DNA from: a virus
Lineage: Duplodnaviria; Caudoviricetes
DNA: 64,000 nt
Virus record (IMG/VR): IMGVR_UViG_3300037067_001811
Location: 28,306 to 92,305 of that record
Reading direction: 5' to 3' (one strand)
Below, in pieces: positions 1 to 64,000 of this stretch; position 1 is the first letter of the stretch, and each line of letters starts with the position of its first letter. The notes below the pieces were generated by a model. That model was not told the DNA's origin. It saw nothing but the letters and a program-made list of their open reading frames with translations, and ran no database searches. A program made the translations under genes and the position numbers.

Positions 1-57
1 TCATCGGCTCAGGTTTCGGCTAACGCCCTAACTTCGGCAGTCCAAGCTATCGTCTGA
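1..57 (+). CDS. 3' end of an upstream gene (partial; ...SSAQVSANALTSAVQAIV*)
   Basis: Frame 1 open from window start to TGA at 55-57, 7 nt before next ORF; co-oriented with the rest of the region. Confidence 0.5.
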   Translation, partial: SSAQVSANALTSAVQAIV

Positions 58-64
58 GCCTAAC

Positions 65-430
65 GTGGAGAGTCAACCTAGCCTAATTCACGTTTTGGAC
101 AGGGAAGCTGACTCTTTCCGACGACTGGACAATTTCTGGAGGCCAAAAAACCTCTTCCTCCAGATCCAAACCCAAGAACTAATGAGGGACATGAACCATC
201 GATATGCAGAACTGAAGGCTGGTGAGGGAGAGCTAATGAAGCTTGAACGAGCCAGTACCTATCAGAAGCAGCTTCGGCGGTTAGAGTTCATCATCAGACG
301 TGCAAAGTTCGTTCGCCTGTCCAATCAATTAGCTTTTGGGCAGGCGGTTTCAGACTTTTACACGGTATATGGGAAGATGCTCAGATTTCTGAAGTTTGAT
401 CAGGCAAGAGGTAAGTTACAATCCGCGTAG
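65..430 (+). CDS. hypothetical protein (121 aa)
   Basis: ORF track; tight packing with neighbours; no recognisable motif. Confidence 0.65.
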   Translation: MESQPSLIHVLDREADSFRRLDNFWRPKNLFLQIQTQELMRDMNHRYAELKAGEGELMKLERASTYQKQLRRLEFIIRRAKFVRLSNQLAFGQAVSDFYTVYGKMLRFLKFDQARGKLQSA

Positions 431-450
431 TTTTGCAGGAGGACTCTTTT

Positions 451-1272
451 ATGTTCATCGCAGTCATTCGTCGGGATCTCAACAAGTCGATCTTTCTTGC
501 AGATGTTGAGCCTAAATCCATTGCAAATGCTTCAACCGAATCCCCACGAGGACAGGCTCGATATCTATCACCTCCTGACCCGGTGGCGATCCAAGCCTAT
601 CTCACAGCTCAGAGCCTTACAGGGACCGCTGCAGCATTGATTGCGGCTACAGTACCCACCTATACGGGTGGGGCGATTACTCTGAGCAACTACAACATCT
701 CCAAGACCCAGATTGAAACGGTCACTGGTGCGACTACCACCACTCAGGCAGCTGCCATTCAGAACCTTCTTGCCAAGCACTTCGTTGAGACGGATGTGGT
801 CAAGAAGAGCTTCTTGAACGGCAACATCAAGGGGTACTTGTCCCCTTACGTCGCTTCACCTCTAAGCGGATTCAATCCGGATCCCCATCGAGATCCAGCT
901 CTCACTCCAGGTCAAGCCATTGTCTGTTTAGCTGATGATGGTTCTACCCAGTTTGCAGTGCTGACTCCGATTGTCACAGGTGCTGCTACTGACACTCCCG
1001 GAGCAGGGGCTCTGAGGATTACTGGTTCTTCTGGTGGCTTGTCTGGGTACGGTCTCTATGAGACTGCCGTGATCCTTCTAGGGCAAGGGGCAAAGAAAAT
1101 TACTCAGCAGCAGATCTTGGCTGGTGGCGGGACAATCACCGACACTCAGATTGACATCCCAGCAGCAGTTGTCCTAGGGGTGGGTAATACGGCTGGTGCC
1201 ATCGCTGCAACCCTCACTCAGGTTCGAGTGGTGGTCAACGACATGGTATCTCCTGTGTTCGTCTGCACCTGA
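451..1272 (+). CDS. putative virion structural protein (Ala/Thr/Gly-rich, C-terminal Ig/IPT-like beta domain)
   Basis: GGAGG at 438-442 favours ATG 451 over TTG 433; composition and context typical of head decoration proteins. Confidence 0.65.
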   Translation: MFIAVIRRDLNKSIFLADVEPKSIANASTESPRGQARYLSPPDPVAIQAYLTAQSLTGTAAALIAATVPTYTGGAITLSNYNISKTQIETVTGATTTTQAAAIQNLLAKHFVETDVVKKSFLNGNIKGYLSPYVASPLSGFNPDPHRDPALTPGQAIVCLADDGSTQFAVLTPIVTGAATDTPGAGALRITGSSGGLSGYGLYETAVILLGQGAKKITQQQILAGGGTITDTQIDIPAAVVLGVGNTAGAIAATLTQVRVVVNDMVSPVFVCT

Positions 1273-1289
1273 GTCTAGTCGGTAAGCTT

Positions 1290-1311
1290 CGGCCCCCTAT
1301 AAAGGGGGCCG
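1290..1311 (+). terminator. GC-rich hairpin CGGCCCCCT-ATAA-AGGGGGCCG (terminator or processing stem, no U-tract)
   Basis: Perfect 9-bp inverted repeat just after the stop at 1272; near-identical stem at 32103-32128. Confidence 0.55.
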
Positions 1312-1380
1312 CCTAGATGTAAAACTGAACCCAAATCACACTGTACTTCTTGACTACACCCAGATTTAGATGAGGATTGA

Positions 1381-1635
1381 ATGACAACTAAAGGAAACCC
1401 TGGTAAGGAGTTCCGAACTCCTGATTTGTACTTCGCTGCATACCTCCAGACGGCTGGAGTGGAGATGTTGCGTCCGGACAGAGAGAACAACCGAGTGTTC
1501 TTTGTCTTCGACACCTCCATAGCGAACATAGAAGAGTTGAAGGCTGGGTGGTTCAACAATACCGCCAAGGTCCCAGCTCAACCTTACGCGAACAATATCA
1601 AAAGCCTCAAGTCAGTGTGTCATATGCAGGGGTGA
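1381..1635 (+). CDS. DUF5659-like small protein
   Basis: FRTPDLYFAAYL...RVFFVF pattern resembles DUF5659 family; GAGGA RBS upstream. Confidence 0.65.
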   Translation: MTTKGNPGKEFRTPDLYFAAYLQTAGVEMLRPDRENNRVFFVFDTSIANIEELKAGWFNNTAKVPAQPYANNIKSLKSVCHMQG

Positions 1636-1724
1636 TTACCATCCCTTCTACTTCGACAATTCATTGATTCCTTGCTCTAGGTGAGTGTGCCTAGAGCATT
1701 GAACTCTTGAGTTGGGAGTAGGTT

Positions 1725-2138
1725 ATGGCAGACGTTGATATTGCTGCAACACTAGATGGGGACTCCTCTGTAACTGCTGGTCTTATGGCTCAGTATGCTC
1801 TGCATACTGCCCTATCTGGATCTTCCCTTCTAATGGGTACTCTGACCATCCTGGATACAGATACAATCAGCTTCTCAGGTGATTCAGGTATTAGTGCTCA
1901 AGCCTCAATGAGGTATGGGTTGGCATCAGGCCTTCTAGGGGAGTCTCTAGTTGATGCTTTTCCAACCTGGGTAGGAGCTCCAAGACCCTCCCCAACAACC
2001 CCTTCTTCTAACTCAGCGGCTACCCTCCAACAATTCATTGATGCGCTGGGGAATGGTAGGTCTGCGTCGAAGACTCAGACACGTCAATCAATGGCGGTGG
2101 ATAAGAAGCCACCAACTAAGCCCTTCGTACCACGGTAA
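1725..2138 (+). CDS. putative virion protein with ~20-aa AxLxGDSS repeats
   Basis: IAATLDGDSSVTA / TALSGSSLL / SFSGDSGIS / GLLGESLV; N-terminus nearly identical to ORF 2622. Confidence 0.65.
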   Translation: MADVDIAATLDGDSSVTAGLMAQYALHTALSGSSLLMGTLTILDTDTISFSGDSGISAQASMRYGLASGLLGESLVDAFPTWVGAPRPSPTTPSSNSAATLQQFIDALGNGRSASKTQTRQSMAVDKKPPTKPFVPR

Positions 2139-2159
2139 TTGAAAAGGAGACACTAAGTC

Positions 2160-2573
2160 ATGGCCGCAAAGACTACATTCCTGGCTGCTAGGGTTCTGGA
2201 CAATACCCTCAAGAACGGTGCTGAGTTCTCATACACGTTCCCAGCCACTGTTTACGCCGCTCTCTTCACCTCGGATCCGACAGTAGCCGGACTCTTCACG
2301 GGTGAGGTTACGACTGTTGCCACTTTGTACGCCCGTCAACCCATTACCTGGGGTACTATCGGAGCCGGGAACTCGGTAGCAAACTCGGCAGCAATCACAT
2401 ATGCCACAGCCGGAGCTTCCTACGGCTCACCTATTGGCTGGGTTGGTATCTGTGACACGGTTGCTACGGCATCCGGTATGCTCTACCAAGGGCCTCTGAG
2501 TACCCCTAAGACTGTTGGGGTGGGTGATCAGGTCTCGTTCGCAATTGGAGCCTTGGTCGTCACTGAGTCCTGA
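2160..2573 (+). CDS. small fibre/structural protein (YAALFTSDP...YARQPITW type)
   Basis: Motifs YxALFTxDP, YARQxITW, K-T-V-x-x-GDQVSF typical of a widespread phage fibre-associated family; AGGAG RBS. Confidence 0.7.
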   Translation: MAAKTTFLAARVLDNTLKNGAEFSYTFPATVYAALFTSDPTVAGLFTGEVTTVATLYARQPITWGTIGAGNSVANSAAITYATAGASYGSPIGWVGICDTVATASGMLYQGPLSTPKTVGVGDQVSFAIGALVVTES

Positions 2574-2621
2574 TCTCTAGTTACCAGCTAATACTAGTAA
2601 CTCTAGTAGGGATCAGATAAC

Positions 2622-3278
2622 GTGGCCGATATTGATGTTGATGCAGTTCTGTCCGGTGACTCTTCGGTTACAGCCGAGGTAGGGGTCAGCTACGCCATTG
2701 CTGCCTCTCTTCCTGCTGATTCAACTTTGGTAGGAGGCTTGTCTGCCTCCTACCAAGTATCGGCTAGCCTGGTAGCAAACTCAAACCTCTCAGGTAACCT
2801 ACTCTACAATGTAGCAGCTAGGTTGAACGGCAGCTCTTCTATCGCTGCTGCGGCAACTCTTGAGGTAGGGGGCTATGCAGCACCGATTCGGTATCAACCT
2901 CCTTCTCGGATTGTTACCTCGGGTCGATTGATCTTAGAAAACGTAGACTTGTTCATAGGGGACGGGAAGACAAGAGTCACAGAGGTCCCAGTAGCTGATT
3001 TGCAGCTCAAGATCTTCTGTAATAATGACCTAGTTTCTTGGCCTCTTGTGTCTGGAGCTGGGATCCCGGATGTTCGGGTTACTGCCGGTAAGGTCTATTG
3101 GACCGAAGGTGCTGATGGTTTCTACAGCATCCGATTCTACCCAAGTGTTATTGGTATGTGGAGGGTACTCCTCACCTACCAGGCCTATGATCAGGCAATC
3201 TCTCTGACCTACGACGTGGTCCCTAAGGTTTCAATGAACCCTTCTACTGGGATCAGGACCTCCTTCATTCGAAAGTGA
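2622..3278 (+). CDS. putative virion protein: GDSS repeats plus C-terminal domain paralogous to ORF 3951
   Basis: Repeats in first 80 aa; DG.TRV...W.L.SGAG...G.VY...P..IG.WR.LL.Y shared with 3951..4364. Confidence 0.7.
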   Translation: MADIDVDAVLSGDSSVTAEVGVSYAIAASLPADSTLVGGLSASYQVSASLVANSNLSGNLLYNVAARLNGSSSIAAAATLEVGGYAAPIRYQPPSRIVTSGRLILENVDLFIGDGKTRVTEVPVADLQLKIFCNNDLVSWPLVSGAGIPDVRVTAGKVYWTEGADGFYSIRFYPSVIGMWRVLLTYQAYDQAISLTYDVVPKVSMNPSTGIRTSFIRK

Positions 3279-3282
3279 TCCC

Positions 3283-3924
3283 ATGTCCTCTCTACTTCGT
3301 GAATTTGAAGATGCCTTGATTGTTCGCAACGTGGTTGCAAGGGTGACTACCTCAATGGAGCACTCCTCACCTGAAGAGATGAAGGAGTATCTCCATGACC
3401 ACCCTAATGCAGACCCCAAGGACCATCGAGTAGAAAAGGGTAAGAGTAAGGGAAAGAGTGCTCCTGATGGGAAGCCTCCAATCAAGACCTTGGTTCAGAA
3501 CACCAAGCGCCTTTCAGATAGTGTGACCAAGGATAGTGCCCAGCTTGCTAAGCTGCAAAAGTCTTTTGATTCTGCAGCAAGTGATAGGAACGGCAACGAA
3601 CGGTCCAAGGCAATTGCTGGTAAAATCAATAACGCATATGATAGTGCTATCTCCAGTTCAGAGACAGCCTTCATCCATGCTCAGAGTGCTATCAACCTTG
3701 CTCGGAAGAGTGGGGCTAGTGAAGATGAGATCAGTCGAGTTGAGTCTCAACTCGAGGACGCGAAGAAGGCTATCAAGGAAGCCAAAGAGGACGGCAAGGA
3801 CAAGCCCATCGAGGGTAAGTTTGCTGAGAAGCTCATGGTTGGTTACAAGGTAGAGAGCATTGCTGAGGTTGATCAACAAGTTGGGGCTCTCCATCAGGCT
3901 ATCCAACTTCTGTCAAATGGTTAA
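3283..3924 (+). CDS. hypothetical, charged helical protein (possible internal head protein)
   Basis: ORF track; Lys/Glu/Ala-rich coiled coil; N-terminal VRNVVARV leader. Confidence 0.65.
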   Translation: MSSLLREFEDALIVRNVVARVTTSMEHSSPEEMKEYLHDHPNADPKDHRVEKGKSKGKSAPDGKPPIKTLVQNTKRLSDSVTKDSAQLAKLQKSFDSAASDRNGNERSKAIAGKINNAYDSAISSSETAFIHAQSAINLARKSGASEDEISRVESQLEDAKKAIKEAKEDGKDKPIEGKFAEKLMVGYKVESIAEVDQQVGALHQAIQLLSNG

Positions 3925-3950
3925 CGCCAGTAGGCGGGAGAGGATGATGG

Positions 3951-4364
3951 ATGCCCACGACTCGAGGCCGGCTTGTATTCAATAATCTGGTCGTGTACGA
4001 CCAAGCCGACTTCTTTGGGTTGGACGGTTACTCACGTGTTCCTGGGTTGACTCCCTCTCAACTTGTCTTGCAGGTGTACCATGACAACACCTTGCAGACG
4101 TGGACTCTGATCTCAGGGGCAGGGGTGAGTGAGGGGCAGGTTGCTTCAGGTCACGTGTACTTTGACACGCTTACCGGGGGAGCCTATGGGGTCAGGTGGA
4201 GACCTAATGCTATTGGGTATTGGAGGATCCTCCTTATTTACTCAGTAGGGGCTCAGATCCTAGCTCAAGACTACGACGTTGGATCGGGTACTGGAGTGGT
4301 GCCCCCTGGTGGCGGCCTGAAGGTTTCATTTGTAGGTGCGGGAGGTAAGACCAGTGATTGCTAA
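3951..4364 (+). CDS. putative virion protein, paralogue of C-terminal domain of ORF 2622
   Basis: Direct alignment by eye; GAGGA RBS. Confidence 0.7.
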   Translation: MPTTRGRLVFNNLVVYDQADFFGLDGYSRVPGLTPSQLVLQVYHDNTLQTWTLISGAGVSEGQVASGHVYFDTLTGGAYGVRWRPNAIGYWRILLIYSVGAQILAQDYDVGSGTGVVPPGGGLKVSFVGAGGKTSDC

Positions 4365-4824
4365 GTCTTCAAGTCCAGGCGTCTTCAAATGGGGGCACAC
4401 GTTCCAGCGTGGGGATCTTCCAATCTACGTTGCAGATTCCGTTGGGAGCCCTTTCAGCCCCTACGCTATCAGGTACACTCTGTTATTCCAGAGTAAGTGC
4501 TCAACTTGCATCACCAAGGTATGGCCTTGCGGACGGATGCCAGTCCAGGCTGACATTGGGGAGTACTATGGGACAGGTTGCGCCGGTGAAGGGGGGCAAC
4601 CTGGTCAGTGGTTTATCGAGTGGACTCTTCAGGAGTACTTCGATGGGCCTCTCATGACAGATAGATTTGGGTTTGAGGTCTTCAATACGGCAGATTTCTG
4701 CCCTCAACCTCATCAGTACTCAGGGGCTCCAGTTCCACCTCCGGTATGGGGGGAGGGTTGTAACTCTGGGCATGCGAACCAGAAGCATAGTAATTGTCGT
4801 TGTGGTGGTAGGAGATGGTGGTAA
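4354..4824 (+). CDS. putative virion protein, paralogue of N-terminal Ig-like domain of ORF 4828; Cys-rich tail
   Basis: GGAGGT at 4341-4346 favours GTG 4354; F..G....R.DL......G.P.....I...L and PV.A..GEY...W...E...GP shared with 4828. Confidence 0.65.
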   Translation: MIAKSSSPGVFKWGHTFQRGDLPIYVADSVGSPFSPYAIRYTLLFQSKCSTCITKVWPCGRMPVQADIGEYYGTGCAGEGGQPGQWFIEWTLQEYFDGPLMTDRFGFEVFNTADFCPQPHQYSGAPVPPPVWGEGCNSGHANQKHSNCRCGGRRWW

Positions 4825-4827
4825 CCC

Positions 4828-5718
4828 ATGGGAACTCTATTCTTTCGTGGGCAGCAACTTGGCAGGAATGACTTGAATGTCTTCCTGACTAATGCATCGG
4901 GTCACCCAATCAACGCGGCAGAGATCTCCTTTGCCCTCTACGACAATACTACTGGACTCGAAGTTCTAGTCGGACCTCAGCGTAGGATTCCGGTTAATGC
5001 TTCGGTGGGTGAGTACTTCGCCAACATCATTGTCCCCCTGGATGCTAATATTGGGGAGTACAGGGCTCGTTGGACCATCCGAGAGATGCTAGGGGGGCCT
5101 ATCCAAACAGCCCTCCAAGAGTTCAATGTGCAGGACAGAGAGGTATCCATGCCTAGCTGTCATACTGCTATCCAGCTGGAGCTCGCCCGAAGGATGAGGA
5201 TCCTTCTTCGGGACAACAACCCAGACAAGAACTACAAGTTCCGGCCACCGGCGCATGAGGGTACCGTAGACCAGTTCAGTCGAGTGTTCGGTTACATCTG
5301 GGAAGATGAGGAGCTCATCGAGTGCTTGGATGAGGCTCTCGATATGATCATTGCGGCTCCACCTCGAACGTACTTCCAGGACATTGACCAAATGGTCATG
5401 TACAAGAGTGAGTGGAAAACCCTACTCATCACTGGAGCTATGCAGTGGGCACTGCAAATGCTTCAGATTAACTGGGTCGCAGATGAGTTCGATTACTCAA
5501 TCGGCGGGGTAAGCCTTAATCTTGAGAAGTCCAGCAAGTATGAATCTCTCAAGTCTAGCCTTGGTGAGCAATTCACTGCCCAGCTGGAACGAGCCAAGTC
5601 TACTGTCAAGGTAATCAGAGGGTTGCAGCAACCTAAGTACGGGGCAGGTATCCGCAGCAGCTTTGGACCCTACAGTGGTAGAGGGGTCTTAGCACCCTCA
5701 AAGTTTTTATCCATGTAG
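4828..5718 (+). CDS. putative head-tail adaptor / neck protein
   Basis: LRD...W.DEEL...L..A...I...PP.T and YSIGGVSL..EKSSKY pattern typical of head-completion (adaptor) proteins; position upstream of tail genes. Confidence 0.65.
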   Translation: MGTLFFRGQQLGRNDLNVFLTNASGHPINAAEISFALYDNTTGLEVLVGPQRRIPVNASVGEYFANIIVPLDANIGEYRARWTIREMLGGPIQTALQEFNVQDREVSMPSCHTAIQLELARRMRILLRDNNPDKNYKFRPPAHEGTVDQFSRVFGYIWEDEELIECLDEALDMIIAAPPRTYFQDIDQMVMYKSEWKTLLITGAMQWALQMLQINWVADEFDYSIGGVSLNLEKSSKYESLKSSLGEQFTAQLERAKSTVKVIRGLQQPKYGAGIRSSFGPYSGRGVLAPSKFLSM

Positions 5719-5731
5719 TTTTTTGTAACTG

Positions 5732-5764
5732 CTTGACTTTACTACACTTGGTAGTAAAGTCAAG
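5732..5764 (+). promoter_or_regulatory. perfect 14-bp hairpin overlapping a TTGACT promoter-like element immediately before the endonuclease start
   Basis: CTTGACTTTACTAC-acttg-GTAGTAAAGTCAAG; ATG at 5768. Confidence 0.7.
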
Positions 5765-5767
5765 TTC

Positions 5768-7285
5768 ATGGCCACTACTTGTCCGCATTGCGGTACCCAC
5801 TTTCCCAAATCTGATTCTATCAATTCTCGGCACAAGGCTACTTGTGCCGGCTGGGTTGCTGAGGGGGTTTCAAGTAAGCCACTTCCTTGCCTCTGCGGGC
5901 ATGAATCGACCTCCCTGACTCAGATGAAGAGGCACAGATCTCAGTGCTCTACTTGGAAGAATCGAGACCGTGGTGAGATTCAGATGGCCAGGTTGGCTGA
6001 TACCCTTCAGAAGAATCATGGGCCTGGGTTTACTCACCCGATGGACGTTCCAGGAGTAGAGGCTAAGCGAACAGCCACCTTGTTGGATAGATATGGAGCT
6101 GAGAATGTTTTCTGTCGTGGATCCTCAATCTTTGAAAAGGTTCAAGCCTCTATTGACGGGAAGAGACCAATCCTTAGGGGGTCGGACAATCCATTTGCGT
6201 GGACTGAGGTTCAAGAGAAGATCCGTAGGGTAAATCTTGAACGTTATGGATCTGAGAACCCTCAGCAGGTACCAGAGATTCGAGAGAGAACTCGGACTAC
6301 AAATCTCAGTAGGTACGGGGGGGAGCTTTTAGCTTCGCCTACTATTCGAGAGAAGAGTAAGTCAACTAACTTAGTTCGCTATGGATCTGAGAACCCTGCT
6401 TGCTCTCCCGAGGTAACTGAGAGGGCTCGTCAAACCAACCTAGTTCGTTGGGGTGTTGAGTGGACGAGTCAGCATCCGGATGTTCAGGCTCGTCAGGCGA
6501 AGACTCATCTGGAGACATATGGGAGCTACTACTTCGCTTCTGAAGAGGGGCGTGCAGCTATCAGAGAGACACTCCTTCAGAAATATGGGGTGGATCACCC
6601 TGCTAAGATTGAGGGTTTCTGGGTTAGGGTCGTAGAGACTTTCTACCGTAGATATGGGGTTAGTCATCCTTTTCTACTGGAAGAGTTCCTTGAGAAGAGG
6701 CGAGTTACTTGCCAGGCTCGGTATGGGGTTGACAATCCACTTCAAAGTCCTGAGGTTTATTCTAAGCTTGTTGCTACAGTTCAGCGTCAATATGGGGTTG
6801 ACTGTGTTTTTCAAGCTGAAGAAGTAAAGGAGAAGGGTCGTCAGACCAATATTGCCAACTACGGCTTCCCACATCCGATGATGAATCAAGAGTATGCTCG
6901 GGCACAACTAGAGAAGATCCGTAGGCCAGGGCCAAACCTACCTGAACGAATTCTGCAGTCTCTTGCTCCTGAGCTTTTGTACACAGGTGCTGGTGACTTC
7001 TGGAGGTGGCTTCCGCTCCTTGGTCACCACAAGAACCCGGACTTCATTCTTCCAGGGCCAGATCCTGAGCACCCCAAGAAGGATGTCACCAAAGTGGTTG
7101 AGTTGTTTGGTGATTTTTGGCACTCACGTATGTTTACGGGCAAAGCCAACTTCGAGCACGAGTCTGAGCTAGTAGCAGCCTTTGCTGAGGTAGGGATTGA
7201 GTGTTTAGTCGTTTGGGAGTCAGAGGTGAAGAAGTCTCCCTTGGAGACTCAGATGAGGGTTCATCAGTTTCTTCATTCGACCTAA
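5768..7285 (+). CDS. free-standing homing endonuclease-like protein (Zn ribbons, (R/K)YG repeats, C-terminal Vsr/DUF559-like PD-(D/E)XK nuclease)
   Basis: CPHC, CLC-H motifs; about ten RYGxxNP/HP repeats; NPDF...VVELFGDFWH...LVVWESE. Confidence 0.8.
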   Translation: MATTCPHCGTHFPKSDSINSRHKATCAGWVAEGVSSKPLPCLCGHESTSLTQMKRHRSQCSTWKNRDRGEIQMARLADTLQKNHGPGFTHPMDVPGVEAKRTATLLDRYGAENVFCRGSSIFEKVQASIDGKRPILRGSDNPFAWTEVQEKIRRVNLERYGSENPQQVPEIRERTRTTNLSRYGGELLASPTIREKSKSTNLVRYGSENPACSPEVTERARQTNLVRWGVEWTSQHPDVQARQAKTHLETYGSYYFASEEGRAAIRETLLQKYGVDHPAKIEGFWVRVVETFYRRYGVSHPFLLEEFLEKRRVTCQARYGVDNPLQSPEVYSKLVATVQRQYGVDCVFQAEEVKEKGRQTNIANYGFPHPMMNQEYARAQLEKIRRPGPNLPERILQSLAPELLYTGAGDFWRWLPLLGHHKNPDFILPGPDPEHPKKDVTKVVELFGDFWHSRMFTGKANFEHESELVAAFAEVGIECLVVWESEVKKSPLETQMRVHQFLHST

Positions 7286-7521
7286 GCTACTTTGGTGTAA
7301 CCCCATGGGTGTTTGGAGTACCCTTCGAGTGCAATGAGGTTCTGTCCCAAGACGACATGGGCAAGTGCCTTACTGCGATCACCGAGGGGTCAGATACCTT
7401 CAGTAGGAGGGGGGCAAAGGTCATCAAGGCCAGTTTTTCCAATGGGATGCTCCACCTCATACCTGACAGTGGTCCGTCCCTCTCTTATGTAATTCGACGG
7501 GGCTGCTCAGGTTGCCCTGAT

Positions 7522-7533
7522 TGATCCTTTTAT
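7522..7533 (+). promoter_or_regulatory. putative phage promoter motif TGATCCTTTTAT
   Basis: Recurs as TGATCCCTTTAT (7966), TGATCTGTTTAT (30392) and variants upstream of other genes. Confidence 0.45.
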
Positions 7534-7580
7534 CGCCAGGGCCTAGTGCAAGTAGTTCAGCTTTCGTGGAGACATTCCAA

Positions 7581-7958
7581 ATGACTGACCAGAACGAATC
7601 AAATCAGCCCCAATTGACCCTATCCGATCCGATTGACCCCGATACCATCAAGAGGTTCCAGCAGTTGCAATCCTCAAGGTTGCAGATTGCGGATCATCTT
7701 CTCGGGATGGAGCAGGAAAAGGTCCGGCTTCTTCGAGCGGCTCAGAACGTTGAAGCAGAGCGTCAGAGGCTCTTTGAAGGTGTCCTTCTAGCTCGAGGGC
7801 TCCCTCCGAACTTCCCTGTGGAGATTGACGCCCTGACGGGAGTCATTAAGCCAATTGAGGAGGCAATGGAAGCCTTCAATCGACAGGCCTCTGCTCAGGC
7901 AATGGCTGTAACACAGGCTAACCAAGCCGAAGTTGCACCTGAGACTCCCGTCAACTGA
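7581..7958 (+). CDS. hypothetical coiled-coil protein
   Basis: GGAG at 7568-7571 favours ATG 7581 over TTG 7521. Confidence 0.7.
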   Translation: MTDQNESNQPQLTLSDPIDPDTIKRFQQLQSSRLQIADHLLGMEQEKVRLLRAAQNVEAERQRLFEGVLLARGLPPNFPVEIDALTGVIKPIEEAMEAFNRQASAQAMAVTQANQAEVAPETPVN

Positions 7959-7965
7959 AGGGGGT

Positions 7966-7977
7966 TGATCCCTTTAT
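7966..7977 (+). promoter_or_regulatory. putative phage promoter motif TGATCCCTTTAT
   Basis: 11/12 identical to motif at 7522, intergenic, 25 nt before ATG 8003. Confidence 0.45.
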
Positions 7978-8002
7978 TGGCAGCCTCTTATGAGGACTTG
8001 CC

Positions 8003-10624
8003 ATGGCGGACGTAAGCAATAGGGATAGGAACCCACAGCTTGTCGAGATGACAAAGCTACCGTGGCCAGCCCCTCCTTTGAACTTGTTCATGTTAGACGG
8101 GACTAGAGGGGTCATTGACCTTCGTTGGGATGACCCCTCTTACCTAACCCTGAATAGTCGGTTCAAGATCCTTGGGGTCAACGTCTATCGAAGCTTCGAT
8201 TCAGAGTTTGGCCCCTACCATCGGATCACAGAACTACCTGTAGGGTCCACCTTCTGGAGAGATCAGACCGATAATGAGTTGATCCCAGAGGAGGATGTTA
8301 CTAACCAGTTCATCATGTCTGGTACCGCCGGCACTGGGATGGATGGTCCTAGGTATGTCTTCAAGACTCTGCACTTCCCAATTGTAGGGGAGGAGTCCAG
8401 AGGGATTCCAACAAAGATTCCAACTGATGTCCTTGTCTTTGTTGATGGGGTTCAAGCTCGGGTCATGGCTGTTAATGGTCAGACCGGGGAGGTTGAGCTA
8501 GATGCTAATATCTACACAGATACAGTGCGTCAACAGAGGATTCTACCTGTATTACCTACCAATGGTAGTCGGGTAACTTGTGCTTACAGGTATTGCAGAG
8601 ACTTCCTAAAGACGGATCTCTCTCAGAGGATCTTCTACCGGGTGACTACAGTAGGGATCCCTGCCAGTCATACTTGGGAGGAAGTAAACCCCAACAACCT
8701 AGTTGAGACTCCTCTTGAGGCGGCCGCGGCAACCAACACCTTTGAGATTGAAAAGCTCGATTACATTTGGAGAGAGGCCATCCGAAGGAATCGATGGATC
8801 TTAGAACAAGGTGGGGAGCGAGTCAGGGTGTACCTGAGGAAGGTAGTAGGACTTCCTTGTATGTGCGTAGACCAAACTCACAAACAACCAATCTCTGATT
8901 GTCTCTACTGTTTTGCACCTGGAAATCTAATCAGAACCTCAAGCGGTTACTTACCTATTGAGCAAATTAGAGTAGGCGACCGAGTTTTAACCTCTGACGG
9001 ATCTTACCAGTTAGTACTGGAGACTATGAGAAGTCCATTTGAGGGCAACCTTATCTCTATCTTTCCCTCAGTTAGTTCTAACCCTATTTTAGTTACTCCA
9101 GACCACCCATTTCTTAGTTTAGTTGGTAAGCATGAGGTCCCTGTTGATTGTGGCCCTCACTGTGATAGTGGTTTGGATACTGGGGATACTAACTTAAAAT
9201 CAACGGGTAGCCTACGTCAACTACCTAGTGGTCGGTGGTGGGCGAGGATTCAAATGGGAGGTAGGCGAGGGTTTGGTCGTAAGTCTTTGGGTACCTTTCC
9301 TACAGAAGCTGAAGCCTCATTTGCAATATCTAATTACAGGAGTGAGCACTCAACTTTTCGTCATAACTTAGAGTGGGTTGATGCTAGTACAATCACTTCT
9401 AAGTCTTGGTTGACTTCTAAGTGGCCAAGTGAGGTTGTTGATGTTGAGGGTATCTCTATCCCTGACAGGCATTTGAAGACTTCAGTGTATGGGCCTAGTC
9501 GAATAGGTCCAACTAAGTTTCGAGTGGATTCTGAGTTTTTGTGGGTGATTGGTCTTTATCTGGCAGAGGGTAGTTGCGCTAAAAGATCTTTATCCTTCTC
9601 ATTGCACTCAAAAGAGGTTGAGTTTCAAGATAGGTTAAGATCATACTTTGAGCCCAAGGGCTTTACCGTTAGCTTATCTCCAGGTCCGGGTCTCGGAGTT
9701 TCAGTGCTGGTCCACAGTGCTAACCTAGCTTCTTGGTTTCCTACTTGGTTGGGTAGGGGTTGTTCTAATAAGCATATACCTGAAGAACTTATGTACTTAC
9801 CTGTAGATAAGATCTGGTCACTTTTACAGGGTATTCATGACGGTGACGGATCTAAGTCTGCTAGAGAAATAACTCAGACATCTGAGCTGTTAGCTATCCA
9901 GATAATGGAGTTACTTCACAGAGTAGGTGAGCAGCCTTTATTGAGGAGGCAGCGGTCTAATAAGTTGACTCCTAAGGGAAATAAGAGAAAGTTAGCTTAT
10001 TGTACTAGTTGGGGGGAGGATACTCTAACCCATACTAATCGAAAAGGTAGGTGGAAAGTTAAGGGTGAGATCTTATCCAGAGTTAGGAGTGTTACTTCAG
10101 TCCCTTACTCTGGTTGGGTATACAACCTTAGAGTAGCGGAGAATCCCACTTATGTAGTAAATGGGATTGTGGTTCATAATTGCTTTGGGACTGGGATCTT
10201 AGGGGGTTATGAGGGACCTTATGGGATCATCATTGGACCTGATGACTCTGAGGTGAAGTTGTCTCAACGAGACACTGGTAGGACGACAGAGCATAGCTAT
10301 GAGGTATGGACAGGGCCCCAACCACTCTTGAGTCACAAAGACTTCGTGATGAAGATCAATGGGGACCGGTACAGTATTGGTCCGGTAAGAATGCCGACCA
10401 ATCGAGGAGTGTTACTTCAGCAGCACTTCACTATTGGGTCTTTTGATGACAAGGACATTCGGTACAAAGTTCCGGTTACCGAGCCTATCAAGTTTGTTGC
10501 TTCTCAGTTCGTCGCAAGTGGTCCAGAGGGTGAGGCTGATTGGGGTATCACTGAGAGGTCCAACATTCCAGATGAGCGTCAGCTTCGAGGTCGGTCTAAG
10601 GCGTGGTCTAACTCTTCCTACTGA
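8003..10624 (+). CDS. putative neck/head-closure protein (FnIII-like N-terminus, CxC...CxxCxGxG zinc finger) interrupted by an intein
   Basis: PPLNL...LRWD...GVNVYRS; spliced product restores PCMC...DCLY|CFGTGILGGY, a motif of large-myovirus neck proteins. Confidence 0.75.
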   Translation: MADVSNRDRNPQLVEMTKLPWPAPPLNLFMLDGTRGVIDLRWDDPSYLTLNSRFKILGVNVYRSFDSEFGPYHRITELPVGSTFWRDQTDNELIPEEDVTNQFIMSGTAGTGMDGPRYVFKTLHFPIVGEESRGIPTKIPTDVLVFVDGVQARVMAVNGQTGEVELDANIYTDTVRQQRILPVLPTNGSRVTCAYRYCRDFLKTDLSQRIFYRVTTVGIPASHTWEEVNPNNLVETPLEAAAATNTFEIEKLDYIWREAIRRNRWILEQGGERVRVYLRKVVGLPCMCVDQTHKQPISDCLYCFAPGNLIRTSSGYLPIEQIRVGDRVLTSDGSYQLVLETMRSPFEGNLISIFPSVSSNPILVTPDHPFLSLVGKHEVPVDCGPHCDSGLDTGDTNLKSTGSLRQLPSGRWWARIQMGGRRGFGRKSLGTFPTEAEASFAISNYRSEHSTFRHNLEWVDASTITSKSWLTSKWPSEVVDVEGISIPDRHLKTSVYGPSRIGPTKFRVDSEFLWVIGLYLAEGSCAKRSLSFSLHSKEVEFQDRLRSYFEPKGFTVSLSPGPGLGVSVLVHSANLASWFPTWLGRGCSNKHIPEELMYLPVDKIWSLLQGIHDGDGSKSAREITQTSELLAIQIMELLHRVGEQPLLRRQRSNKLTPKGNKRKLAYCTSWGEDTLTHTNRKGRWKVKGEILSRVRSVTSVPYSGWVYNLRVAENPTYVVNGIVVHNCFGTGILGGYEGPYGIIIGPDDSEVKLSQRDTGRTTEHSYEVWTGPQPLLSHKDFVMKINGDRYSIGPVRMPTNRGVLLQQHFTIGSFDDKDIRYKVPVTEPIKFVASQFVASGPEGEADWGITERSNIPDERQLRGRSKAWSNSSY
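8909..10180 (+). mobile_element. intein (424 aa) with LAGLIDADG endonuclease and an AP2-like insert
   Basis: Begins CFAPGNLIRT, block B VTPDHPF, IGLYLAEG and LQGIHDGDG motifs, ends VYNL.V....YVVNGIVVHN followed by Cys; more AT-rich than flanks. Confidence 0.93.
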
Positions 10625-10632
10625 GGTTCACT

Positions 10633-11139
10633 ATGGATCGTCTTGGAACCATATATGGTAAGCCTCTCATCAAAGGACTCGAGGCGAGTCCAGACTTAGC
10701 TCTTAAGCGAGTCAAATTCAGTGTCCTCAGTAGGCTCCGAACTAAGTTAGTACAGTCAGCTTTCTCTGATAGGGCTAAGAAAGCACTAGCAAAGTCACTT
10801 CGAGTGGAGATCGGTGAATCATCTCTCACGATATTCTCTAGTCACCCAGCTTTCATTCATTTGATGCGTGGGCAGAAGAAGGGGCAGATGACCTGGCTCG
10901 CTAGGGCTAAGGCTCCTATCCCGATCATCACTGAGAGTGGTGAGTTGATCTTTCGTACTGCTTCTATCAAATCAATGAAGGACGGGAAGTGGGTCCATCC
11001 CGGCAGGGAGCCTCAAGACTTTGTAGAGAAGGCGAAGAAGGAAGCTAAGACTCAAATCCGAAAAGCTATCGTGAATGAAGTACGATTGATGGCTGCTAGT
11101 GTAGCTAAAGAAGCTAAGCGCTCAGCAAAGAGAGTATGA
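10633..11139 (+). CDS. putative tail completion/neck protein (HK97 gp10-like)
   Basis: Basic protein ending FRT...WVHPG...FVEKA; follows head-closure gene. Confidence 0.55.
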   Translation: MDRLGTIYGKPLIKGLEASPDLALKRVKFSVLSRLRTKLVQSAFSDRAKKALAKSLRVEIGESSLTIFSSHPAFIHLMRGQKKGQMTWLARAKAPIPIITESGELIFRTASIKSMKDGKWVHPGREPQDFVEKAKKEAKTQIRKAIVNEVRLMAASVAKEAKRSAKRV

Positions 11140-11825
11140 AAATGAATCCAGGAGATGTACAAGTAAGTGGGGTTTCTGGTTGCGTTGTAGTGGAGGATAT
11201 TGGGTATACTGTCCCAAATGGGGTGATTACCACGATCCCAGGGAATATCGCTTGTGTATCAAAGAACCTCTGGGAGTATATAGGTCAAGGTAAGATCTTC
11301 AAGCACAGTCAGCTGCCTGCCAAGCCTCCAGCAGTAGAACCAGACCCTGTATTTGAAGTTCAATCGGTAGAGCCGGTTCGAGTGGAGTCAGCTTCGGATG
11401 GCTTGGCAGATCTACAGAGGACCAACGCTCACTTACAAACTGAGTTGAGCAGGGTGCATACTGAGGCGAGTAGAGCTCGGTTGGAGCTTGAGGCTGAGGT
11501 AGGTCGACTTCAAGCTGAGAGTGCTAAGTTGAAGGCGGAGGCTGCAGCGAAGAAATCCTCTGAGGGGGATGCTCTGTCCCTCATCTTAGATAAACTAGAC
11601 AAGCTTCCGACTCAAACTCTTCAGATCTCAAATCAAGGTTCAACTCCAACCCCTGTTTCAGTAGATGAAGTGCCTGTGTTTGAGGTGCCTGTGTTCGTCC
11701 CGTCTAGGGTTAATTCGAAGCAATCTGATCCAGGGAGGATTACCTTGAAGCAAACCACGATAGACGGGGCTTCAGTGACTGATGCGGTTAAGGCCCTAAG
11801 GGAAGTCCGGAAGAAGAATCGTTAA
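11136..11825 (+). CDS. hypothetical protein with central coiled coil
   Basis: ATGA overlap with upstream gene; heptad-rich centre. Confidence 0.7.
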   Translation: MKMNPGDVQVSGVSGCVVVEDIGYTVPNGVITTIPGNIACVSKNLWEYIGQGKIFKHSQLPAKPPAVEPDPVFEVQSVEPVRVESASDGLADLQRTNAHLQTELSRVHTEASRARLELEAEVGRLQAESAKLKAEAAAKKSSEGDALSLILDKLDKLPTQTLQISNQGSTPTPVSVDEVPVFEVPVFVPSRVNSKQSDPGRITLKQTTIDGASVTDAVKALREVRKKNR

Positions 11826-11868
11826 AGTTCTTTCGATCTTACCAGTTACGGAGAGGTAGAAGTTCCAC

Positions 11869-13332
11869 ATGATCGACCCCAAGCAAGCCCTACTAGCCCG
11901 CGTCACTTCCCTCGTAGAGAGGACCTCAGCTACAATCCTCTGGAAGTACACGGACGAGGATGGGAAGGACTTCTACCTGTCCGAGAAAAAGGTAGGGACT
12001 ATCAAGTCACCCTACACTGGGAAGTCTTTCTCGGCGAAACCTGAGAGGTCGTCTCTTACTGACGTGAGTAAGGAACTGAAGGAGGATGAGGCCAAGGTGA
12101 AGGGATCCCTCTGGAAGTACACAGACGGGGACAACAAGACCTTCTACCTCCCGGAGCGGGTCACAGGAACCCTCAAGTCACCCTACACAGGGCAATCATT
12201 CACCCCCAAGGCTGACAAGATGAACTTTGGGGAGATTAACAAGGCAGAGAAGACCGCCTCTGCTGCTCCAGTTCTTTGGAAGTACGTTGGTGATGGTGGT
12301 GAGACCTTCTACCTCCCAGAGAAGAAGATGGGGATGGTTCGTAGCCCCTTGTTCGGGGATATCATCCCTGCAAAGCCAACCCGAGCACCCTTGTCAAGTA
12401 TTGCCAAGGATCTCAGGATGAGTGGGAACCCTTCTACAGTGATTTGGGAGTATACTGATAAGGACGGGAAGAAGTTCTACTTGGATGCTCGCAGAAGGGG
12501 GACTCTCAAGTCACCTTATACGGGTCAGTCTTTCCAGGCAGAGGCTGTTCGGCTTCCACTTGGAGAGGTAGGTCAGCCTGTAAGTGACCCAACAGCTGTT
12601 GACCCAGCAGCTGCTGAGCTTGAGGAGCTTCAAGACCTACTTCAGTCTCGAGGGTATAACCCAGCGGATGCTGCTATCTTCCAATCGGAGGGCATGGGGC
12701 CAACGGAGCTTGAAGAGCGACTCGATGATGAAGGTAGTCTTGAGCGATCACACGGTATTGTAAAGTTAGCAGGTCAGATCCAGGAACCTCCAGTTGAGAA
12801 GGAAGAAAAGGAGGAGGGTCAGGACAAAACAGCTGCTCTGAAGGACTCTGACAAGAAGGTAGTTGATGCCTTCTATGAGAAGAAGCCTGCTGAGGGTAAA
12901 GTGCTTACCACTGACGGTAAGACTCTAGAGAAGAATGGCATGGGGGGTCATAACTTTGCCAAGTGGGAAGGTGACAAGATCGTGATCGATCCCACTCGAC
13001 CCCAAGTAAAGAATGACGAAGAGATCCTTCGCTATATGAAGAAGTCCATCCCCTCAGGTAGTCTAGCTCCTCACTCCTTCTTTGGTAAGTCAGCTAAGGT
13101 TGCTGAGGAGTTCATCACTAGGGGTCCGAACCATCCGGCTATTCTTGCACTGAAGAAGGCCTTTGATGAGGTAGTTGCATCTCTTAGTGAGGCACGAGTG
13201 GGTACGGATGGGCTCAAGAACGCCTCTACTCAAGGCCCTGAGATCCTTATGGCTAAGGTGCAGCCTCAGGTGCAGAAGCTTGCTGAGGTATCGGCTCTTG
13301 TCGCTAAGCAGATGGAAGAGCGATTGACATGA
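11869..13332 (+). CDS. multi-module protein with four WxYTDxDGKxFYL...KSPYTG repeats (possible internal head protein)
   Basis: Four repeats visible in translation; further small domains separated by K-x-A motifs. Confidence 0.75.
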   Translation: MIDPKQALLARVTSLVERTSATILWKYTDEDGKDFYLSEKKVGTIKSPYTGKSFSAKPERSSLTDVSKELKEDEAKVKGSLWKYTDGDNKTFYLPERVTGTLKSPYTGQSFTPKADKMNFGEINKAEKTASAAPVLWKYVGDGGETFYLPEKKMGMVRSPLFGDIIPAKPTRAPLSSIAKDLRMSGNPSTVIWEYTDKDGKKFYLDARRRGTLKSPYTGQSFQAEAVRLPLGEVGQPVSDPTAVDPAAAELEELQDLLQSRGYNPADAAIFQSEGMGPTELEERLDDEGSLERSHGIVKLAGQIQEPPVEKEEKEEGQDKTAALKDSDKKVVDAFYEKKPAEGKVLTTDGKTLEKNGMGGHNFAKWEGDKIVIDPTRPQVKNDEEILRYMKKSIPSGSLAPHSFFGKSAKVAEEFITRGPNHPAILALKKAFDEVVASLSEARVGTDGLKNASTQGPEILMAKVQPQVQKLAEVSALVAKQMEERLT

Positions 13333-14021
13333 GCTCACCTTTTGACTTGGACCCGGAACACCCCGGGGTTAGTTCCTCCGCTACTCCTCCAGATGACGCA
13401 ACTTTTGTCATCTGGCAGGATCCTTCATCATACAACCCACTTTTTCACGGGCCTCCTTACTTGCCCGGAATGAAGGTTCGCATGGACAAGGCAGCTTCAC
13501 TCAAGACCGCAGGAACAATAGCTTCGAAGTTAGCACATGGGTCTGGAACGGGTTTACCCACAGCTCTTGTATTCCTTCGAGCTCTGACGATGATCCATCA
13601 GGGTCATCATTGGTTGACTTTTGGTGAATCCTACTACGCCGATCACCTCCTCTTTGAGCGTCTCTACGATGAGACCTTAGAGGAGGTTGATGCAGTAGCG
13701 GAGAAGGCTATTGGGGTTGGTTGTCCTAAGGACAAGATTCACCCTGGGTTGCAGGCCACCTTTATTACCAAGGTAGTCCAACTCTTCTGCGGTGACGGTC
13801 AGAACGAGAGTATGGCAGGCGACCCCAAGAGTTACCTCGAAGCAAGCTTGAAAGCTGAGGAGCTCCTACTCTCTAGTCTAGCCGCTATCGCCGCTGAGAT
13901 GAAGGAGAATGGGGAGTTGACACGAGGAGTGGACAATCTCCTTGCAGGGATTGAAGACAAGCATGAGGGGCATGTGTACCTCCTCAAGCAGAGACTAACG
14001 CCAGACCCTTGGAAGGTCTGA
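13329..14021 (+). CDS. dps: Dps/ferritin-like protein with N-terminal extension
   Basis: HQGHHW...DHLLFERLY...EVDAVAEK ferroxidase signature; C-terminal KHEGHVYLL. Confidence 0.85.
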   Translation: MSSPFDLDPEHPGVSSSATPPDDATFVIWQDPSSYNPLFHGPPYLPGMKVRMDKAASLKTAGTIASKLAHGSGTGLPTALVFLRALTMIHQGHHWLTFGESYYADHLLFERLYDETLEEVDAVAEKAIGVGCPKDKIHPGLQATFITKVVQLFCGDGQNESMAGDPKSYLEASLKAEELLLSSLAAIAAEMKENGELTRGVDNLLAGIEDKHEGHVYLLKQRLTPDPWKV

Positions 14022-14059
14022 GTCACAGATCAGAACAAACCAGATGAAAAGGTAGACAT

Positions 14060-15094
14060 ATGTCAAACGAATCAGAAAACTTGGGTGTAGGCCTCGATGT
14101 TGGTACCATGAACTTTGTCTGTGCAAGACAAAACGGGAATGATACTAAGTTCCATTCAGTACGAGATGCCTTCTTAGACTTGGAGCTTGAGTCAAAGAAG
14201 ACCCTGAAGATGAGTCAAGTTGACTATCAAGAGATTGGTGGGCAACTCTACGTCTTTGGGGATAAAGCACTACAGATGGCCAACCTCTTCAAGAGAGATA
14301 TTCGCCGTCCCTTATCTCGTGGGTTAGTGTCCCCTGGGGAACTGAAGTCTCATGAGATACTAGAGAGCCTCATCAGCAAGGTTCTGGATCTTACAGACCG
14401 ACCAGTACCCAATGGCACTGAGCACTGCTTCTATAGTGTCCCAGCAGAGCCTATCGATCTACCAGGTCATGACGTGGTCTTCCACACTGAAACCTTCCGT
14501 AAGATCCTTGAGACTCAAGGGTACATTGCTCATCCGATGAATGAAGCGATGGCTATCATCTATTCGGAGTGTGCTTCCTCTGGGTTCTCGGGGTTGGCCC
14601 TGTCCTTTGGTGCTGGTTTGTGTAACATCGCTCTATCCTTCCAGGCTATGATGGGAATGAGCTTCTCTCTTGCTCAAGGCGGGGGGGACTGGGTTGATAC
14701 TCACTCAGCTAAGGCTGTTGGGTCGACTGCCTCTCGTATGTGCGCCATCAAGGAGAGGGGTGACTTCAGTCTGAATGATCCACCTGAAGGCAACCAAGAG
14801 GCTGAGGCTATTGCCCTCTATGTGAGGTCTCTGATTCGGAACTGCTTGACCGAAATCGCCAAGAAGGTTCGTAAGGATCAGAGTGGGGCTGACGTTCTAG
14901 ATCCCATTCCAATGGTTGTCTCTGGGGGCACAACTCTAGCCAAGGGCTTCATGGAGGTCTTTCAGGATGAGTTCAACAAGGTGAGGGAGAAGGGGTTCCC
15001 GATTAAGATCTCAGAGATCCGACGGGTAGCAAACCCCTTGGAGGCTGTAGCCAAGGGTCTCTTGGTTCTTGCTCAGCAAGAACACACGGACTAA
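14060..15094 (+). CDS. actin-fold ATPase (MreB/ParM/MamK-like)
   Basis: Phosphate-1 GLDVGTMN, connect-1 NEAMA, phosphate-2 SFGAGLCN, adenosine VVSGGTT, connect-2 NPLEAVAKG; 344 aa. Confidence 0.85.
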   Translation: MSNESENLGVGLDVGTMNFVCARQNGNDTKFHSVRDAFLDLELESKKTLKMSQVDYQEIGGQLYVFGDKALQMANLFKRDIRRPLSRGLVSPGELKSHEILESLISKVLDLTDRPVPNGTEHCFYSVPAEPIDLPGHDVVFHTETFRKILETQGYIAHPMNEAMAIIYSECASSGFSGLALSFGAGLCNIALSFQAMMGMSFSLAQGGGDWVDTHSAKAVGSTASRMCAIKERGDFSLNDPPEGNQEAEAIALYVRSLIRNCLTEIAKKVRKDQSGADVLDPIPMVVSGGTTLAKGFMEVFQDEFNKVREKGFPIKISEIRRVANPLEAVAKGLLVLAQQEHTD

Positions 15095-15098
15095 TAGT

Positions 15099-15734
15099 AT
15101 GAAGCCTTGTAAAAAGTGTGATACTACTGCAAGGGACGCTAGTGGTCACTGTCGTGAGTGTGAGAGGCTTCGATCTATTAATAGGCGTGCTAGTCAAAGT
15201 AAGGAACAGAGGGATAGGGGTAGGCAATGCTGTCTAGTCCGAAGAAAGCGTCAATCTGGGGGTACCCTACTTCATCCTTGTACTAAGTGTGGTAACTCTA
15301 AGCGGAATGCCTCAGGTGGGTGTGATTACTGTGCTAAGGAATACCAGAAAAAGTGGTACCAGAGGAACAAGGCAGTCTCAGTTGAGTGTAAGAAGAAGTG
15401 GCTTGCTGATAACCCTGAGAAGTCACAAGAGTTTGATTTGAGGGTTCGAGTGAGAAGGTACGGTCTTACTGTTGAAGATTTCCATAGGTTGTTCACTAAT
15501 CAGGGCGGTTTATGCGCTATCTGTGGTAGAGGCCTTGGTCGTACAGACATCGATCATGACCATAACCTTGGGTTTGTTAGAGGGCTCTTATGTCACTCAT
15601 GTAATATTGGATTAGGGGCTTTTCAGGATAACCCTGCAATCCTATCTAAGGCTATTCAGTACTTATTAGCTCCAAGGTCTGATTCACAGATAGAGTTACC
15701 TGTCGATAAGGGCGTCGTATGTACTACTACTTGA
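15099..15734 (+). CDS. endonuclease VII-family (His-Me finger) homing endonuclease
   Basis: RYGLT....QGGLCAIC....IDHDH..G.VRGLLC..CN.GLG; two N-terminal Cys4 repeats; ATG 15099 preferred; overlaps downstream gene. Confidence 0.9.
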   Translation: MKPCKKCDTTARDASGHCRECERLRSINRRASQSKEQRDRGRQCCLVRRKRQSGGTLLHPCTKCGNSKRNASGGCDYCAKEYQKKWYQRNKAVSVECKKKWLADNPEKSQEFDLRVRVRRYGLTVEDFHRLFTNQGGLCAICGRGLGRTDIDHDHNLGFVRGLLCHSCNIGLGAFQDNPAILSKAIQYLLAPRSDSQIELPVDKGVVCTTT

Positions 15735-16885
15735 TGTCCTCATTGAAGAGAAGGCTCATTCTCGAGCTCCAGGATAGCTTCTCTAGGCATCCTGTTTATG
15801 AGAAGGTAGTGCCATTCATCCAAGCAAAGTATGCCTTTGATGAACGTCCTCAGTTCGGCATAGTGATAAAAGGTGCCTCTGCTAACAACCTGAAGCTCTC
15901 GGCTCAAAACCTGTTAGGTACGGTTGAGAGTCATGTGATGTTGTCCTATTTGGACACGCCTTCTTATCTTTTGGAGTGGGTAAAGGAAGATTTCAATACT
16001 GTCAGGGAAAGTGGTGGAAGGATGCCTATCCCTGCTGGGGTCTATTATATTGAGTGCCTTGATGCTCCGACCAACCCTAATGAGGTCGGGCACTTCATCA
16101 TAGACCCTCTCCTGACGGTGACGGATGAGCCTCTACTTCAGGTTGTGTCTGGGGTTGAGACTCGGGCTAAGCTACAGAATCCTCCTGTACCTGGGACACT
16201 TCGTATCTGGATTAACCGAAAGCTACCCTTCTATGAGGGGACTGACTACACCATAGATTACGCCTCTGGTGAGGTATCCCTCATCACCAATATGCTTCCA
16301 GGTCAGATCCTAACCGCTGACTATCGCTACCCGATTGACTCAATTGGGCCTATTGAGTGGAAGTGGAACACGGCGGATTGGACTACGCTTCCCGGAGCCA
16401 TCTTGGCCTTTGGGAAGCGTGGTAGGAAGGGGGATAAGGTTGTAGTAGTGATCTACGAAGACCGAGTAGACACTGCAACAGCTTATGGAGGGAAGTTTGA
16501 AGCTTCCTTTGACTTTGACGTCATAGCTCAAGATCCCATGCAGATGGAGGAGATGGCGGACTATACTCTCATGTCTCTGTGGCATGAGAAGAGACCTAAC
16601 CTTTCTTTTGAGGGGTTAGAGATCACGGATGTCTCAATTGGCGGTGAAGCAGAGGAAGCCTATGATGAGGTAGGAGATACCTACTACTATACGGCTTCAA
16701 TGAGTGTTCAGATTCAGTCTGATTGGGAGGTCCATCTACCGCTTCCCTACACACTTAGTGGTGCTTCCGCCGCTACTAAGCCGGATGGTACGTCTACAGT
16801 ACAGCCGATACCTCAGACGGAGCTCTTCTTCTCAACTGTGCCTATCATTGTTGGGAGGAATGCAAACTACGAACGAATTACATGA
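15719..16885 (+). CDS. putative tail terminator/completion protein
   Basis: Position upstream of sheath; EGTDYTIDY..G.V beta domain typical of large-myovirus structural proteins. Confidence 0.6.
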   Translation: MYYYLMSSLKRRLILELQDSFSRHPVYEKVVPFIQAKYAFDERPQFGIVIKGASANNLKLSAQNLLGTVESHVMLSYLDTPSYLLEWVKEDFNTVRESGGRMPIPAGVYYIECLDAPTNPNEVGHFIIDPLLTVTDEPLLQVVSGVETRAKLQNPPVPGTLRIWINRKLPFYEGTDYTIDYASGEVSLITNMLPGQILTADYRYPIDSIGPIEWKWNTADWTTLPGAILAFGKRGRKGDKVVVVIYEDRVDTATAYGGKFEASFDFDVIAQDPMQMEEMADYTLMSLWHEKRPNLSFEGLEITDVSIGGEAEEAYDEVGDTYYYTASMSVQIQSDWEVHLPLPYTLSGASAATKPDGTSTVQPIPQTELFFSTVPIIVGRNANYERIT

Positions 16886-16896
16886 AATGAGACCAA

Positions 16897-17331
16897 ATGC
16901 CCAAATATGAATTTGAGTGCCAGTGCTGCCACGCCAGATTTGATCGAGTCCTGAAGATCGGTAACCACCCGACCCATGAGTGCCCCTCCTGTGGAGATGA
17001 GGCCCCCAGATTGTTTGATGGGAATGGGTTTGGATTTGGTTTTGCAGCGGGTGGATCAGCTCCTGCTAACTCTGGTGTCCACGAACAAGATTACCCTACG
17101 GCTGATAAGGTTATTGGCCGAAGTGCGGAGGAACGTTGGGGCACCTATAAGAAGCGAGACAAGGTTAAGAACGAAGTACGTCGAGTCGGTGGGGATCAAG
17201 CTCTATCCAGAGTGGATGGGGAGGGTTACGTGGACTACATGGCCATGAATCCTGCCGAGAGGGAAGCCCGAGGGAAGCTTGTTGATTACGCGGTGACTAT
17301 GGAGAAGCAACCTGAAGTAAAAGCAGGGTAA
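16897..17331 (+). CDS. FmdB-family zinc-ribbon protein
   Basis: MPKYEFECQCC...F.......CPSCG...RL. Confidence 0.85.
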   Translation: MPKYEFECQCCHARFDRVLKIGNHPTHECPSCGDEAPRLFDGNGFGFGFAAGGSAPANSGVHEQDYPTADKVIGRSAEERWGTYKKRDKVKNEVRRVGGDQALSRVDGEGYVDYMAMNPAEREARGKLVDYAVTMEKQPEVKAG

Positions 17332-17334
17332 TCT

Positions 17335-17454
17335 CCGCCTCTAGTAAAGAAGAGGTGGTTTGGCTTTCTAAGCTTTAGGGTTGTTCAATACTTCACTTGT
17401 ACCTTCACTAAAGCCAAAGACTCGAAAGAGTTGACCGCCACCTCTTCGGAGTGG
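17335..17454 (+). ncRNA. putative structured RNA leader upstream of the tail sheath gene
   Basis: GAAGAGGTGG(17349-58)/CCACCTCTTC(17438-47); TTTGGCTTT(17359-67)/AAAGCCAAA(17410-18); GAAA-tetraloop hairpin 17419-32; alternative cUUCGg hairpin 17438-54. Confidence 0.5.
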
Positions 17455-17469
17455 GACAGCAACAATAGG

Positions 17470-17572
17470 CCCAGACTGATAGATCAAATTGGAAGTAGAA
17501 CCTGAGACCTAGATCAGACTGCTAAGACCCATATTAGATACAGATCAGACCAGATCATAGATGTAGATCGTC
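17470..17572 (+). repeat. AGAT/AGAC-rich degenerate 5-6 nt repeat tract
   Basis: e.g. AGATAC AGATC AGACC AGATCAT AGATGT AGATC; more than ten AGAY units. Confidence 0.65.
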
Positions 17573-17593
17573 CACGAAGTCAGGAGATTTATC

Positions 17594-20500
17594 ATGAGTA
17601 TGGGCCCTTTTGCAACTTATGTCCAACCAGGTGTCTACTCTCGAACGTTGACCGAAGCGAATGTGGCCGCTCTTGTAGCAGGTCTGCGCATTCCGTTCAT
17701 CATCGGAGTTGGTCAAGAAGAACTCGAGCAAGATGACCTCGAGATGGTTCGCGGTTCCTCATCCACCTTGGATGAGCAGATCATCAACGAGGACATTAGT
17801 TCTCGCTGGGTTGTTGATTCAACTAACCCTACTAGTCTAGTCCTAGGGGTCCAAGATGGAACCCGAGTTCAGTTCCAGGTTAGGAATTACCCTGTTGTTG
17901 ATGGGCAGGGGTTTGGTCGCATCTCGAATGATGTTCGGACCATCACAGTTACGGTCAATGGGGCTCCCGTTGCTCTTGGGGCTCTCGTTGGCAGCACTGG
18001 CGTAGTAACTCTCCAGGTTCCGACTCAGCCTTCAGACACGGTCCGAGTCACCTACTTCTTCCATCGTGGTGATACCGCGTTCCAGGATGACGTCTCAAAG
18101 CAGGTTAGTACCTCTCCTGCTCAGATCGTTACCCCAGGGTATGCTCCCTTCACTATTAATGCTGGTTCCAATGACACCTTGAGGGTTACTCTCGACGGTG
18201 GAGTTGAGAAGACTATGGTCTTCTTGCCGGCGGCAGCTGCTACGGCCGCTAACCTCAAGACTCAGATCGATGCAGCCCTCGGGGTTGGTATTGCAGGGGT
18301 TTTCACTGACAACCTTGGTCAGGACCACCTGACGTTCACCTCTCCTTCGTCAGTCCTGATTGGTACCGGAAGTGTCAATGGCATTCTCGGTCTCGCCAAT
18401 GGGCAATCGGCAAGTGGGAATACTCAGTTCAGGGTCTTTCAGATCCCGGTTGTAGATGGTTCTTCGGGTGGAGTAACGACAACTGACACTTCGAAGGTAG
18501 TCGTCAAGGTCAATGGGACTCAGGTCATCCCAACGGCCCTCGATGGTACCAACGGCATTGTGACCTTGGCGATTGCACCGCCTCCAAGTTCGACGGTGAC
18601 GGTTCAGTACTACGCCAATACGTGCCAGGATACCTTCGACTACCTCCCCAACCCGTTGGTGACTAACGTCATTCGTTCGGGTATCAGCCCCGGTAGGTCG
18701 GATTACATCCAGGGCCAAGACTTCGTGATCATGAATCCGAGTCCGGATGTATCCATCGTTCACTGGGGGACCAGCTACTCGGTATCCTCAACTCTCAATA
18801 CCCCTGGAGCAGAGCCCTTCGATAGCTCACAGGTCATCCCAACCTTGGTGGATGATCGGTTGTACTTAGTTCCTTGCACGAACTTCATCGATACCTCGGT
18901 GGTTCCAGCTTCGGTTAGCAGTACGGTGTTCCTGCTTCCAGCAGTACCTACGACCGGTAACGGCCGCAATACTGTCCTTGGGCAGACGGACTTCAACGCT
19001 GTTGCCAATGGTCGCCAGGACCTCGTTACTAACCGACCTGACTTGGTGATTGCTCGGGTAGGTAGGACTCTTGGGGACGCCCTCATTCGTCCTGAGGCTA
19101 AGGTTCTCGCAGTTGACGGTCCTAATCGGAAGATCACCCTTAGGGATCCGATTCCGGCTGACTGGAACGTCTATGCGACCTTCTACTACAGCCGAATCAC
19201 CGATGATACTTACATCCTGACCAATCAGGTTGCAGGGCCCATCGGTACGGGGCAGTACACGGTCTTCTCCTCACTCACGAACACGAACCTCTACCAGGTT
19301 CGCTTCATGGGCAAGGGTGGTCTATCTCAGATCGTTCAGTGGCCGCGTGGAGTCGAGCAGGTTCCAGACGCTATGTACACGGGTGCGGGAACTCCGGTTT
19401 CCGAGACCGTTACAGTTACCTTCGGAACAGCTGCAGCTCGTGGAGCCGTCTATACGAACGAAGGGGCCGCTCCTTACTCGTTCTACAATACAGCCTCGGC
19501 TACTTGGAGAACTCTAGTCAATAGTGTGACGGTTTCTACGAACCTGAGCACTGCTGCAGGGGCTTACTTGGTAGGTCAGTCAGTGGCTATCCCTGGTGGG
19601 AACATCACTGTCCCTGCTTCGCCAAATAACGTTCTGAATCTGGTCATTGATGGGCAGGCTGTTACTGCAACCCTGACTGCTGGTGCTCAGACTCCAGCGG
19701 CCATTGCTGCTACAGTCAATGCGGCCATCGATGCTGTCCTAACAGGTACGAATAACCTGTTCACTCCGATCCCAGGGCCAACTGGCTACACCAACTTCGT
19801 GATCCGAAGCCTCACCGCTCCGGCAGCACTTCCTGGTGGGTTCGATGCAGTGAGCTCGGTACTTGTAGGTCAGGGTACAGTTGAAAACCTCTTGGGCTTC
19901 ACTACCTTCCAGAGTGCAGTGGGTACCGCAGGTGCCATCAACAAGCCGGCAACCCTGTTGGGGTCCATTCCTGAGACCTTTGTGATCACCGCTGGTGTGA
20001 ACGATAGCCTCAAGTTGAGGATTAACGGGATCGACTTTGCGGTCACCTTGAATACCTCCTCAACAACAGCGGCCAACATCGTCACTGACATCAACGGGGT
20101 AATCTCCTCACAGGGTACGGCAACGGCTGGGACCTTGGCGAATGTTGGTAAGGTCAGGATCACCAGCAACGTCAACACCTCGGCTTCCTCAATCCTCATC
20201 TTGGATGGTAGTGCAAATGACACCCTTGGCTTCAGTCAAGGTGACTTTGCGAGCCAAACCCTCGTTGGAGCTCAAGAGGTTACTGATGCTCTGATGGGTA
20301 CAGTTGGGTTTGCAGTGTCATCTTGGACACCCCCAACACCTATTGCCGGTGCGGTTGCCTACCCAACAACGGTCAATGGTCAGACTTATGTCACCATTGC
20401 ATCGCTGACCACTGGTATTGCTACTAGCAGTGTAGGGTTCGTCACAGGAAGCAACTCGGCCTTCAATGTTACCACTGGAACTGGGATCCTTCCTGGAACC

Positions 20501-21868
20501 TCAGGTGATGTTGGTGAGGATGCAACCAGTAACTTCGCGGTCACTTCCACCAACCCACTTGGGTCGGCTGGTACAGGGACCCCGGGACAGACCTACACGG
20601 ATGCCCGTACCGGTCTGAGGTTCACGGTTCTACCTTCCACTACTGGGACCTATGATCCTGCTGGGTACTTCACTCTTCAGGCTACTTCGACCCACTATGT
20701 CAACTCGGGGATCCCGTACTACACGATCCCAGGGCTCGAGACCCTTGTTACCAACACGGTCAACGTTGGAGTGAACGACACGGCCAACGTTCAGACTTTC
20801 AACCCGTCCGGGTTGGAGCCTGCCAACGGGGACTTCTACTTCATCAGCTACCGCTTCATGAAGCAGGACTACTCGACTAGGTTGTACTCCCAGTTCAAGA
20901 CCATTGAGGCCACCTACGGTGCTCTTAGTGCCTCGAATCGAGTAACCCTGGGTGCCTACCTTGCCATCATCAATGGTGCTGTCCTGGTCGGTATCAAGCA
21001 GGTCCAGAAGGTTCCGAATACCAATCAAGCATCGGCTCAGTCGTTCATTACGGCCATCCAGGGCTTGGCAACTCCGCTACCTGGTAACGTCAAGCCGGAC
21101 ATTCTCATCCCTCTCAGCACTGACACTCAGGTATACTCGTACTTGACTCAGCATTGTGAGGTGATGAGTAACATCCGTAACCAGTCGGAGAGAATGGGCT
21201 TCATCGGCTTTGCCAGTGGGACAACTCCCACTACGGTTCAGACGATTGCCAAGTCTCTCTTCAGTCAGAGGATCGTTGCCCTCTACCCGGATTCAGCAGT
21301 TGTTACCTTCACAAACGAGTTGGGTAGCACCTTCGAGTCTCTAGTAGATGGTACGTTCTTCGCAGCTGCAGTAGCTGGTGCAGTGTGCTCCCCAGCGGTT
21401 GACGTTGCTACTCCTTACACCCGTCGCCAAATCCAAGGGTTCACCCGAATCCCGAGGATCATGGACCCGGTGGAGGCTAACCAGACCGCAGTGGCTGGTG
21501 TCACCATCCTGGAAGATCTGCAGCCCATCATTCGAATTCGTCAGGGTCTCACGACCAACATGACTTCGATTCTCACCAGGCTGCCCACGGTAACTCAGAT
21601 TGCGGACTATGTTTCGATCAGCTCGAGGTCCGTCCTGGATGCGTACGTAGGTACCAAGTTCCTGTCGAGTCGTACCAATGAAGTTGAGGTTTCTATGACC
21701 TCTCTCTTCAAGCAGTTGATTCAGCAGGAGATCGTTGCCGCCTTCACTGGCATTGCCGCTACGGTGGACGCCAATGACCCGACAATATTGAACGCCGAAG
21801 CCTACTATCAGCCAGTATTTCCACTTTTATTTATTGTTTTGACGTTCAACCTCAGGGCGAGGATCTAG
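17594..21868 (+). CDS. contractile tail sheath protein (very large, 1424 aa)
   Basis: N-terminal YVQPGVYSRT...IPFIIG; C-terminal HCEVMS...ERMGFIG, AGVTILE...IRIRQGLTT, YYQPVFPLLFIVLTF; AGGAG RBS; strongly biased codons. Confidence 0.93.
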   Translation: MSMGPFATYVQPGVYSRTLTEANVAALVAGLRIPFIIGVGQEELEQDDLEMVRGSSSTLDEQIINEDISSRWVVDSTNPTSLVLGVQDGTRVQFQVRNYPVVDGQGFGRISNDVRTITVTVNGAPVALGALVGSTGVVTLQVPTQPSDTVRVTYFFHRGDTAFQDDVSKQVSTSPAQIVTPGYAPFTINAGSNDTLRVTLDGGVEKTMVFLPAAAATAANLKTQIDAALGVGIAGVFTDNLGQDHLTFTSPSSVLIGTGSVNGILGLANGQSASGNTQFRVFQIPVVDGSSGGVTTTDTSKVVVKVNGTQVIPTALDGTNGIVTLAIAPPPSSTVTVQYYANTCQDTFDYLPNPLVTNVIRSGISPGRSDYIQGQDFVIMNPSPDVSIVHWGTSYSVSSTLNTPGAEPFDSSQVIPTLVDDRLYLVPCTNFIDTSVVPASVSSTVFLLPAVPTTGNGRNTVLGQTDFNAVANGRQDLVTNRPDLVIARVGRTLGDALIRPEAKVLAVDGPNRKITLRDPIPADWNVYATFYYSRITDDTYILTNQVAGPIGTGQYTVFSSLTNTNLYQVRFMGKGGLSQIVQWPRGVEQVPDAMYTGAGTPVSETVTVTFGTAAARGAVYTNEGAAPYSFYNTASATWRTLVNSVTVSTNLSTAAGAYLVGQSVAIPGGNITVPASPNNVLNLVIDGQAVTATLTAGAQTPAAIAATVNAAIDAVLTGTNNLFTPIPGPTGYTNFVIRSLTAPAALPGGFDAVSSVLVGQGTVENLLGFTTFQSAVGTAGAINKPATLLGSIPETFVITAGVNDSLKLRINGIDFAVTLNTSSTTAANIVTDINGVISSQGTATAGTLANVGKVRITSNVNTSASSILILDGSANDTLGFSQGDFASQTLVGAQEVTDALMGTVGFAVSSWTPPTPIAGAVAYPTTVNGQTYVTIASLTTGIATSSVGFVTGSNSAFNVTTGTGILPGTSGDVGEDATSNFAVTSTNPLGSAGTGTPGQTYTDARTGLRFTVLPSTTGTYDPAGYFTLQATSTHYVNSGIPYYTIPGLETLVTNTVNVGVNDTANVQTFNPSGLEPANGDFYFISYRFMKQDYSTRLYSQFKTIEATYGALSASNRVTLGAYLAIINGAVLVGIKQVQKVPNTNQASAQSFITAIQGLATPLPGNVKPDILIPLSTDTQVYSYLTQHCEVMSNIRNQSERMGFIGFASGTTPTTVQTIAKSLFSQRIVALYPDSAVVTFTNELGSTFESLVDGTFFAAAVAGAVCSPAVDVATPYTRRQIQGFTRIPRIMDPVEANQTAVAGVTILEDLQPIIRIRQGLTTNMTSILTRLPTVTQIADYVSISSRSVLDAYVGTKFLSSRTNEVEVSMTSLFKQLIQQEIVAAFTGIAATVDANDPTILNAEAYYQPVFPLLFIVLTFNLRARI

Positions 21869-21880
21869 GTCCCAATTATC

Positions 21881-21906
21881 TGTTGTAAAATCAACACTTT
21901 ACAGCA
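21881..21906. promoter_or_regulatory. inverted repeat containing an IHF-consensus match (AATCAACACTTTA)
   Basis: TGTTGTAAA/TTTACAGCA arms; 21889-21901 fits WATCAANNNNTTR. Confidence 0.3.
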
Positions 21907-21923
21907 AGATTCGAACTTAGTAA

Positions 21924-21971
21924 TTGACAGGGCCCACTTTGGTAGTATCCATACCGAAGTGGGCCCTTGTC
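21924..21971 (+). promoter_or_regulatory. long hairpin overlapping TTGACA, ending immediately before endonuclease ATG
   Basis: GACAGGGCCCACTTTGGTA-gtatcca-TACCGAAGTGGGCCCTTGTC then ATG 21972. Confidence 0.7.
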
Positions 21972-23882
21972 ATGCCAAGAAGAAATAACAGCGCAACCCC
22001 AGAGGATACCTACGAGTCTTTTGCCACAGCTGAACCATTTAAGGTTCTGGCAAAGAGATACCTCGTTAGCCCAAATACTTTACGATCTTGGTGGGTTGCA
22101 AAGTTTGGAAAGGAAGCCTTTGATGCACGAGGCAAGCGAATTCAATCTCAAGCCGCAGTGGCTTTTGGGGCCTCTCGTAAAGGAACCTCCCACACGATAG
22201 GCTTGGTCACAGAGCCTTGTGCAAAGTGTGGAGTAGTGGTTGAATTGAACCTTCTTCAGAAGGTTCGATCAAAGCAAGTTTTATGTCCTACTTGTGCTGA
22301 CTCTGAGCGTGGGGTTGATCGGTCTTGCTCGGTTTGCGGGATCGGTTGTGTAGGGGTGAAGGGCCTAGCTATGCATTTAGCTCAGGTTGAGGATCAGGCT
22401 CATACCAAGCACCTCCAAACTGAATTGAACCTTAGGTGGGAGAGTCAGGTTGAAAACAGGGACTATGTGTCATGTCTATTGTGTGGGCATAAGGCTGTAA
22501 CTCTAGCTAGGCATTTACTAGCAGAGCATAAAATCACGGCTGAACAGTATAAGATGCAGTTTCCGGGCACCCTTATCCGGTCTGAGAGCTTGACAGCCTC
22601 TCGAACTAAGGCTGCAAAACACTCACATGAGGCAAGTCCACGTAGGGGACTAACTAAGACCATTCTGTGTTCAACTTGTGACAGAGAGTTTGATGTCTCT
22701 ACCTTCTTCGCCTACTCAACTCATGACTCTAGGTGCCCTGAGTGCAAGCAGGCTGACCTTGATGCCGCAGATCTATCCAAGTGGAAGGGGAAGTCAGAAC
22801 CAGAGGACTATGTTACTTGTCAGGTATGCGGGCATCGAGCAGAGAGTCTGACTTCTCATATTAGTAGTGAGCACCAAACCCTTGTTGGGCGTTATGAAGC
22901 CATTCATCCTAATTTCAAACTCATAGCTCTATCTTCTAAACTTCATGGTCCTTCAGTCCTTAGGGGGCGAACCTTGTCGGATGAGGTTAGGGCCAAGATG
23001 TCAGGAAATGCCGGAAGGTGGAATCAAGGTCTGACTAAGAACACTGATGTTCGAGTCGCTAGTGCTGCTGAGGCGATGAAGGGGCGAACTCCTTGGAATG
23101 AGGGTCTTACAAAGGAGGATCATTCGAGTCTTCAGAGTACGTCAGAGAAGCTGTCGGCCCTTAAGTTAGGTGTTCCTAATGATGCTACAAGGCTAGACCT
23201 TTCCCTGATCGACTTCACTCCCTACCTTGATGAGGTAGGTGCTGTAGATCTCAAGATCATGGCGGAGGAACTGGATATTTGTGACCTAACTTTGAGAAAG
23301 TACATGAGTTCTCTTGGGCTCCGGAGTTCAACCAAGTACATTGAAGCTAGGGCGGAGCGGCAGATCATTAGGTTGGAGAAAGATGACCTACTGCCATTTA
23401 GGTTGAAGAATGGCAAGGTAGTCGTAGCTTCAGCTATGGTTGGGCTCAAGAAAGACTACAAGGTCATAAAGCGAGAGTGCCTTCGACATGACTTGGAAAC
23501 CTTTACTCACGGTATCCGTCAAACCATTTGCCTAGATGCTATATCTAAGACTCTCGGGAGTGCTACTTTTGAACAAGAGTGGAAGTCATGGAGGTTTGTG
23601 AACCCTCTCTCTGGTCATCGTTTTCGTTTTGATGGATACTTCCCCTCTCACGACTTGGTAGTAGAGTTCCATGGGTGGCAGCACTGGGTGTTCCCCTCTG
23701 TGTATATTAAGAAGGAAGAGCTGTTCTTCGCACTTCAAGAGCGTGACCGGATTAAAGAGAACCTGATTCACTCTGATCCAACCCTTCGGTACTTCCTAGT
23801 CCGAGAGGATGAGCCCTATGCGGACCTTGAGTATCTTCGTGGAAGGTTGATTGACGAAGGGATCTTAGATCCAGGCAAGTAG
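21972..23882 (+). CDS. free-standing homing endonuclease-like protein (multiple Zn fingers, NUMOD3-like repeats, C-terminal PD-(D/E)XK nuclease)
   Basis: Seven CxxC motifs, two DYVxCxxCGH fingers, RWNQGLTK/PWNEGLTK, FRFDGYF...VVEFHGWQH; ATG 21972 preferred. Confidence 0.8.
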   Translation: MPRRNNSATPEDTYESFATAEPFKVLAKRYLVSPNTLRSWWVAKFGKEAFDARGKRIQSQAAVAFGASRKGTSHTIGLVTEPCAKCGVVVELNLLQKVRSKQVLCPTCADSERGVDRSCSVCGIGCVGVKGLAMHLAQVEDQAHTKHLQTELNLRWESQVENRDYVSCLLCGHKAVTLARHLLAEHKITAEQYKMQFPGTLIRSESLTASRTKAAKHSHEASPRRGLTKTILCSTCDREFDVSTFFAYSTHDSRCPECKQADLDAADLSKWKGKSEPEDYVTCQVCGHRAESLTSHISSEHQTLVGRYEAIHPNFKLIALSSKLHGPSVLRGRTLSDEVRAKMSGNAGRWNQGLTKNTDVRVASAAEAMKGRTPWNEGLTKEDHSSLQSTSEKLSALKLGVPNDATRLDLSLIDFTPYLDEVGAVDLKIMAEELDICDLTLRKYMSSLGLRSSTKYIEARAERQIIRLEKDDLLPFRLKNGKVVVASAMVGLKKDYKVIKRECLRHDLETFTHGIRQTICLDAISKTLGSATFEQEWKSWRFVNPLSGHRFRFDGYFPSHDLVVEFHGWQHWVFPSVYIKKEELFFALQERDRIKENLIHSDPTLRYFLVREDEPYADLEYLRGRLIDEGILDPGK

Positions 23883-23935
23883 CCGCTAAATCTCTTGTAG
23901 GCTCACTAGGGGTGTACGTAGTACTAGGAAGTCCC

Positions 23936-26900
23936 ATGTTGACTAAGAACACTCCTCGAGTAGCGGTAGACGAAGCTGATGACGTAGAGGTTGGGGAGTT
24001 TCAGGTAGCGGAGTATATCATCTTCCTACTTGCTCTGGATACCTACGAGCGGTACGCAGAAGAGTCTTCTGGTGTTGATGATACCGAAGATGTTCTGATT
24101 AAGAAGGGCCTTCGGATCCTTCGAATGGCAGATTCTCAGATTGATGCCTACCGGGAGTTCCTGGAGAGTCATCTGACTAAGCCTGGTCAGATAGCGATGC
24201 TCCGCAAGGCGATGAACTTGAAGGTGTTCAATCCGGCGGGTGCAGCCCGGAGGGCCTTGCACTTCAGGACTATCCTTACTCGAGGTGGGACTGCAACGGT
24301 CAAGGGGATCTTAGCCAACCCGAAGTATGTCAGGCAAGTGAAGCAGGCCATAGCCGCTTCCATGTTGGATGATGCGGACAAGGCTCTTGATGTGTTTGCA
24401 GCTATCCCGCTGCTCAACATCCGAATGCGTGACTGGATTGATGATGCTGCAAAGCAAGCTGGGTCGGGTGAATCTGCCCCCTTACCTGTGGACAATGCTT
24501 CTAATGAAATAGGAGCTTCTGATGAGATCACTAAGGCGGGCATCCAAGAGGTTGCAGCTGTTGGATCAGAGGCGATTCAAGACGAGCAGAACTCCCGGTC
24601 TTTGATGCTTGCTAAGGTTGAAGAAAATGCAACCAAGGCAGCTGTGAAGTCTTTGGAGATCAACAAGAAGACGGACGCCCCTCCGAAGAAGTCTGAGGTT
24701 GTAGGTATTGCTACGGCCGCCGCAGTGGCCGCCATTAGTGACCCCACCCTCTTACAGAACATCCCAGTACCTCTCCAGGGACTAGATGCAGAGCAACGAG
24801 CAGCTGCTCTTACAGGGGGTCGAGTTCGAGTGGCTGCTGGTGCTGGTAGCGGTAAATCCACTACCTTGATAGCTCGCATTGAGTACCTCATCAAAGACTT
24901 GAAGGTCAATCCAGCTCGGATTATGGCTTGCTCTTTCAATAAGAAGGCAGCCGACGAGTTGAAGGAGAAGATTGCAGGGAAGGTTGGGAGTGACGGATCT
25001 TCAGGGGTTCAAGTGGGCACTATGCACGCCCTCTTTGCCAAGTTAATTGTTGGCACAAGGGACACCCCTGGATTCGGTAATCAAGAAGAGCAGGCAATGC
25101 TCCGACCTCCTAGGTTGATTGCTCCGCCTAAGAAGGGGTACAGGTCAATCAGTCCTGTAAGCCTTTCTCAGACTATCAGGAATATGTGGGTTGAGTGTGG
25201 GGCAGATGCAATAGCCTCTAGGTATGGGTACAGTAAAGAGTGGGTCGCAGAACCTCCGAAGGCTAAGAAAGCAGGACTTCTTCTTAATGCGTGGAGGGGT
25301 AACGATATCTCTCTAGATGAGGCCAAGAAGTCTGTAACCTCTAAGGCAGAAGCTCAAGCTGCGGTTTGGTACGACATGTACTTAGGGCTCAAGGGGGACA
25401 CTCCAGGGTGGAAACCTCCTTGTTCAAGCTCCAAGCCCTACAGCAACTTCATGTTCAAGAATCGTAAGGGCAATGAGCGCCTAGGTGATCTTGATGACAT
25501 GCTCAAGATCATTCGAGACATCCTGAAGAGGGATCCGAAGGCTAAGCAAGTTATCCAAGGGATGTTTGACCACATTCTTGTTGATGAGGCTCAGGATCTC
25601 AATACGGTTCAGCACCAAGTGTTTGGGATGCTCTCAGAACATATCCCTCAGGACTCCAAGGATAAGTCCATTTGGATGGTTGGTGATGAGAAACAAGCCA
25701 TCTATCAGTTCCGAGGTGCTAAACCCGAACTCTTCCAGGGTTTAGATGAGGGTTGGACTGTTAGGAATATCCGAACCAACTATCGTTGTCAGCCTGAGAT
25801 CGTGGAAGCTGCCAATAATCTCATTGACCATGATAGTGACGGGACCGTTGTAGCTTCCCAATCGGATCCACGAAAGGATAGAGGGAGAGCATCTATCCAA
25901 GTCAACCTTCCCGAGTCCAATGTTGAGGCTGCTATCGATACCATTGGTCGATACAGTAAGGACATTGACGAGGGTGCTGCGACAGAGAACTTTGCGGTCC
26001 TAGCTCGAACTAATGCTGAGTTGAACGACTTCGAGACAGCTTGTATCATCAATGAGATCCCTTATGTTCGTAGGGGTGGTAAAGGGTTCCTTGAGGCTCC
26101 AGAGTCTCGAGCTCTACTGGGGTACATCGACCTAGCGATGGGTAATGACTACGAGAAGATGAAGGGATCTCTCGTAGCTATTCTGACAAAGCCAGATCGT
26201 GGTCTATTCCTAGGGCATGAAGCGGTGGAAGAGGCAGTGAGTGAGGCTCTTGATACCTTAGCTCGTCGTGAGAGAGTTGATGTCAAGAGCGTTCGCCCCG
26301 ATACTCTACTGGAACCTCGTTATCTGCCTATGTTGGCTGATTGCCTTAAGAGGTCACATCGTCTCAAGATCATCGATTCAGCTAAAGGTGATACTCGCAA
26401 GGGTGAGTACATATACCAAAAGAAGGTTGAGGAATTGGGGGCTAATCTTCGAGGGATAGCTCCTAGTCTTCGAGATCTCAGGGCTTACATTGAAGAGGGT
26501 CACCCGACGGAGGATCTTCTCAATCACGTACTGGACTCCATGACTTCTACAGTCGCCAGTTGGGACTTTGGCTCTAAGTCAACGGTGATGACCACGACTA
26601 CACTTCGTGAGCAGATCACCAATGACATCTCTATCTTTGCAGATGATGATGACGATGAGGAAGATGAAGAGACTAAGGAAGCCCCAGTTGAGGGGGAGGA
26701 AGGCTTGGCGCCTGCTCCAGAGAAGCCCAAGGAACCTAAGGGCTTAGGTGCAGTTCAATTCCTCTTTGAGTTATCGAAGCCTAATCAGCATGATCAGGAG
26801 AACGCAACGGATCCATCCACCTCTCAGGGTTATGTTAAGAAGCTCGCTCGCTACTCGAAGCTAGCGGACACACTTAGGATCGATCCCGACAAGTGGGCTA

Positions 26901-28174
26901 AGAAGCAACTTGAGTTCCCTGAGGGTCAACGTAAGGAGAAGCCTCCTGCTATCACTCTATCGACTGTTCACTGCTCTCCCCCTGATGAGTTGATTCTAAC
27001 TACAGATGGGTGGTTTCCAATTGGGAAATTGGACCCCAATAAGCATCGATTAGCTTCTTACCAGAAGAGTTGTAATCAACTCTTCTGGGGGAAGGGTACT
27101 TCTGGGTATGGTTTCAAGATAGGGCACCGTCCGTATAATGGTACTATCCTTACTCTAATTACAGATCAGAGTAAGACAAGGGTAACCCCAGACCATAGGG
27201 TTATTGCACAGTTCTCAGACACTTTCTTTGAGAAGTATGTTGTCTACCTTATGAGGAGGGGCAGTTGGTGGAGAGTTGGTCACTGTGTCTCGGGTCATAA
27301 GCCATACAAGTCAGGTGGGGTGTCAGGTAGATTAGGTACTGAACAAGCTGACTCAGGGTGGATTCTGAAGGTTTGTGAGACAAAAGAAGAAGCAATACAA
27401 GCTGAAGCTGTGATTCAAGGCACCTATGGGATCTTAGGGGTAACTTTTGAGGCAGCTAAGAGTAGAACCCTGACTTCAACTCAACTTCATCAGATACACA
27501 ATTCAGTACGGGATGTTGTGTACCCGAGGGTACTAAGGTTACTTGCGGACTTTGGTTTAGATGAGAACTCCCCACTTTACATAAGGGATAACCAAGGAGA
27601 GCCCCGTAGTACCCTTCAGGGGATGTTTGTAACCAAAGCAAGTAACTTATTGTCTGATTATATGCTTGTTCCGGCCCCTAGCGCTGACTTTATTCAGCGT
27701 AAGGGTTCAGCTGAGCAGAATAGGAAGCCCAACTTACTACCTGTTAAAGTCTCTAGGGAGCCTTACAGGGGTGAAGTATACTCGCTAGATGTACAGCCTC
27801 ATCACTTCTATGTTAGCGGTGGGATTGTAGTACATAATTCCGTCAAGGGTGCTCAGTGGAAGAATGTAACTGTGGTGATGCCTAAGGGGTTGTTCCCGAT
27901 GGAGCGAAAACCAAGGCCGGATGAGCCACCTCCGGATCCAATCATGGTTGCAGCTCAAATGAAGGCCGAGAGGAATCTGGCTTACGTAGCTTTGACGAGA
28001 GCTGCTGTGAATCTGGAGATCACTTGTCCAAAGGGTATCAGTCCATTTGTGTTTGAAGCAGGATTGATGATCGGTGAGAACGTACCAAAGCCTGGTATGG
28101 ACCAGCAAGAAGAGATCAAGGAGGCCTCTACTCTCTTAGGAGAGTGGGAGATGGCCTACCCGGAGGAGTTCTAA
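23936..28174 (+). CDS. uvrD: UvrD/PcrA/Rep-family SF1A DNA helicase with long N-terminal extension and an intein
   Basis: AGAGSGKST, ILVDEAQD, VGDEKQAIYQFRGA, NYRC, AVLARTN, STVH|SVKG, ERNLAYVALTRA; AGGA RBS favours ATG 23936. Confidence 0.93.
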   Translation: MLTKNTPRVAVDEADDVEVGEFQVAEYIIFLLALDTYERYAEESSGVDDTEDVLIKKGLRILRMADSQIDAYREFLESHLTKPGQIAMLRKAMNLKVFNPAGAARRALHFRTILTRGGTATVKGILANPKYVRQVKQAIAASMLDDADKALDVFAAIPLLNIRMRDWIDDAAKQAGSGESAPLPVDNASNEIGASDEITKAGIQEVAAVGSEAIQDEQNSRSLMLAKVEENATKAAVKSLEINKKTDAPPKKSEVVGIATAAAVAAISDPTLLQNIPVPLQGLDAEQRAAALTGGRVRVAAGAGSGKSTTLIARIEYLIKDLKVNPARIMACSFNKKAADELKEKIAGKVGSDGSSGVQVGTMHALFAKLIVGTRDTPGFGNQEEQAMLRPPRLIAPPKKGYRSISPVSLSQTIRNMWVECGADAIASRYGYSKEWVAEPPKAKKAGLLLNAWRGNDISLDEAKKSVTSKAEAQAAVWYDMYLGLKGDTPGWKPPCSSSKPYSNFMFKNRKGNERLGDLDDMLKIIRDILKRDPKAKQVIQGMFDHILVDEAQDLNTVQHQVFGMLSEHIPQDSKDKSIWMVGDEKQAIYQFRGAKPELFQGLDEGWTVRNIRTNYRCQPEIVEAANNLIDHDSDGTVVASQSDPRKDRGRASIQVNLPESNVEAAIDTIGRYSKDIDEGAATENFAVLARTNAELNDFETACIINEIPYVRRGGKGFLEAPESRALLGYIDLAMGNDYEKMKGSLVAILTKPDRGLFLGHEAVEEAVSEALDTLARRERVDVKSVRPDTLLEPRYLPMLADCLKRSHRLKIIDSAKGDTRKGEYIYQKKVEELGANLRGIAPSLRDLRAYIEEGHPTEDLLNHVLDSMTSTVASWDFGSKSTVMTTTTLREQITNDISIFADDDDDEEDEETKEAPVEGEEGLAPAPEKPKEPKGLGAVQFLFELSKPNQHDQENATDPSTSQGYVKKLARYSKLADTLRIDPDKWAKKQLEFPEGQRKEKPPAITLSTVHCSPPDELILTTDGWFPIGKLDPNKHRLASYQKSCNQLFWGKGTSGYGFKIGHRPYNGTILTLITDQSKTRVTPDHRVIAQFSDTFFEKYVVYLMRRGSWWRVGHCVSGHKPYKSGGVSGRLGTEQADSGWILKVCETKEEAIQAEAVIQGTYGILGVTFEAAKSRTLTSTQLHQIHNSVRDVVYPRVLRLLADFGLDENSPLYIRDNQGEPRSTLQGMFVTKASNLLSDYMLVPAPSADFIQRKGSAEQNRKPNLLPVKVSREPYRGEVYSLDVQPHHFYVSGGIVVHNSVKGAQWKNVTVVMPKGLFPMERKPRPDEPPPDPIMVAAQMKAERNLAYVALTRAAVNLEITCPKGISPFVFEAGLMIGENVPKPGMDQQEEIKEASTLLGEWEMAYPEEF
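26972..27838 (+). mobile_element. intein (289 aa) in helicase motif V
   Basis: Begins CSPPDELILT, block B VTPDHRV, ends VYSLDV....YVSGGIVVHN followed by Ser; removal restores STVHSVKG. Confidence 0.93.
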
Positions 28175-28177
28175 GTC

Positions 28178-29086
28178 ATGGCCGCTACCTATACTGAGGT
28201 GACTCTACCTGAAATGGAGACCTTCCTCAAGAGAGGGTTCCGAGCTCTTCGCCCCAAGCAAGGGTTATACAAAGGGGAGATCTGCTTTGATCTCTTAGTG
28301 AGCCCTACTGTTAGCATCAAAGTACTCACCTCTATTAGACGAAGTGGGGCCCCTACTGGGGTTGGAGAGGATGCCATCAGGGTAATGTTCTGGGGGGTTA
28401 AGGTCGATCGGACGTTAGTTGCTGGGAAAGCACCTATTGTGAAGCGGACTCAGAACTGGAGGAACTCCCTTCAGGACAAGATTGAAGACTACCTTGAGCT
28501 CTATGAGGAGAAGTCTGAGTACTGGGATGTTCGAGGTGCTCAAGAGCCCGGTTCTAAGGGCCCCCCTTGCACCGAAAAACAGGTTAACTTCATCCTAGGG
28601 ATGGCTTCTCGAGCTTCAGAAGATCTCTGGGAGAGCACTGAGCTCTCATGGCCCCCGGATAGGGAAGAGGTTGCAAGACTAACCTCTAAGGAAGCCAGTA
28701 AGGTCATTGAGGTCCTACTGGCAGCAGGGTTAGGACGCAGGTACGCTACTGTGGCAATAACTGAGCTCCCAAGCTTCGAAGTAGCGACTGCTAGTACAAT
28801 AGATGAGCTAGCTAGTCAGTTGGAGAATGATCTTCGAGGGAACAAGGATGCTCATGATATAGTGGTCGGGAGGGAAGAGGCCTTATACCGAGCTCACGTT
28901 CAAGCAGTCCTCAAGTACGGTTGTGAGGGTGGTTGTGAGGGTGGTTGTGAGGGTGGTTGTGAGGGTGGTTGTGAGGGTGGTTGTGATAAGACCGAGAGTA
29001 AGTGTGAGGGTACTTGCGGAGGTACTTGTGATTGCAAGAAGGCAGAGGCAGAAACGTATAGCTACGACTTTACTGGGCCGGTGTAG
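28178..29086 (+). CDS. hypothetical mosaic protein with Cys/Gly-rich C-terminus
   Basis: Globular N-domain, TEKQ...LTSKEASxxIExL hairpin, segment homologous to ORF 33420, (GCEG)5 tail. Confidence 0.7.
   Translation: MAATYTEVTLPEMETFLKRGFRALRPKQGLYKGEICFDLLVSPTVSIKVLTSIRRSGAPTGVGEDAIRVMFWGVKVDRTLVAGKAPIVKRTQNWRNSLQDKIEDYLELYEEKSEYWDVRGAQEPGSKGPPCTEKQVNFILGMASRASEDLWESTELSWPPDREEVARLTSKEASKVIEVLLAAGLGRRYATVAITELPSFEVATASTIDELASQLENDLRGNKDAHDIVVGREEALYRAHVQAVLKYGCEGGCEGGCEGGCEGGCEGGCDKTESKCEGTCGGTCDCKKAEAETYSYDFTGPV
28919..28986 (+). repeat. 12-bp tandem repeat GGTTGTGAGGGT x5 plus partial copy
   Basis: Five perfect copies read directly; encodes GCEG repeats. Confidence 0.95.
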
Positions 29087-29095
29087 TCTTCCTCG

Positions 29096-29941
29096 ATGAG
29101 TGAGCTTCAGTTTCAGGTTACCGTTGACCCTGGTCACCCTTCAGTGGTCGATAGTGCCATCTGCTTTGAGACTGGAGCCCGAGTAGACCAATTGGTGCCA
29201 GGGGTCTATGAGCACCATGGGGTGGGCTTTGACGCTAGCTCACCTGGTGCGCTGCCTAAGTTCTTTGAGGATCTGATCTGTGGTACTCCTTTCCCTCTGA
29301 ACTTTGCTACGCATGGGGTTCGAGGTCCCGATACGGTTTTAGCTATCACCTTGTTCATGCATCGAGATCTCGCATTGAACCCGGCGACCCTTGGTCTCGT
29401 GTATGGAGTGGACCTAGTGCATAGGCTAGGACCTTCTATGTTATCACACTTGGACCCCACAATATCTGGGTTCTTGAGGTCTTTCAATAGGTTCTTCCCA
29501 GAGAAGCTGTCTAAGCTTGAGCGTGGGGAGCGTATTGCAACCGCGGTTCAATGGATCAGGGAGTATCTAGTTGACGGGAGAATACCAAGCCTAGGGGGGC
29601 AGCTCCCTGATGTTCGAGTGATAGACATAGGGACCAATGGGTTTGTACTTGCGGAGACGCTCAATCCCTCTGTTGAGGCTTGGGAGGTCCTATACCGGAG
29701 AGGTTTCCTCCGAGGGTTACTCATAGGACCCGAGGTGGATGGATCACGACCTGTTTTGGCGTCACGAAAGAATGTTCGAGCATGGTCGACCCTCCCTCAG
29801 TGTATTCCGTTCTTAAATGATCTTGACTCTATTTCCGGGGGTGATCCGGAATGGCGTCAAGAAGGGGATAATCTGAGATCACCCTCTGTAGGCACTAAGA
29901 TCCTAGTATCCCACCTGTTAGAAGTGTTTTTGAGATTCTAA
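29096..29941 (+). CDS. hypothetical protein, possibly divergent DHH-like phosphoesterase fold
   Basis: YEHH and ATH....DTVLA motifs; weak resemblance only. Confidence 0.6.
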   Translation: MSELQFQVTVDPGHPSVVDSAICFETGARVDQLVPGVYEHHGVGFDASSPGALPKFFEDLICGTPFPLNFATHGVRGPDTVLAITLFMHRDLALNPATLGLVYGVDLVHRLGPSMLSHLDPTISGFLRSFNRFFPEKLSKLERGERIATAVQWIREYLVDGRIPSLGGQLPDVRVIDIGTNGFVLAETLNPSVEAWEVLYRRGFLRGLLIGPEVDGSRPVLASRKNVRAWSTLPQCIPFLNDLDSISGGDPEWRQEGDNLRSPSVGTKILVSHLLEVFLRF

Positions 29942-29947
29942 CTAGTT

Positions 29948-30118
29948 GTGAACTCACTGTTGGTACGCACCCTCCCTGTTGACACCCTAGTAGACTTGGA
30001 AGACCCTGATATCCCTCGGTCACCTCCAATGCCTAACTTCCAACGGGAGAGGGATACCATCCCCTGTCCACCACCTTCTCATGTGGAGGGGTACCTGGAA
30101 GAGGATTCGCTATCGTGA
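29948..30118 (+). CDS. small Pro/acidic-rich hypothetical protein (56 aa), below ORF-track cutoff
   Basis: GTG...TGA fills the gap exactly: MNSLLVRTLPVDTLVDLEDPDIPRSPPMPNFQRERDTIPCPPPSHVEGYLEEDSLS. Confidence 0.45.
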   Translation: MNSLLVRTLPVDTLVDLEDPDIPRSPPMPNFQRERDTIPCPPPSHVEGYLEEDSLS

Positions 30119-30146
30119 ATCTTGTTGTAGGCCTTCTTCTTAGTAG

Positions 30147-31331
30147 ATGGCTAAGCTGGTCACGGTCGCAACCGATGGATTTCGAGACTACGTTTCCCTT
30201 CCAGGGGGGCGTCAGATCAATCTCGGATCAATATCGGTATTGAAGTTGGTCACCTCCTTAGTGAAGGGGGTCAACCCTTGTCGACGAGCTTTGAACGCCT
30301 TCCTAAAAAATAGGCAAGTAGTCATCTCGGTGGACCTAGAGGAATTGGAAGACCTACTGAAGCCGAAGAGGTCTCGATGGGCCTGCCATGATGATCTGTT
30401 TATCCCAAATGGTTTTCGTCAACTTGTTAGAGGCACTAGCATGAACCCAGAGACATCCCAAGCTGAAGCGATCAACCAGAAGATTGCAGCAATCGAAGAG
30501 GGGTTAGACCTTCTTGATAAAGCTGCAACTGAACATGCTAGTGAGGGTGAGGTTGCTGGCTTAGTTGCCTCCTTATCTAGTTTGGTCTCCGATTTAGGCA
30601 GTGATTCTATTGAGAAGACTGCTGCTGTTGATAAGGACTTGATGCAGGAGTTGCTCCTTTTCATGGAGAATGAAGACTCCATCTTCAACCAGAAGGAAAG
30701 CATCATCAAGAACATCATGCGCAAGAAGAAGCGTGGTGTTTATGATCCTTCCCTTGCCCCCAAGCTTTGGCTGTACTGGGTTGATAACGGAGCGGTAGCT
30801 TACGTTAAGAAGGGGGGCATCAATACCCCGGGGAAGAAGTACTTCCCTATTGAACTCCGTAGGGCATTGGCAGAGCAGATTGCCAAGAGTGAAGAGAAGA
30901 TGATTGAGGATGGTGATTACAGCTCAATCAAGGTAGCTGGGGATGAGCAGGATCAGGGTCAAGTTGATCAGGTCCAGGGAAAAGAAGCTGGTGAGGACAA
31001 GGATGAAGGCGAGGACAAGAAGAAGTCCCTACCCCCTTGGTTAGAGAAGAAGGAAGCTTCTACCCCTGTTTACTACAAGCTCGCTGCTGCGGATGTACCT
31101 GTTATCAACGAAGCCCTTGCCCATTCGGTCATGGCTAAGATCGATCTAGCTCTTGGAGTGGTAGATACCAGCACCAAGAAGAACGCTCATCTGGCTAAGA
31201 GTGACCTGAATAAGATTAGCAGCCAGCTTTCAACGCTTATTACAGGTGCGGATCTTGGAGACCCGACTCTCTGTACTCCTCTCAAGGAGTTGGCCGTGAT
31301 GGCCGATAAGATTCACACACATTTCAGCTGA
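30147..31331 (+). CDS. multi-module hypothetical protein (possible internal head protein)
   Basis: Contains ELLLFMEN...IIKNI.RKKKRGVYD...APKLW.Y.VD.GA..Y cassette bounded by KTAA and KVAG; possible internal start at 30441. Confidence 0.7.
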   Translation: MAKLVTVATDGFRDYVSLPGGRQINLGSISVLKLVTSLVKGVNPCRRALNAFLKNRQVVISVDLEELEDLLKPKRSRWACHDDLFIPNGFRQLVRGTSMNPETSQAEAINQKIAAIEEGLDLLDKAATEHASEGEVAGLVASLSSLVSDLGSDSIEKTAAVDKDLMQELLLFMENEDSIFNQKESIIKNIMRKKKRGVYDPSLAPKLWLYWVDNGAVAYVKKGGINTPGKKYFPIELRRALAEQIAKSEEKMIEDGDYSSIKVAGDEQDQGQVDQVQGKEAGEDKDEGEDKKKSLPPWLEKKEASTPVYYKLAAADVPVINEALAHSVMAKIDLALGVVDTSTKKNAHLAKSDLNKISSQLSTLITGADLGDPTLCTPLKELAVMADKIHTHFS

Positions 31332-31369
31332 CCTGTGCAGTAATTGGAAACTAAGGACGGAGTTTAACA

Positions 31370-32095
31370 ATGGGATCTCCTCGAGAACTTGACACTTTCA
31401 TCTACCGCATGGGTACTGCTCCTAACACTAGGGTTGCAGTTTCGCAAAAAAACAAGGTATTTTCTTACATGGTAGGCAAAAACAAGTTCCAACAGATCGG
31501 TGTGGTCTCGGAATTTGGATTTGATGAGTCCAGGACCATTGATCCGGTGCGTGGGGTTGGTTTTGGTGACATGGTGGCCGAATTGGTCCCTGGTGTCACT
31601 GAGCCGATGACTCTCACGCTTAACAGGACCCTCCTGTACACCGTGAACATCTTCCAGACGTTGGGTTACAAGGGTGGCGTGGAGGGCCTAGTCAGGTCTC
31701 TTCGACACCACAGGTGGCCCTTTGACATCAAGCAAGAGCTGGTCTTCAGTGAGATCAGTTCCAAGGAGGATATCAGTGGTGTGCCACTGGCTCCGAAGAA
31801 GGCCACTACTCAGCCGCAGGGTGTCAACAACATCTACGCCTCTGAGATCAAAGCCCTCTTCACCTTCTTTGAGGGTTGCTGGTTGAACAGCTACTCCGCT
31901 TCGTTCACCTCGGATTCAGCTATCGTAGCAGAGAACAGCTCTGTAACTGTAACTGACATCATTGATGGTGTTTCGAATTACGGAGAGTTCATTGACTCCG
32001 GTCTATCTCCTGCTGGTGGTGGTTCTGCTGGTGCTGGTTACTCACTCCGCTTTGCGGGTGGTACTCAGCCGGCTACCAACGTCACTGGAGCGTAG
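31370..32095 (+). CDS. tail tube protein
   Basis: IG....F...ESR.I..VRG.G.GD...ELVP......LTL.RT.LY...PFDIKQ...FEGCW...YS......AIVAEN..V.V.DI; precedes chaperones and tape measure. Confidence 0.85.
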   Translation: MGSPRELDTFIYRMGTAPNTRVAVSQKNKVFSYMVGKNKFQQIGVVSEFGFDESRTIDPVRGVGFGDMVAELVPGVTEPMTLTLNRTLLYTVNIFQTLGYKGGVEGLVRSLRHHRWPFDIKQELVFSEISSKEDISGVPLAPKKATTQPQGVNNIYASEIKALFTFFEGCWLNSYSASFTSDSAIVAENSSVTVTDIIDGVSNYGEFIDSGLSPAGGGSAGAGYSLRFAGGTQPATNVTGA

Positions 32096-32102
32096 TGTAG
32101 AG

Positions 32103-32128
32103 GAGGCCCCCTAATCAACGGGGGCCTC
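32103..32128 (+). terminator. GC-rich hairpin GAGGCCCCC-taatcaac-GGGGGCCTC (no U-tract)
   Basis: Perfect 9-bp stem right after tube gene stop; same core as 1290-1311. Confidence 0.55.
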
Positions 32129-32316
32129 AGATGAGATTGGACAAGCGGCATCGGATGTAAATGAAGATCACTTAGATCAGATCCAGATTATTTCCCCTCG
32201 GACTCCCTCACCGGAGCAAAGATTAGAACACCGAGACGGAATGTAGATGTACACTCACTGCTCTGCCGTACCCGCGAAGTCCTTCTCACACCATATTTCT
32301 GTTGAAAGGGTGCGAG

Positions 32317-33414
32317 ATGGCAAAGAGATTACAAGCGAAGAAGATCACAGAAGCGCTCCAGAAAGCTCAGAGGGTTGGTGAGGTTGAAGAGCGTTTTTCT
32401 ATATCAGGGTGTGAGGTTGTACTTAGAAGCCTCACCCCTGAGGAGTTTGAGTCGGTAATCACAGAGACTGAGGATCTTGACGAGGGTTTACCGTACATTA
32501 ATTCATTCAAGAAGGGTCACATCTGTCGGTCCTTGGTTGAGGTGAATGGGGAAAGCCTTCGTGAGTATGACTTTGTTGATGTAGAGGTTGAGTCTACCGA
32601 CATAGCTACCAAGCAAGTCACTCAGAAGGTTGTAGCCCTAGAGCGGCATAGGTTTGTGCTGGAGTACATCCTAGCAACTTGGTCTCGTGAGGCTATTGAC
32701 GTATCCTACCGTAAGTTCCTGGACCTAACCTCCAAGTCAGAGGCTGAGGCAGCGAAGGGGGTAGAGTTTACGCTTCCCGATGAGACCCCAGAGGAGAAAT
32801 ACCGTCGTCTGCTAATAGAGACGAAGGAGATTGAAGCCCAAATCCCCATAGAGTTAGCAACTCGCATCCTAGATGAAGTTGGTTATATGACCAAGTCTTC
32901 CAAGGAGGAGTTGGATCACGTAGATCAGGTACTCTCAAAGGTGGCAGAGGACACCTCTGATGAGCTCCAGGAAGAGCTTCAGAGGGAGCCTGTTCCAGTG
33001 GAGGCTCCTGCCTCAAGCACGGACCTGAGGTCTATGCTGCAGAGTAGGGTGCCTTTGAATCAGAGGTCGGTAGCTATCCCTGTACCAGTACCTCAACCGG
33101 TGATGACTCAAACACCAGATCCTCAACCAGCACCTCGAGTGGTTTCTGGGCCAGCGCTTCCGATCACCCCAGAGGTGAGAAGGAGGGCTCAGGAGATTAG
33201 TGCTCTTGAGTTCGGGATGGGTCTCGACTCGATGGACCCTGGGCCAGCTCTTCAGGGAGGTACCAGCTACACAGTACCCCCTCACCTTTCAGAGGGAGCT
33301 CAATTGCTTTCCGAGCCGGCGGTTAGGGTTGACCCTAACGGAGTCAATACTATTCTGGACCAACCTCCAGCAGTAGGGATAAACCCACGGTACAAGCCCC
33401 AACCTAAGTACTGA
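32317..33414 (+). CDS. putative tail assembly chaperone with Pro-rich C-terminus
   Basis: Between tube and tape measure; VVLRSLTPEE...ICRSLVEVNG pattern. Confidence 0.6.
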   Translation: MAKRLQAKKITEALQKAQRVGEVEERFSISGCEVVLRSLTPEEFESVITETEDLDEGLPYINSFKKGHICRSLVEVNGESLREYDFVDVEVESTDIATKQVTQKVVALERHRFVLEYILATWSREAIDVSYRKFLDLTSKSEAEAAKGVEFTLPDETPEEKYRRLLIETKEIEAQIPIELATRILDEVGYMTKSSKEELDHVDQVLSKVAEDTSDELQEELQREPVPVEAPASSTDLRSMLQSRVPLNQRSVAIPVPVPQPVMTQTPDPQPAPRVVSGPALPITPEVRRRAQEISALEFGMGLDSMDPGPALQGGTSYTVPPHLSEGAQLLSEPAVRVDPNGVNTILDQPPAVGINPRYKPQPKY

Positions 33415-33419
33415 AGGGT

Positions 33420-34724
33420 ATGGCAAGCCCGACCCTCAATGACCGAATCAATCAGATTGTAGAGGGTACCGAGGAAGACCTCGCCTCTCTTGAAGTGGAT
33501 CCGGAAGACATCCGGATCTCAACTCCGAGGGAGCCCGAGGTCAACCCTGAGATCTATAGGGACGTAGAGAGTCTTCTCTTCAGAGGCTTTCTGATCCTCC
33601 CGGCTACAATCAATGGTGCGCAGTTCATCTTTAAGTCGATGAACCACCATGAGTTTGAGTACTTGAGTTGGGTCTCTGGTGGCACAGCTACTGGTAAGAC
33701 CATCGATAGGTACTACAGTTCATTCATCTCTTACGGGGTGTTCATGATTGACGGTCAGAACATTCTGCCTAACCGAGAGCAATGGATACCTCAAATTGAG
33801 GAAGCTTTTGAAAGCTTCTCTCCTCAGGTGAAATCCAAGATCATTCGGTACTTGTCCGAAGTGAATCAGAAAGCCTCTAATGCGATATCTCTGACGGAGG
33901 CTTTCTGTATTGAGCAAGTGTCTCGGTTCAAGTGGGCTCAGTACAAGAACTTGGATCTCATGCGGTCTTCTTGTACTGGGGTTGAGGGTAGCGAGAAGCT
34001 AGGGCTTAATTATGCTCAATTAGTATGGAGAGCCCTGAATCACTATGAAGACCTTAGGGATACTGCGGAGAGGGAGTGGGATAACGCTAAGTTCATTGGG
34101 TCATGCTTCGCAGGAAAAGAGATCAAGAAGGTCTATAGTCAGGATAAGGACCGACGTCAGAAAGAGCGTGAGGAGAAGCTGAAGAGAAGAGACCAACTTA
34201 TCCGTCAGGTAGTCCTCAGGGAGAAGCCAGGGGAAGCTGAGAATAAGGGTCGTTACAGCATGACGGTGGCTAGGACTACAGAAGAGCTAGCTAGTCAGCT
34301 TGAGAAGGATCTTCGTGGTGAGAAAGACTGGCATGACCAGATAGTTGCAGCTGAGGAAGCCAGGATTAAGGCTCAGATCAAAGATCGTCAAGTAAAGCTC
34401 CAGACTCTCATGAAGGATAAGAACCAAGAAGGCGTTCTTCCTTACATGGCTTCCACTAGTTTGGAAGGTCTTTCCCACGAGGAAGTGCAAGAACGGATCA
34501 CTAGGAAGAAGCAACTTCAAGCTCAGCAATCAGCATCTCGTATGGTTTTCCCGGAGATGCAGGATGAGAGGTTTGAGGGTTTTCTTCAGAAGTATGTGGA
34601 TCCTGACGACACTACTTATCAGGGGACTGGAGTGAGGTCTACACTTGGTGTGACCGACCGTGACGCCTCAGAGATTCAACCTCTGCCTCCGCCGAGACCT
34701 AGAGCAACCCCATTTCGAAAGTAA
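33420..34724 (+). CDS. putative second tail assembly chaperone
   Basis: Immediately upstream of tape measure; LNYAQLVW motif and charged coiled coil. Confidence 0.55.
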   Translation: MASPTLNDRINQIVEGTEEDLASLEVDPEDIRISTPREPEVNPEIYRDVESLLFRGFLILPATINGAQFIFKSMNHHEFEYLSWVSGGTATGKTIDRYYSSFISYGVFMIDGQNILPNREQWIPQIEEAFESFSPQVKSKIIRYLSEVNQKASNAISLTEAFCIEQVSRFKWAQYKNLDLMRSSCTGVEGSEKLGLNYAQLVWRALNHYEDLRDTAEREWDNAKFIGSCFAGKEIKKVYSQDKDRRQKEREEKLKRRDQLIRQVVLREKPGEAENKGRYSMTVARTTEELASQLEKDLRGEKDWHDQIVAAEEARIKAQIKDRQVKLQTLMKDKNQEGVLPYMASTSLEGLSHEEVQERITRKKQLQAQQSASRMVFPEMQDERFEGFLQKYVDPDDTTYQGTGVRSTLGVTDRDASEIQPLPPPRPRATPFRK

Positions 34725-34727
34725 GCC

Positions 34728-37700
34728 ATGCCAGCCAACAAGGAAGAACTTGAGCTAGCGTTCAAGATTGAGATGGAGACCAAAGAGGCTCTTAAGGGCG
34801 TTGCTGGGATTGACAAGGCCCTTAGAGGGATAGTCAACCGCAAGATCAACCTTAAGGGGTTTGATTCCAAGGGGCTTAGGGATTTTAGGAAAGAGGCGGT
34901 TGCGACTGCTAAGGGTATTAACGAGGTTGTTATGTCCATGTCTCCTAAGAATAGGGGAAAGTTGGATAAGGACATCAAGGACGTTGAGCACTCTTACAAG
35001 GAATTGCTAAAAGTTACCCGTAAGGAGAGGCAGAAGGTTGCTAAAGTCGAGAAGACTATCAGTAATTCATCCTCTAAGGAGGAGGAGAAGTCAGCTAGGG
35101 AGGAGTTAATTCGTGTCAAGAAGACTGGTGCAAAGCTTGTTAGTGAGCACAAGAGAAGCTTCCTGAAGTCACGGAGATCTCTCTCGACTCGGATGGCTAA
35201 CGTTGGAGCTCCTGCTGATATTCAGAAGAGAACTGAGAGTGCAAAGAATACTCGAGATTGGGTAGCTCGGGATAAGAGTCAGCAGTCCAAAAAAGATAAG
35301 GATGCACAGGCGTTTGTTGAGGGTATTAAGGGTGGTAACCTTGGTAAGGATATGGCTGAGGGGTTTGGCGATGCCCTGAGTGCTATGAAGGGGAAGGATA
35401 TATTTGGTCTTGCCAAGGCGGGTTACAAGGTCTCAGCTGGCCTCATGAAGGGTGGTGCCCGGGTTTCGATGAGGCATGGGGAGGGTTTGGAGTCTAGGGG
35501 TGTTGCTCGAGCAGGTAAGGGTGGGATAGGGAACAAGGCTATGGGTGGTGCCATGAAGGGCATCGGCAAGGCCATGCAGTCGATTGGACCACTCCTTAAT
35601 TCCTTATCTAAGATCCTACCAATTCTTGGTATGGTTGGCGGAGCTATCTTCAGTTTGGTGAAGCTTTTCCTTGATGCTGATGCTGCTGTCAAGGAGATGA
35701 ACAAGACTGTCTTGGAGGGAGCTGCTACCTGGGACACTTACGCCTCACAGGGTGGTGACGTGGCTATGGGCATGGAGCACCTCGACGATACTCTTAAGAC
35801 GATACGAGATCAGACCACAGATCTCGCGATGAACTTGAGTATGGGGACGACGGCTAAGGAGCATCTGCAATTCCTCAATGTCTTGCAGCGAGAGGGTGTT
35901 ACTATGCAAAAGCAAAAAGCTTACATAGATAACACTAACAAGTCGATTCAAACTAGAATTGAAAAAGTCAGAGATAATAAGGAGGAGGTAGAGAGACTTA
36001 CTGCTAGTATGGCTAAGTACACAGACATCTCTGTGCAGGCCATTCAATACTCTAGGTTGTTCGGGGTATCTCTAGATGAGATTGCTCAATTCCAAGCCGA
36101 GATGATGCAAGAGCTTGGTTCAGGTCTTAGCGACGTATCTAAGGAGTTCTACGCTATTGGTGTTGCTGCAAATGAGTCTGGGATCGCTCAGAACAAGTTC
36201 TTTGCTATGATCAGAGGTGTCTCCTCTGACTTAGGTCTCTACGGTGTTCGCGTTGAAGAAGTTACCAAGATGCTTGGTCAACTTGGTAAGGTGATGAACC
36301 CAAGGACTGCAGAGAAGTACATGAAGTCCTTTGCTCAGGGGATGAAGGGTAAGTCCATAGAGGATCGCTTGAAGGATACCCTAATGGCAGGACCTGAGGG
36401 GGTTAAGCTTATTCAGAAGAACATCGCTAAGCAGAGCGAGGACATGGTCAAGAAGCTTAGGGAGTCAGCAGGACTTGCGAGTGATGAAGAGGCAAAGGCA
36501 CTCTTGAGTGGTGGGTCCATTAAGGGAGCCAAGGGGGAGAAGTTAACCTTAGCTGATTTAGAGAAGCAGGGTAAGACCGGTGGTGCCAGATCCGGCACTA
36601 TGATCGAGGGATTTCAAAGGTTGGATACCGCAGGTAAGCAAGCTAAGAAGGGAGCTTTTGGGGCTTCAATGGCTGCTGAGAACCTTGATGCGATGGGCAC
36701 CAAAGAACTAGGTGTAGATAAACTCAAGAGGCTAACTGGAATGAGTAGCTTCTTGAAGGCCATCGAATCAGGAGATCCCAACAAGATCATGGGTGCTCGG
36801 ACTGCTGCAGGGGGCCAAGATCAACTGGATGCTTATGTTGGGATGGAACGAGCGATCAACCAACAGAAGACAGCTATACTTGACGCTCTTGATAACCCTG
36901 GAGGTAATCCAGAGATTATCAATTACTTGAAGAGCATCAAGAAGTATGACGCGAGCGGTACTGATGCTGCTAGGGAAGCAAACAAGAAGGCTGCTGAGAG
37001 CCTCAGTCAAGACGAACTATGGGCTTCCTTGGATAAGAAGGACGCAAAGAAGGAAGAGACTAATGAACAGGCAATGCTCCGAATGGGTTCTGAGCAGGGT
37101 AATCGCACCATGGGGATCATGTACAAGATGGACAACATCTTTGATGCCCTATTCAACTACATCTATACTCTCCTGACAGACATCTTTGAGGCCATCAAGC
37201 CAATTGGTGGGGGTCTGAAGAAGATGATCTACAAGTCTGGTAATAAAGACCTAATTAAGGCTTGGAGAGAGTCTGGGGGTGATCAGGCCAAGTACATGGG
37301 TTTGCTTGCAGGCTCAGATACTATGAAGGAGGTTGATAGGGTTCTTGGATCTAAGGACCCCAAAGACAAGGAGAAGAAGGAAGCAGTAAAGGAATCCATA
37401 TCCTCTAACTATAAGAATACCTTGGAGCACGGTTTGCAGCTCGATGCAGCATTAGGTAAGTTAGGTATAACAGATGAACAGAAGAGGACTGTTCGGAAGG
37501 GAGCTCATAGTTCAGGGGGCCTAAAAAAGGGTGTTGAGGAGGCTGGGTTAACTGAGGATCAAACTCATACAATTCTCCAGCAGGTAGCACAATGGGATCC
37601 TGATGTTGAAAATAAGACAAAGACTATAGAGGACCTAGGTAAGATCCTGGGAAATAACCAACCTTCAGTTAAGACCGAGAAAGATCAGAAGCCTATCGTA

Positions 37701-38486
37701 GCAGCAGCTTCGGGAGCTACAGATGCTTCAACTTCCGCTCCCGAAGCTCCTCCCGCTCAACAGCAAGCTACCGCTGCCTCAGCTAATCCTGGTGCAGGTG
37801 GAGGGTCTGTAGTTACATCAGCAGCTCCTAAGGGAAGTGGGGGTGCTTCAGGGGGTTGGGATGATCCAGCACCAGGTGCAGGCCCTGCGGGTACCCCTGG
37901 GGGTAACCTACCGACGCCACCTGACGCGAAGGCATTGAATGAAGCTGTCCTTAGTCAGGTTGACTTTACTGGCGGTGCAGTAGTCAACAGCCTCCAAAAC
38001 CTTTGGGATGCCTTGAGGACTAAGGGTATCAAGTTAGATAAGCCACAACTTGAGGGTGAGATTACAAATGCCATCCATAGTGGTACCTACCTAGGAGCCC
38101 AGGATGCACTGGCAGAGTACGCCCTCTATACCGCTACCAATCCTGCCAAGGTCCTTCAGAACATGAAGGGTTCGGGATTTAAGGGTATGTCCGGGTTGGC
38201 TGGATCCCTTGAGGGGCAGATGGATGCGGCAAAGAATCTTAGTAAGAATGCAGCTGGTGGTGTTGTCACCAGTGTTACTGGTGGGATGGCTCAGGTCAAT
38301 CCAGCACCTGGTGAAGGGCTCGCTTCCATTGGACGTGGGGAAAAGATCCTCCCTGCTGGTGCTAATGGAGGGGGTTCAATTACCTTGAATGTGAATGGGA
38401 TCGGAGGGGCAGATCTGGCCAACTTCCTCAAGGAGAAGGTTACTCAAGGGGTCCATGAGTACAAGCGTCGAGAGAAGTTCACCTGA
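34728..38486 (+). CDS. tape measure protein
   Basis: 1252 aa helical Ala/Lys/Gly-rich, hydrophobic stretch ILPILGMVGGAIFSLV, C-terminal AAGGVV...GEKILPA; synteny. Confidence 0.85.
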   Translation: MPANKEELELAFKIEMETKEALKGVAGIDKALRGIVNRKINLKGFDSKGLRDFRKEAVATAKGINEVVMSMSPKNRGKLDKDIKDVEHSYKELLKVTRKERQKVAKVEKTISNSSSKEEEKSAREELIRVKKTGAKLVSEHKRSFLKSRRSLSTRMANVGAPADIQKRTESAKNTRDWVARDKSQQSKKDKDAQAFVEGIKGGNLGKDMAEGFGDALSAMKGKDIFGLAKAGYKVSAGLMKGGARVSMRHGEGLESRGVARAGKGGIGNKAMGGAMKGIGKAMQSIGPLLNSLSKILPILGMVGGAIFSLVKLFLDADAAVKEMNKTVLEGAATWDTYASQGGDVAMGMEHLDDTLKTIRDQTTDLAMNLSMGTTAKEHLQFLNVLQREGVTMQKQKAYIDNTNKSIQTRIEKVRDNKEEVERLTASMAKYTDISVQAIQYSRLFGVSLDEIAQFQAEMMQELGSGLSDVSKEFYAIGVAANESGIAQNKFFAMIRGVSSDLGLYGVRVEEVTKMLGQLGKVMNPRTAEKYMKSFAQGMKGKSIEDRLKDTLMAGPEGVKLIQKNIAKQSEDMVKKLRESAGLASDEEAKALLSGGSIKGAKGEKLTLADLEKQGKTGGARSGTMIEGFQRLDTAGKQAKKGAFGASMAAENLDAMGTKELGVDKLKRLTGMSSFLKAIESGDPNKIMGARTAAGGQDQLDAYVGMERAINQQKTAILDALDNPGGNPEIINYLKSIKKYDASGTDAAREANKKAAESLSQDELWASLDKKDAKKEETNEQAMLRMGSEQGNRTMGIMYKMDNIFDALFNYIYTLLTDIFEAIKPIGGGLKKMIYKSGNKDLIKAWRESGGDQAKYMGLLAGSDTMKEVDRVLGSKDPKDKEKKEAVKESISSNYKNTLEHGLQLDAALGKLGITDEQKRTVRKGAHSSGGLKKGVEEAGLTEDQTHTILQQVAQWDPDVENKTKTIEDLGKILGNNQPSVKTEKDQKPIVAAASGATDASTSAPEAPPAQQQATAASANPGAGGGSVVTSAAPKGSGGASGGWDDPAPGAGPAGTPGGNLPTPPDAKALNEAVLSQVDFTGGAVVNSLQNLWDALRTKGIKLDKPQLEGEITNAIHSGTYLGAQDALAEYALYTATNPAKVLQNMKGSGFKGMSGLAGSLEGQMDAAKNLSKNAAGGVVTSVTGGMAQVNPAPGEGLASIGRGEKILPAGANGGGSITLNVNGIGGADLANFLKEKVTQGVHEYKRREKFT

Positions 38487-39181
38487 TGGCTTACATACCT
38501 TCTGCAAATCAGTCTAACTTTGATGCCCTAGAGGGCCCTGGTCTCCCCAATTATACCCATGGGGCAGATACTCGAAGTCACTACATACCTCTAGCATTTC
38601 AGGTTACAAGTCCCTATGACATGAGGAAGGCGCTATTACCTCATGCTCTCATTCTGCACGTGAATCCAAGTAGCTTTGCTGAGACCTTCAACAAAAAGGT
38701 TGAGAGGATTCAGACTTTAGGTGGGTTCGTTGAGCAGCATTGGGGGGATGACCTCTCAGAGATCTCCGCAGACCAGTCGACGGGGGCCTTCATCAACCTC
38801 TACACAGGTCTGTCTTCAATGCTTCGTCAGAGGACTATTGCTTGGGATAGGTATCGAGATCTCTACGACTTGTTCAGAAATAATGGGAGTGTCTACGATC
38901 CGTTTGGGACTATTGTACTTCAGGGGTGGATCCTTCTGATCTATGACCGTGGTACTTATGTTGGGACGTTTAGGACCTTCTCTGTTGAGGAGACTGACGA
39001 CTCACCCTTTGCATTCAAGATCAACTGGACTTTCAAGGTTGAGAAGATCCTTCAGCAAGTACCTCAGAACTCAGTGCGGTTGAATCAGAGAGTAGCCAAC
39101 TTTCAAAGAGGGAATGGGACTACTAATAACGCTCTCTACCCACCAGCTGGAACGGCAATAGCCCAGCCGAAGAAGACCTAA
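38486..39181 (+). CDS. tail tube initiator / baseplate protein
   Basis: LHVNPSS...ERIQTLGGFVEQHWG...G.F..FS..E....PF......F.V tube-like fold; follows tape measure. Confidence 0.7.
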   Translation: MAYIPSANQSNFDALEGPGLPNYTHGADTRSHYIPLAFQVTSPYDMRKALLPHALILHVNPSSFAETFNKKVERIQTLGGFVEQHWGDDLSEISADQSTGAFINLYTGLSSMLRQRTIAWDRYRDLYDLFRNNGSVYDPFGTIVLQGWILLIYDRGTYVGTFRTFSVEETDDSPFAFKINWTFKVEKILQQVPQNSVRLNQRVANFQRGNGTTNNALYPPAGTAIAQPKKT

Positions 39182-39185
39182 GGTC

Positions 39186-41270
39186 ATGGCAGAGAAGAAA
39201 CCAAACACCCCACAGAGCCCCTCGACACTCCAGGACAACACTTTTGCCCCAGTGAGTAATGGGAACTCAATTGCTAACCCGAGACCCGCAGAACTCAAGG
39301 GTGGTAGTGATAGGATTCTCAATCAGATAGAGCAGACGGCTGACTACTACGGCCCAATGATCTATCAGAATCTATCGTTCTTCTCTTCGTTAGAGCTCAG
39401 TAACGACGAGAACTTGGATTTCATTCCTGTATCCCAGACGAAGTCCAACCCAAAGCTATTTGTCATTGGGTTAATCCCACCCTCCACAACTATCAGTGGG
39501 AGACTTTTAGATCGATCAGCTTCAGTTGGTAGGGTTACTGGGAACCCTGACCAATCTCTTGACTTTGGAGGTAAGCCTTCAGAGGCATCCGGCGGTACTC
39601 TTAGTGTAGGCGGGGACATCAGTCTCTCGACCCTGAGTCCAAGTGAAATTAGCAACGGGGGCATAGTAACCTCTGCTGGGTACCAGATCAAGCAGGGTAC
39701 CGGAGTCCCAAATAGGGACATTCCATTTCCTCCTGGTATGAAAAACCCTAATGGTGAACGTGGAGCTCACCCAGGACTCAGTATCCCTCAAGTCTATAGT
39801 GCAATAAGAAGCGCTTACTTGGAACTCAATGGTAAAGAGGGTACCCCTACTGAGTTGCAGTTTTATACTGCTCAATGCTTAAGGGAAACTGGAGGAGCAC
39901 CTTGGAACAATAACTTTGGTTTCATGGTTAATTACGGGACGACCCCACCCGCTAGTGGGAATTACTTTCTAGGTCCACCTGAACCCAAGGCGAAACCACC
40001 AGCCCCTAACGGAAAGTACTACAAGACATTTGACACCACTACTGCGGGAGCCAAAGCTTTTGTTGCTCACTTAACTAAGAACAAGAATGTTGTTGCAGCC
40101 GCTCAGGGGGGTGACGCCCTAGGGTACATGACTTCGTTAGCTCAAACTGGGTATTACGAAGCTTCTGTTGATGTCTACTACACTGGGACTAAAGGGAGCC
40201 CTCCGAAGGGATTCTTCCCAGCTATGTTGACTAACGTATCTAGAGCAATGGCTGGGTACGGTGTTACATTAGGTGATGGTTTGGATCTTCCAAAACACCC
40301 TCCTAAGTGTTGCGCTTTTGGGGAGGAACAAGCTAAGTATCGAGAAAGAGTAGCGCCTAATGGAAAGGGGTTGAAAGCCAATAACCTCAATCGATTCATG
40401 GCTGGGTCAAACTATGACGAGAACTGCAAGCTTCTAACTCAAGCACCTCAAGTCCAACCCGATACTAATGAGGGGTGGAAGGATCAAGGTTCCGCCAATG
40501 CGAGTGCTTCGGTTAAGGAGGAGAGCAGTGTTGTTGGTCTTGAGGACTTGAATAAGAGTGAGCTTGGGAAGAAGTTCATGGCGGCTCAGGCTCTTGAGAT
40601 CCTAGCTACTACGCTTCAACTAAATCAGATGAAGAACACCCCACCCTTGAGGTTGATGGTCAACCCGATCACCTTCAAGGTTAGCTCAGAGAAGATCATC
40701 TCTGATGGTGGTTTCACTCGAGAAGGTCCAATCATCGAGCATTGGGGTGAGCAGCAAGATAAGATTGAGGCGTCCGGGAAGTTGGCTGCGTTCATGGCAG
40801 TAGACGGTAGACCCTCAGAGGAGGGTGCTGCTCTTGGGGGTCCTGGTCTTACTAGGGTAGCTAGGAACTTCACTGCTAGCTACCAGAACTTCTTGAGTCT
40901 TTATCTCCTCTACCGTAACAATGGTGGGTTGTACACTCAGGGTCTTGAAGGCAATCTACTAACGAGGCTTTCCTTAGTCGGGTCCATCTACATTTACTAT
41001 GACAGTACCCTCTACATCGGGTCCTTTGATAGCTTTAACATCACCGAGACGGACTCTAATCCATACTCATTGGAGTATGACTTCTCTTTCACGGTTAGGG
41101 CTACGTTCACTCTGGATAGTCCGACTGAGGATGACTACAACGTCAAGAAGATATTTCAACCTGATCCGGCAATGCGAAGTTCGGATAAGCAGTTCTCTCC
41201 TCAGTTGATTACTGATTCAGGCGGCGGTCTCGTATCACTACCTCCTGGTTTCACTGGAGTTAAATCCTAA
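39186..41270 (+). CDS. baseplate/tube-initiator paralogue carrying a GH73/FlgJ-like peptidoglycan hydrolase domain
   Basis: AQCLRETG...NNNFG...YKTFDT...G.KAF...L...LAQTGYY; C-terminal LMVNP...EHWG domain paralogous to ORF 38486. Confidence 0.7.
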   Translation: MAEKKPNTPQSPSTLQDNTFAPVSNGNSIANPRPAELKGGSDRILNQIEQTADYYGPMIYQNLSFFSSLELSNDENLDFIPVSQTKSNPKLFVIGLIPPSTTISGRLLDRSASVGRVTGNPDQSLDFGGKPSEASGGTLSVGGDISLSTLSPSEISNGGIVTSAGYQIKQGTGVPNRDIPFPPGMKNPNGERGAHPGLSIPQVYSAIRSAYLELNGKEGTPTELQFYTAQCLRETGGAPWNNNFGFMVNYGTTPPASGNYFLGPPEPKAKPPAPNGKYYKTFDTTTAGAKAFVAHLTKNKNVVAAAQGGDALGYMTSLAQTGYYEASVDVYYTGTKGSPPKGFFPAMLTNVSRAMAGYGVTLGDGLDLPKHPPKCCAFGEEQAKYRERVAPNGKGLKANNLNRFMAGSNYDENCKLLTQAPQVQPDTNEGWKDQGSANASASVKEESSVVGLEDLNKSELGKKFMAAQALEILATTLQLNQMKNTPPLRLMVNPITFKVSSEKIISDGGFTREGPIIEHWGEQQDKIEASGKLAAFMAVDGRPSEEGAALGGPGLTRVARNFTASYQNFLSLYLLYRNNGGLYTQGLEGNLLTRLSLVGSIYIYYDSTLYIGSFDSFNITETDSNPYSLEYDFSFTVRATFTLDSPTEDDYNVKKIFQPDPAMRSSDKQFSPQLITDSGGGLVSLPPGFTGVKS

Positions 41271-41272
41271 TC

Positions 41273-44200
41273 ATGCCACGTGGACCATTTCAAGGTAACT
41301 TCGCACCCAATGCTAGGCCGACTATCATCACGGCTCCTGATGCCATGGTGTTCATCAACGGTGAGACTGATATCATTGGTTGTTCGAGTTGCAAGAGGAA
41401 GTTTGATCTAGGGAAGTACATCACTCAGATTCAAGTTAGCCTTGGAGTGGATAGTGTACCGGGTACTGCTAGCGTGAGTATGACTATACCTACTCACATA
41501 GTGGATGACTTCTACTTCGATGGAAACCCTATTCTCACTCCAATGATGGAGATTGAGATCTACTCTAAGGGGTACTACCTTCTTGAGGGTATTCCACAAT
41601 ACTACCCAATATTCTGGGGGATTGTAACTGAAGTAGGTACTGCCTACTCCTCTGGGGAGCATACGGTTACGGTTCAATGTGCAGATATCCTGAAGTGGTG
41701 GGAGATCTGCATGATGAATGTCAGTCCTGCTTTTCAGGCTCCTTCTGGGCAACTTGGTAGATCGATCTTTGGTAATACCCTCTACGGTACTAACGTCTAT
41801 GACCTAATCTACACTCTGTCCAACATGGCTTTTGGGGATATCATCATAGCAACTGGTTCCCTTACTGCCCTGAAGAAGGAAGAGGCTCAGAAGCAGACGT
41901 TCAATGCAGCCCTTGGGGACATCATGCAATACTGGGCCAGTCGGTTCAGTAAGATCCGGTCAAGCCTACTACTTTACGGGGTCAATGGGATTGCTGTTCG
42001 AGGTGACTCTATTGCCCATGCTTACAAGTCTGGGAAAGTAACGCCTGGTGTACAATCTATTGCTAATGCTGTACGCAATGCTAACGGTGGTGATTCAGCA
42101 GCTCAGCTCGTGTTCGACCCCACTGATCCAGACGTAACTGCATTTAGGACGCAATTCTCAGCGGCAGGGGAGGTGGACTTCTGGCAGTCTAACTACCAGA
42201 CCAAGCTAGAGATTGCCAACTCATGTAAGACTGCAGTTGGGTTTGAGTTCTACATGGACGTGACGGGGGATATTGTCTTCAAGCCTCCTTTCTTTAATCT
42301 GGACATTCTCTCCAACAAGCCCATTTCTTGGATCCAGCCAATCGATATCATTGACTACGATATCACTGATTCTGAGTCTGGTGTTGTTACTCAGCTTACT
42401 ATCCAAGGTAGTTACGGTGGTAACATCGACTATGGATTTGGGCCAGAGATCACGCCTGTAACTAGTGTGACAGATTACCATCTCCTTCGAAAGTATGGTT
42501 GGAGATCTCGCCCGTACAACTCAGAGTTCATGGGGGACACCACAAGGATGTTCTACCATGGGTTAGATGTCCTTGATAGGATCAATTCAGACCGCATTCA
42601 GATGACGGTAAGTATACCTCACCGTCCAGAGCTCCGCCTGGGCTTCCCGGTATACATATCCCATTTAGACCAGATTTGGTATGTGAAGGGGATCAGTCAT
42701 ACCATTGCTTTTGGGGGGAGAGCTCAGACTCAGTTGAGCTTGACCGCTAGAAGGCAGAAGTTCTTAGCCCCAAAGGGGATCTCTACTCTCCATACCAATG
42801 GAGTGAAGGAGGACGCCACTGCCAACCCTAACACTAAGAGTTCCTCCTCAAAGGTCAGTCAAAAACCCTCAGGTAAGGCTAAGGAACCGCTGACTATACG
42901 GCAGTTGGCTAAGTCCTCGTTTAGGTTGGATCTCGGGGATGCTGCCACAATCCCTCCAGTCAATTTCAACCCTGATGATCCAAAGTCGTTAGATCCTTAC
43001 GCTCCCCTTGTTCTTCGACACCCGAAGAGCGGTAAGATCATGGGTTACCCCAATGTGGTAATGGTCTACGCTCGACCTTATGATCCGAAGGGTAGTTTCA
43101 CAACAGTAGCTGGAGAGAAGAAGCCTGGGGAGAATCCGATGGTCCCCAAGGCGAACAAGGGTTCTGTTACTGAGAGGCAAGAGGTAAACTTGGCGGCTGA
43201 GGAAGCTTTGATCAGCCCGGACAAGACCTTAGGTCTGAGTAATAAGTATGCCCACAATCGATTCTCTTATGGGTTAAATTCAGCTGGTGTCTACGTTTAC
43301 GCTCAGGACATGGGAAAGGTTATCACTCAGTTTGCCTTACTCCCGTTCAAGAATATCGCAGTAACTCAGAACGGATCAACCGCAAAGTTTGGGGATACTA
43401 CCATCAAACTAGAGAACCCAAATACAATGGTTCGACCTGTTTCGGATGAACGTGGGTTTGAAGTCATCGGTCATTTCCGATATGGACGAGGGGTATCCCT
43501 ACGTGATGGTTCCTTGGTTTTCAACGAAGGAAGTAACAATACTAAAGCTAATGTGGGTACTCAACTTGCGCTTGGCGGGGACTTGTTCGCTACCCTGACA
43601 GCACAGTCCCAGGGTTTGACTTCGATAAGCTCAGCTTACTCCAACCCAGCAGATACGGTGGCTCGTCTGCTCCCTGAGGATCTCCAAACCTCTGCCGCTC
43701 TCACTACTGGTGCTACAGGGATCACAGTACCCGCTTTCTCAAATACAGGTACTAACTTTGTGGATGTTGCGCCGCTAGGGTCACCTCAGGATAAGGGTTT
43801 CCCGACGAGCATAGAGGCTTCTCAGCTCTCTAGGGCCCTGACCTTAGCTGAGATGACTGTTCGATCAGATCAGACTCCAGGGTCTAGTAACTGTCAGTGT
43901 CAGACAGGCAGAGGGGACTTAGCCTTCATCAGTGTAGGTTATCAATTAGCCCCCATCAACCCTTCTGTCCCCACCTCAGGGGAGACTCTCTACGGAAGTA
44001 ATACTCGGCAGCTTACCGGGGATAACATACCTCAAGCGATACTTGATAGTGCTAACGCAGATCGAGAGACTAGGGCAAGTACCTTCAATCCATTACCTCC
44101 TACCCTAAAGGGTACTGACTTAGTGGATAAGGTAGAGAGCTACCTTTGGAAGCTCTATCAGAGTTTGGATGAGCCTCATCAGAGACTTGAGAACCAACTC

Positions 44201-44671
44201 CGTGGAGACCCCTCTGGACTCGAGCCTGATATTCGTCAAGTCCCCGACCTATTCACTGATGTAGAGGGGACAGTCGAGACACGAGCTTACGTGGACCTGT
44301 TCACGAACAGGGACCAAGACAACGCTTTTGGGAACTTCTCCCCACCTTTCTCTTCTTCAAATAGAGCGGCCCTTGGGGATCCTACTGCTACAGCTCAACA
44401 AGCGGTGTCATCTAAGTCAGACATTGCACAGTCCTTCCAAAGCTTTGGGGTGAACCTAAGGAAGAACACTAAAAAAGCTCAATTGACTCAGGAGATTGCC
44501 GATCTAAACGCTGAAATAGCTCGATTGAATAGTCGTCTTGCTTCAGTGACTCCCACCCCAGGTTTGGTGTCAATCACAGGCGGTGATACTCCTGAGAGCC
44601 TTCAAAAACAGATTGCTACAGCAAAGCAATCCATGACCAATAAGCAAACTGAGCTTGCTCTGATCGGGTAA
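41273..44671 (+). CDS. baseplate hub protein (T4 gp27/Mu gp44-like) with long C-terminal extension
   Basis: FEFYMD..G.IVFKPPF, KYGWR, RPELRLGFPV...YV.GISH...G....T.L.L. Confidence 0.75.
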   Translation: MPRGPFQGNFAPNARPTIITAPDAMVFINGETDIIGCSSCKRKFDLGKYITQIQVSLGVDSVPGTASVSMTIPTHIVDDFYFDGNPILTPMMEIEIYSKGYYLLEGIPQYYPIFWGIVTEVGTAYSSGEHTVTVQCADILKWWEICMMNVSPAFQAPSGQLGRSIFGNTLYGTNVYDLIYTLSNMAFGDIIIATGSLTALKKEEAQKQTFNAALGDIMQYWASRFSKIRSSLLLYGVNGIAVRGDSIAHAYKSGKVTPGVQSIANAVRNANGGDSAAQLVFDPTDPDVTAFRTQFSAAGEVDFWQSNYQTKLEIANSCKTAVGFEFYMDVTGDIVFKPPFFNLDILSNKPISWIQPIDIIDYDITDSESGVVTQLTIQGSYGGNIDYGFGPEITPVTSVTDYHLLRKYGWRSRPYNSEFMGDTTRMFYHGLDVLDRINSDRIQMTVSIPHRPELRLGFPVYISHLDQIWYVKGISHTIAFGGRAQTQLSLTARRQKFLAPKGISTLHTNGVKEDATANPNTKSSSSKVSQKPSGKAKEPLTIRQLAKSSFRLDLGDAATIPPVNFNPDDPKSLDPYAPLVLRHPKSGKIMGYPNVVMVYARPYDPKGSFTTVAGEKKPGENPMVPKANKGSVTERQEVNLAAEEALISPDKTLGLSNKYAHNRFSYGLNSAGVYVYAQDMGKVITQFALLPFKNIAVTQNGSTAKFGDTTIKLENPNTMVRPVSDERGFEVIGHFRYGRGVSLRDGSLVFNEGSNNTKANVGTQLALGGDLFATLTAQSQGLTSISSAYSNPADTVARLLPEDLQTSAALTTGATGITVPAFSNTGTNFVDVAPLGSPQDKGFPTSIEASQLSRALTLAEMTVRSDQTPGSSNCQCQTGRGDLAFISVGYQLAPINPSVPTSGETLYGSNTRQLTGDNIPQAILDSANADRETRASTFNPLPPTLKGTDLVDKVESYLWKLYQSLDEPHQRLENQLRGDPSGLEPDIRQVPDLFTDVEGTVETRAYVDLFTNRDQDNAFGNFSPPFSSSNRAALGDPTATAQQAVSSKSDIAQSFQSFGVNLRKNTKKAQLTQEIADLNAEIARLNSRLASVTPTPGLVSITGGDTPESLQKQIATAKQSMTNKQTELALIG

Positions 44672-44675
44672 TCCA

Positions 44676-46853
44676 ATGGCAGGTAAGAATTTTCCCGTTG
44701 GTACAGTACCAGAAGCTGATTTTGCCAACAATGACTTCTCCGGGTTGAAGATAGGTATCATTACTCGAGTAGATGAGCTTCATCTCAAGTGTGACGTGAA
44801 GGTTATCACGGGATCAGAGGATCGCTTTGAGTTAGACCTTACTCAACCGATGTGCGGACCTCGTAGCTTCTTTGGGGGGATCCCTGAGGTTGGATCCGTT
44901 GTGGTTCTGGGTTACCGAAAGAGGAATAAGCAATTCTACAGTGCTATGATCCTGGGTTACGTCCCAGTTGGGACCCTGATGGGGTTGAAGTTTGACCCCT
45001 TCGCAGCGATCCCTCCTGGGGAGGTTTCAGCGGAAGATGTGAATGGAGTCCAAGATCTATTTGGACCAACTGTACGCTACAAGAGAATCAAGGGGAAGCA
45101 AGGGGACATTGTGGGAATGTCCTCCTCTGGGTCTGAGTTCTTGATGTCCAAGGATGTCCGTCTCATCAATAGAGCCGGGGACAGCTTCGAGCTTAGGGAT
45201 GTGGACCGGACCTACGTTCTCCAAGCACTTCATCGGGTGGAGTCTGATTCGGCCTCCTATACCTTCTCGGGAGCTATCCGCAGGGGGGCGATGAACCTTC
45301 CTCTTGAGATCTTCAAGTCAGACTCCAAGGGGAACATCACCAAAGTAATTAGGGACCAGAGCAGTCGGTACTTCGGGAGTGATGATCTAGGGAAAGCAGG
45401 GGTAGGTTCAACTACTTTCGTAAACCCTTCTACCAACACGGCACTTGACCGGATCAATGACGATACTGAATTTCCTCCGTTAGTCTACTCGAATCACCGT
45501 CAGGTGTTCTACCCTTCAGGGAATCAGGCCACTAACTTCGAAGACCCGGAGAACGGGGGATCCCTTCGGGCCTTCACTGAGCGGCGACTTGAGATCCGTC
45601 ATGATAGCGACCTCGAGCAAGAAGTGCTTGAGGAGATTGATGGGTTCGGAGTAGATCGACCTAGGGCCTACATTGAGCAGGTTTTTGGGACCTACGTTGG
45701 GAATGACCCTTTTTCTACCTTAGGGCAACGCCAGTATGGTCGAGTCCTAAAGCCGAAGATCTTTGAGGACTTCGACCAGACAGCGGCCCCCTCTGGTTTC
45801 TCACTCGATGAGTGCCTTCGTCCACCCAGTACTACTGTGGACGAAGCTCTCACGATGGCAGCGGCCTATTTGTTTCGGATTACTCCTCCGAGATCAGCTT
45901 CGAAGAATCAGTTTGCTGTAGCAGTCTCCAAGCAAGGGAAGCTCTTCATCAACATTCCTGGATCCTCGAGCGAGAACTACTCGACCAAGAATGTGTCAGT
46001 GGAAGCTAATCTTGAGGGGGCAATCAAAGCCCGTATTGGGGCGTGTACCCCAGACAAGTACTCGATCCACCTCACTTTAGATGGTGGGATCTTTCTGGAT
46101 GTAGGGTCCAATGCAAAGGGTGAGTGCATAACTACCAACTTCAGAGGGGCGATCAAGAATATCTTCAGAGGTGGTAGTAACTCCGTGGATGACGTGGCCC
46201 ATAGTATCGATGTCCAGGGTAACACTGAGACTCACGTATCAGGGACTGATATCCAGGTCGTCAAGGGGTCTTACCAGAAGACCGTGGACGGAAGTCACAC
46301 CATCAAGGCTAGTACGGTCAACCTGCACGGACTCAATGGAGCCAATGTCAACGTAGGGGGGTGGAACTCTACTATTTCAGGTAAGACGCAGAATTACTAC
46401 GCCATGTTGTACCAGGAGACTGTGGCTCTTGGAGGTAAAATCTGCACAATCCTCGCCGGTGGGCATGTGGAGAACATTGTCGCTGGTGCGAAGACTACCA
46501 CTGTGGCTGCTGGTGCTGTTGCTGTCAATTGTCCGGCTGGTGCCTATGCTGTCACAGTAGGGACTGGAGCCATCTCAATCACTACTGGAGTAGGGGCCGT
46601 TGCTATCTCAACAGGTACCGGTGCAGTATCCATTAGTGCAGGCTTAGGTGCTATTGCGATTACGGCTGGTCTTGCAATGAACCTCACCGCCCCTACCATC
46701 ATCTCCCTGACTGCTCCGAAGGTAATGCTAGGGGGTCCTGCGGCTCTGCTTGGTGTAGCAAGGGGAGCCCCTATGATGCCCCCAGGGAGCCCTAGTTTGG
46801 ATTGGATAACAGGGCTACCCCTTCAGGGGTCTCTACTAATCGGTTCAATCTGA
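44676..46853 (+). CDS. baseplate central spike (gp5/gpV-like OB fold plus beta-helix)
   Basis: GIITRVD...GGIPEVGSVVVLGY; C-terminal GA(V/I)xIxxG repeats. Confidence 0.75.
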   Translation: MAGKNFPVGTVPEADFANNDFSGLKIGIITRVDELHLKCDVKVITGSEDRFELDLTQPMCGPRSFFGGIPEVGSVVVLGYRKRNKQFYSAMILGYVPVGTLMGLKFDPFAAIPPGEVSAEDVNGVQDLFGPTVRYKRIKGKQGDIVGMSSSGSEFLMSKDVRLINRAGDSFELRDVDRTYVLQALHRVESDSASYTFSGAIRRGAMNLPLEIFKSDSKGNITKVIRDQSSRYFGSDDLGKAGVGSTTFVNPSTNTALDRINDDTEFPPLVYSNHRQVFYPSGNQATNFEDPENGGSLRAFTERRLEIRHDSDLEQEVLEEIDGFGVDRPRAYIEQVFGTYVGNDPFSTLGQRQYGRVLKPKIFEDFDQTAAPSGFSLDECLRPPSTTVDEALTMAAAYLFRITPPRSASKNQFAVAVSKQGKLFINIPGSSSENYSTKNVSVEANLEGAIKARIGACTPDKYSIHLTLDGGIFLDVGSNAKGECITTNFRGAIKNIFRGGSNSVDDVAHSIDVQGNTETHVSGTDIQVVKGSYQKTVDGSHTIKASTVNLHGLNGANVNVGGWNSTISGKTQNYYAMLYQETVALGGKICTILAGGHVENIVAGAKTTTVAAGAVAVNCPAGAYAVTVGTGAISITTGVGAVAISTGTGAVSISAGLGAIAITAGLAMNLTAPTIISLTAPKVMLGGPAALLGVARGAPMMPPGSPSLDWITGLPLQGSLLIGSI

Positions 46854-46854
46854 G

Positions 46855-47424
46855 ATGCCTCTTGCCGCACCAACCCTCACAGTAACCCTCACCACCTCCC
46901 TACTTGGAAGTGGTATGATCGGATCTGCGACCCCCAAGTTCGCATCTGGAGTTGCTCAGGGTGTAACCTTATGGGTAAAGAAGCTGTCAGTTCAGACAGT
47001 TGATGCGGGAGTAGCTGGAGTAGGGACTGGTTTGTTCCCTTTCCTTATACCCCCACAGCTGTTAATGGCTAACTTACTAGCAGCTTATGTTGCCAACGGT
47101 CAAATAGGGCCTATGGCACCACTGGAGGCGGTGGGGCTTGCAAATGGCCTAGCAATGGGTCTCCTTACTGGATTGATCAAGACAACCCACCCAACTGTAG
47201 GGGCGGGGGCAGGAGTAGCACGCATCAGTGGACCTCCCGCCTATTCTTCTTTGATGCAAGGCTTTAGTAGTGTTGGCATCAAAGGCCAAGGAGCTACAAA
47301 GAAAGCAAATGCAATCTCCACAGCTCTTATGCTCACTCTTCAAGTTATTACCTTACCAATTCCGATTGTAGGTCCCGTGGGGCCGTCCCCGTCTTCAGGT
47401 ATTGGGTCGGGTAAAATCGTCTAA
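46855..47424 (+). CDS. Gly/Ala-rich baseplate protein (possible spike-tip associated)
   Basis: Directly follows spike gene; ends G.GSGKIV. Confidence 0.6.
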   Translation: MPLAAPTLTVTLTTSLLGSGMIGSATPKFASGVAQGVTLWVKKLSVQTVDAGVAGVGTGLFPFLIPPQLLMANLLAAYVANGQIGPMAPLEAVGLANGLAMGLLTGLIKTTHPTVGAGAGVARISGPPAYSSLMQGFSSVGIKGQGATKKANAISTALMLTLQVITLPIPIVGPVGPSPSSGIGSGKIV

Positions 47425-47441
47425 ATGCAGATGAGGATTAG

Positions 47442-50400
47442 ATGCCGTTCAGTATTCAGGGTTACGTACTTGATAAGCCTCGTGTTGGTGCTGCAAACAG
47501 CCCTTATACCGCGAGTCCTGATGACTTTGTTTCGAACCCGTCTGATTACAGTGCTGTGTTCGGGACAGATGAGAGTAGCCCAGGTCGTGTAGAGTACCTG
47601 ACGTTAGTACTGGAAGATGGGAATCTTCCAGTTGTTAGGCTTGGTTGGACTAAGAATGAAGGTGGGATCCAGAGGTTCGACTACGACGGATCCATTGGAA
47701 CCTTCAAGCCCCTGCCAGGTGGGAAGAGGAGAGTTGTCGGTACCTTAGGTCCCGACTCAAACACTACTCGTCTTCAAGTACTCAAGCCAGCGGGGTCAAA
47801 CCCCTATCGGATTTCGGTGGGGGTAATTGGAAGCGGTACTACCTTTCCGGTTACTACCGTAGTTGATGATGGGGTTTTTGGGTCTCCTGTTTCAGGTAGT
47901 GTAGAGCTCAGTCTCGCTACTGGGAACCTTAACTGGAACATCACGGACATTACGACCACTTATCTTGGTCAAGTCGTCCTTTTCCAACAGCAGGCCCCAT
48001 TCTCTTTTAAGGAATCAACCGGAGATCTTGGTACTCTTGGTACTGATGTCATTCTCCTGAACCCGATTCCCGAGGCAACTCAAGTCCCTCTCCTTCGATT
48101 TGGTTTCGGTCTATACCTAACACCCATCAGTGTTGCAAATGAGGCTTCCCTTTCCCCAGATCCTCCAATTGGGTCATTCAAGTGGGCCAATACTACAGGG
48201 CGGGTTCGATTCAATCCTACTGATGAGGCATCCAGTACTGGGGTCCCTGTCTACTACGATGGTATTCTTTTTGAAGTCAATCGACAGTTACCTAGAGAAC
48301 TCATAGGGTCAGTATCTTCCCCAAGTCCTATGACCCTCCCCTCAGTTGGAGGTGACTTGGTCTTCTTGGCTCTGGATGGACTGGGTACGATTAAGCATCA
48401 GTTCTCTGACTTCATTCGAGTCACTGCTTTCACTACAGGGAAGACTGATCAGGTTCAAATTCGAACCAGTGATGGTCAAGTTCAATTCTCCCCTACAGAC
48501 GTTTTGAGGTATGGTTCCTACTTTGCTCAAGTAGTGAGTGGGGACTTTGTAATTGAGGCTGGTTTAGCTGTTAGGTTCTTCCGATCACCTGTGAACCCAA
48601 GTGGTACTACCCCCTCAGTGAAGGACCTTGCTGCTTACTATCCAACCACTGAGGCCAAGCTGGCTGACCCCATCATCGGGGCTCCCATGGTCTTCCTGCC
48701 TGTACTTCCAATCGACAGCCTTTCATACCCAATCACGGTAGCAGTTCAGCAAGGGACTGGGAGCTTCACCGGAACCCTCCCTCGCTTGGATGTACCATCT
48801 CCGCCGGCTGGGGTAGGGTATACGATTGACTTTGATGCCAAGCAATTGAACTACGCTCAGAGGAAGAACCTCGAGGTTATCCCGATCACAGAACCTTCTT
48901 CGGCTATCCAATTGGACCCCGGAGTCAACCCTTCCAACGCATTATTTTCCCTGAATCAAGGTGCTGGTTACGTTCCGTTGACCATTGGGGTTGACACTCT
49001 ACTAGATGCTCAAGCGGGATCCCTTACCTTCGTTAGTCAGACAGGGACTTTGATCACTAGTGGGTCTGGGGGATCAACCCCAACATCCTCCACGGTCTTC
49101 GTAGACCTCTCTGCAGACTTCAGTTCAGTGCTCCCAGGGGATTTACTCATCCTACCCACAGGGGCTTCCAAGGGGGTCTACAGCATCATCACTGTTCAGA
49201 GTTCAACCCGCCTTCTTATTGATGCTCCGGTTACTCTGCATTCAACCAACCTGACTTATGAGGTCCGAAGGAGCCAGGAGGTACTAGTCGATCGGTTCTT
49301 TCAGCCTATTCAGCTGGTAGATCCAAACGTCAAGTTGTACTTGGTTCGAGGGTCCACTACGACTCTTCTTACTCCAGGTAAGGATTACAGGGTTAGCTCA
49401 GATCTAGGGACCTTCCAGACTACTTTCCGTCTTCTTGCGATGGATGAGTTGCACATTACCTACCCCTCGAGCCAGGACAATCCAGATGCGACGGTGATTC
49501 CTCTGGTGTTGACGGTTAATGAACGGGCTACCTTCCTTGTCAGGAAGGAGTTGACCACTCATACGTCTCCAACTTCTATCATTCCGTTCAACCCCAATGG
49601 TAGAACTGTTGCCTCTAATCCAGCCCCCGCAGTGTTTCGAGGCGGTCGACCTCAAGATCCAAGTCAGTATTCAATCAACTATACAACCTCAACGATCACT
49701 TTCCTCCCAGATGTACTTCCAACGCCCTCGGGGTTCTCTGTTATCTCTGACGCTTTACCCCATGGGGCGATAGTCAACCCAGATGAGAACGTCTACATTG
49801 ACTACAATATCTATGAGGCTCTTGGAGGAGAGAATACGGTTTCAGTCCTGAAGCCTAATCTCATTCTCATCCCGGTTCAGATTATTGATGGGGCTTCATC
49901 GTTTACAGTCACAGGGGACCAAAGATCTGTCTTCCCTGCCAACTACCTCCTTCGGATTGAGGCAGAGGCAGTCTACTACTTGGCAGCCCCTACCTACGAC
50001 TTAGCAACTAACCTTACAACGGTGAACCTGCTTGCACCCCAAATGTTTAGTGATTCGTTCACTAATCCGAACCTTTACATCTCGACAGGTTCTCTTCTGA
50101 TCTCACCTTCTCAGCCACAGTACTTCGTACCAGAGCTTACCTTATTCAACCCCAACCCAAGAGGGATGAATCAGTTCAAGCTTCCGGGGGACCATACTTC
50201 CGAGTACATTGGTGGGAAGGTAGTCTACTTTTCAGGCTTAGGTTTCAATGACTTCTATCTAGTGTCTGGGTCGACACTAGATTCAACGTCGACTACTACG
50301 GTCACAGTCACTCAGAATATGGAGAGAGAGTACAATACCTCCTCCTTTACTCTGCAGAAGTCAGTTCGTCCGGTGTATGAGGCTAACGTAAAGAGTGTTC

Positions 50401-53162
50401 AGACCAGTGGGTCTCCGGCGATCCCGGTTCAAGATCCCCCATTGACACTCCTTGATGCCGTTATCCTCTTCAAGAAGATCCCGGGTCAAGTTGGAGCGAT
50501 CCTGGTATCGCCAACGGACTTCAAAATTGATGATGCAGGAAAGGTTACTCTTACTACTCCCCTGTTAGCAGGGGAGTCTTTGGGGATCCTCTACACTAAG
50601 TATCGGGTAGTGAGTTCAGGGCAGCTTCGAGCTTCCTACACTTCAATCATTGTCCCCACTGCTGATAACGGACTACTCAATCAGATTCTAGTTGAGTCCT
50701 TCACTACTTATATCCCTGATTCGTTCTACATTCGAGTTGAGACTATGTCCAACTTCAGGGGTCAATTAGCTCAGCAGTACAAGGCTGAAGCTAGTGCGTC
50801 TTCCCCCTCAAGTGGCCCGAGAGTAGATAACGCTTCTCAGCCAAAGCTCTACGAGCAAGGTCAGGAGTCGGTCTACTTCACCGAGGGTGAGCTAGCAAAT
50901 GAGGATCTTGTTGCTAGGGTTACTCTTAAGTTCTATCACGATACTATCAACTACCTAGAGGATATCCTTCAATACATGGATGGTAGGGTAGTTGGGGATT
51001 GGGACGGTAGGTTCCGATTTGATGGTAGTACTGGTTCGGTTGTTACTAGTTTCAACCTTGCAACGAACCAGATTGATGATCGGATCAAGATCTCCAACTT
51101 CCCTATTGCCTACCCGGGGCCTGTTTTTGTAGGTACTTACATTCAGGCCTACGAAGCCGGAACTCAAAGTAGGGTCTACCCAACTACGGCCACAGTATCT
51201 CAAGCGGCCCAAGCTGGGGCAGCTACGGGAGATCCCATTCTCGACTTTGATGTGAAACCCCTAACAGGGTCTACTCCAACTGTCTTTAAGAGATTTCAAT
51301 GTGCTCTAGTAACTCAAGCCTCTAGGGTAGGGGACACTACTCTGTATGTGGATAGTACAGCCGCATCGGTAAACCCTCCACTTCGCCCTGCGTTTGGAAA
51401 TGGCCTTAAGATAGCCATAGCTTCCCCTACTACGGTTTATGTTTCGGATGGGTCCCCACTAACAGTCGACTCTGTGACTGGTACTACTATTGAACTAACT
51501 GACCCACTTGCGGTGGTGATTCCGGTAGGGGCAACGGTCTACTTGAGTACTCAAGATAGTACTTACCAAAAGAGCTATCGAGTAGGGTCTGATGTCACTC
51601 TTGATACCGAAAAGGGCTACCTGCTTTATGTAAAGCCCTATCCGCCCTTTGATGGATCTGATGCTTTGGTCCCTCCTTCACTTAGGATTCAAACTCCAGT
51701 AGGTGGAGACCTCCTTCAGGGGACTGTCCTCTTCTCGAACCTCAGTACCTCTCCTAAGAAGTTTCCTGCCCTTTATGGGGAAGCCTTTGACGACAATGGT
51801 GATCAGAGGTACCCGCTCAAGAACCCCTCCTTATTGCGTGAGACTGGTTCAGGAGGCCCTAGTTACCTTGGGACCGAGCTTACTTATGTCCAGCCTGGGA
51901 CAGGCCTCCTTGTGTCACCCTATACGGTCCCCCCCTTCGTAGGTAGCGGCTCACTGAACCTAGCCAAGACAGTTATCACTCTCACTACTGGTACTTTTCC
52001 CAGCCCTGCTCCAAGGGAAGGGGATCTTGTTAGGTTCTTGACGGGGCCTAATGCTTCATCAGCCTACCATCGGATATCCTCAGTGACGGCTAATTCTGTC
52101 ATGGTAGATGTGGCATTTGGGAATACTGGGACAGGGGGCTTTCAGATTACTGTCTCGAATAACCTGCAGTCTGGGACGACTTGCACCACGTCGGGGGCGG
52201 TTCTGACTGACCCTGCTGCCAACTTCAACGCCGTAGGGGTCAAACCCGGGTATACTGTGGTTATTGACCAAGTAGCACACGCCTCAAATCGAGAGAGGCG
52301 GCAGGTAGTGTCCGTAGATACAGACACTCAGTTGACTCTTGATCAACCTTTCTCAACTTCGGTGCTGTTAGTTACCTATCGGATCTGTAACCCCCTCAAT
52401 ACCTTTAGTGACTTGGACCTTTTGGTTAGCAATGAAGCAGATCTGACCTCAATCCTCTTCACTAATTCAAATAGTGAGTTCAATTCTGTAACGTCTTTTT
52501 TCAATAGTGTCTTCACTGACAAGTTAATTCCAACCGTTGCTTCAGGTACTATTACAGGTGACATTCTAACTAGTACTGGAGTGGACTTTAGTGCTTCTGG
52601 TGTTGAGGTAGGGGATTATGTATTTGCCCCTATCCCTCAAGCAAGTGAGGGTGTTTACGAGGTTCTTCAGGTCATAGATGAGACTCACCTGCAACTAGAT
52701 GTCACTCCCGTGGCTGGAGTTGTCACATTTAGAGTGTGCTCTGCTTTTGGGGTATCCAAGGAAACCCTAACCTACTTACTTACTCAACAGCAGCAGTCAT
52801 TTGCCTTCTACAACACGATATCCCCTTGGCTTTCGATAATTCAAACTCCAGTGTCAGTAGTGACTCCCACCTTACCAAGCGGTGACTATCGCTACTTCAC
52901 TAGGGCTTTTGATGTTACCTCGATTTCTAACCGAAACACGACGGTGACAAGTCGGCAGTCTGATCTAGTTACCTCTATTGGGACTATCAGTTCCATCATG
53001 TCATCTGTGGATCGTCTTTATGACAGTAGGTACGCTTGGATCGACGCTAGGATCAACCTACAAACAGGTATTCTAGTGAAGAAGAAGAGAGCAGTGGCTG
53101 ACAGAGTCAAGGCTCAAGCAGACATTCTGACCTCGATGATTAAGCTTTTAGCAGTAGAGTGA
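47442..53162 (+). CDS. very large baseplate/tail structural protein (1906 aa)
   Basis: Beta-rich repeated domains (D.SADF...V.PGD...GVY.I..V....L.I); within baseplate cluster. Confidence 0.75.
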   Translation: MPFSIQGYVLDKPRVGAANSPYTASPDDFVSNPSDYSAVFGTDESSPGRVEYLTLVLEDGNLPVVRLGWTKNEGGIQRFDYDGSIGTFKPLPGGKRRVVGTLGPDSNTTRLQVLKPAGSNPYRISVGVIGSGTTFPVTTVVDDGVFGSPVSGSVELSLATGNLNWNITDITTTYLGQVVLFQQQAPFSFKESTGDLGTLGTDVILLNPIPEATQVPLLRFGFGLYLTPISVANEASLSPDPPIGSFKWANTTGRVRFNPTDEASSTGVPVYYDGILFEVNRQLPRELIGSVSSPSPMTLPSVGGDLVFLALDGLGTIKHQFSDFIRVTAFTTGKTDQVQIRTSDGQVQFSPTDVLRYGSYFAQVVSGDFVIEAGLAVRFFRSPVNPSGTTPSVKDLAAYYPTTEAKLADPIIGAPMVFLPVLPIDSLSYPITVAVQQGTGSFTGTLPRLDVPSPPAGVGYTIDFDAKQLNYAQRKNLEVIPITEPSSAIQLDPGVNPSNALFSLNQGAGYVPLTIGVDTLLDAQAGSLTFVSQTGTLITSGSGGSTPTSSTVFVDLSADFSSVLPGDLLILPTGASKGVYSIITVQSSTRLLIDAPVTLHSTNLTYEVRRSQEVLVDRFFQPIQLVDPNVKLYLVRGSTTTLLTPGKDYRVSSDLGTFQTTFRLLAMDELHITYPSSQDNPDATVIPLVLTVNERATFLVRKELTTHTSPTSIIPFNPNGRTVASNPAPAVFRGGRPQDPSQYSINYTTSTITFLPDVLPTPSGFSVISDALPHGAIVNPDENVYIDYNIYEALGGENTVSVLKPNLILIPVQIIDGASSFTVTGDQRSVFPANYLLRIEAEAVYYLAAPTYDLATNLTTVNLLAPQMFSDSFTNPNLYISTGSLLISPSQPQYFVPELTLFNPNPRGMNQFKLPGDHTSEYIGGKVVYFSGLGFNDFYLVSGSTLDSTSTTTVTVTQNMEREYNTSSFTLQKSVRPVYEANVKSVQTSGSPAIPVQDPPLTLLDAVILFKKIPGQVGAILVSPTDFKIDDAGKVTLTTPLLAGESLGILYTKYRVVSSGQLRASYTSIIVPTADNGLLNQILVESFTTYIPDSFYIRVETMSNFRGQLAQQYKAEASASSPSSGPRVDNASQPKLYEQGQESVYFTEGELANEDLVARVTLKFYHDTINYLEDILQYMDGRVVGDWDGRFRFDGSTGSVVTSFNLATNQIDDRIKISNFPIAYPGPVFVGTYIQAYEAGTQSRVYPTTATVSQAAQAGAATGDPILDFDVKPLTGSTPTVFKRFQCALVTQASRVGDTTLYVDSTAASVNPPLRPAFGNGLKIAIASPTTVYVSDGSPLTVDSVTGTTIELTDPLAVVIPVGATVYLSTQDSTYQKSYRVGSDVTLDTEKGYLLYVKPYPPFDGSDALVPPSLRIQTPVGGDLLQGTVLFSNLSTSPKKFPALYGEAFDDNGDQRYPLKNPSLLRETGSGGPSYLGTELTYVQPGTGLLVSPYTVPPFVGSGSLNLAKTVITLTTGTFPSPAPREGDLVRFLTGPNASSAYHRISSVTANSVMVDVAFGNTGTGGFQITVSNNLQSGTTCTTSGAVLTDPAANFNAVGVKPGYTVVIDQVAHASNRERRQVVSVDTDTQLTLDQPFSTSVLLVTYRICNPLNTFSDLDLLVSNEADLTSILFTNSNSEFNSVTSFFNSVFTDKLIPTVASGTITGDILTSTGVDFSASGVEVGDYVFAPIPQASEGVYEVLQVIDETHLQLDVTPVAGVVTFRVCSAFGVSKETLTYLLTQQQQSFAFYNTISPWLSIIQTPVSVVTPTLPSGDYRYFTRAFDVTSISNRNTTVTSRQSDLVTSIGTISSIMSSVDRLYDSRYAWIDARINLQTGILVKKKRAVADRVKAQADILTSMIKLLAVE

Positions 53163-53168
53163 GGAACC

Positions 53169-53339
53169 ATGTCAGAAGAGAAGAAAGACCCTGATGTACC
53201 TCAGATCAACTGGGAGCATCGTAAGGAGTTTGGGATCAATTCCAAACTACGAGAAGCAGTCCTCCTCACTAAAGATGCAACTCAGAGTGAGATTGCAGTT
53301 CTTCGGCGCAAGCTTGAACGTCTCACTTACGGGAGTTAA
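53169..53339 (+). CDS. small hypothetical protein (56 aa), below ORF-track cutoff
   Basis: GAGGA RBS 53161-65, ATG 53169, TAA 53337-39; MSEEKKDPDVPQINWEHRKEFGINSKLREAVLLTKDATQSEIAVLRRKLERLTYGS fills gap exactly. Confidence 0.75.
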   Translation: MSEEKKDPDVPQINWEHRKEFGINSKLREAVLLTKDATQSEIAVLRRKLERLTYGS

Positions 53340-53342
53340 TGA

Positions 53343-55469
53343 ATGGCTAACTGGGAGGCTCTAGAGGTCAAGATTCCGGGCAAGGACTTACTGGAGGACG
53401 TACGTAGTTCTCTTGAGGCTCTAGTCACGTTCATGGAAGTTATCAAGGCCCTCCTTGAGACAATCAACATCTTCCTCATCGACTTTGGAAACCCGATCCG
53501 CCCTCTAGTACAAGCTCTCTTAGCCTTGGTACAGCAGCTGTTCAATAGCTTGAAGCAGACAGGGTTGTATGGGCTCTTTGATGTTCCAGATCCAACTCAG
53601 GACCCTAACTTTGACCGATTCAAGGGAGGGTATCAGGCCTTCACTGAGAGATTCAAAGCATCCCTCTTTGATTCAAAGGATCCCTATCGACCTCAACCAG
53701 CAGCAGGGCAAACTCTGAGTGGGTTCGTCCTAATAGTGGCGGATGCAGAGACGGTATACGGGATGCTTAGGTTGATGAAGATCCTCCTTCGGTTCTTTGG
53801 GAAGGAGATCACTGCAGCTAAATATGCGGCTCCAGCAAATGTCAGGATCTTCCCTGCTGGATCAAAACCAGGAGCTATGGGGGGTACTAACTTTGACCCT
53901 ATTCTTCAGGTAGCCTCGGTCTTTGGTGCGACACTCAAGGGGTTTGCTGTAGAATGGACTCTTGCAACTAACCAATTCCCACCGGACCCAGGGTTTAGTG
54001 ACTTGGTGGCAACGGTCTCAAGTGAATTGATTCCTCATCGGTGGCTCATCGAGAAAACAGGTCGCAACGGTGGTCCTCTCACTCTCACCACTAGTGCGGA
54101 AACTAACTTTGAGGATAAGAGAGGTAAGGCAGTTAGTCGTGAGGTTCCAGTTCGAGATGAGAACGGGGACTATTTCCGCCAATTCGAGAAGTACATTGTC
54201 ATTGATCCGACCGCTGCAACCTCGACATTCCTTCTTGGGCAGTTAGGTAAGTTCAGGTTCCTTGATAGTGATGTGGTAAAGGACATTGACTACTACTATC
54301 GAATACGAGCCTTTAGTGGGTCTCTCGTAGTAGCCTCAGACGGTACTCTTGAACTACCTCCTGTTGAGGTGAAGGCTGACACGAATGAGTACATTCAACG
54401 TTGGCCAAGTAGTGACCCAAATGATCCAGTCATCATGGGGCGGCCTAGTCAGATCATTTCATGCAGGATCCCTACTCTACCCACAGACTTTGATGTAATC
54501 ACTGTAGTGGACTACACTTTCAGGATGGCATTTGCCTTAGGGTTCCACTTACCCTTGGATGCAGATGCAGCTTTTGATGTAGACGGTAGACCCATAAGTG
54601 GCACCGCTGCATCTCAGGTGGGGCGAGGGTCTCTCCTCAACATTGGTGGAGCTCTGTCAAGCATTATACCGATCAGCTTTGCGGGTACAATTACCGCAGA
54701 CCCTACCACTGGGGTATTCCCCGACGTCACTCAAAACTACCTGTCCGTGAAGTATCAGTCGATAAGGTTGGCTCAGGATGTTGGTTCCTCACTTCTTCAG
54801 AATAGTGGGATGCTGAACCCCATAAGGGATGCATACAAGAGTGGGATCCCGCAAGCGATACCTGAAGAGGGTAATTTTATCGGAAGCAGTAGCACCATTG
54901 AGGAGATGATCTATGCCTTCAATAAGATCCCTTCTGACTTCCCTGGGGTATACCGACCTGAGGTCTATGAGACCTATGATGCAGCCTTTGCTGACGTGAA
55001 TGTTCGCCTAAATCTCATCTCTGTGATCACCCTCATCAAGTCCTTTACTCTTGGGGGTACTACTCCTGATTGGGTGTCTGTCAGCTTACTACGAGACATC
55101 ATTCCGTGGAGTGGTCAGTTCATCTACGACCTATTGAATCGGATTGAGGCTTTAGTTGACGCCTTCAAGTCGGCGGTTGATGAGATCAAGGCATTCATCG
55201 ATACAGTGATCAGGAAGATAGATATCCTAGAGAGATTTATCAAGTACCTGATTGAGATCCTCAACTACTTGGATAGTTTCTCAGCCGGATTCTATTTCCT
55301 TCAGTTACCTAGTACTTCGGGGGGGATCCCCGCGTGGATTGATGCAATCGACAATGCAGGAGGCACTAAACCACCCTCAGGACCTGGGGGTTACACTGCC
55401 GGAGTCTCATTGGCCTATGGTGGGACCAACGTGGATGCTTTCGTTGCGGCCTTCAGCTTAATCTTCTGA
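53343..55469 (+). CDS. putative baseplate-associated protein (helical termini, FnIII-like centre)
   Basis: FLDSDV.....YYYRIRAF; amphipathic helical N- and C-termini; synteny. Confidence 0.65.
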   Translation: MANWEALEVKIPGKDLLEDVRSSLEALVTFMEVIKALLETINIFLIDFGNPIRPLVQALLALVQQLFNSLKQTGLYGLFDVPDPTQDPNFDRFKGGYQAFTERFKASLFDSKDPYRPQPAAGQTLSGFVLIVADAETVYGMLRLMKILLRFFGKEITAAKYAAPANVRIFPAGSKPGAMGGTNFDPILQVASVFGATLKGFAVEWTLATNQFPPDPGFSDLVATVSSELIPHRWLIEKTGRNGGPLTLTTSAETNFEDKRGKAVSREVPVRDENGDYFRQFEKYIVIDPTAATSTFLLGQLGKFRFLDSDVVKDIDYYYRIRAFSGSLVVASDGTLELPPVEVKADTNEYIQRWPSSDPNDPVIMGRPSQIISCRIPTLPTDFDVITVVDYTFRMAFALGFHLPLDADAAFDVDGRPISGTAASQVGRGSLLNIGGALSSIIPISFAGTITADPTTGVFPDVTQNYLSVKYQSIRLAQDVGSSLLQNSGMLNPIRDAYKSGIPQAIPEEGNFIGSSSTIEEMIYAFNKIPSDFPGVYRPEVYETYDAAFADVNVRLNLISVITLIKSFTLGGTTPDWVSVSLLRDIIPWSGQFIYDLLNRIEALVDAFKSAVDEIKAFIDTVIRKIDILERFIKYLIEILNYLDSFSAGFYFLQLPSTSGGIPAWIDAIDNAGGTKPPSGPGGYTAGVSLAYGGTNVDAFVAAFSLIF

Positions 55470-55486
55470 TTAGAAGGCTTGATAAG

Positions 55487-56233
55487 ATGTTGGATTTCCT
55501 CGGGACATTTAACAAGTCACAATTTAACCGCCTCGCTGCTTATGCTCGGGGTCAGCTTACTTATATCGATAAGCGAATACAGCATCTGACTATTGAGAGG
55601 CAGAGGATTGGGTTCCTTCAGTTCGCTTACGACTCAGCAGGGCAACCAACCTCTTACGCTACGGGCCAGCCAGGATTTGCTACTTACATTGGGAAGCTCA
55701 TGTCTGCTTATGAGGTTCTAGGTGGGGACCCATTTTACGACCTGCAAGTCAGAGCCATGAGTGATCCTGTCTACTACCGGAAGGGGACCGAGACTGCTCA
55801 AGCAAAAGTGTTGTCGAATGGTGAGCCCGTTCCTCAGCAAGGTCTTGCTGACGGTCCCTCTGGAAATGCCGTCCGTTCTATTCGTTATTGGACAGAGGGT
55901 AGCATAGACCGTCTGGATAGGATTGAACGAAAGGTTCGTCGGGCTATTGACTACGCAGACCAGCTACAAAGTGAGATCAACAATCTCACTTCTATACGAA
56001 AGTCTGTCGAGGTGAGTGGTTCTCTGGAGAATCTGATTGCTCTAGTTAATCAGTTATTCACCGATACCAGCTATAGGGCTATTGCTGACGATAAAGGAAA
56101 AGACTCGTTCGGGAAGGTTGTCTACGCACCAATGTCTTCGTACGACCAAGGCGGAAACAGAGCCCCGGTGGAGGGTCAGGTCATTGAGAGGGGTAGCGCT
56201 GGCTATACAACCTCAGGTGGGGGGACTCCATGA
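55487..56233 (+). CDS. hypothetical baseplate-region protein
   Basis: ORF track, ATGA overlap with next gene. Confidence 0.65.
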   Translation: MLDFLGTFNKSQFNRLAAYARGQLTYIDKRIQHLTIERQRIGFLQFAYDSAGQPTSYATGQPGFATYIGKLMSAYEVLGGDPFYDLQVRAMSDPVYYRKGTETAQAKVLSNGEPVPQQGLADGPSGNAVRSIRYWTEGSIDRLDRIERKVRRAIDYADQLQSEINNLTSIRKSVEVSGSLENLIALVNQLFTDTSYRAIADDKGKDSFGKVVYAPMSSYDQGGNRAPVEGQVIERGSAGYTTSGGGTP

Positions 56234-57366
56234 GTTATGATCGCCAGTTAGACCAGCTATGCCCTCACTTGGTAGTTGAAGAGTACTTGTTAATGCGGGG
56301 TAACCTACAGGTTGCTACTCCGATTAGGCCTATTTCATCCATCAACTCGGTAGTAGTTCGAGTTAACGGAGTAACTGAGGTCCCTTCTACTGGGGTGGAC
56401 CTTCCTGCACAGTCAGTAGGGTCTACTAAGGGTCCTTTCACTATAACTGCTGGGGTAAACAACAACCTTCAGGTCAAGGTCGGTAATGGTGCTTGGCAGG
56501 TGGTTACTATTCCTGGTGGAGTGAGGCTTTCAGCTAACCAAGTAGCCCTACAGGTATCCTCCCGCCTCCAGGGAGTTAAGTTCACTTCAGATGGGGTTCG
56601 AGTTGGATTCCAAACAGATCTTCGTGGAGCAGGGGCTACTGTTTTCTTCCACTCTGATAGTCCACTAGCTATCCTGCTAGGGATCAAAGTGAATCGCCAG
56701 TATCGTGGGAAGTTGATCTTTCCTGGGTGGACTTTAGTCAGTAATCCTAATACCTTGAGTGATCGCCCGAGTCGGATGATAGTATTTGATCAGCCTCTTA
56801 AGGCTGACTTGAATTACCTTGAGGTAAACTACACGACTGTTCGACAAGAGTGTCGAAGATGTGGTGGTCTTGGCGTTGAGAATGATTGGCGCTATGGGGT
56901 TACTGGTGATGTAGTAACCGTTCAGGATGAGATCCTTCTGATTCAGGAGATTCAGAAGATAATCTACACTGTTATGGGAACTAACCCCTTCCATAACTGG
57001 TATGGGACATCAATCATTGAGTGTATTGGCAGTAAGATAGCGGTAGGGGGTGTCCTTCAAAACAAGATCACTTCAGACATCTACACTGCGTTCACTCGAT
57101 GGCAGTCAATCAAGAAGGGTCAAGAGGAGAAGGTCGGGCAGTTTGTATCGGATTCTGAGTACCCCTTCCAACTCCAAAGCGTGACCCTGGAGCAAAGTCA
57201 GAATGACCCAACCGTCATTTTCGTCACAGTAGTAGTGATGAATCGCTCCCTTAAGCCTATTCAGATTGTACGGGGTTTGAAGATTCCACAGCCGGATAAT
57301 CTGCTTGGATCTACTCAACAGAAGTCCCTGGTTCAGGGTCTCCAGAACTTCCAACTGGTTCAGTAA
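56230..57366 (+). CDS. baseplate wedge / sheath initiator (gp25/GPW-like) with sheath-like insert
   Basis: LLIQEIQKIIYT..GTNPFH.WYGT.I motif; CPH...CRRC zinc site; precedes J-like gene. Confidence 0.8.
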   Translation: MSYDRQLDQLCPHLVVEEYLLMRGNLQVATPIRPISSINSVVVRVNGVTEVPSTGVDLPAQSVGSTKGPFTITAGVNNNLQVKVGNGAWQVVTIPGGVRLSANQVALQVSSRLQGVKFTSDGVRVGFQTDLRGAGATVFFHSDSPLAILLGIKVNRQYRGKLIFPGWTLVSNPNTLSDRPSRMIVFDQPLKADLNYLEVNYTTVRQECRRCGGLGVENDWRYGVTGDVVTVQDEILLIQEIQKIIYTVMGTNPFHNWYGTSIIECIGSKIAVGGVLQNKITSDIYTAFTRWQSIKKGQEEKVGQFVSDSEYPFQLQSVTLEQSQNDPTVIFVTVVVMNRSLKPIQIVRGLKIPQPDNLLGSTQQKSLVQGLQNFQLVQ

Positions 57367-57369
57367 GCT

Positions 57370-60300
57370 ATGGCCACAGCTCCACAGATTGCATACCGAG
57401 ATGGATCTGGGTTTACCCAGATCCTAGTGTTCTCTACTAACCTAGAGTCTATCTTCATTACTGGCGAGGTTGCTAGTACCACCTCAGATATCCAGGTTTC
57501 GATCAACGGAGCTGCCTTCGTTTCAGATCCGACTCTAGTGCAGTTTGATCTGCCAACTTTTACAGTGCCAAATCAATCTAGCTTCCCTGAGGGGTTAGTA
57601 CTGAGCCCCGGGTTGAACACTATCCTAATTCGAACTATCGATATCTCGGGAGGAGTGAGTATCTCCTCTACTGTCTCCGTGACTTTGGTGCTTGGGGTTG
57701 ATGTCCTTCAGGTAGACACGCCCTCTGGGATAAAGGTTAGTAGGGTTCGAGATGCAGTGAGTATCTTTTGTGCCCTTCCAGCCCAAAGATTCAGCCCGAA
57801 TGGGTCACCAATACCCAATAACTTCTTGGGTTACAACTTCTATGCATCTACTTCGCCAGGCGGCACTACCGGCTACTACCAGATAAATGCTGCTACGGTA
57901 TCCGCAAAGTCTACTACCTTCGATGAGAAGGCGACTCAGTTTGCTTCGGATCAGACAGTTTTCCCAAGTGAGAGCTCATTTGTTGAAGTCCAACTAACTC
58001 AGTTGGACACCCTAGGGAATATTCAAGCAGTTAAGTTTGACAAGACCTACTCTACTTCGGCCTACAGTGAGAATATTCGATTCACTACTACGTTAGAGGA
58101 TTACGAACTCATTGAGTACATCGTATTTCAGCACAATAGGGCTGGAAGCTCAGATAGTATCAATGAGGACCAATTCTCTGGCGTCTCAGACACGGATCCA
58201 CTCTACTACGTAGTAACAGGGGTGTACTTCGACCCAAACACGGGTCAGGAGATAGAGAGTGCTTACTCCCAAGAGGTTTTAGGTACTCCGCTCGTTATCG
58301 ATACGTCGATCAGATCCCTACCGGGTAGAACTCAATTCCAAGTCCTCACTGACTTCATCAAATCCATCCAAAGAGTGGACTCAACTGTAAGCTTGATCCC
58401 AGGGTCAACGACTAGGGACGTATCCATTGATCCGTTCACCTCAGAAGCGGAGCGCTTGTACTTCTTGGTGGACTTCGTCCATCGAACTCAAAGCTTTCTC
58501 ACTCTCCTTCAGATTGACGATGCAAATGGGGATGGGGTTTCGGATCCAGTAGAGGGGAGCTCTTACAAAACCGCTCTGAAGTTTGCCCTTGGCTATACGA
58601 CCAATGACGCGGTTCAAAGCATCATCGATTCAGGCTTTGATAAGCTAGCAGGGAACGTAAATAAGAAGAGGTTACCCGGTCGACCCGCTGTTGGCCAGGC
58701 AGTATTCTACACTTACTCCAGGCCTGTTTTTGACATCCCAGTTCCGACAGGGACTATCGTCACTACGGTTGCAGACAGTTCTCTGGGAGTCCCCACCGTT
58801 CGATTTAGGGTTGGTGGTTCCTACATCATGGTGGCGGCCCAGGCCGACTCCTATTACAACTTCGATACCAAGCGGTATGAGCTCATTGCGGATATCGTTG
58901 CAGAGTCGGTTGGTTCTGATGGGAACCGTCCAGCTGGGCAGATCACGAGTGTCTCAGGGGCTCCTGGTTTCCAAGTCATCAACACTGAGGCTACCGTATT
59001 TGGATCTGACCTTGAGAGTAATGCAGACCTAACCACTAGGTGCCTTCTGGGCTTCTCTGTTGATACGGGTACCGAAGGAGGCTACGCCTCTACCTCAGCT
59101 GAGCAGATTGGGATCGTCAAAGCCAAGATCGTCAAGAGTGGTGACCCACTCATGATGAGGGACTATGACCCGGTTCGCCACAAGCATATTGGGGGTAAAG
59201 TAGACATTTGGACTCAGGGCCTTCAAGAACGTCAGGTCAGTGAGAAGTTTGCTTTCACTTTTGAAGTTGCTCAGAACATCCAATGTGTGGTCCTTGATGC
59301 GGTGAATCTGGTTTTCCGGGTACAAGATAGCCGGGTAACTGTCAATACTCCTATCACTGAGATCTTGGATAACCTAGCTCAGGGTTTAGGGGTTCGGAAT
59401 GTCACTCAGGGGTTGGATTACCTTGTTACTGGAGCCCTTATCCTCGACTACCAGACCTTCAAACTTGACCCGACTATTGTTGGTCAAGTTACCACCAACG
59501 TGGATGATGTAGTTACCGCCGACTATCGCTTCCGAGTTATCAATCAATTCAAGTTCAGCTTCCAGCCAGTTCGTAGGGTGGTGTCTGTAGTGGGAGAGGT
59601 TTCGGGTACACTCAGTAGCTCACTAGGGTATGATCTCTACAAGACAGATGATCCTCTCATCGACGGTGAGAGCACAATCTCGAATGACTACTTATCCATC
59701 AATCAAGTTGGTGGGGTACCCTCTGGAAATAGCATTCAGATCAACAACGAGTCTCATGTGCTCATTAGCTTCCAAGAAGAACCTCTCGGAAGTATAGGTA
59801 TCAACACGAAGACTATTAGAGTCTTCAACTCAGATCGTACTATAGAGTATGATGGGCCTGATGCAACTCTACCAGACTACAAGGTCATTGACGGTACCTC
59901 TACTACTCCAACTCGATTGGCTAGGACTTCCACGTCAGACATCGCCAATGGGGCTACTGTATCCGTTGACTACTCGCACGATGAGAACTTCACCGTCAGC
60001 TACGTGATCAATGACCTACTTCAGCAGCTTCAGAGAACTGTTAACTCGAAGAGGCATGTCACGGCTGATGTAGTGGTTAAAGAGGCCATTGAGAACTCAA
60101 TCAACATCGAGACTACAGTCAAGCTTCTATCTGGGGCTACTAAAGACAAAACCGATCCAGAGATCCGTTCGAAGGTGAGCTTGGGATCAAATACTAGGCT
60201 CATTGGGCAAGGGTTGGCTCAATCCGATGTGATTCATGCTATCGATGCCTCCTCTGGGGTTGATTACTTAGTAGTCCCTATGGCCCTAATGGCCTACGCA

Positions 60301-60816
60301 GATGGGTCGAGGAAGCTTCGGGAGAAGATCTCTTCAGCCTACCACTCTCTCAGCTCTCTAGATATCGGTGGAAACTTAGCCTATATCTTGACTACGGGGT
60401 TCAGCTCACCCACCACTGATGGTGGTGGGTTGGTGACAGAGCATAAGGGTGTATTCCAGGACGATGAGGCACTGGTCCTATCAGGGTCTCTTGCTACTGT
60501 AGCTTTTGCTGCTGGTCAAGCCTTCATCATAGGGTCAAGCGGGGCAGTTATTGCTGGGTACACAGATACTGCTACTTTGGTTGCTGAGGGGTTCCTAACT
60601 ACTGCTGATCAGCAAGCGGAGCTCTTGAGGAGGACTGCAAACCATGCGGTTACCTCTATCTCAGGATCTGGTGTACCCTTGGATACTCCGGGTAACCACT
60701 CATACAGCGTGACCTATGTAGTGAGGGGGGATTCAGGCTCCAAAGACATATCAGCTTCTGATGTTGAGTTTGTGGACCTCGGTAACTTCACTATCACTTA
60801 CTCCACGAGTACCTAA
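57370..60816 (+). CDS. baseplate J-like wedge protein
   Basis: PGS.TRD..IDP, DKLA.N....R....A.G...F, A...G..GN..AG.I, G.D.ESN..L..R, GGKVDIW. Confidence 0.85.
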   Translation: MATAPQIAYRDGSGFTQILVFSTNLESIFITGEVASTTSDIQVSINGAAFVSDPTLVQFDLPTFTVPNQSSFPEGLVLSPGLNTILIRTIDISGGVSISSTVSVTLVLGVDVLQVDTPSGIKVSRVRDAVSIFCALPAQRFSPNGSPIPNNFLGYNFYASTSPGGTTGYYQINAATVSAKSTTFDEKATQFASDQTVFPSESSFVEVQLTQLDTLGNIQAVKFDKTYSTSAYSENIRFTTTLEDYELIEYIVFQHNRAGSSDSINEDQFSGVSDTDPLYYVVTGVYFDPNTGQEIESAYSQEVLGTPLVIDTSIRSLPGRTQFQVLTDFIKSIQRVDSTVSLIPGSTTRDVSIDPFTSEAERLYFLVDFVHRTQSFLTLLQIDDANGDGVSDPVEGSSYKTALKFALGYTTNDAVQSIIDSGFDKLAGNVNKKRLPGRPAVGQAVFYTYSRPVFDIPVPTGTIVTTVADSSLGVPTVRFRVGGSYIMVAAQADSYYNFDTKRYELIADIVAESVGSDGNRPAGQITSVSGAPGFQVINTEATVFGSDLESNADLTTRCLLGFSVDTGTEGGYASTSAEQIGIVKAKIVKSGDPLMMRDYDPVRHKHIGGKVDIWTQGLQERQVSEKFAFTFEVAQNIQCVVLDAVNLVFRVQDSRVTVNTPITEILDNLAQGLGVRNVTQGLDYLVTGALILDYQTFKLDPTIVGQVTTNVDDVVTADYRFRVINQFKFSFQPVRRVVSVVGEVSGTLSSSLGYDLYKTDDPLIDGESTISNDYLSINQVGGVPSGNSIQINNESHVLISFQEEPLGSIGINTKTIRVFNSDRTIEYDGPDATLPDYKVIDGTSTTPTRLARTSTSDIANGATVSVDYSHDENFTVSYVINDLLQQLQRTVNSKRHVTADVVVKEAIENSINIETTVKLLSGATKDKTDPEIRSKVSLGSNTRLIGQGLAQSDVIHAIDASSGVDYLVVPMALMAYADGSRKLREKISSAYHSLSSLDIGGNLAYILTTGFSSPTTDGGGLVTEHKGVFQDDEALVLSGSLATVAFAAGQAFIIGSSGAVIAGYTDTATLVAEGFLTTADQQAELLRRTANHAVTSISGSGVPLDTPGNHSYSVTYVVRGDSGSKDISASDVEFVDLGNFTITYSTST

Positions 60817-61634
60817 TGCCAAGGTTCGTTACAGACCCAGATCGCCTGAACTCTACCATAAGTCAAACTGGTAAAGAGTACAATTTGAGGCTCGTTCAGA
60901 GGGCTTCAACTATCTTCACCAACCTAATGAACTTCCTTCCGAGTAATTACATCTCAACTGTCCAGGGTCCTAATTACTCAGTTGAGCTCAAGGCAGTTGC
61001 GGTGGAGCTCGCTCGTCTTGAGCTTGCCTTGGAGGATGTAGCTGCTGATGAGGAATTCGGAAAAACGAGAACTGACTTTCTCTATAGTCTCATTGGGTAC
61101 ATGGTGTTCCTGAACAACAAGCTACCTATTACTCAGTTTGACGACTTAGAGTTCAGGACCTTCTTGATCAACGTGATTAAACTCTACTTTCAGGGTTCGA
61201 TTCCGGACACTATGCGAGAAGGGGTTCAGTTATTTATCTCTGATAACGTAACCATCACAGAGAACTTCTTGTTGGTGAGGGCCGGTGCTTCTGGGTATGA
61301 CATCTCAGACCAATTCGGGTTCCAAATTGACATTTCTAGTATTGGGTCTCCCGGATTCCCCGCAAACTTCTTTGATATGGATACCAACATCCGGTTAATT
61401 CTGGATATTATGCGTCCTGCTCACACTCTCTTCAGGATTAGGTACTTATTCACGGATGAGTACACTCCGAACCCAGATCAGGGAGGTAAGATCCTTGATG
61501 TGATGCGATGGAGTATGTCGAACTACTACTACGAGGACTTTCGACGTTATCCCCGGGGGTTGAAAGACAAGGATCGCTTGGGTACTAAGGTAAACCAGGT
61601 TGTCGTCGGGGAAGATCACTCTGATGACTTCTAA
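60816..61634 (+). CDS. baseplate wedge protein (P2 gpI / T4 gp7-like position)
   Basis: Follows J-like gene; D.EFR..L......F.GS, ILDIMRPAHT motif. Confidence 0.7.
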   Translation: MPRFVTDPDRLNSTISQTGKEYNLRLVQRASTIFTNLMNFLPSNYISTVQGPNYSVELKAVAVELARLELALEDVAADEEFGKTRTDFLYSLIGYMVFLNNKLPITQFDDLEFRTFLINVIKLYFQGSIPDTMREGVQLFISDNVTITENFLLVRAGASGYDISDQFGFQIDISSIGSPGFPANFFDMDTNIRLILDIMRPAHTLFRIRYLFTDEYTPNPDQGGKILDVMRWSMSNYYYEDFRRYPRGLKDKDRLGTKVNQVVVGEDHSDDF

Positions 61635-61670
61635 CGTTGAAATTTCTTCTGATAAGTAGGAGTCAATACC

Positions 61671-62192
61671 ATGCTCATTCAGGTCAACGAACTCAAAGGC
61701 CCAAGAGCCAAAGCACGAATTGTTCACGAGCGCCCCTATGACTATGACGAGAAGCGTGGTGTATGGCTTCGCAGGGTCATCGACGAGCAGGAGTCTTCGA
61801 ACATCGTCACTGACGCAGGTCGGGTTAGGATCCACACTTACCTCTATGGGTCTGGTGGGCAGCGAAGTGGTCTTGGTGGAGGCCTCAACTATCTAGCTCT
61901 CTCTGATGACAGTACTACTCCAGCTGCTGGGGACACTGCACTTACCTCTGAGTTGACCTCCCTTGGTCTAGCTCGAGCAGCTACTACGGTTACATTACCT
62001 ACCGGTTCTGGGACTCAGACAGCCCTTGTGAAGGTCTTTACCTTCCTTGGCGCTGGACCTCAGGGGGTCCAGAAGATGGCTCTCTTTGACAGCCCTAGTG
62101 CGGGTACAATGGCCCATGAGATTCAGTTTGTGCAACGAACCCTGTTCCTGAATGACAACCTAACTTTCACTGTGGCGATCAACCTGGCGTAA
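61671..62192 (+). CDS. small tail-fibre/collar-type structural protein
   Basis: NIVTDAGR...YLAL......PAAGDTALTSEL...R...ALFD...GTM; AGGAG RBS. Confidence 0.7.
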   Translation: MLIQVNELKGPRAKARIVHERPYDYDEKRGVWLRRVIDEQESSNIVTDAGRVRIHTYLYGSGGQRSGLGGGLNYLALSDDSTTPAAGDTALTSELTSLGLARAATTVTLPTGSGTQTALVKVFTFLGAGPQGVQKMALFDSPSAGTMAHEIQFVQRTLFLNDNLTFTVAINLA

Positions 62193-62226
62193 ACTACCCG
62201 CATTATGTTGAAGCTAGGAGAGATCA

Positions 62227-64000
62227 ATGACTCAAACAGGTAGACTTGGTACCGGTCTAAGTCAACCTGGGAATATTCTACTTGGGTTTGACGCTCCGAA
62301 TCCGATTAGTGTGAGTGCTACTCTCGCTGGGGACTCCTCAGTAGCTTCGAGCTTACGAGAGGCATACTCACTAATAGCCAGCTTCGCTGGGGACTCCTCA
62401 GTAGCTTCGAGCTTACGAGAGGCATACCCACTAGTAGCCAGCCTCACTGGGGACTCTTCGTTAGTAGCTCCTGTAACCTGTAGTAAAGCTGTCAATGCAG
62501 TACTAACTGGGTCTTCTACTCTAGCTCCCAACTTACACAGTCAAACAAGCATAAGCGCTAGCCTCTTTGGTACTTCTTCGATCTATGCTTCGAGCTTTTC
62601 CACTAAGTTAGAGCACACGATCTTTACAGATAAGGGGCCCATTGTAAAGCCTGAGTTGACTTTACAGAGTGGATCTGGAGGGTCCGTTCAGATCTCCCCT
62701 TCAGTTCATTTTGGGAGCATCACTCTCAATGAGGTGACTTTACCTGGAGGTAGCTTCACTACTAGTCACCTTGGATTGTACTTAGAGCTACAAGGGTCGG
62801 CAGTAAATAGCGGGCGCTATTTCATTTTAGGTGTTATCAGTCCGACACGGCTCAAGCTTCAGGCTACCTTCCATCTCCCAGATCCAAACAACGGATCTCT
62901 CACTTGGAGGCTTTATGACCCAAGGACTGGGGAGATTGCTGATGATCCCTCTGACGTTGTAGTTTGGGTTAATGGGGTTCAAGTACCAGCTTTATCCGTA
63001 ACCGGGCTCCTAGGGGAGATAGTCTTACCTATTACCCCTCACTCGAATGATGATGTTCTCGTTGATTATTCTTGGGTTCACCAACCTACAGTTGAGATTA
63101 GGAGACTGAACTCCAAGGAATTTCGACTCAATGCCTGGGGTATTAATACAGGGGTCATAGCGGATAGCCAGCACAGTTATAGCTACCGGAATGTTCTTCC
63201 GAGTCCTTCACACTTTACCCCGTCTACTCTTACGGCTGAGCAAGCTCAGCCTCTACTTAGGGAAGTGTTCTATCGGGCATTTGAACGATCTTATTCAATA
63301 GCATTGAATGACCCTAATCTTTTGGTACTGAATACCCCAATTCACAAGATTGGTTACCCTCCATTAAGTAGGCAGATCCCTGAGGTATCAGTTCTCTACT
63401 CTGCAAGCACTCTTCCGGAATTGGACCCGACCAATCCTTGGGAGCGTAGGGGGTCTGGGGTCGCTACGATCTCTAGTGGGAACCTCACTGTAATAGACAA
63501 TACCTCTGGGTCATACCCAACGGGGCAACCTTTCTACTGGACCCGTGGGGTGGATCAAACATACCCCCACATCTACGCTTCAACTTGGAGGTTGCAGGTT
63601 AATTCCGCTACCCCAGATGGCGTTTTCACTGGAGTAGTAACAGGTTGGTCTGACTCTATTCATGCCGTTGTCTTAGGTTACTTGATTGAAGGTGGGGTCC
63701 GCAAGATAGGGTTCCTCAAGAAGGGTTTTGGAGACAGGCTCTCCTTAGTTACCGCATGGAGTGGAGGGTTGAGTGGAGGGACTTCGACTGGACTCCCCTT
63801 CGACTTTGATTGGTCAACCTTGCACTCCTATCGCTTGAACAGAGACACCTCTGGAGTAATTCGCTTCTTTGTAGACGGGGAGATCGTGGAAGATCTCCGA
63901 ATCACCGAAGATGAGCTTCCTTTCCTTGAGGAGCTCAATGATGACTTCAATGAGATTCAGAATGTGTTCTTCGGCTCTTTGAGTCGAGAGGCCATGAGTC
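62227..64000 (+). CDS. large tail fibre/baseplate protein, truncated by window end (absent from ORF track)
   Basis: AGGAG RBS, ATG 62227 (MTQTGRLGTGLSQPGNILLG...), frame appears open to 64000; N-terminal AxLxGDSS repeats, LamG-like LHSYRL.R......FVDG near end. Confidence 0.8.
   Translation, partial: MTQTGRLGTGLSQPGNILLGFDAPNPISVSATLAGDSSVASSLREAYSLIASFAGDSSVASSLREAYPLVASLTGDSSLVAPVTCSKAVNAVLTGSSTLAPNLHSQTSISASLFGTSSIYASSFSTKLEHTIFTDKGPIVKPELTLQSGSGGSVQISPSVHFGSITLNEVTLPGGSFTTSHLGLYLELQGSAVNSGRYFILGVISPTRLKLQATFHLPDPNNGSLTWRLYDPRTGEIADDPSDVVVWVNGVQVPALSVTGLLGEIVLPITPHSNDDVLVDYSWVHQPTVEIRRLNSKEFRLNAWGINTGVIADSQHSYSYRNVLPSPSHFTPSTLTAEQAQPLLREVFYRAFERSYSIALNDPNLLVLNTPIHKIGYPPLSRQIPEVSVLYSASTLPELDPTNPWERRGSGVATISSGNLTVIDNTSGSYPTGQPFYWTRGVDQTYPHIYASTWRLQVNSATPDGVFTGVVTGWSDSIHAVVLGYLIEGGVRKIGFLKKGFGDRLSLVTAWSGGLSGGTSTGLPFDFDWSTLHSYRLNRDTSGVIRFFVDGEIVEDLRITEDELPFLEELNDDFNEIQNVFFGSLSREAMS
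62323..62456 (+). repeat. 60-bp tandem repeat (~2.2 copies)
   Basis: TCGCTGGGGACTCCTCAGTAGCTTCGAGCTTACGAGAGGCATAC identical at 62324 and 62384. Confidence 0.9.

What the first reader, a model, noticed from the sequence alone, without database searches (positions are those of the whole stretch)
11869..31331. Recurrent K/R-x-A motif at domain boundaries: candidate protease-processed capsid cargo system (helicase, Dps, small cassettes)
Seen: modules are delimited by ERTSA, EKTAS, VKLAG, DKTAA, AKVAE (ORF 11869); DKAAS, LKTAG, SKLAH before the Dps core; PRVA near the N-terminus and IKEAS near the C-terminus of the helicase; RRYAT (28178); EKTAA, IKVAG, GKEAG, KKEAS, YKLAA (30147); VARV leader (3283). 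Established: T4 and phiKZ prohead proteases cut short motifs (x-x-E) in propeptides of internal head proteins that are later ejected. Inference: this phage uses a K/R-x-A site and packages polyprotein-like cassettes plus a DNA helicase and Dps, explaining why these non-structural genes lie in the late morphogenesis region. Caveat: K-x-A is short and frequent by chance.
Basis: inference. Interest (0 to 1): 0.8.

Follow-up and report, generated by a model that had tools for sequence, protein, structure and literature searches.

The report
Lys-x-Ala head-protease cut-site code
In this roughly 500-kb soil phage and its relatives, a short Lys/Arg-x-Ala-(Ser/Gly/Ala) signal marks the capsid scaffold, the capsid protein's leader and the linkers of a few odd proteins (a Dps-like ferritin, modular unknowns, perhaps a helicase). 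It is most likely the cutting signal of the phage's own head protease, but no cut or packaging has been measured.

Summary
Every listed motif is present. K-x-A-[S/G/A] is not enriched across the proteome but is strongly enriched in a few proteins.

- **Enriched proteins:** the scaffold (6 vs 0.6 expected), ORF30147 (6 vs 0.7), ORF11869 and the Dps leader. Tail proteins have none.
- **Test outside the window:** The head module just upstream carries the motif in the scaffold (3.5-fold across 35 relatives) and twice in the invariant capsid-protein leader.
- **Conservation:** sites are kept in otherwise variable linkers, with a free middle residue. ORF30147 family: 147 vs 38. ORF11869 family: 84 vs 29. 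Dps leader: 13 of 13.
- **Independent replication:** in a complete 512-kb relative, the five most enriched of 683 ORFs are the scaffold, two head-region proteins and the orthologues of ORF30147 and ORF11869. Cultured phage Tunturi_5 repeats the pattern.

The best reading is the recognition site of the head-maturation protease, marking prohead-internal substrates. It is a known kind of system (T4, phiKZ, P1 Dar) with an undescribed specificity.

Cargo status is plausible for ORF30147, ORF11869 and Dps, weaker for the helicase, and unmeasured for all. The "VARV leader" does not fit.

The scan has noted the same code on other phage DNA. I found no paper describing it.

The parts
11869..13332 (+). 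ORF11869, 487 aa. It has a ~21-aa N-terminal leader, then 4 tandem ~56-aa 'LWKYxDxDG...SPYTGKSF' repeats, a helical acidic linker region and a conserved C-terminal domain. Candidate prohead-internal substrate.
   Evidence: Repeats: (HMM i-E 1e-25 to 1e-30 for 4 copies). The copy number varies among homologues, 1-4 copies in the five aligned. Family of 31 sequences: K.A[SGA] 84 vs 29.4 expected.
11920..11931 (+). Leader-end site R-T-S-A (residues 18-21), immediately before the invariant A21-x-x-L24-W25 of repeat 1.
   Evidence: [KR]-[TIV]-[AS]-A in 30 of 31 homologues (KTAA 12, KIAA 5, RTSA 4 ...).
12250..12261 (+). K-T-A-S site between repeats 2 and 3.
   Evidence: KTAA/KTAS in 10 of the 11 homologues that have this segment.
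12763..12837 (+). Two linker sites, K-L-A-G (299-302) and K-T-A-A (320-323), flanking an acidic EKEEKEE stretch.
   Evidence: Column 299: 11 of 24 keep the word. Column 320: 20 of 29 keep K-x-A-[AS], but 7 have V/L in place of K.
13329..14021 (+). Dps/ferritin-like protein, 230 aa. A ~75-aa N-terminal extension precedes the four-helix core.
   Evidence: Pfam Ferritin 3.1e-5 (24.4 bits, cut-off 24.5); phrog_3636 and phrog_858. The HHW...DH...D-x-x-x-E ferroxidase-type pattern is visible in the sequence. More distant phage homologues lack the extension.
13329..13553 (+). Dps N-terminal extension with the conserved block IW-x-DP-x-x-Y-x4-HGPPYLP. Candidate capsid-targeting propeptide.
   Evidence: Conserved in 13 sequences, including three complete genomes of 435-529 kb, and always attached to the Dps core.
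13488..13538 (+). K-A-A-S (54-57), K-T-A-G (59-62) and K-L-A-H (67-70) between the extension and the Dps core.
   Evidence: The first site is [KR]-x-A-[SA] in 13 of 13 sequences, with variable x and variable spacing (DKAAS, DRTAS, DKSAS, DKQAS, LKAAS, PKTAA). The second is not conserved. The third is partly conserved.
23912..28174 (+). UvrD/REP-type helicase. It has a conserved ~150-aa N-terminal domain, a variable linker and an intein. The probable true start is the ATG at 23936.
   Evidence: Pfam UvrD-helicase 4.1e-43, UvrD_C 6.2e-15; phrog_1967 9.7e-74. Homologue starts align at ML(I/V)PI. K.A count is not enriched, 14 vs 9.6.
23957..23968 (+). Helicase leader site R-V-A-V, 8-10 residues after the probable start.
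   Evidence: [KR]-[VLI]-A in 12 of 19 relatives and T-V-A in 3. P1' is V/I/A, which is atypical. Weak.
24452..24463 (+). K-Q-A-G followed by SG, at the end of the conserved N-terminal domain and the start of a variable stretch.
   Evidence: AAKQ[AS]GSG in 16 of 19 relatives, with E in place of K in 3.
26972..27838 (+). Intein in the helicase (residues 1021-1309). Not part of the motif system.
   Evidence: Absent from 11 of the 14 full-length relatives, which read TVH-SVKGAQW across the site. Weak Pfam Intein_splicing hit.
28118..28129 (+). Helicase C-terminal tail site K-E-A-S, 15 residues before the end.
   Evidence: [KR]-x-[AS]-[SAG] in 11 of 14 full-length relatives, inside an otherwise variable tail.
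28178..29086 (+). ORF28178, 302 aa. A conserved ~190-aa N-domain is followed by R-Y-A-T (28739-28750) and a variable Cys-rich (CEGG)x6 tail.
   Evidence: [RK]-[YF]-[AS]-[STA] at the domain end in 11 of 12 relatives and the window itself. Three relatives end about 12 aa after it.
30147..31331 (+). ORF30147, 394 aa. Four folded modules (1-72, 101-152, 163-254, 317-393) are joined by disordered linkers. It lies directly upstream of the tail-tube gene. Candidate ejection or internal head protein.
   Evidence: AlphaFold pLDDT profile. Family of 36: K.A[SGA] 147 vs 38.4. No Pfam, PHROG or fold match. It occupies the same position as the K-x-A-rich 'DNA ejection protein' gp328 of Tunturi_5, with no sequence similarity to it.
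30429..30440 (+). R-G-T-S after the conserved N-terminal module of ORF30147.
   Evidence: [KR]-G-[AS]-[SG] in 25 of 35 homologues (RGAS 12, RGAG 7, KGAS 4). It lies in the pLDDT<50 linker 89-101.
30615..30626 (+). K-T-A-A in the short linker 154-158.
   Evidence: 15 of 34 homologues keep the word. pLDDT<50 segment.
30930..31088 (+). Linker 255-316 with K-V-A-G, K-E-A-G, K-E-A-S and K-L-A-A. In relatives the same linker holds 1-3 copies of a cassette that begins K-x-A-G-ELPPALKKYNEEHGKGE.
   Evidence: Alignments: KLAA in 30 of 35; K[DES]A[SA] in 11 of 13; K-x-A-G with x = V/N/T/S/I. Disordered in the model.

Best explanation
The window is part of a 92-kb fragment of a roughly 500-kb phage. Its head genes are of the phage G / cluster-C mycobacteriophage / Tunturi_5 type.

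The head-maturation protease is encoded 26-28 kb upstream of the window, next to the scaffold and the major capsid protein. It most likely recognises basic-x-Ala followed by a small residue (K/R-x-A, then S/G/A, sometimes H/T) and cuts there, probably after the Ala.

Inside the prohead it would do the following:
- Degrade the Gln-rich scaffold.
- Remove the 18-25-residue leader of the capsid protein.
- Trim itself.
- Process a small set of internal proteins.

The predicted internal proteins in the window are:
- ORF30147, cut into four modules.
- ORF11869, which would lose its leader and be cut in its linkers.
- The Dps-like protein, which would lose a conserved 55-70-residue N-terminal propeptide that probably serves as its capsid-targeting element.
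- Less certainly, ORF28178 (tail removal) and the UvrD helicase (short N-leader, N-domain boundary and C-tail).

Shown here: the motif is non-randomly concentrated in these proteins, is conserved in variable linkers, and is shared with the canonical protease substrates.

Inferred: cleavage itself, the scissile bond, capsid location and ejection.
For: 1. Gene context. The order is protease (phrog_18299, 3e-12), then a Q-rich 449-aa scaffold-like protein, then MCP (phrog_2522, 4e-52), on the same contig.

2. Canonical substrates carry the word.
- Scaffold: K.A 12 vs 2.7 and K.A[SGA] 6 vs 0.6.
- In 35 non-identical scaffolds of the clade, K.A is the second most over-represented gap-1 pair (341 vs 98), after Q.Q only.
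- The MCP leader YI[KR]TAAGR[AS]KLA[AST]SM is kept in 42 loci and in Tunturi_5 as LLKSAAGRQKLAAS.
- A [KR]-x-A-[AST] site at protease residue ~38 occurs in 25 of 31 homologues and in Tunturi_5 (KTAA) and phage G (KTAA). A K-x-A also follows the protease domain in all three: QKAAR, KKVAS, EKVAS.

3. Unbiased genome scan of a complete 512-kb relative with 683 ORFs. The top five by Poisson p are the scaffold (7 vs 0.47, 7e-7), a g34-like protein, the ORF30147 orthologue (7 vs 1.2), a g12198-like protein and the ORF11869 orthologue. All lie within 353-409 kb.

4. Replication in cultured Tunturi_5, whose protease is 38% identical. 'DNA ejection protein' gp328 has 12 vs 2.2 (4e-6), the scaffold-like gp332 has 8 vs 1.7, and the MCP and protease have 2 each. 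Of the other 28 CDS, 25 have none; gp321 has 5 vs 2.2, the sheath 2 vs 0.9 and gp319 1 vs 0.2, none significant.

5. Site conservation with a free middle residue: ORF30147 family, ORF11869 family, Dps leader 13 of 13, ORF28178, helicase termini.

6. Sites sit in disordered linkers of the ORF30147 model.

7. Precedent. T4, phiKZ and SPN3US proteases cut propeptides of ejected head proteins (PMC5694885, PMC10052503). P1 Pro removes the DarA N-terminus, and the ~2000-aa DarB is packaged (PMC12810830). [quoted passage not shown]
Against: - No cleavage, virion proteome or N-terminus is available for this phage or its close relatives.
- The protease is assigned only by PHROG, gene order and the Tunturi_5 annotation. 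It has no Pfam family. Its AlphaFold model failed (pLDDT 44.6). hhalign to HK97 gp4 and T4 gp21 gives only local, non-significant matches.
- The helicase is not enriched by count. K is E at its KQAGSG site in 3 relatives, and its N-leader site has V/I after the Ala.
- Some sites are not conserved: Dps site 2, ORF11869 KSAKVAE, and K replaced by V/L in 7 of 29 at ORF11869 site 320.
- The portal of the 512-kb relative has no site. The phage G MCP has RVALA|Q instead of a basic residue.
- The g34-like and g12198-like proteins are so conserved overall that their sites say nothing on their own.
- The phage G proteome lists 104 proteins, many probably not true virion components.
Confidence: 0.6

Rival explanations
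1. The motif is the head-protease site, but only the classical head proteins and the two modular unknowns (ORF30147, ORF11869) are substrates. On this reading the Dps-like protein, the helicase and ORF28178 are ordinary cytoplasmic enzymes. They sit among late genes because huge-phage genomes are mosaic, and their few K-x-A words are conserved for other reasons.
For: The helicase count is not enriched. K is replaced by E in 3 relatives. The region is riddled with mobile insertions: homing endonucleases, inteins and an actin-like gene among the structural genes. Gene position alone is therefore weak evidence. More distant Dps homologues have no extension.
Against: The Dps extension plus [KR]-x-A-[SA] is kept in 13 of 13 sequences despite changes in spacing and context. 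This is hard to explain for a cytoplasmic Dps. The helicase-ORF28178-ORF30147 block keeps its place between the sheath and tube genes in all relatives examined.
Confidence: 0.2
2. K/R-x-A-small is a selected motif but not a scissile site. It could be a docking word bound by the scaffold, the capsid inner surface or the protease without cutting, or the target of another modification.
For: Only conservation and enrichment are shown, and nothing here distinguishes binding from cutting. Some conserved words lie in predicted helices, such as KIAA 112 in ORF30147 and KEAS 171 in ORF28178, judged helical from sequence context only, with no model.
Against: The word occurs many times in the scaffold and at the very N-terminus of the MCP. 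In every studied system with a head protease, those are the parts that are removed. It sits in disordered linkers and at domain ends, and cassette copy number varies between the words. That is the anatomy of cut sites in phiKZ and SPN3US (PMC5694885).
Confidence: 0.12
3. Compositional or chance effect. On this reading Lys- and Ala-rich helical or low-complexity linkers produce K-x-A by themselves, and the reader picked the examples after the fact.
For: There is no proteome-wide enrichment (141 vs 123), and K.A is not among the ten most over-represented gap-1 pairs. The word is short. The K/A-rich 1252-aa ORF34728 has 15 K.A against 15.1 expected.
Against: Within-protein shuffles control for composition. 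The reversed control A.K is flat at 122 vs 123. Blind ranking of 683 ORFs in another genome recovers the same families. The middle residue varies while K, A and the small residue are kept.
Confidence: 0.05

Closest known systems
T4 prohead protease gp21 with scaffold gp22, gp23/gp24 propeptides and internal proteins IPI-III/Alt (capsid-targeting sequence plus cleavage)
   Same: The protease, scaffold and MCP genes are adjacent. A three-residue word is repeated in the scaffold and sits at the end of N-terminal leaders of internal proteins. ORF11869 (~21 aa) and the helicase (~10 aa) have short leaders of this kind.
   Different: T4 cuts after Glu in (L/I)-x-E (PMC5694885). Here the word is basic-x-Ala-small. 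No sequence similarity to gp21 was detectable (hhalign probability 0.2%), and the candidate leaders share no common sequence.
phiKZ gp175 / SPN3US gp245 proteases and their inner-body and ejection proteins
   Same: Both are giant phages in which many head proteins have long propeptides and several cut sites. The protease trims its own C-terminus, and paralogous or modular internal proteins are present (PMC5694885, PMC10052503).
   Different: The motif there is (S/A/G)-x-E. This is a different phage lineage with no nucleus-forming or vRNAP genes seen in the contig. The predicted substrates (Dps-like protein, WKY-repeat protein) have no counterpart there.
Phage P1 Dar system (DarA, Hdf, DarB ...) processed by prohead protease Pro
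   Same: Enzymes that are not structural are loaded into the head through N-terminal parts and injected. The DarA N-terminus (~70 aa) is removed by the head protease, and the very large DarB is packaged (PMC12810830). From my own knowledge, DarB carries helicase and methyltransferase domains. This is the nearest precedent for a packaged helicase.
   Different: There is no sequence relation, the P1 cut-site rule is different or unknown, and the function here is unknown.
Herpesvirus assemblin (pUL26/UL80) release and maturation sites
   Same: Ala at P1 and Ser at P1' (consensus V/L-x-A|S, from my own knowledge). The mature assemblin ends in Ala (PMC4498786). The scaffold and the protease itself are the substrates. 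Phage head proteases share the assemblin fold (Cheng et al. 2004, cited in PMC10052503).
   Different: P3 is hydrophobic in herpesviruses and basic here. The fold of this protease could not be established.
Encapsulin nanocompartments with ferritin-like cargo
   Same: An HK97-fold shell is predicted to enclose a ferritin-superfamily protein that carries a dedicated terminal extension.
   Different: Encapsulin cargo uses a short C-terminal loading peptide and is not cleaved (own knowledge). Here the extension is N-terminal, 55-70 aa long and followed by a putative cut site, and the shell is a DNA-filled virion.

Membership tests
Head-protease-processed prohead proteins (T4 / phiKZ / P1 kind of system) | A head-maturation protease gene next to the scaffold and major capsid protein genes | tested here: met
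   Contig 723-2378 is the protease (phrog_18299 3e-12, phrog_2774 5e-21). 2422-3771 is Q-rich and scaffold-like. 4563-5432 is the MCP (phrog_2522 4e-52, Pfam Phage_capsid 1.7e-6)..
Head-protease-processed prohead proteins (T4 / phiKZ / P1 kind of system) | One short word shared by the scaffold, the MCP leader, the protease termini and the internal proteins | tested here: met
Head-protease-processed prohead proteins (T4 / phiKZ / P1 kind of system) | Demonstrated cleavage at the word and presence of the products in particles | not testable with these tools
   No proteome exists for this clade. Phage G particle proteomics (PMC12484599) reports no cleavage sites.
T4/phiKZ specificity class (cut after Glu, x-x-E) | Glu at P1 | tested here: not met
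   The recurrent word has Ala, not Glu, at the third position.
Assemblin-fold serine proteases (MEROPS S21 / S77 / S78) | Assemblin-like fold with a Ser/His catalytic pair | tested here: inconclusive
   No Pfam hit at E<=1 in 32 homologues. PDB sequence and profile searches were empty. The AlphaFold model had pLDDT 44.6. In the ESM Atlas the nearest named cluster is 'prohead core protein protease' at 0.96, with S77 and S78 clusters at 0.91-0.92. hhalign places invariant S180 (TLSMG) on the HK97 gp4 GMSVG stretch, which by my recollection holds its catalytic Ser, and an N-x-N...L motif on T4 gp21 residues 48-71. Both matches have probability 0.2%. H129 and S180 are invariant.
Dps / ferritin-like superfamily | Four-helix ferritin-like core with ferroxidase ligands | tested here: inconclusive
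   Pfam Ferritin 3.1e-5 at 24.4 bits, just under the 24.5 cut-off. phrog_3636 1.5e-8 and phrog_858 2.9e-6. The HHW / DH / D-x3-E pattern was read from the sequence. No structure was predicted.
UvrD/REP superfamily 1 helicase | UvrD N- and C-terminal helicase domains | tested here: met
   PF00580 4.1e-43, PF13361 6.2e-15, phrog_1967 9.7e-74.
Encapsulin cargo | C-terminal cargo-loading peptide next to an encapsulin shell gene | tested here: not met
   The extension is N-terminal, and the shell gene is a virion MCP in a full tail and head module.

The most novel reading that the evidence does not exclude
A widespread clade of 300-530-kb soil and sediment phages uses an undescribed head-protease code, basic-x-Ala|small, which resembles herpesvirus sites. 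With it the phages load and tailor a cargo that includes a Dps-like iron/DNA-binding protein carrying its own conserved N-terminal capsid-targeting domain, modular proteins with variable cassette number, and a UvrD helicase. All of these would be co-injected with the genome. This would make the virion a phage counterpart of ferritin-loaded encapsulins and would extend the P1 Dar idea to DNA-protection and repair enzymes.
Probability: 0.35. Interest if true: 0.75.

Novelty: new variant of a known kind. Interest (0 to 1): 0.62.

Why it matters
Most genes of huge phages have no assigned function, and which proteins travel inside the capsid is unknown for this clade.

- **Prediction from sequence.** If K/R-x-A-small is the protease code, it gives a sequence-only way to predict head-internal and ejected proteins. 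That would apply across the large clade of metagenomic relatives (580 related MCP loci confirmed in IMG/VR; 1599 protease homologues in the protein collection).
- **Protease specificity.** It would define a new specificity among assemblin-type proteases, closer to the herpesvirus A|S sites than to the phage x-x-E sites.
- **Cargo.** It would point to an unexpected cargo, a Dps-like protein and perhaps a helicase.
- **Testability.** Two cultured relatives exist, Tunturiibacter phage Tunturi_5 and Bacillus phage G.

Tried and rejected
1. A shared portable targeting domain. hhalign among the N-terminal modules of ORF30147, the helicase, Dps and ORF28178 gives probabilities of 2.2% or less. An HMM of the ORF11869 repeat does not hit the Dps extension or any other protein of the contig. 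The Dps extension occurs only on Dps in five complete genomes.
2. Homology of ORF30147 or ORF11869 to the Tunturi_5 'DNA ejection protein' gp328: none.
3. Classifying the protease. Pfam, PDB sequence and profile searches, AlphaFold and hhalign to HK97 gp4 and T4 gp21 were all inconclusive. I did not run a fold search on the low-confidence model.
4. Function of ORF30147 by fold. Foldseek against the PDB gave nothing below E = 0.1.
5. DNA and protein look-ups in the cultured-phage collection. There was no nucleotide match. Dps matches only LR745208.1.
6. Portal processing. The portal of the 512-kb relative has no site, although the phage G portal N-terminus has KQA|A and KMA|S.
7. Literature. 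I found no paper describing a K-x-A head-protease rule or the mature N-terminus of the phage G MCP.
8. The VARV 'leader' of ORF3283 is not a member of the motif.

Full report
**What the DNA is.** The window is bases 28306-92305 of a 92.3-kb IMG/VR contig that CheckV rates 19% complete, which implies a phage of roughly 480-500 kb. All long ORFs are on the + strand.

The tail sheath (1424 aa), MCP and protease find the same relatives: an uncultured 485-kb phage (LR745208.1), Tunturiibacter phage Tunturi_5 (309 kb), Bacillus phage G, and cluster-C-type actinobacteriophages. The best 80 are 91-100% identical, many on 300-530-kb contigs with terminal repeats.

**Gene content of the finding.**
- ORF11869 has four ~56-aa repeats and no family match.
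- ORF13329 is Dps/ferritin-like and carries a ~75-aa N-terminal extension.
- ORF14060 is an actin-like protein of the Volactin family.
- ORF15069 is an endonuclease VII/HNH protein.
- ORF17594 is the sheath.
- ORF21924 is a Ros/MucR-HNH endonuclease.
- ORF23912 is a UvrD helicase with an intein.
- ORF28178, ORF29096 and ORF30147 are unknowns.
- ORF31370 is the tube-like protein.

The head module lies upstream of the window on the same contig, at contig coordinates 723-2378 (protease), 2422-3771 (a 449-aa Gln-rich scaffold-like protein) and 4563-5432 (a 289-aa MCP).

**Checking the observation.** I compared counts with 300 within-protein shuffles.

| Protein or set | Pattern | Observed | Expected |
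|---|---|---|---|
| Whole proteome | K.A | 141 | 123 |
| Whole proteome (control) | A.K | 122 | 123 |
| Scaffold | K.A | 12 | 2.7 |
| Scaffold | K.A[SGA] | 6 | 0.6 |
| ORF30147 | K.A[SGA] | 6 | 0.7 |
| ORF11869 | K.A[SGA] | 4 | 1.1 |
| ORF11869 | K.A[SGAEH] | 7 | 1.3 |
| g34 (228-aa protein before the protease) | K.A[SGA] | 3 | 0.2 |
| Helicase | K.A | 14 | 9.6 |

The proteome as a whole is not enriched, and K.A is not among the top pairs in a blind survey of all 400 gap-1 residue pairs. A few proteins are strongly enriched. The Dps protein has three K.A within residues 54-69. Sheath, tube, fibre and baseplate-region ORFs have essentially none. The helicase is not enriched by count.

The MCP begins MVSNEIKQQIISEYIKTA|AGRAKLA|ASMIQP. 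This leader is kept in 42 related loci, and Tunturi_5 has LLKSA|AGRQKLA|AS at the same place.

In 35 non-identical scaffolds, a blind survey ranks K.A second of all gap-1 pairs (341 vs 98 expected), behind only Q.Q. After K.A, Ser and His are 3-5-fold over-represented.

The protease family keeps [KR]-x-A-[AST] at about residue 38 in 25 of 31 homologues, as RKASQ-type words. Tunturi_5 has GKTAAT and phage G has VKTAAK there. All three also have a K-x-A about 45 residues after the PAF-GA end of the catalytic domain: QKAA|R, KKVA|S and EKVA|S.

**Conservation in the window's proteins.**

*ORF30147.* Thirty-six homologues (39-87% identity over the alignment) carry 147 K.A[SGA] against 38.4 expected. 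The conserved columns are:
- [KR]-G-[AS]-[SG] after the N-terminal module, 25 of 35.
- K-[TL]-A-A, 15 of 34.
- K-x-A-[GS] with x = T/V/S/I.
- K-[DES]-A-[SA], 11 of 13.
- YYK-L-A-A, 30 of 35.

Between these words, relatives carry 1-3 copies of a cassette that begins K-x-A-G-ELPPALKKYNEEHGKGE.

An AlphaFold model built on that alignment (mean pLDDT 77) shows four folded modules and linkers at 75-101, 154-158 and 255-316. Five of the six K.A[SGA] words fall in those linkers.

*ORF11869.* Thirty-one homologues carry 84 against 29.4 expected. The leader-end word [KR]-[TIV]-[AS]-A is present in 30 of 31, directly before the invariant first repeat.

*Dps.* All 13 sequences that have the extension share IW-x-DP-x2-Y-x4-HGPPYLP, followed within 2-20 residues by [KR]-x-A-[SA]. 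This includes three complete genomes where spacing and context differ: LKAAS, PKTAA, and PKTAA plus IRTAA. More distant phage Dps homologues have no extension.

*ORF28178.* [RK]-[YF]-[AS]-[STA] ends the conserved domain in 11 of 12 relatives and in the window itself. What follows is variable or nearly absent.

*Helicase.* Relatives start ML(I/V)PI-x2-[KRT]-[VLI]-A. They keep AAKQ[AS]GSG after a conserved N-domain, with E for K in 3 of 19. They keep [KR]-x-[AS]-[SAG] about 15 residues from the C-terminus in 11 of 14.

**Independent replications.**

1. I tiled the complete 512,571-bp relative, whose MCP is identical but whose ORF30147 is 41% identical. I called 683 ORFs and ranked them by Poisson p for K.A[SGA] against composition. 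The top five are:
   - the scaffold (7 vs 0.47, p = 7e-7);
   - the g34-like protein (4 vs 0.25);
   - the ORF30147 orthologue (7 vs 1.23);
   - a g12198-like protein (4 vs 0.66);
   - the ORF11869 orthologue (5 vs 1.29).

   All lie within 353-409 kb, and the MCP ranks tenth.

2. In cultured Tunturi_5, across 32 annotated CDS around the sheath:
   - gp328 'DNA ejection protein' has 12 vs 2.2 (p = 4e-6);
   - the scaffold-like gp332 has 8 vs 1.7;
   - the MCP and protease have 2 each;
   - of the other 28 CDS, 25 have none, and gp321 (5 vs 2.2), the sheath (2 vs 0.9) and gp319 (1 vs 0.2) are not significant.

   gp328 lies between the sheath and tube genes, where the helicase-ORF28178-ORF30147 block lies here. 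It has no sequence similarity to ORF30147 or ORF11869.

**Interpretation.** The word is under selection and marks the parts of head proteins that are removed in every studied system with a head protease. In other proteins it sits in disordered linkers and at domain ends. The simplest reading is that it is the cut site of the adjacent head-maturation protease, and that the proteins carrying it in conserved positions are present in the prohead.

The scissile bond is an inference. I place it after Ala, by analogy with the position of the cut in T4/phiKZ words (PMC5694885) and with herpesvirus A|S sites (own knowledge; assemblin ends in Ala, PMC4498786).

Precedents for non-structural cargo are T4 internal proteins, the SPN3US and phiKZ ejection proteins, and the P1 Dar proteins. 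In P1, the DarA N-terminus is removed by Pro and the ~2000-aa DarB is packaged (PMC12810830).

[quoted passage not shown] That list is broad, and tblastn of the window's Dps against the cultured-phage collection did not match phage G at E <= 0.001.

**Limits.**
- The protease could not be placed in a family by Pfam, PDB, AlphaFold or hhalign. Only PHROG, gene order, the ESM Atlas neighbours and two non-significant local matches on plausible catalytic motifs speak for an assemblin-type enzyme.
- No shared targeting sequence exists among the candidates.
- Several individual sites are not conserved.
- The helicase case is weak.
- The portal of the 512-kb relative and the phage G MCP lack the word.

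**Novelty.** The system is of a known kind, and the specificity and the predicted cargo are new to the literature I could search. Within this scan, the same Lys-x-Ala code has already been noted on other phage DNA: e1-5374500, e1-5815356, e1-5816174 and e1-5664895. Those are unverified AI notes and I did not count them as evidence.

Noticed in passing
window 14060-15094 (+): Actin-like protein of the Volactin family (Pfam PF25216, 7.6e-64, full length). It lies between the Dps-like gene and an endonuclease VII gene, inside the structural region of a huge phage. An orthologue (339 aa) sits at the same place in the 512-kb relative.
   Followed up: no
window 26972-27838 (+), inside the helicase gene: A 289-residue intein (TVH|C...VVHN|S) interrupts the helicase C-terminal domain. 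Eleven of 14 full-length relatives lack it and read TVH-SVKGAQW. Three others (1415-1477 aa) are long enough to carry an insertion. The 873-aa ORF at 8003-10624 also carries a Hint/LAGLIDADG intein (Pfam Hint_2 3.5e-9). Some protease homologues (~960 aa) carry Hint domains too.
   Followed up: partly
window 5768-7285, 15069-15734, 21924-23882; contig 5519-8886, 11425-12165, 18798-19718: The head-neck-tail region has an unusually dense set of homing-type endonuclease genes among the structural genes: LAGLIDADG, GIY-YIG, HNH, endonuclease VII, DUF7487, and Ros/MucR with an HNH-like C-terminus.
   Followed up: no
window 28178-29086 (+), residues ~250-290: The C-terminal tail of ORF28178 is a (CEGG)x6 repeat followed by CxxxC-type clusters. 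Relatives have shorter, different Cys-rich tails or none. It may bind metal.
   Followed up: partly
window 11935-12590 (+), ORF11869 residues 23-240: Four tandem ~56-aa repeats (LWKYxDxDGxxFYLxEKKxGTxKSPYTGKSF) with no Pfam or PHROG family. The copy number differs between relatives. Parts of the protein recur in many otherwise different metagenomic proteins of 270-850 aa.
   Followed up: partly
contig 723-2378 (window -27582 to -25927): The head protease is 551 aa. Its ~260-aa catalytic part contains a four-Cys zinc-ribbon insertion, with C190, C193, C204 and C229 invariant. A conserved ~250-aa C-terminal domain follows. The Tunturi_5 and phage G enzymes stop after the catalytic part. The gene call on record starts 71 residues too late.
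   Followed up: partly
window 17594-21868 (+): The tail sheath is 1424 aa. Only its last ~350 residues resemble ordinary sheath proteins (phage G, cluster-C phages). The first ~1000 residues are Thr/Ser/Gly/Ala-rich repeats of unknown role.
   Followed up: no
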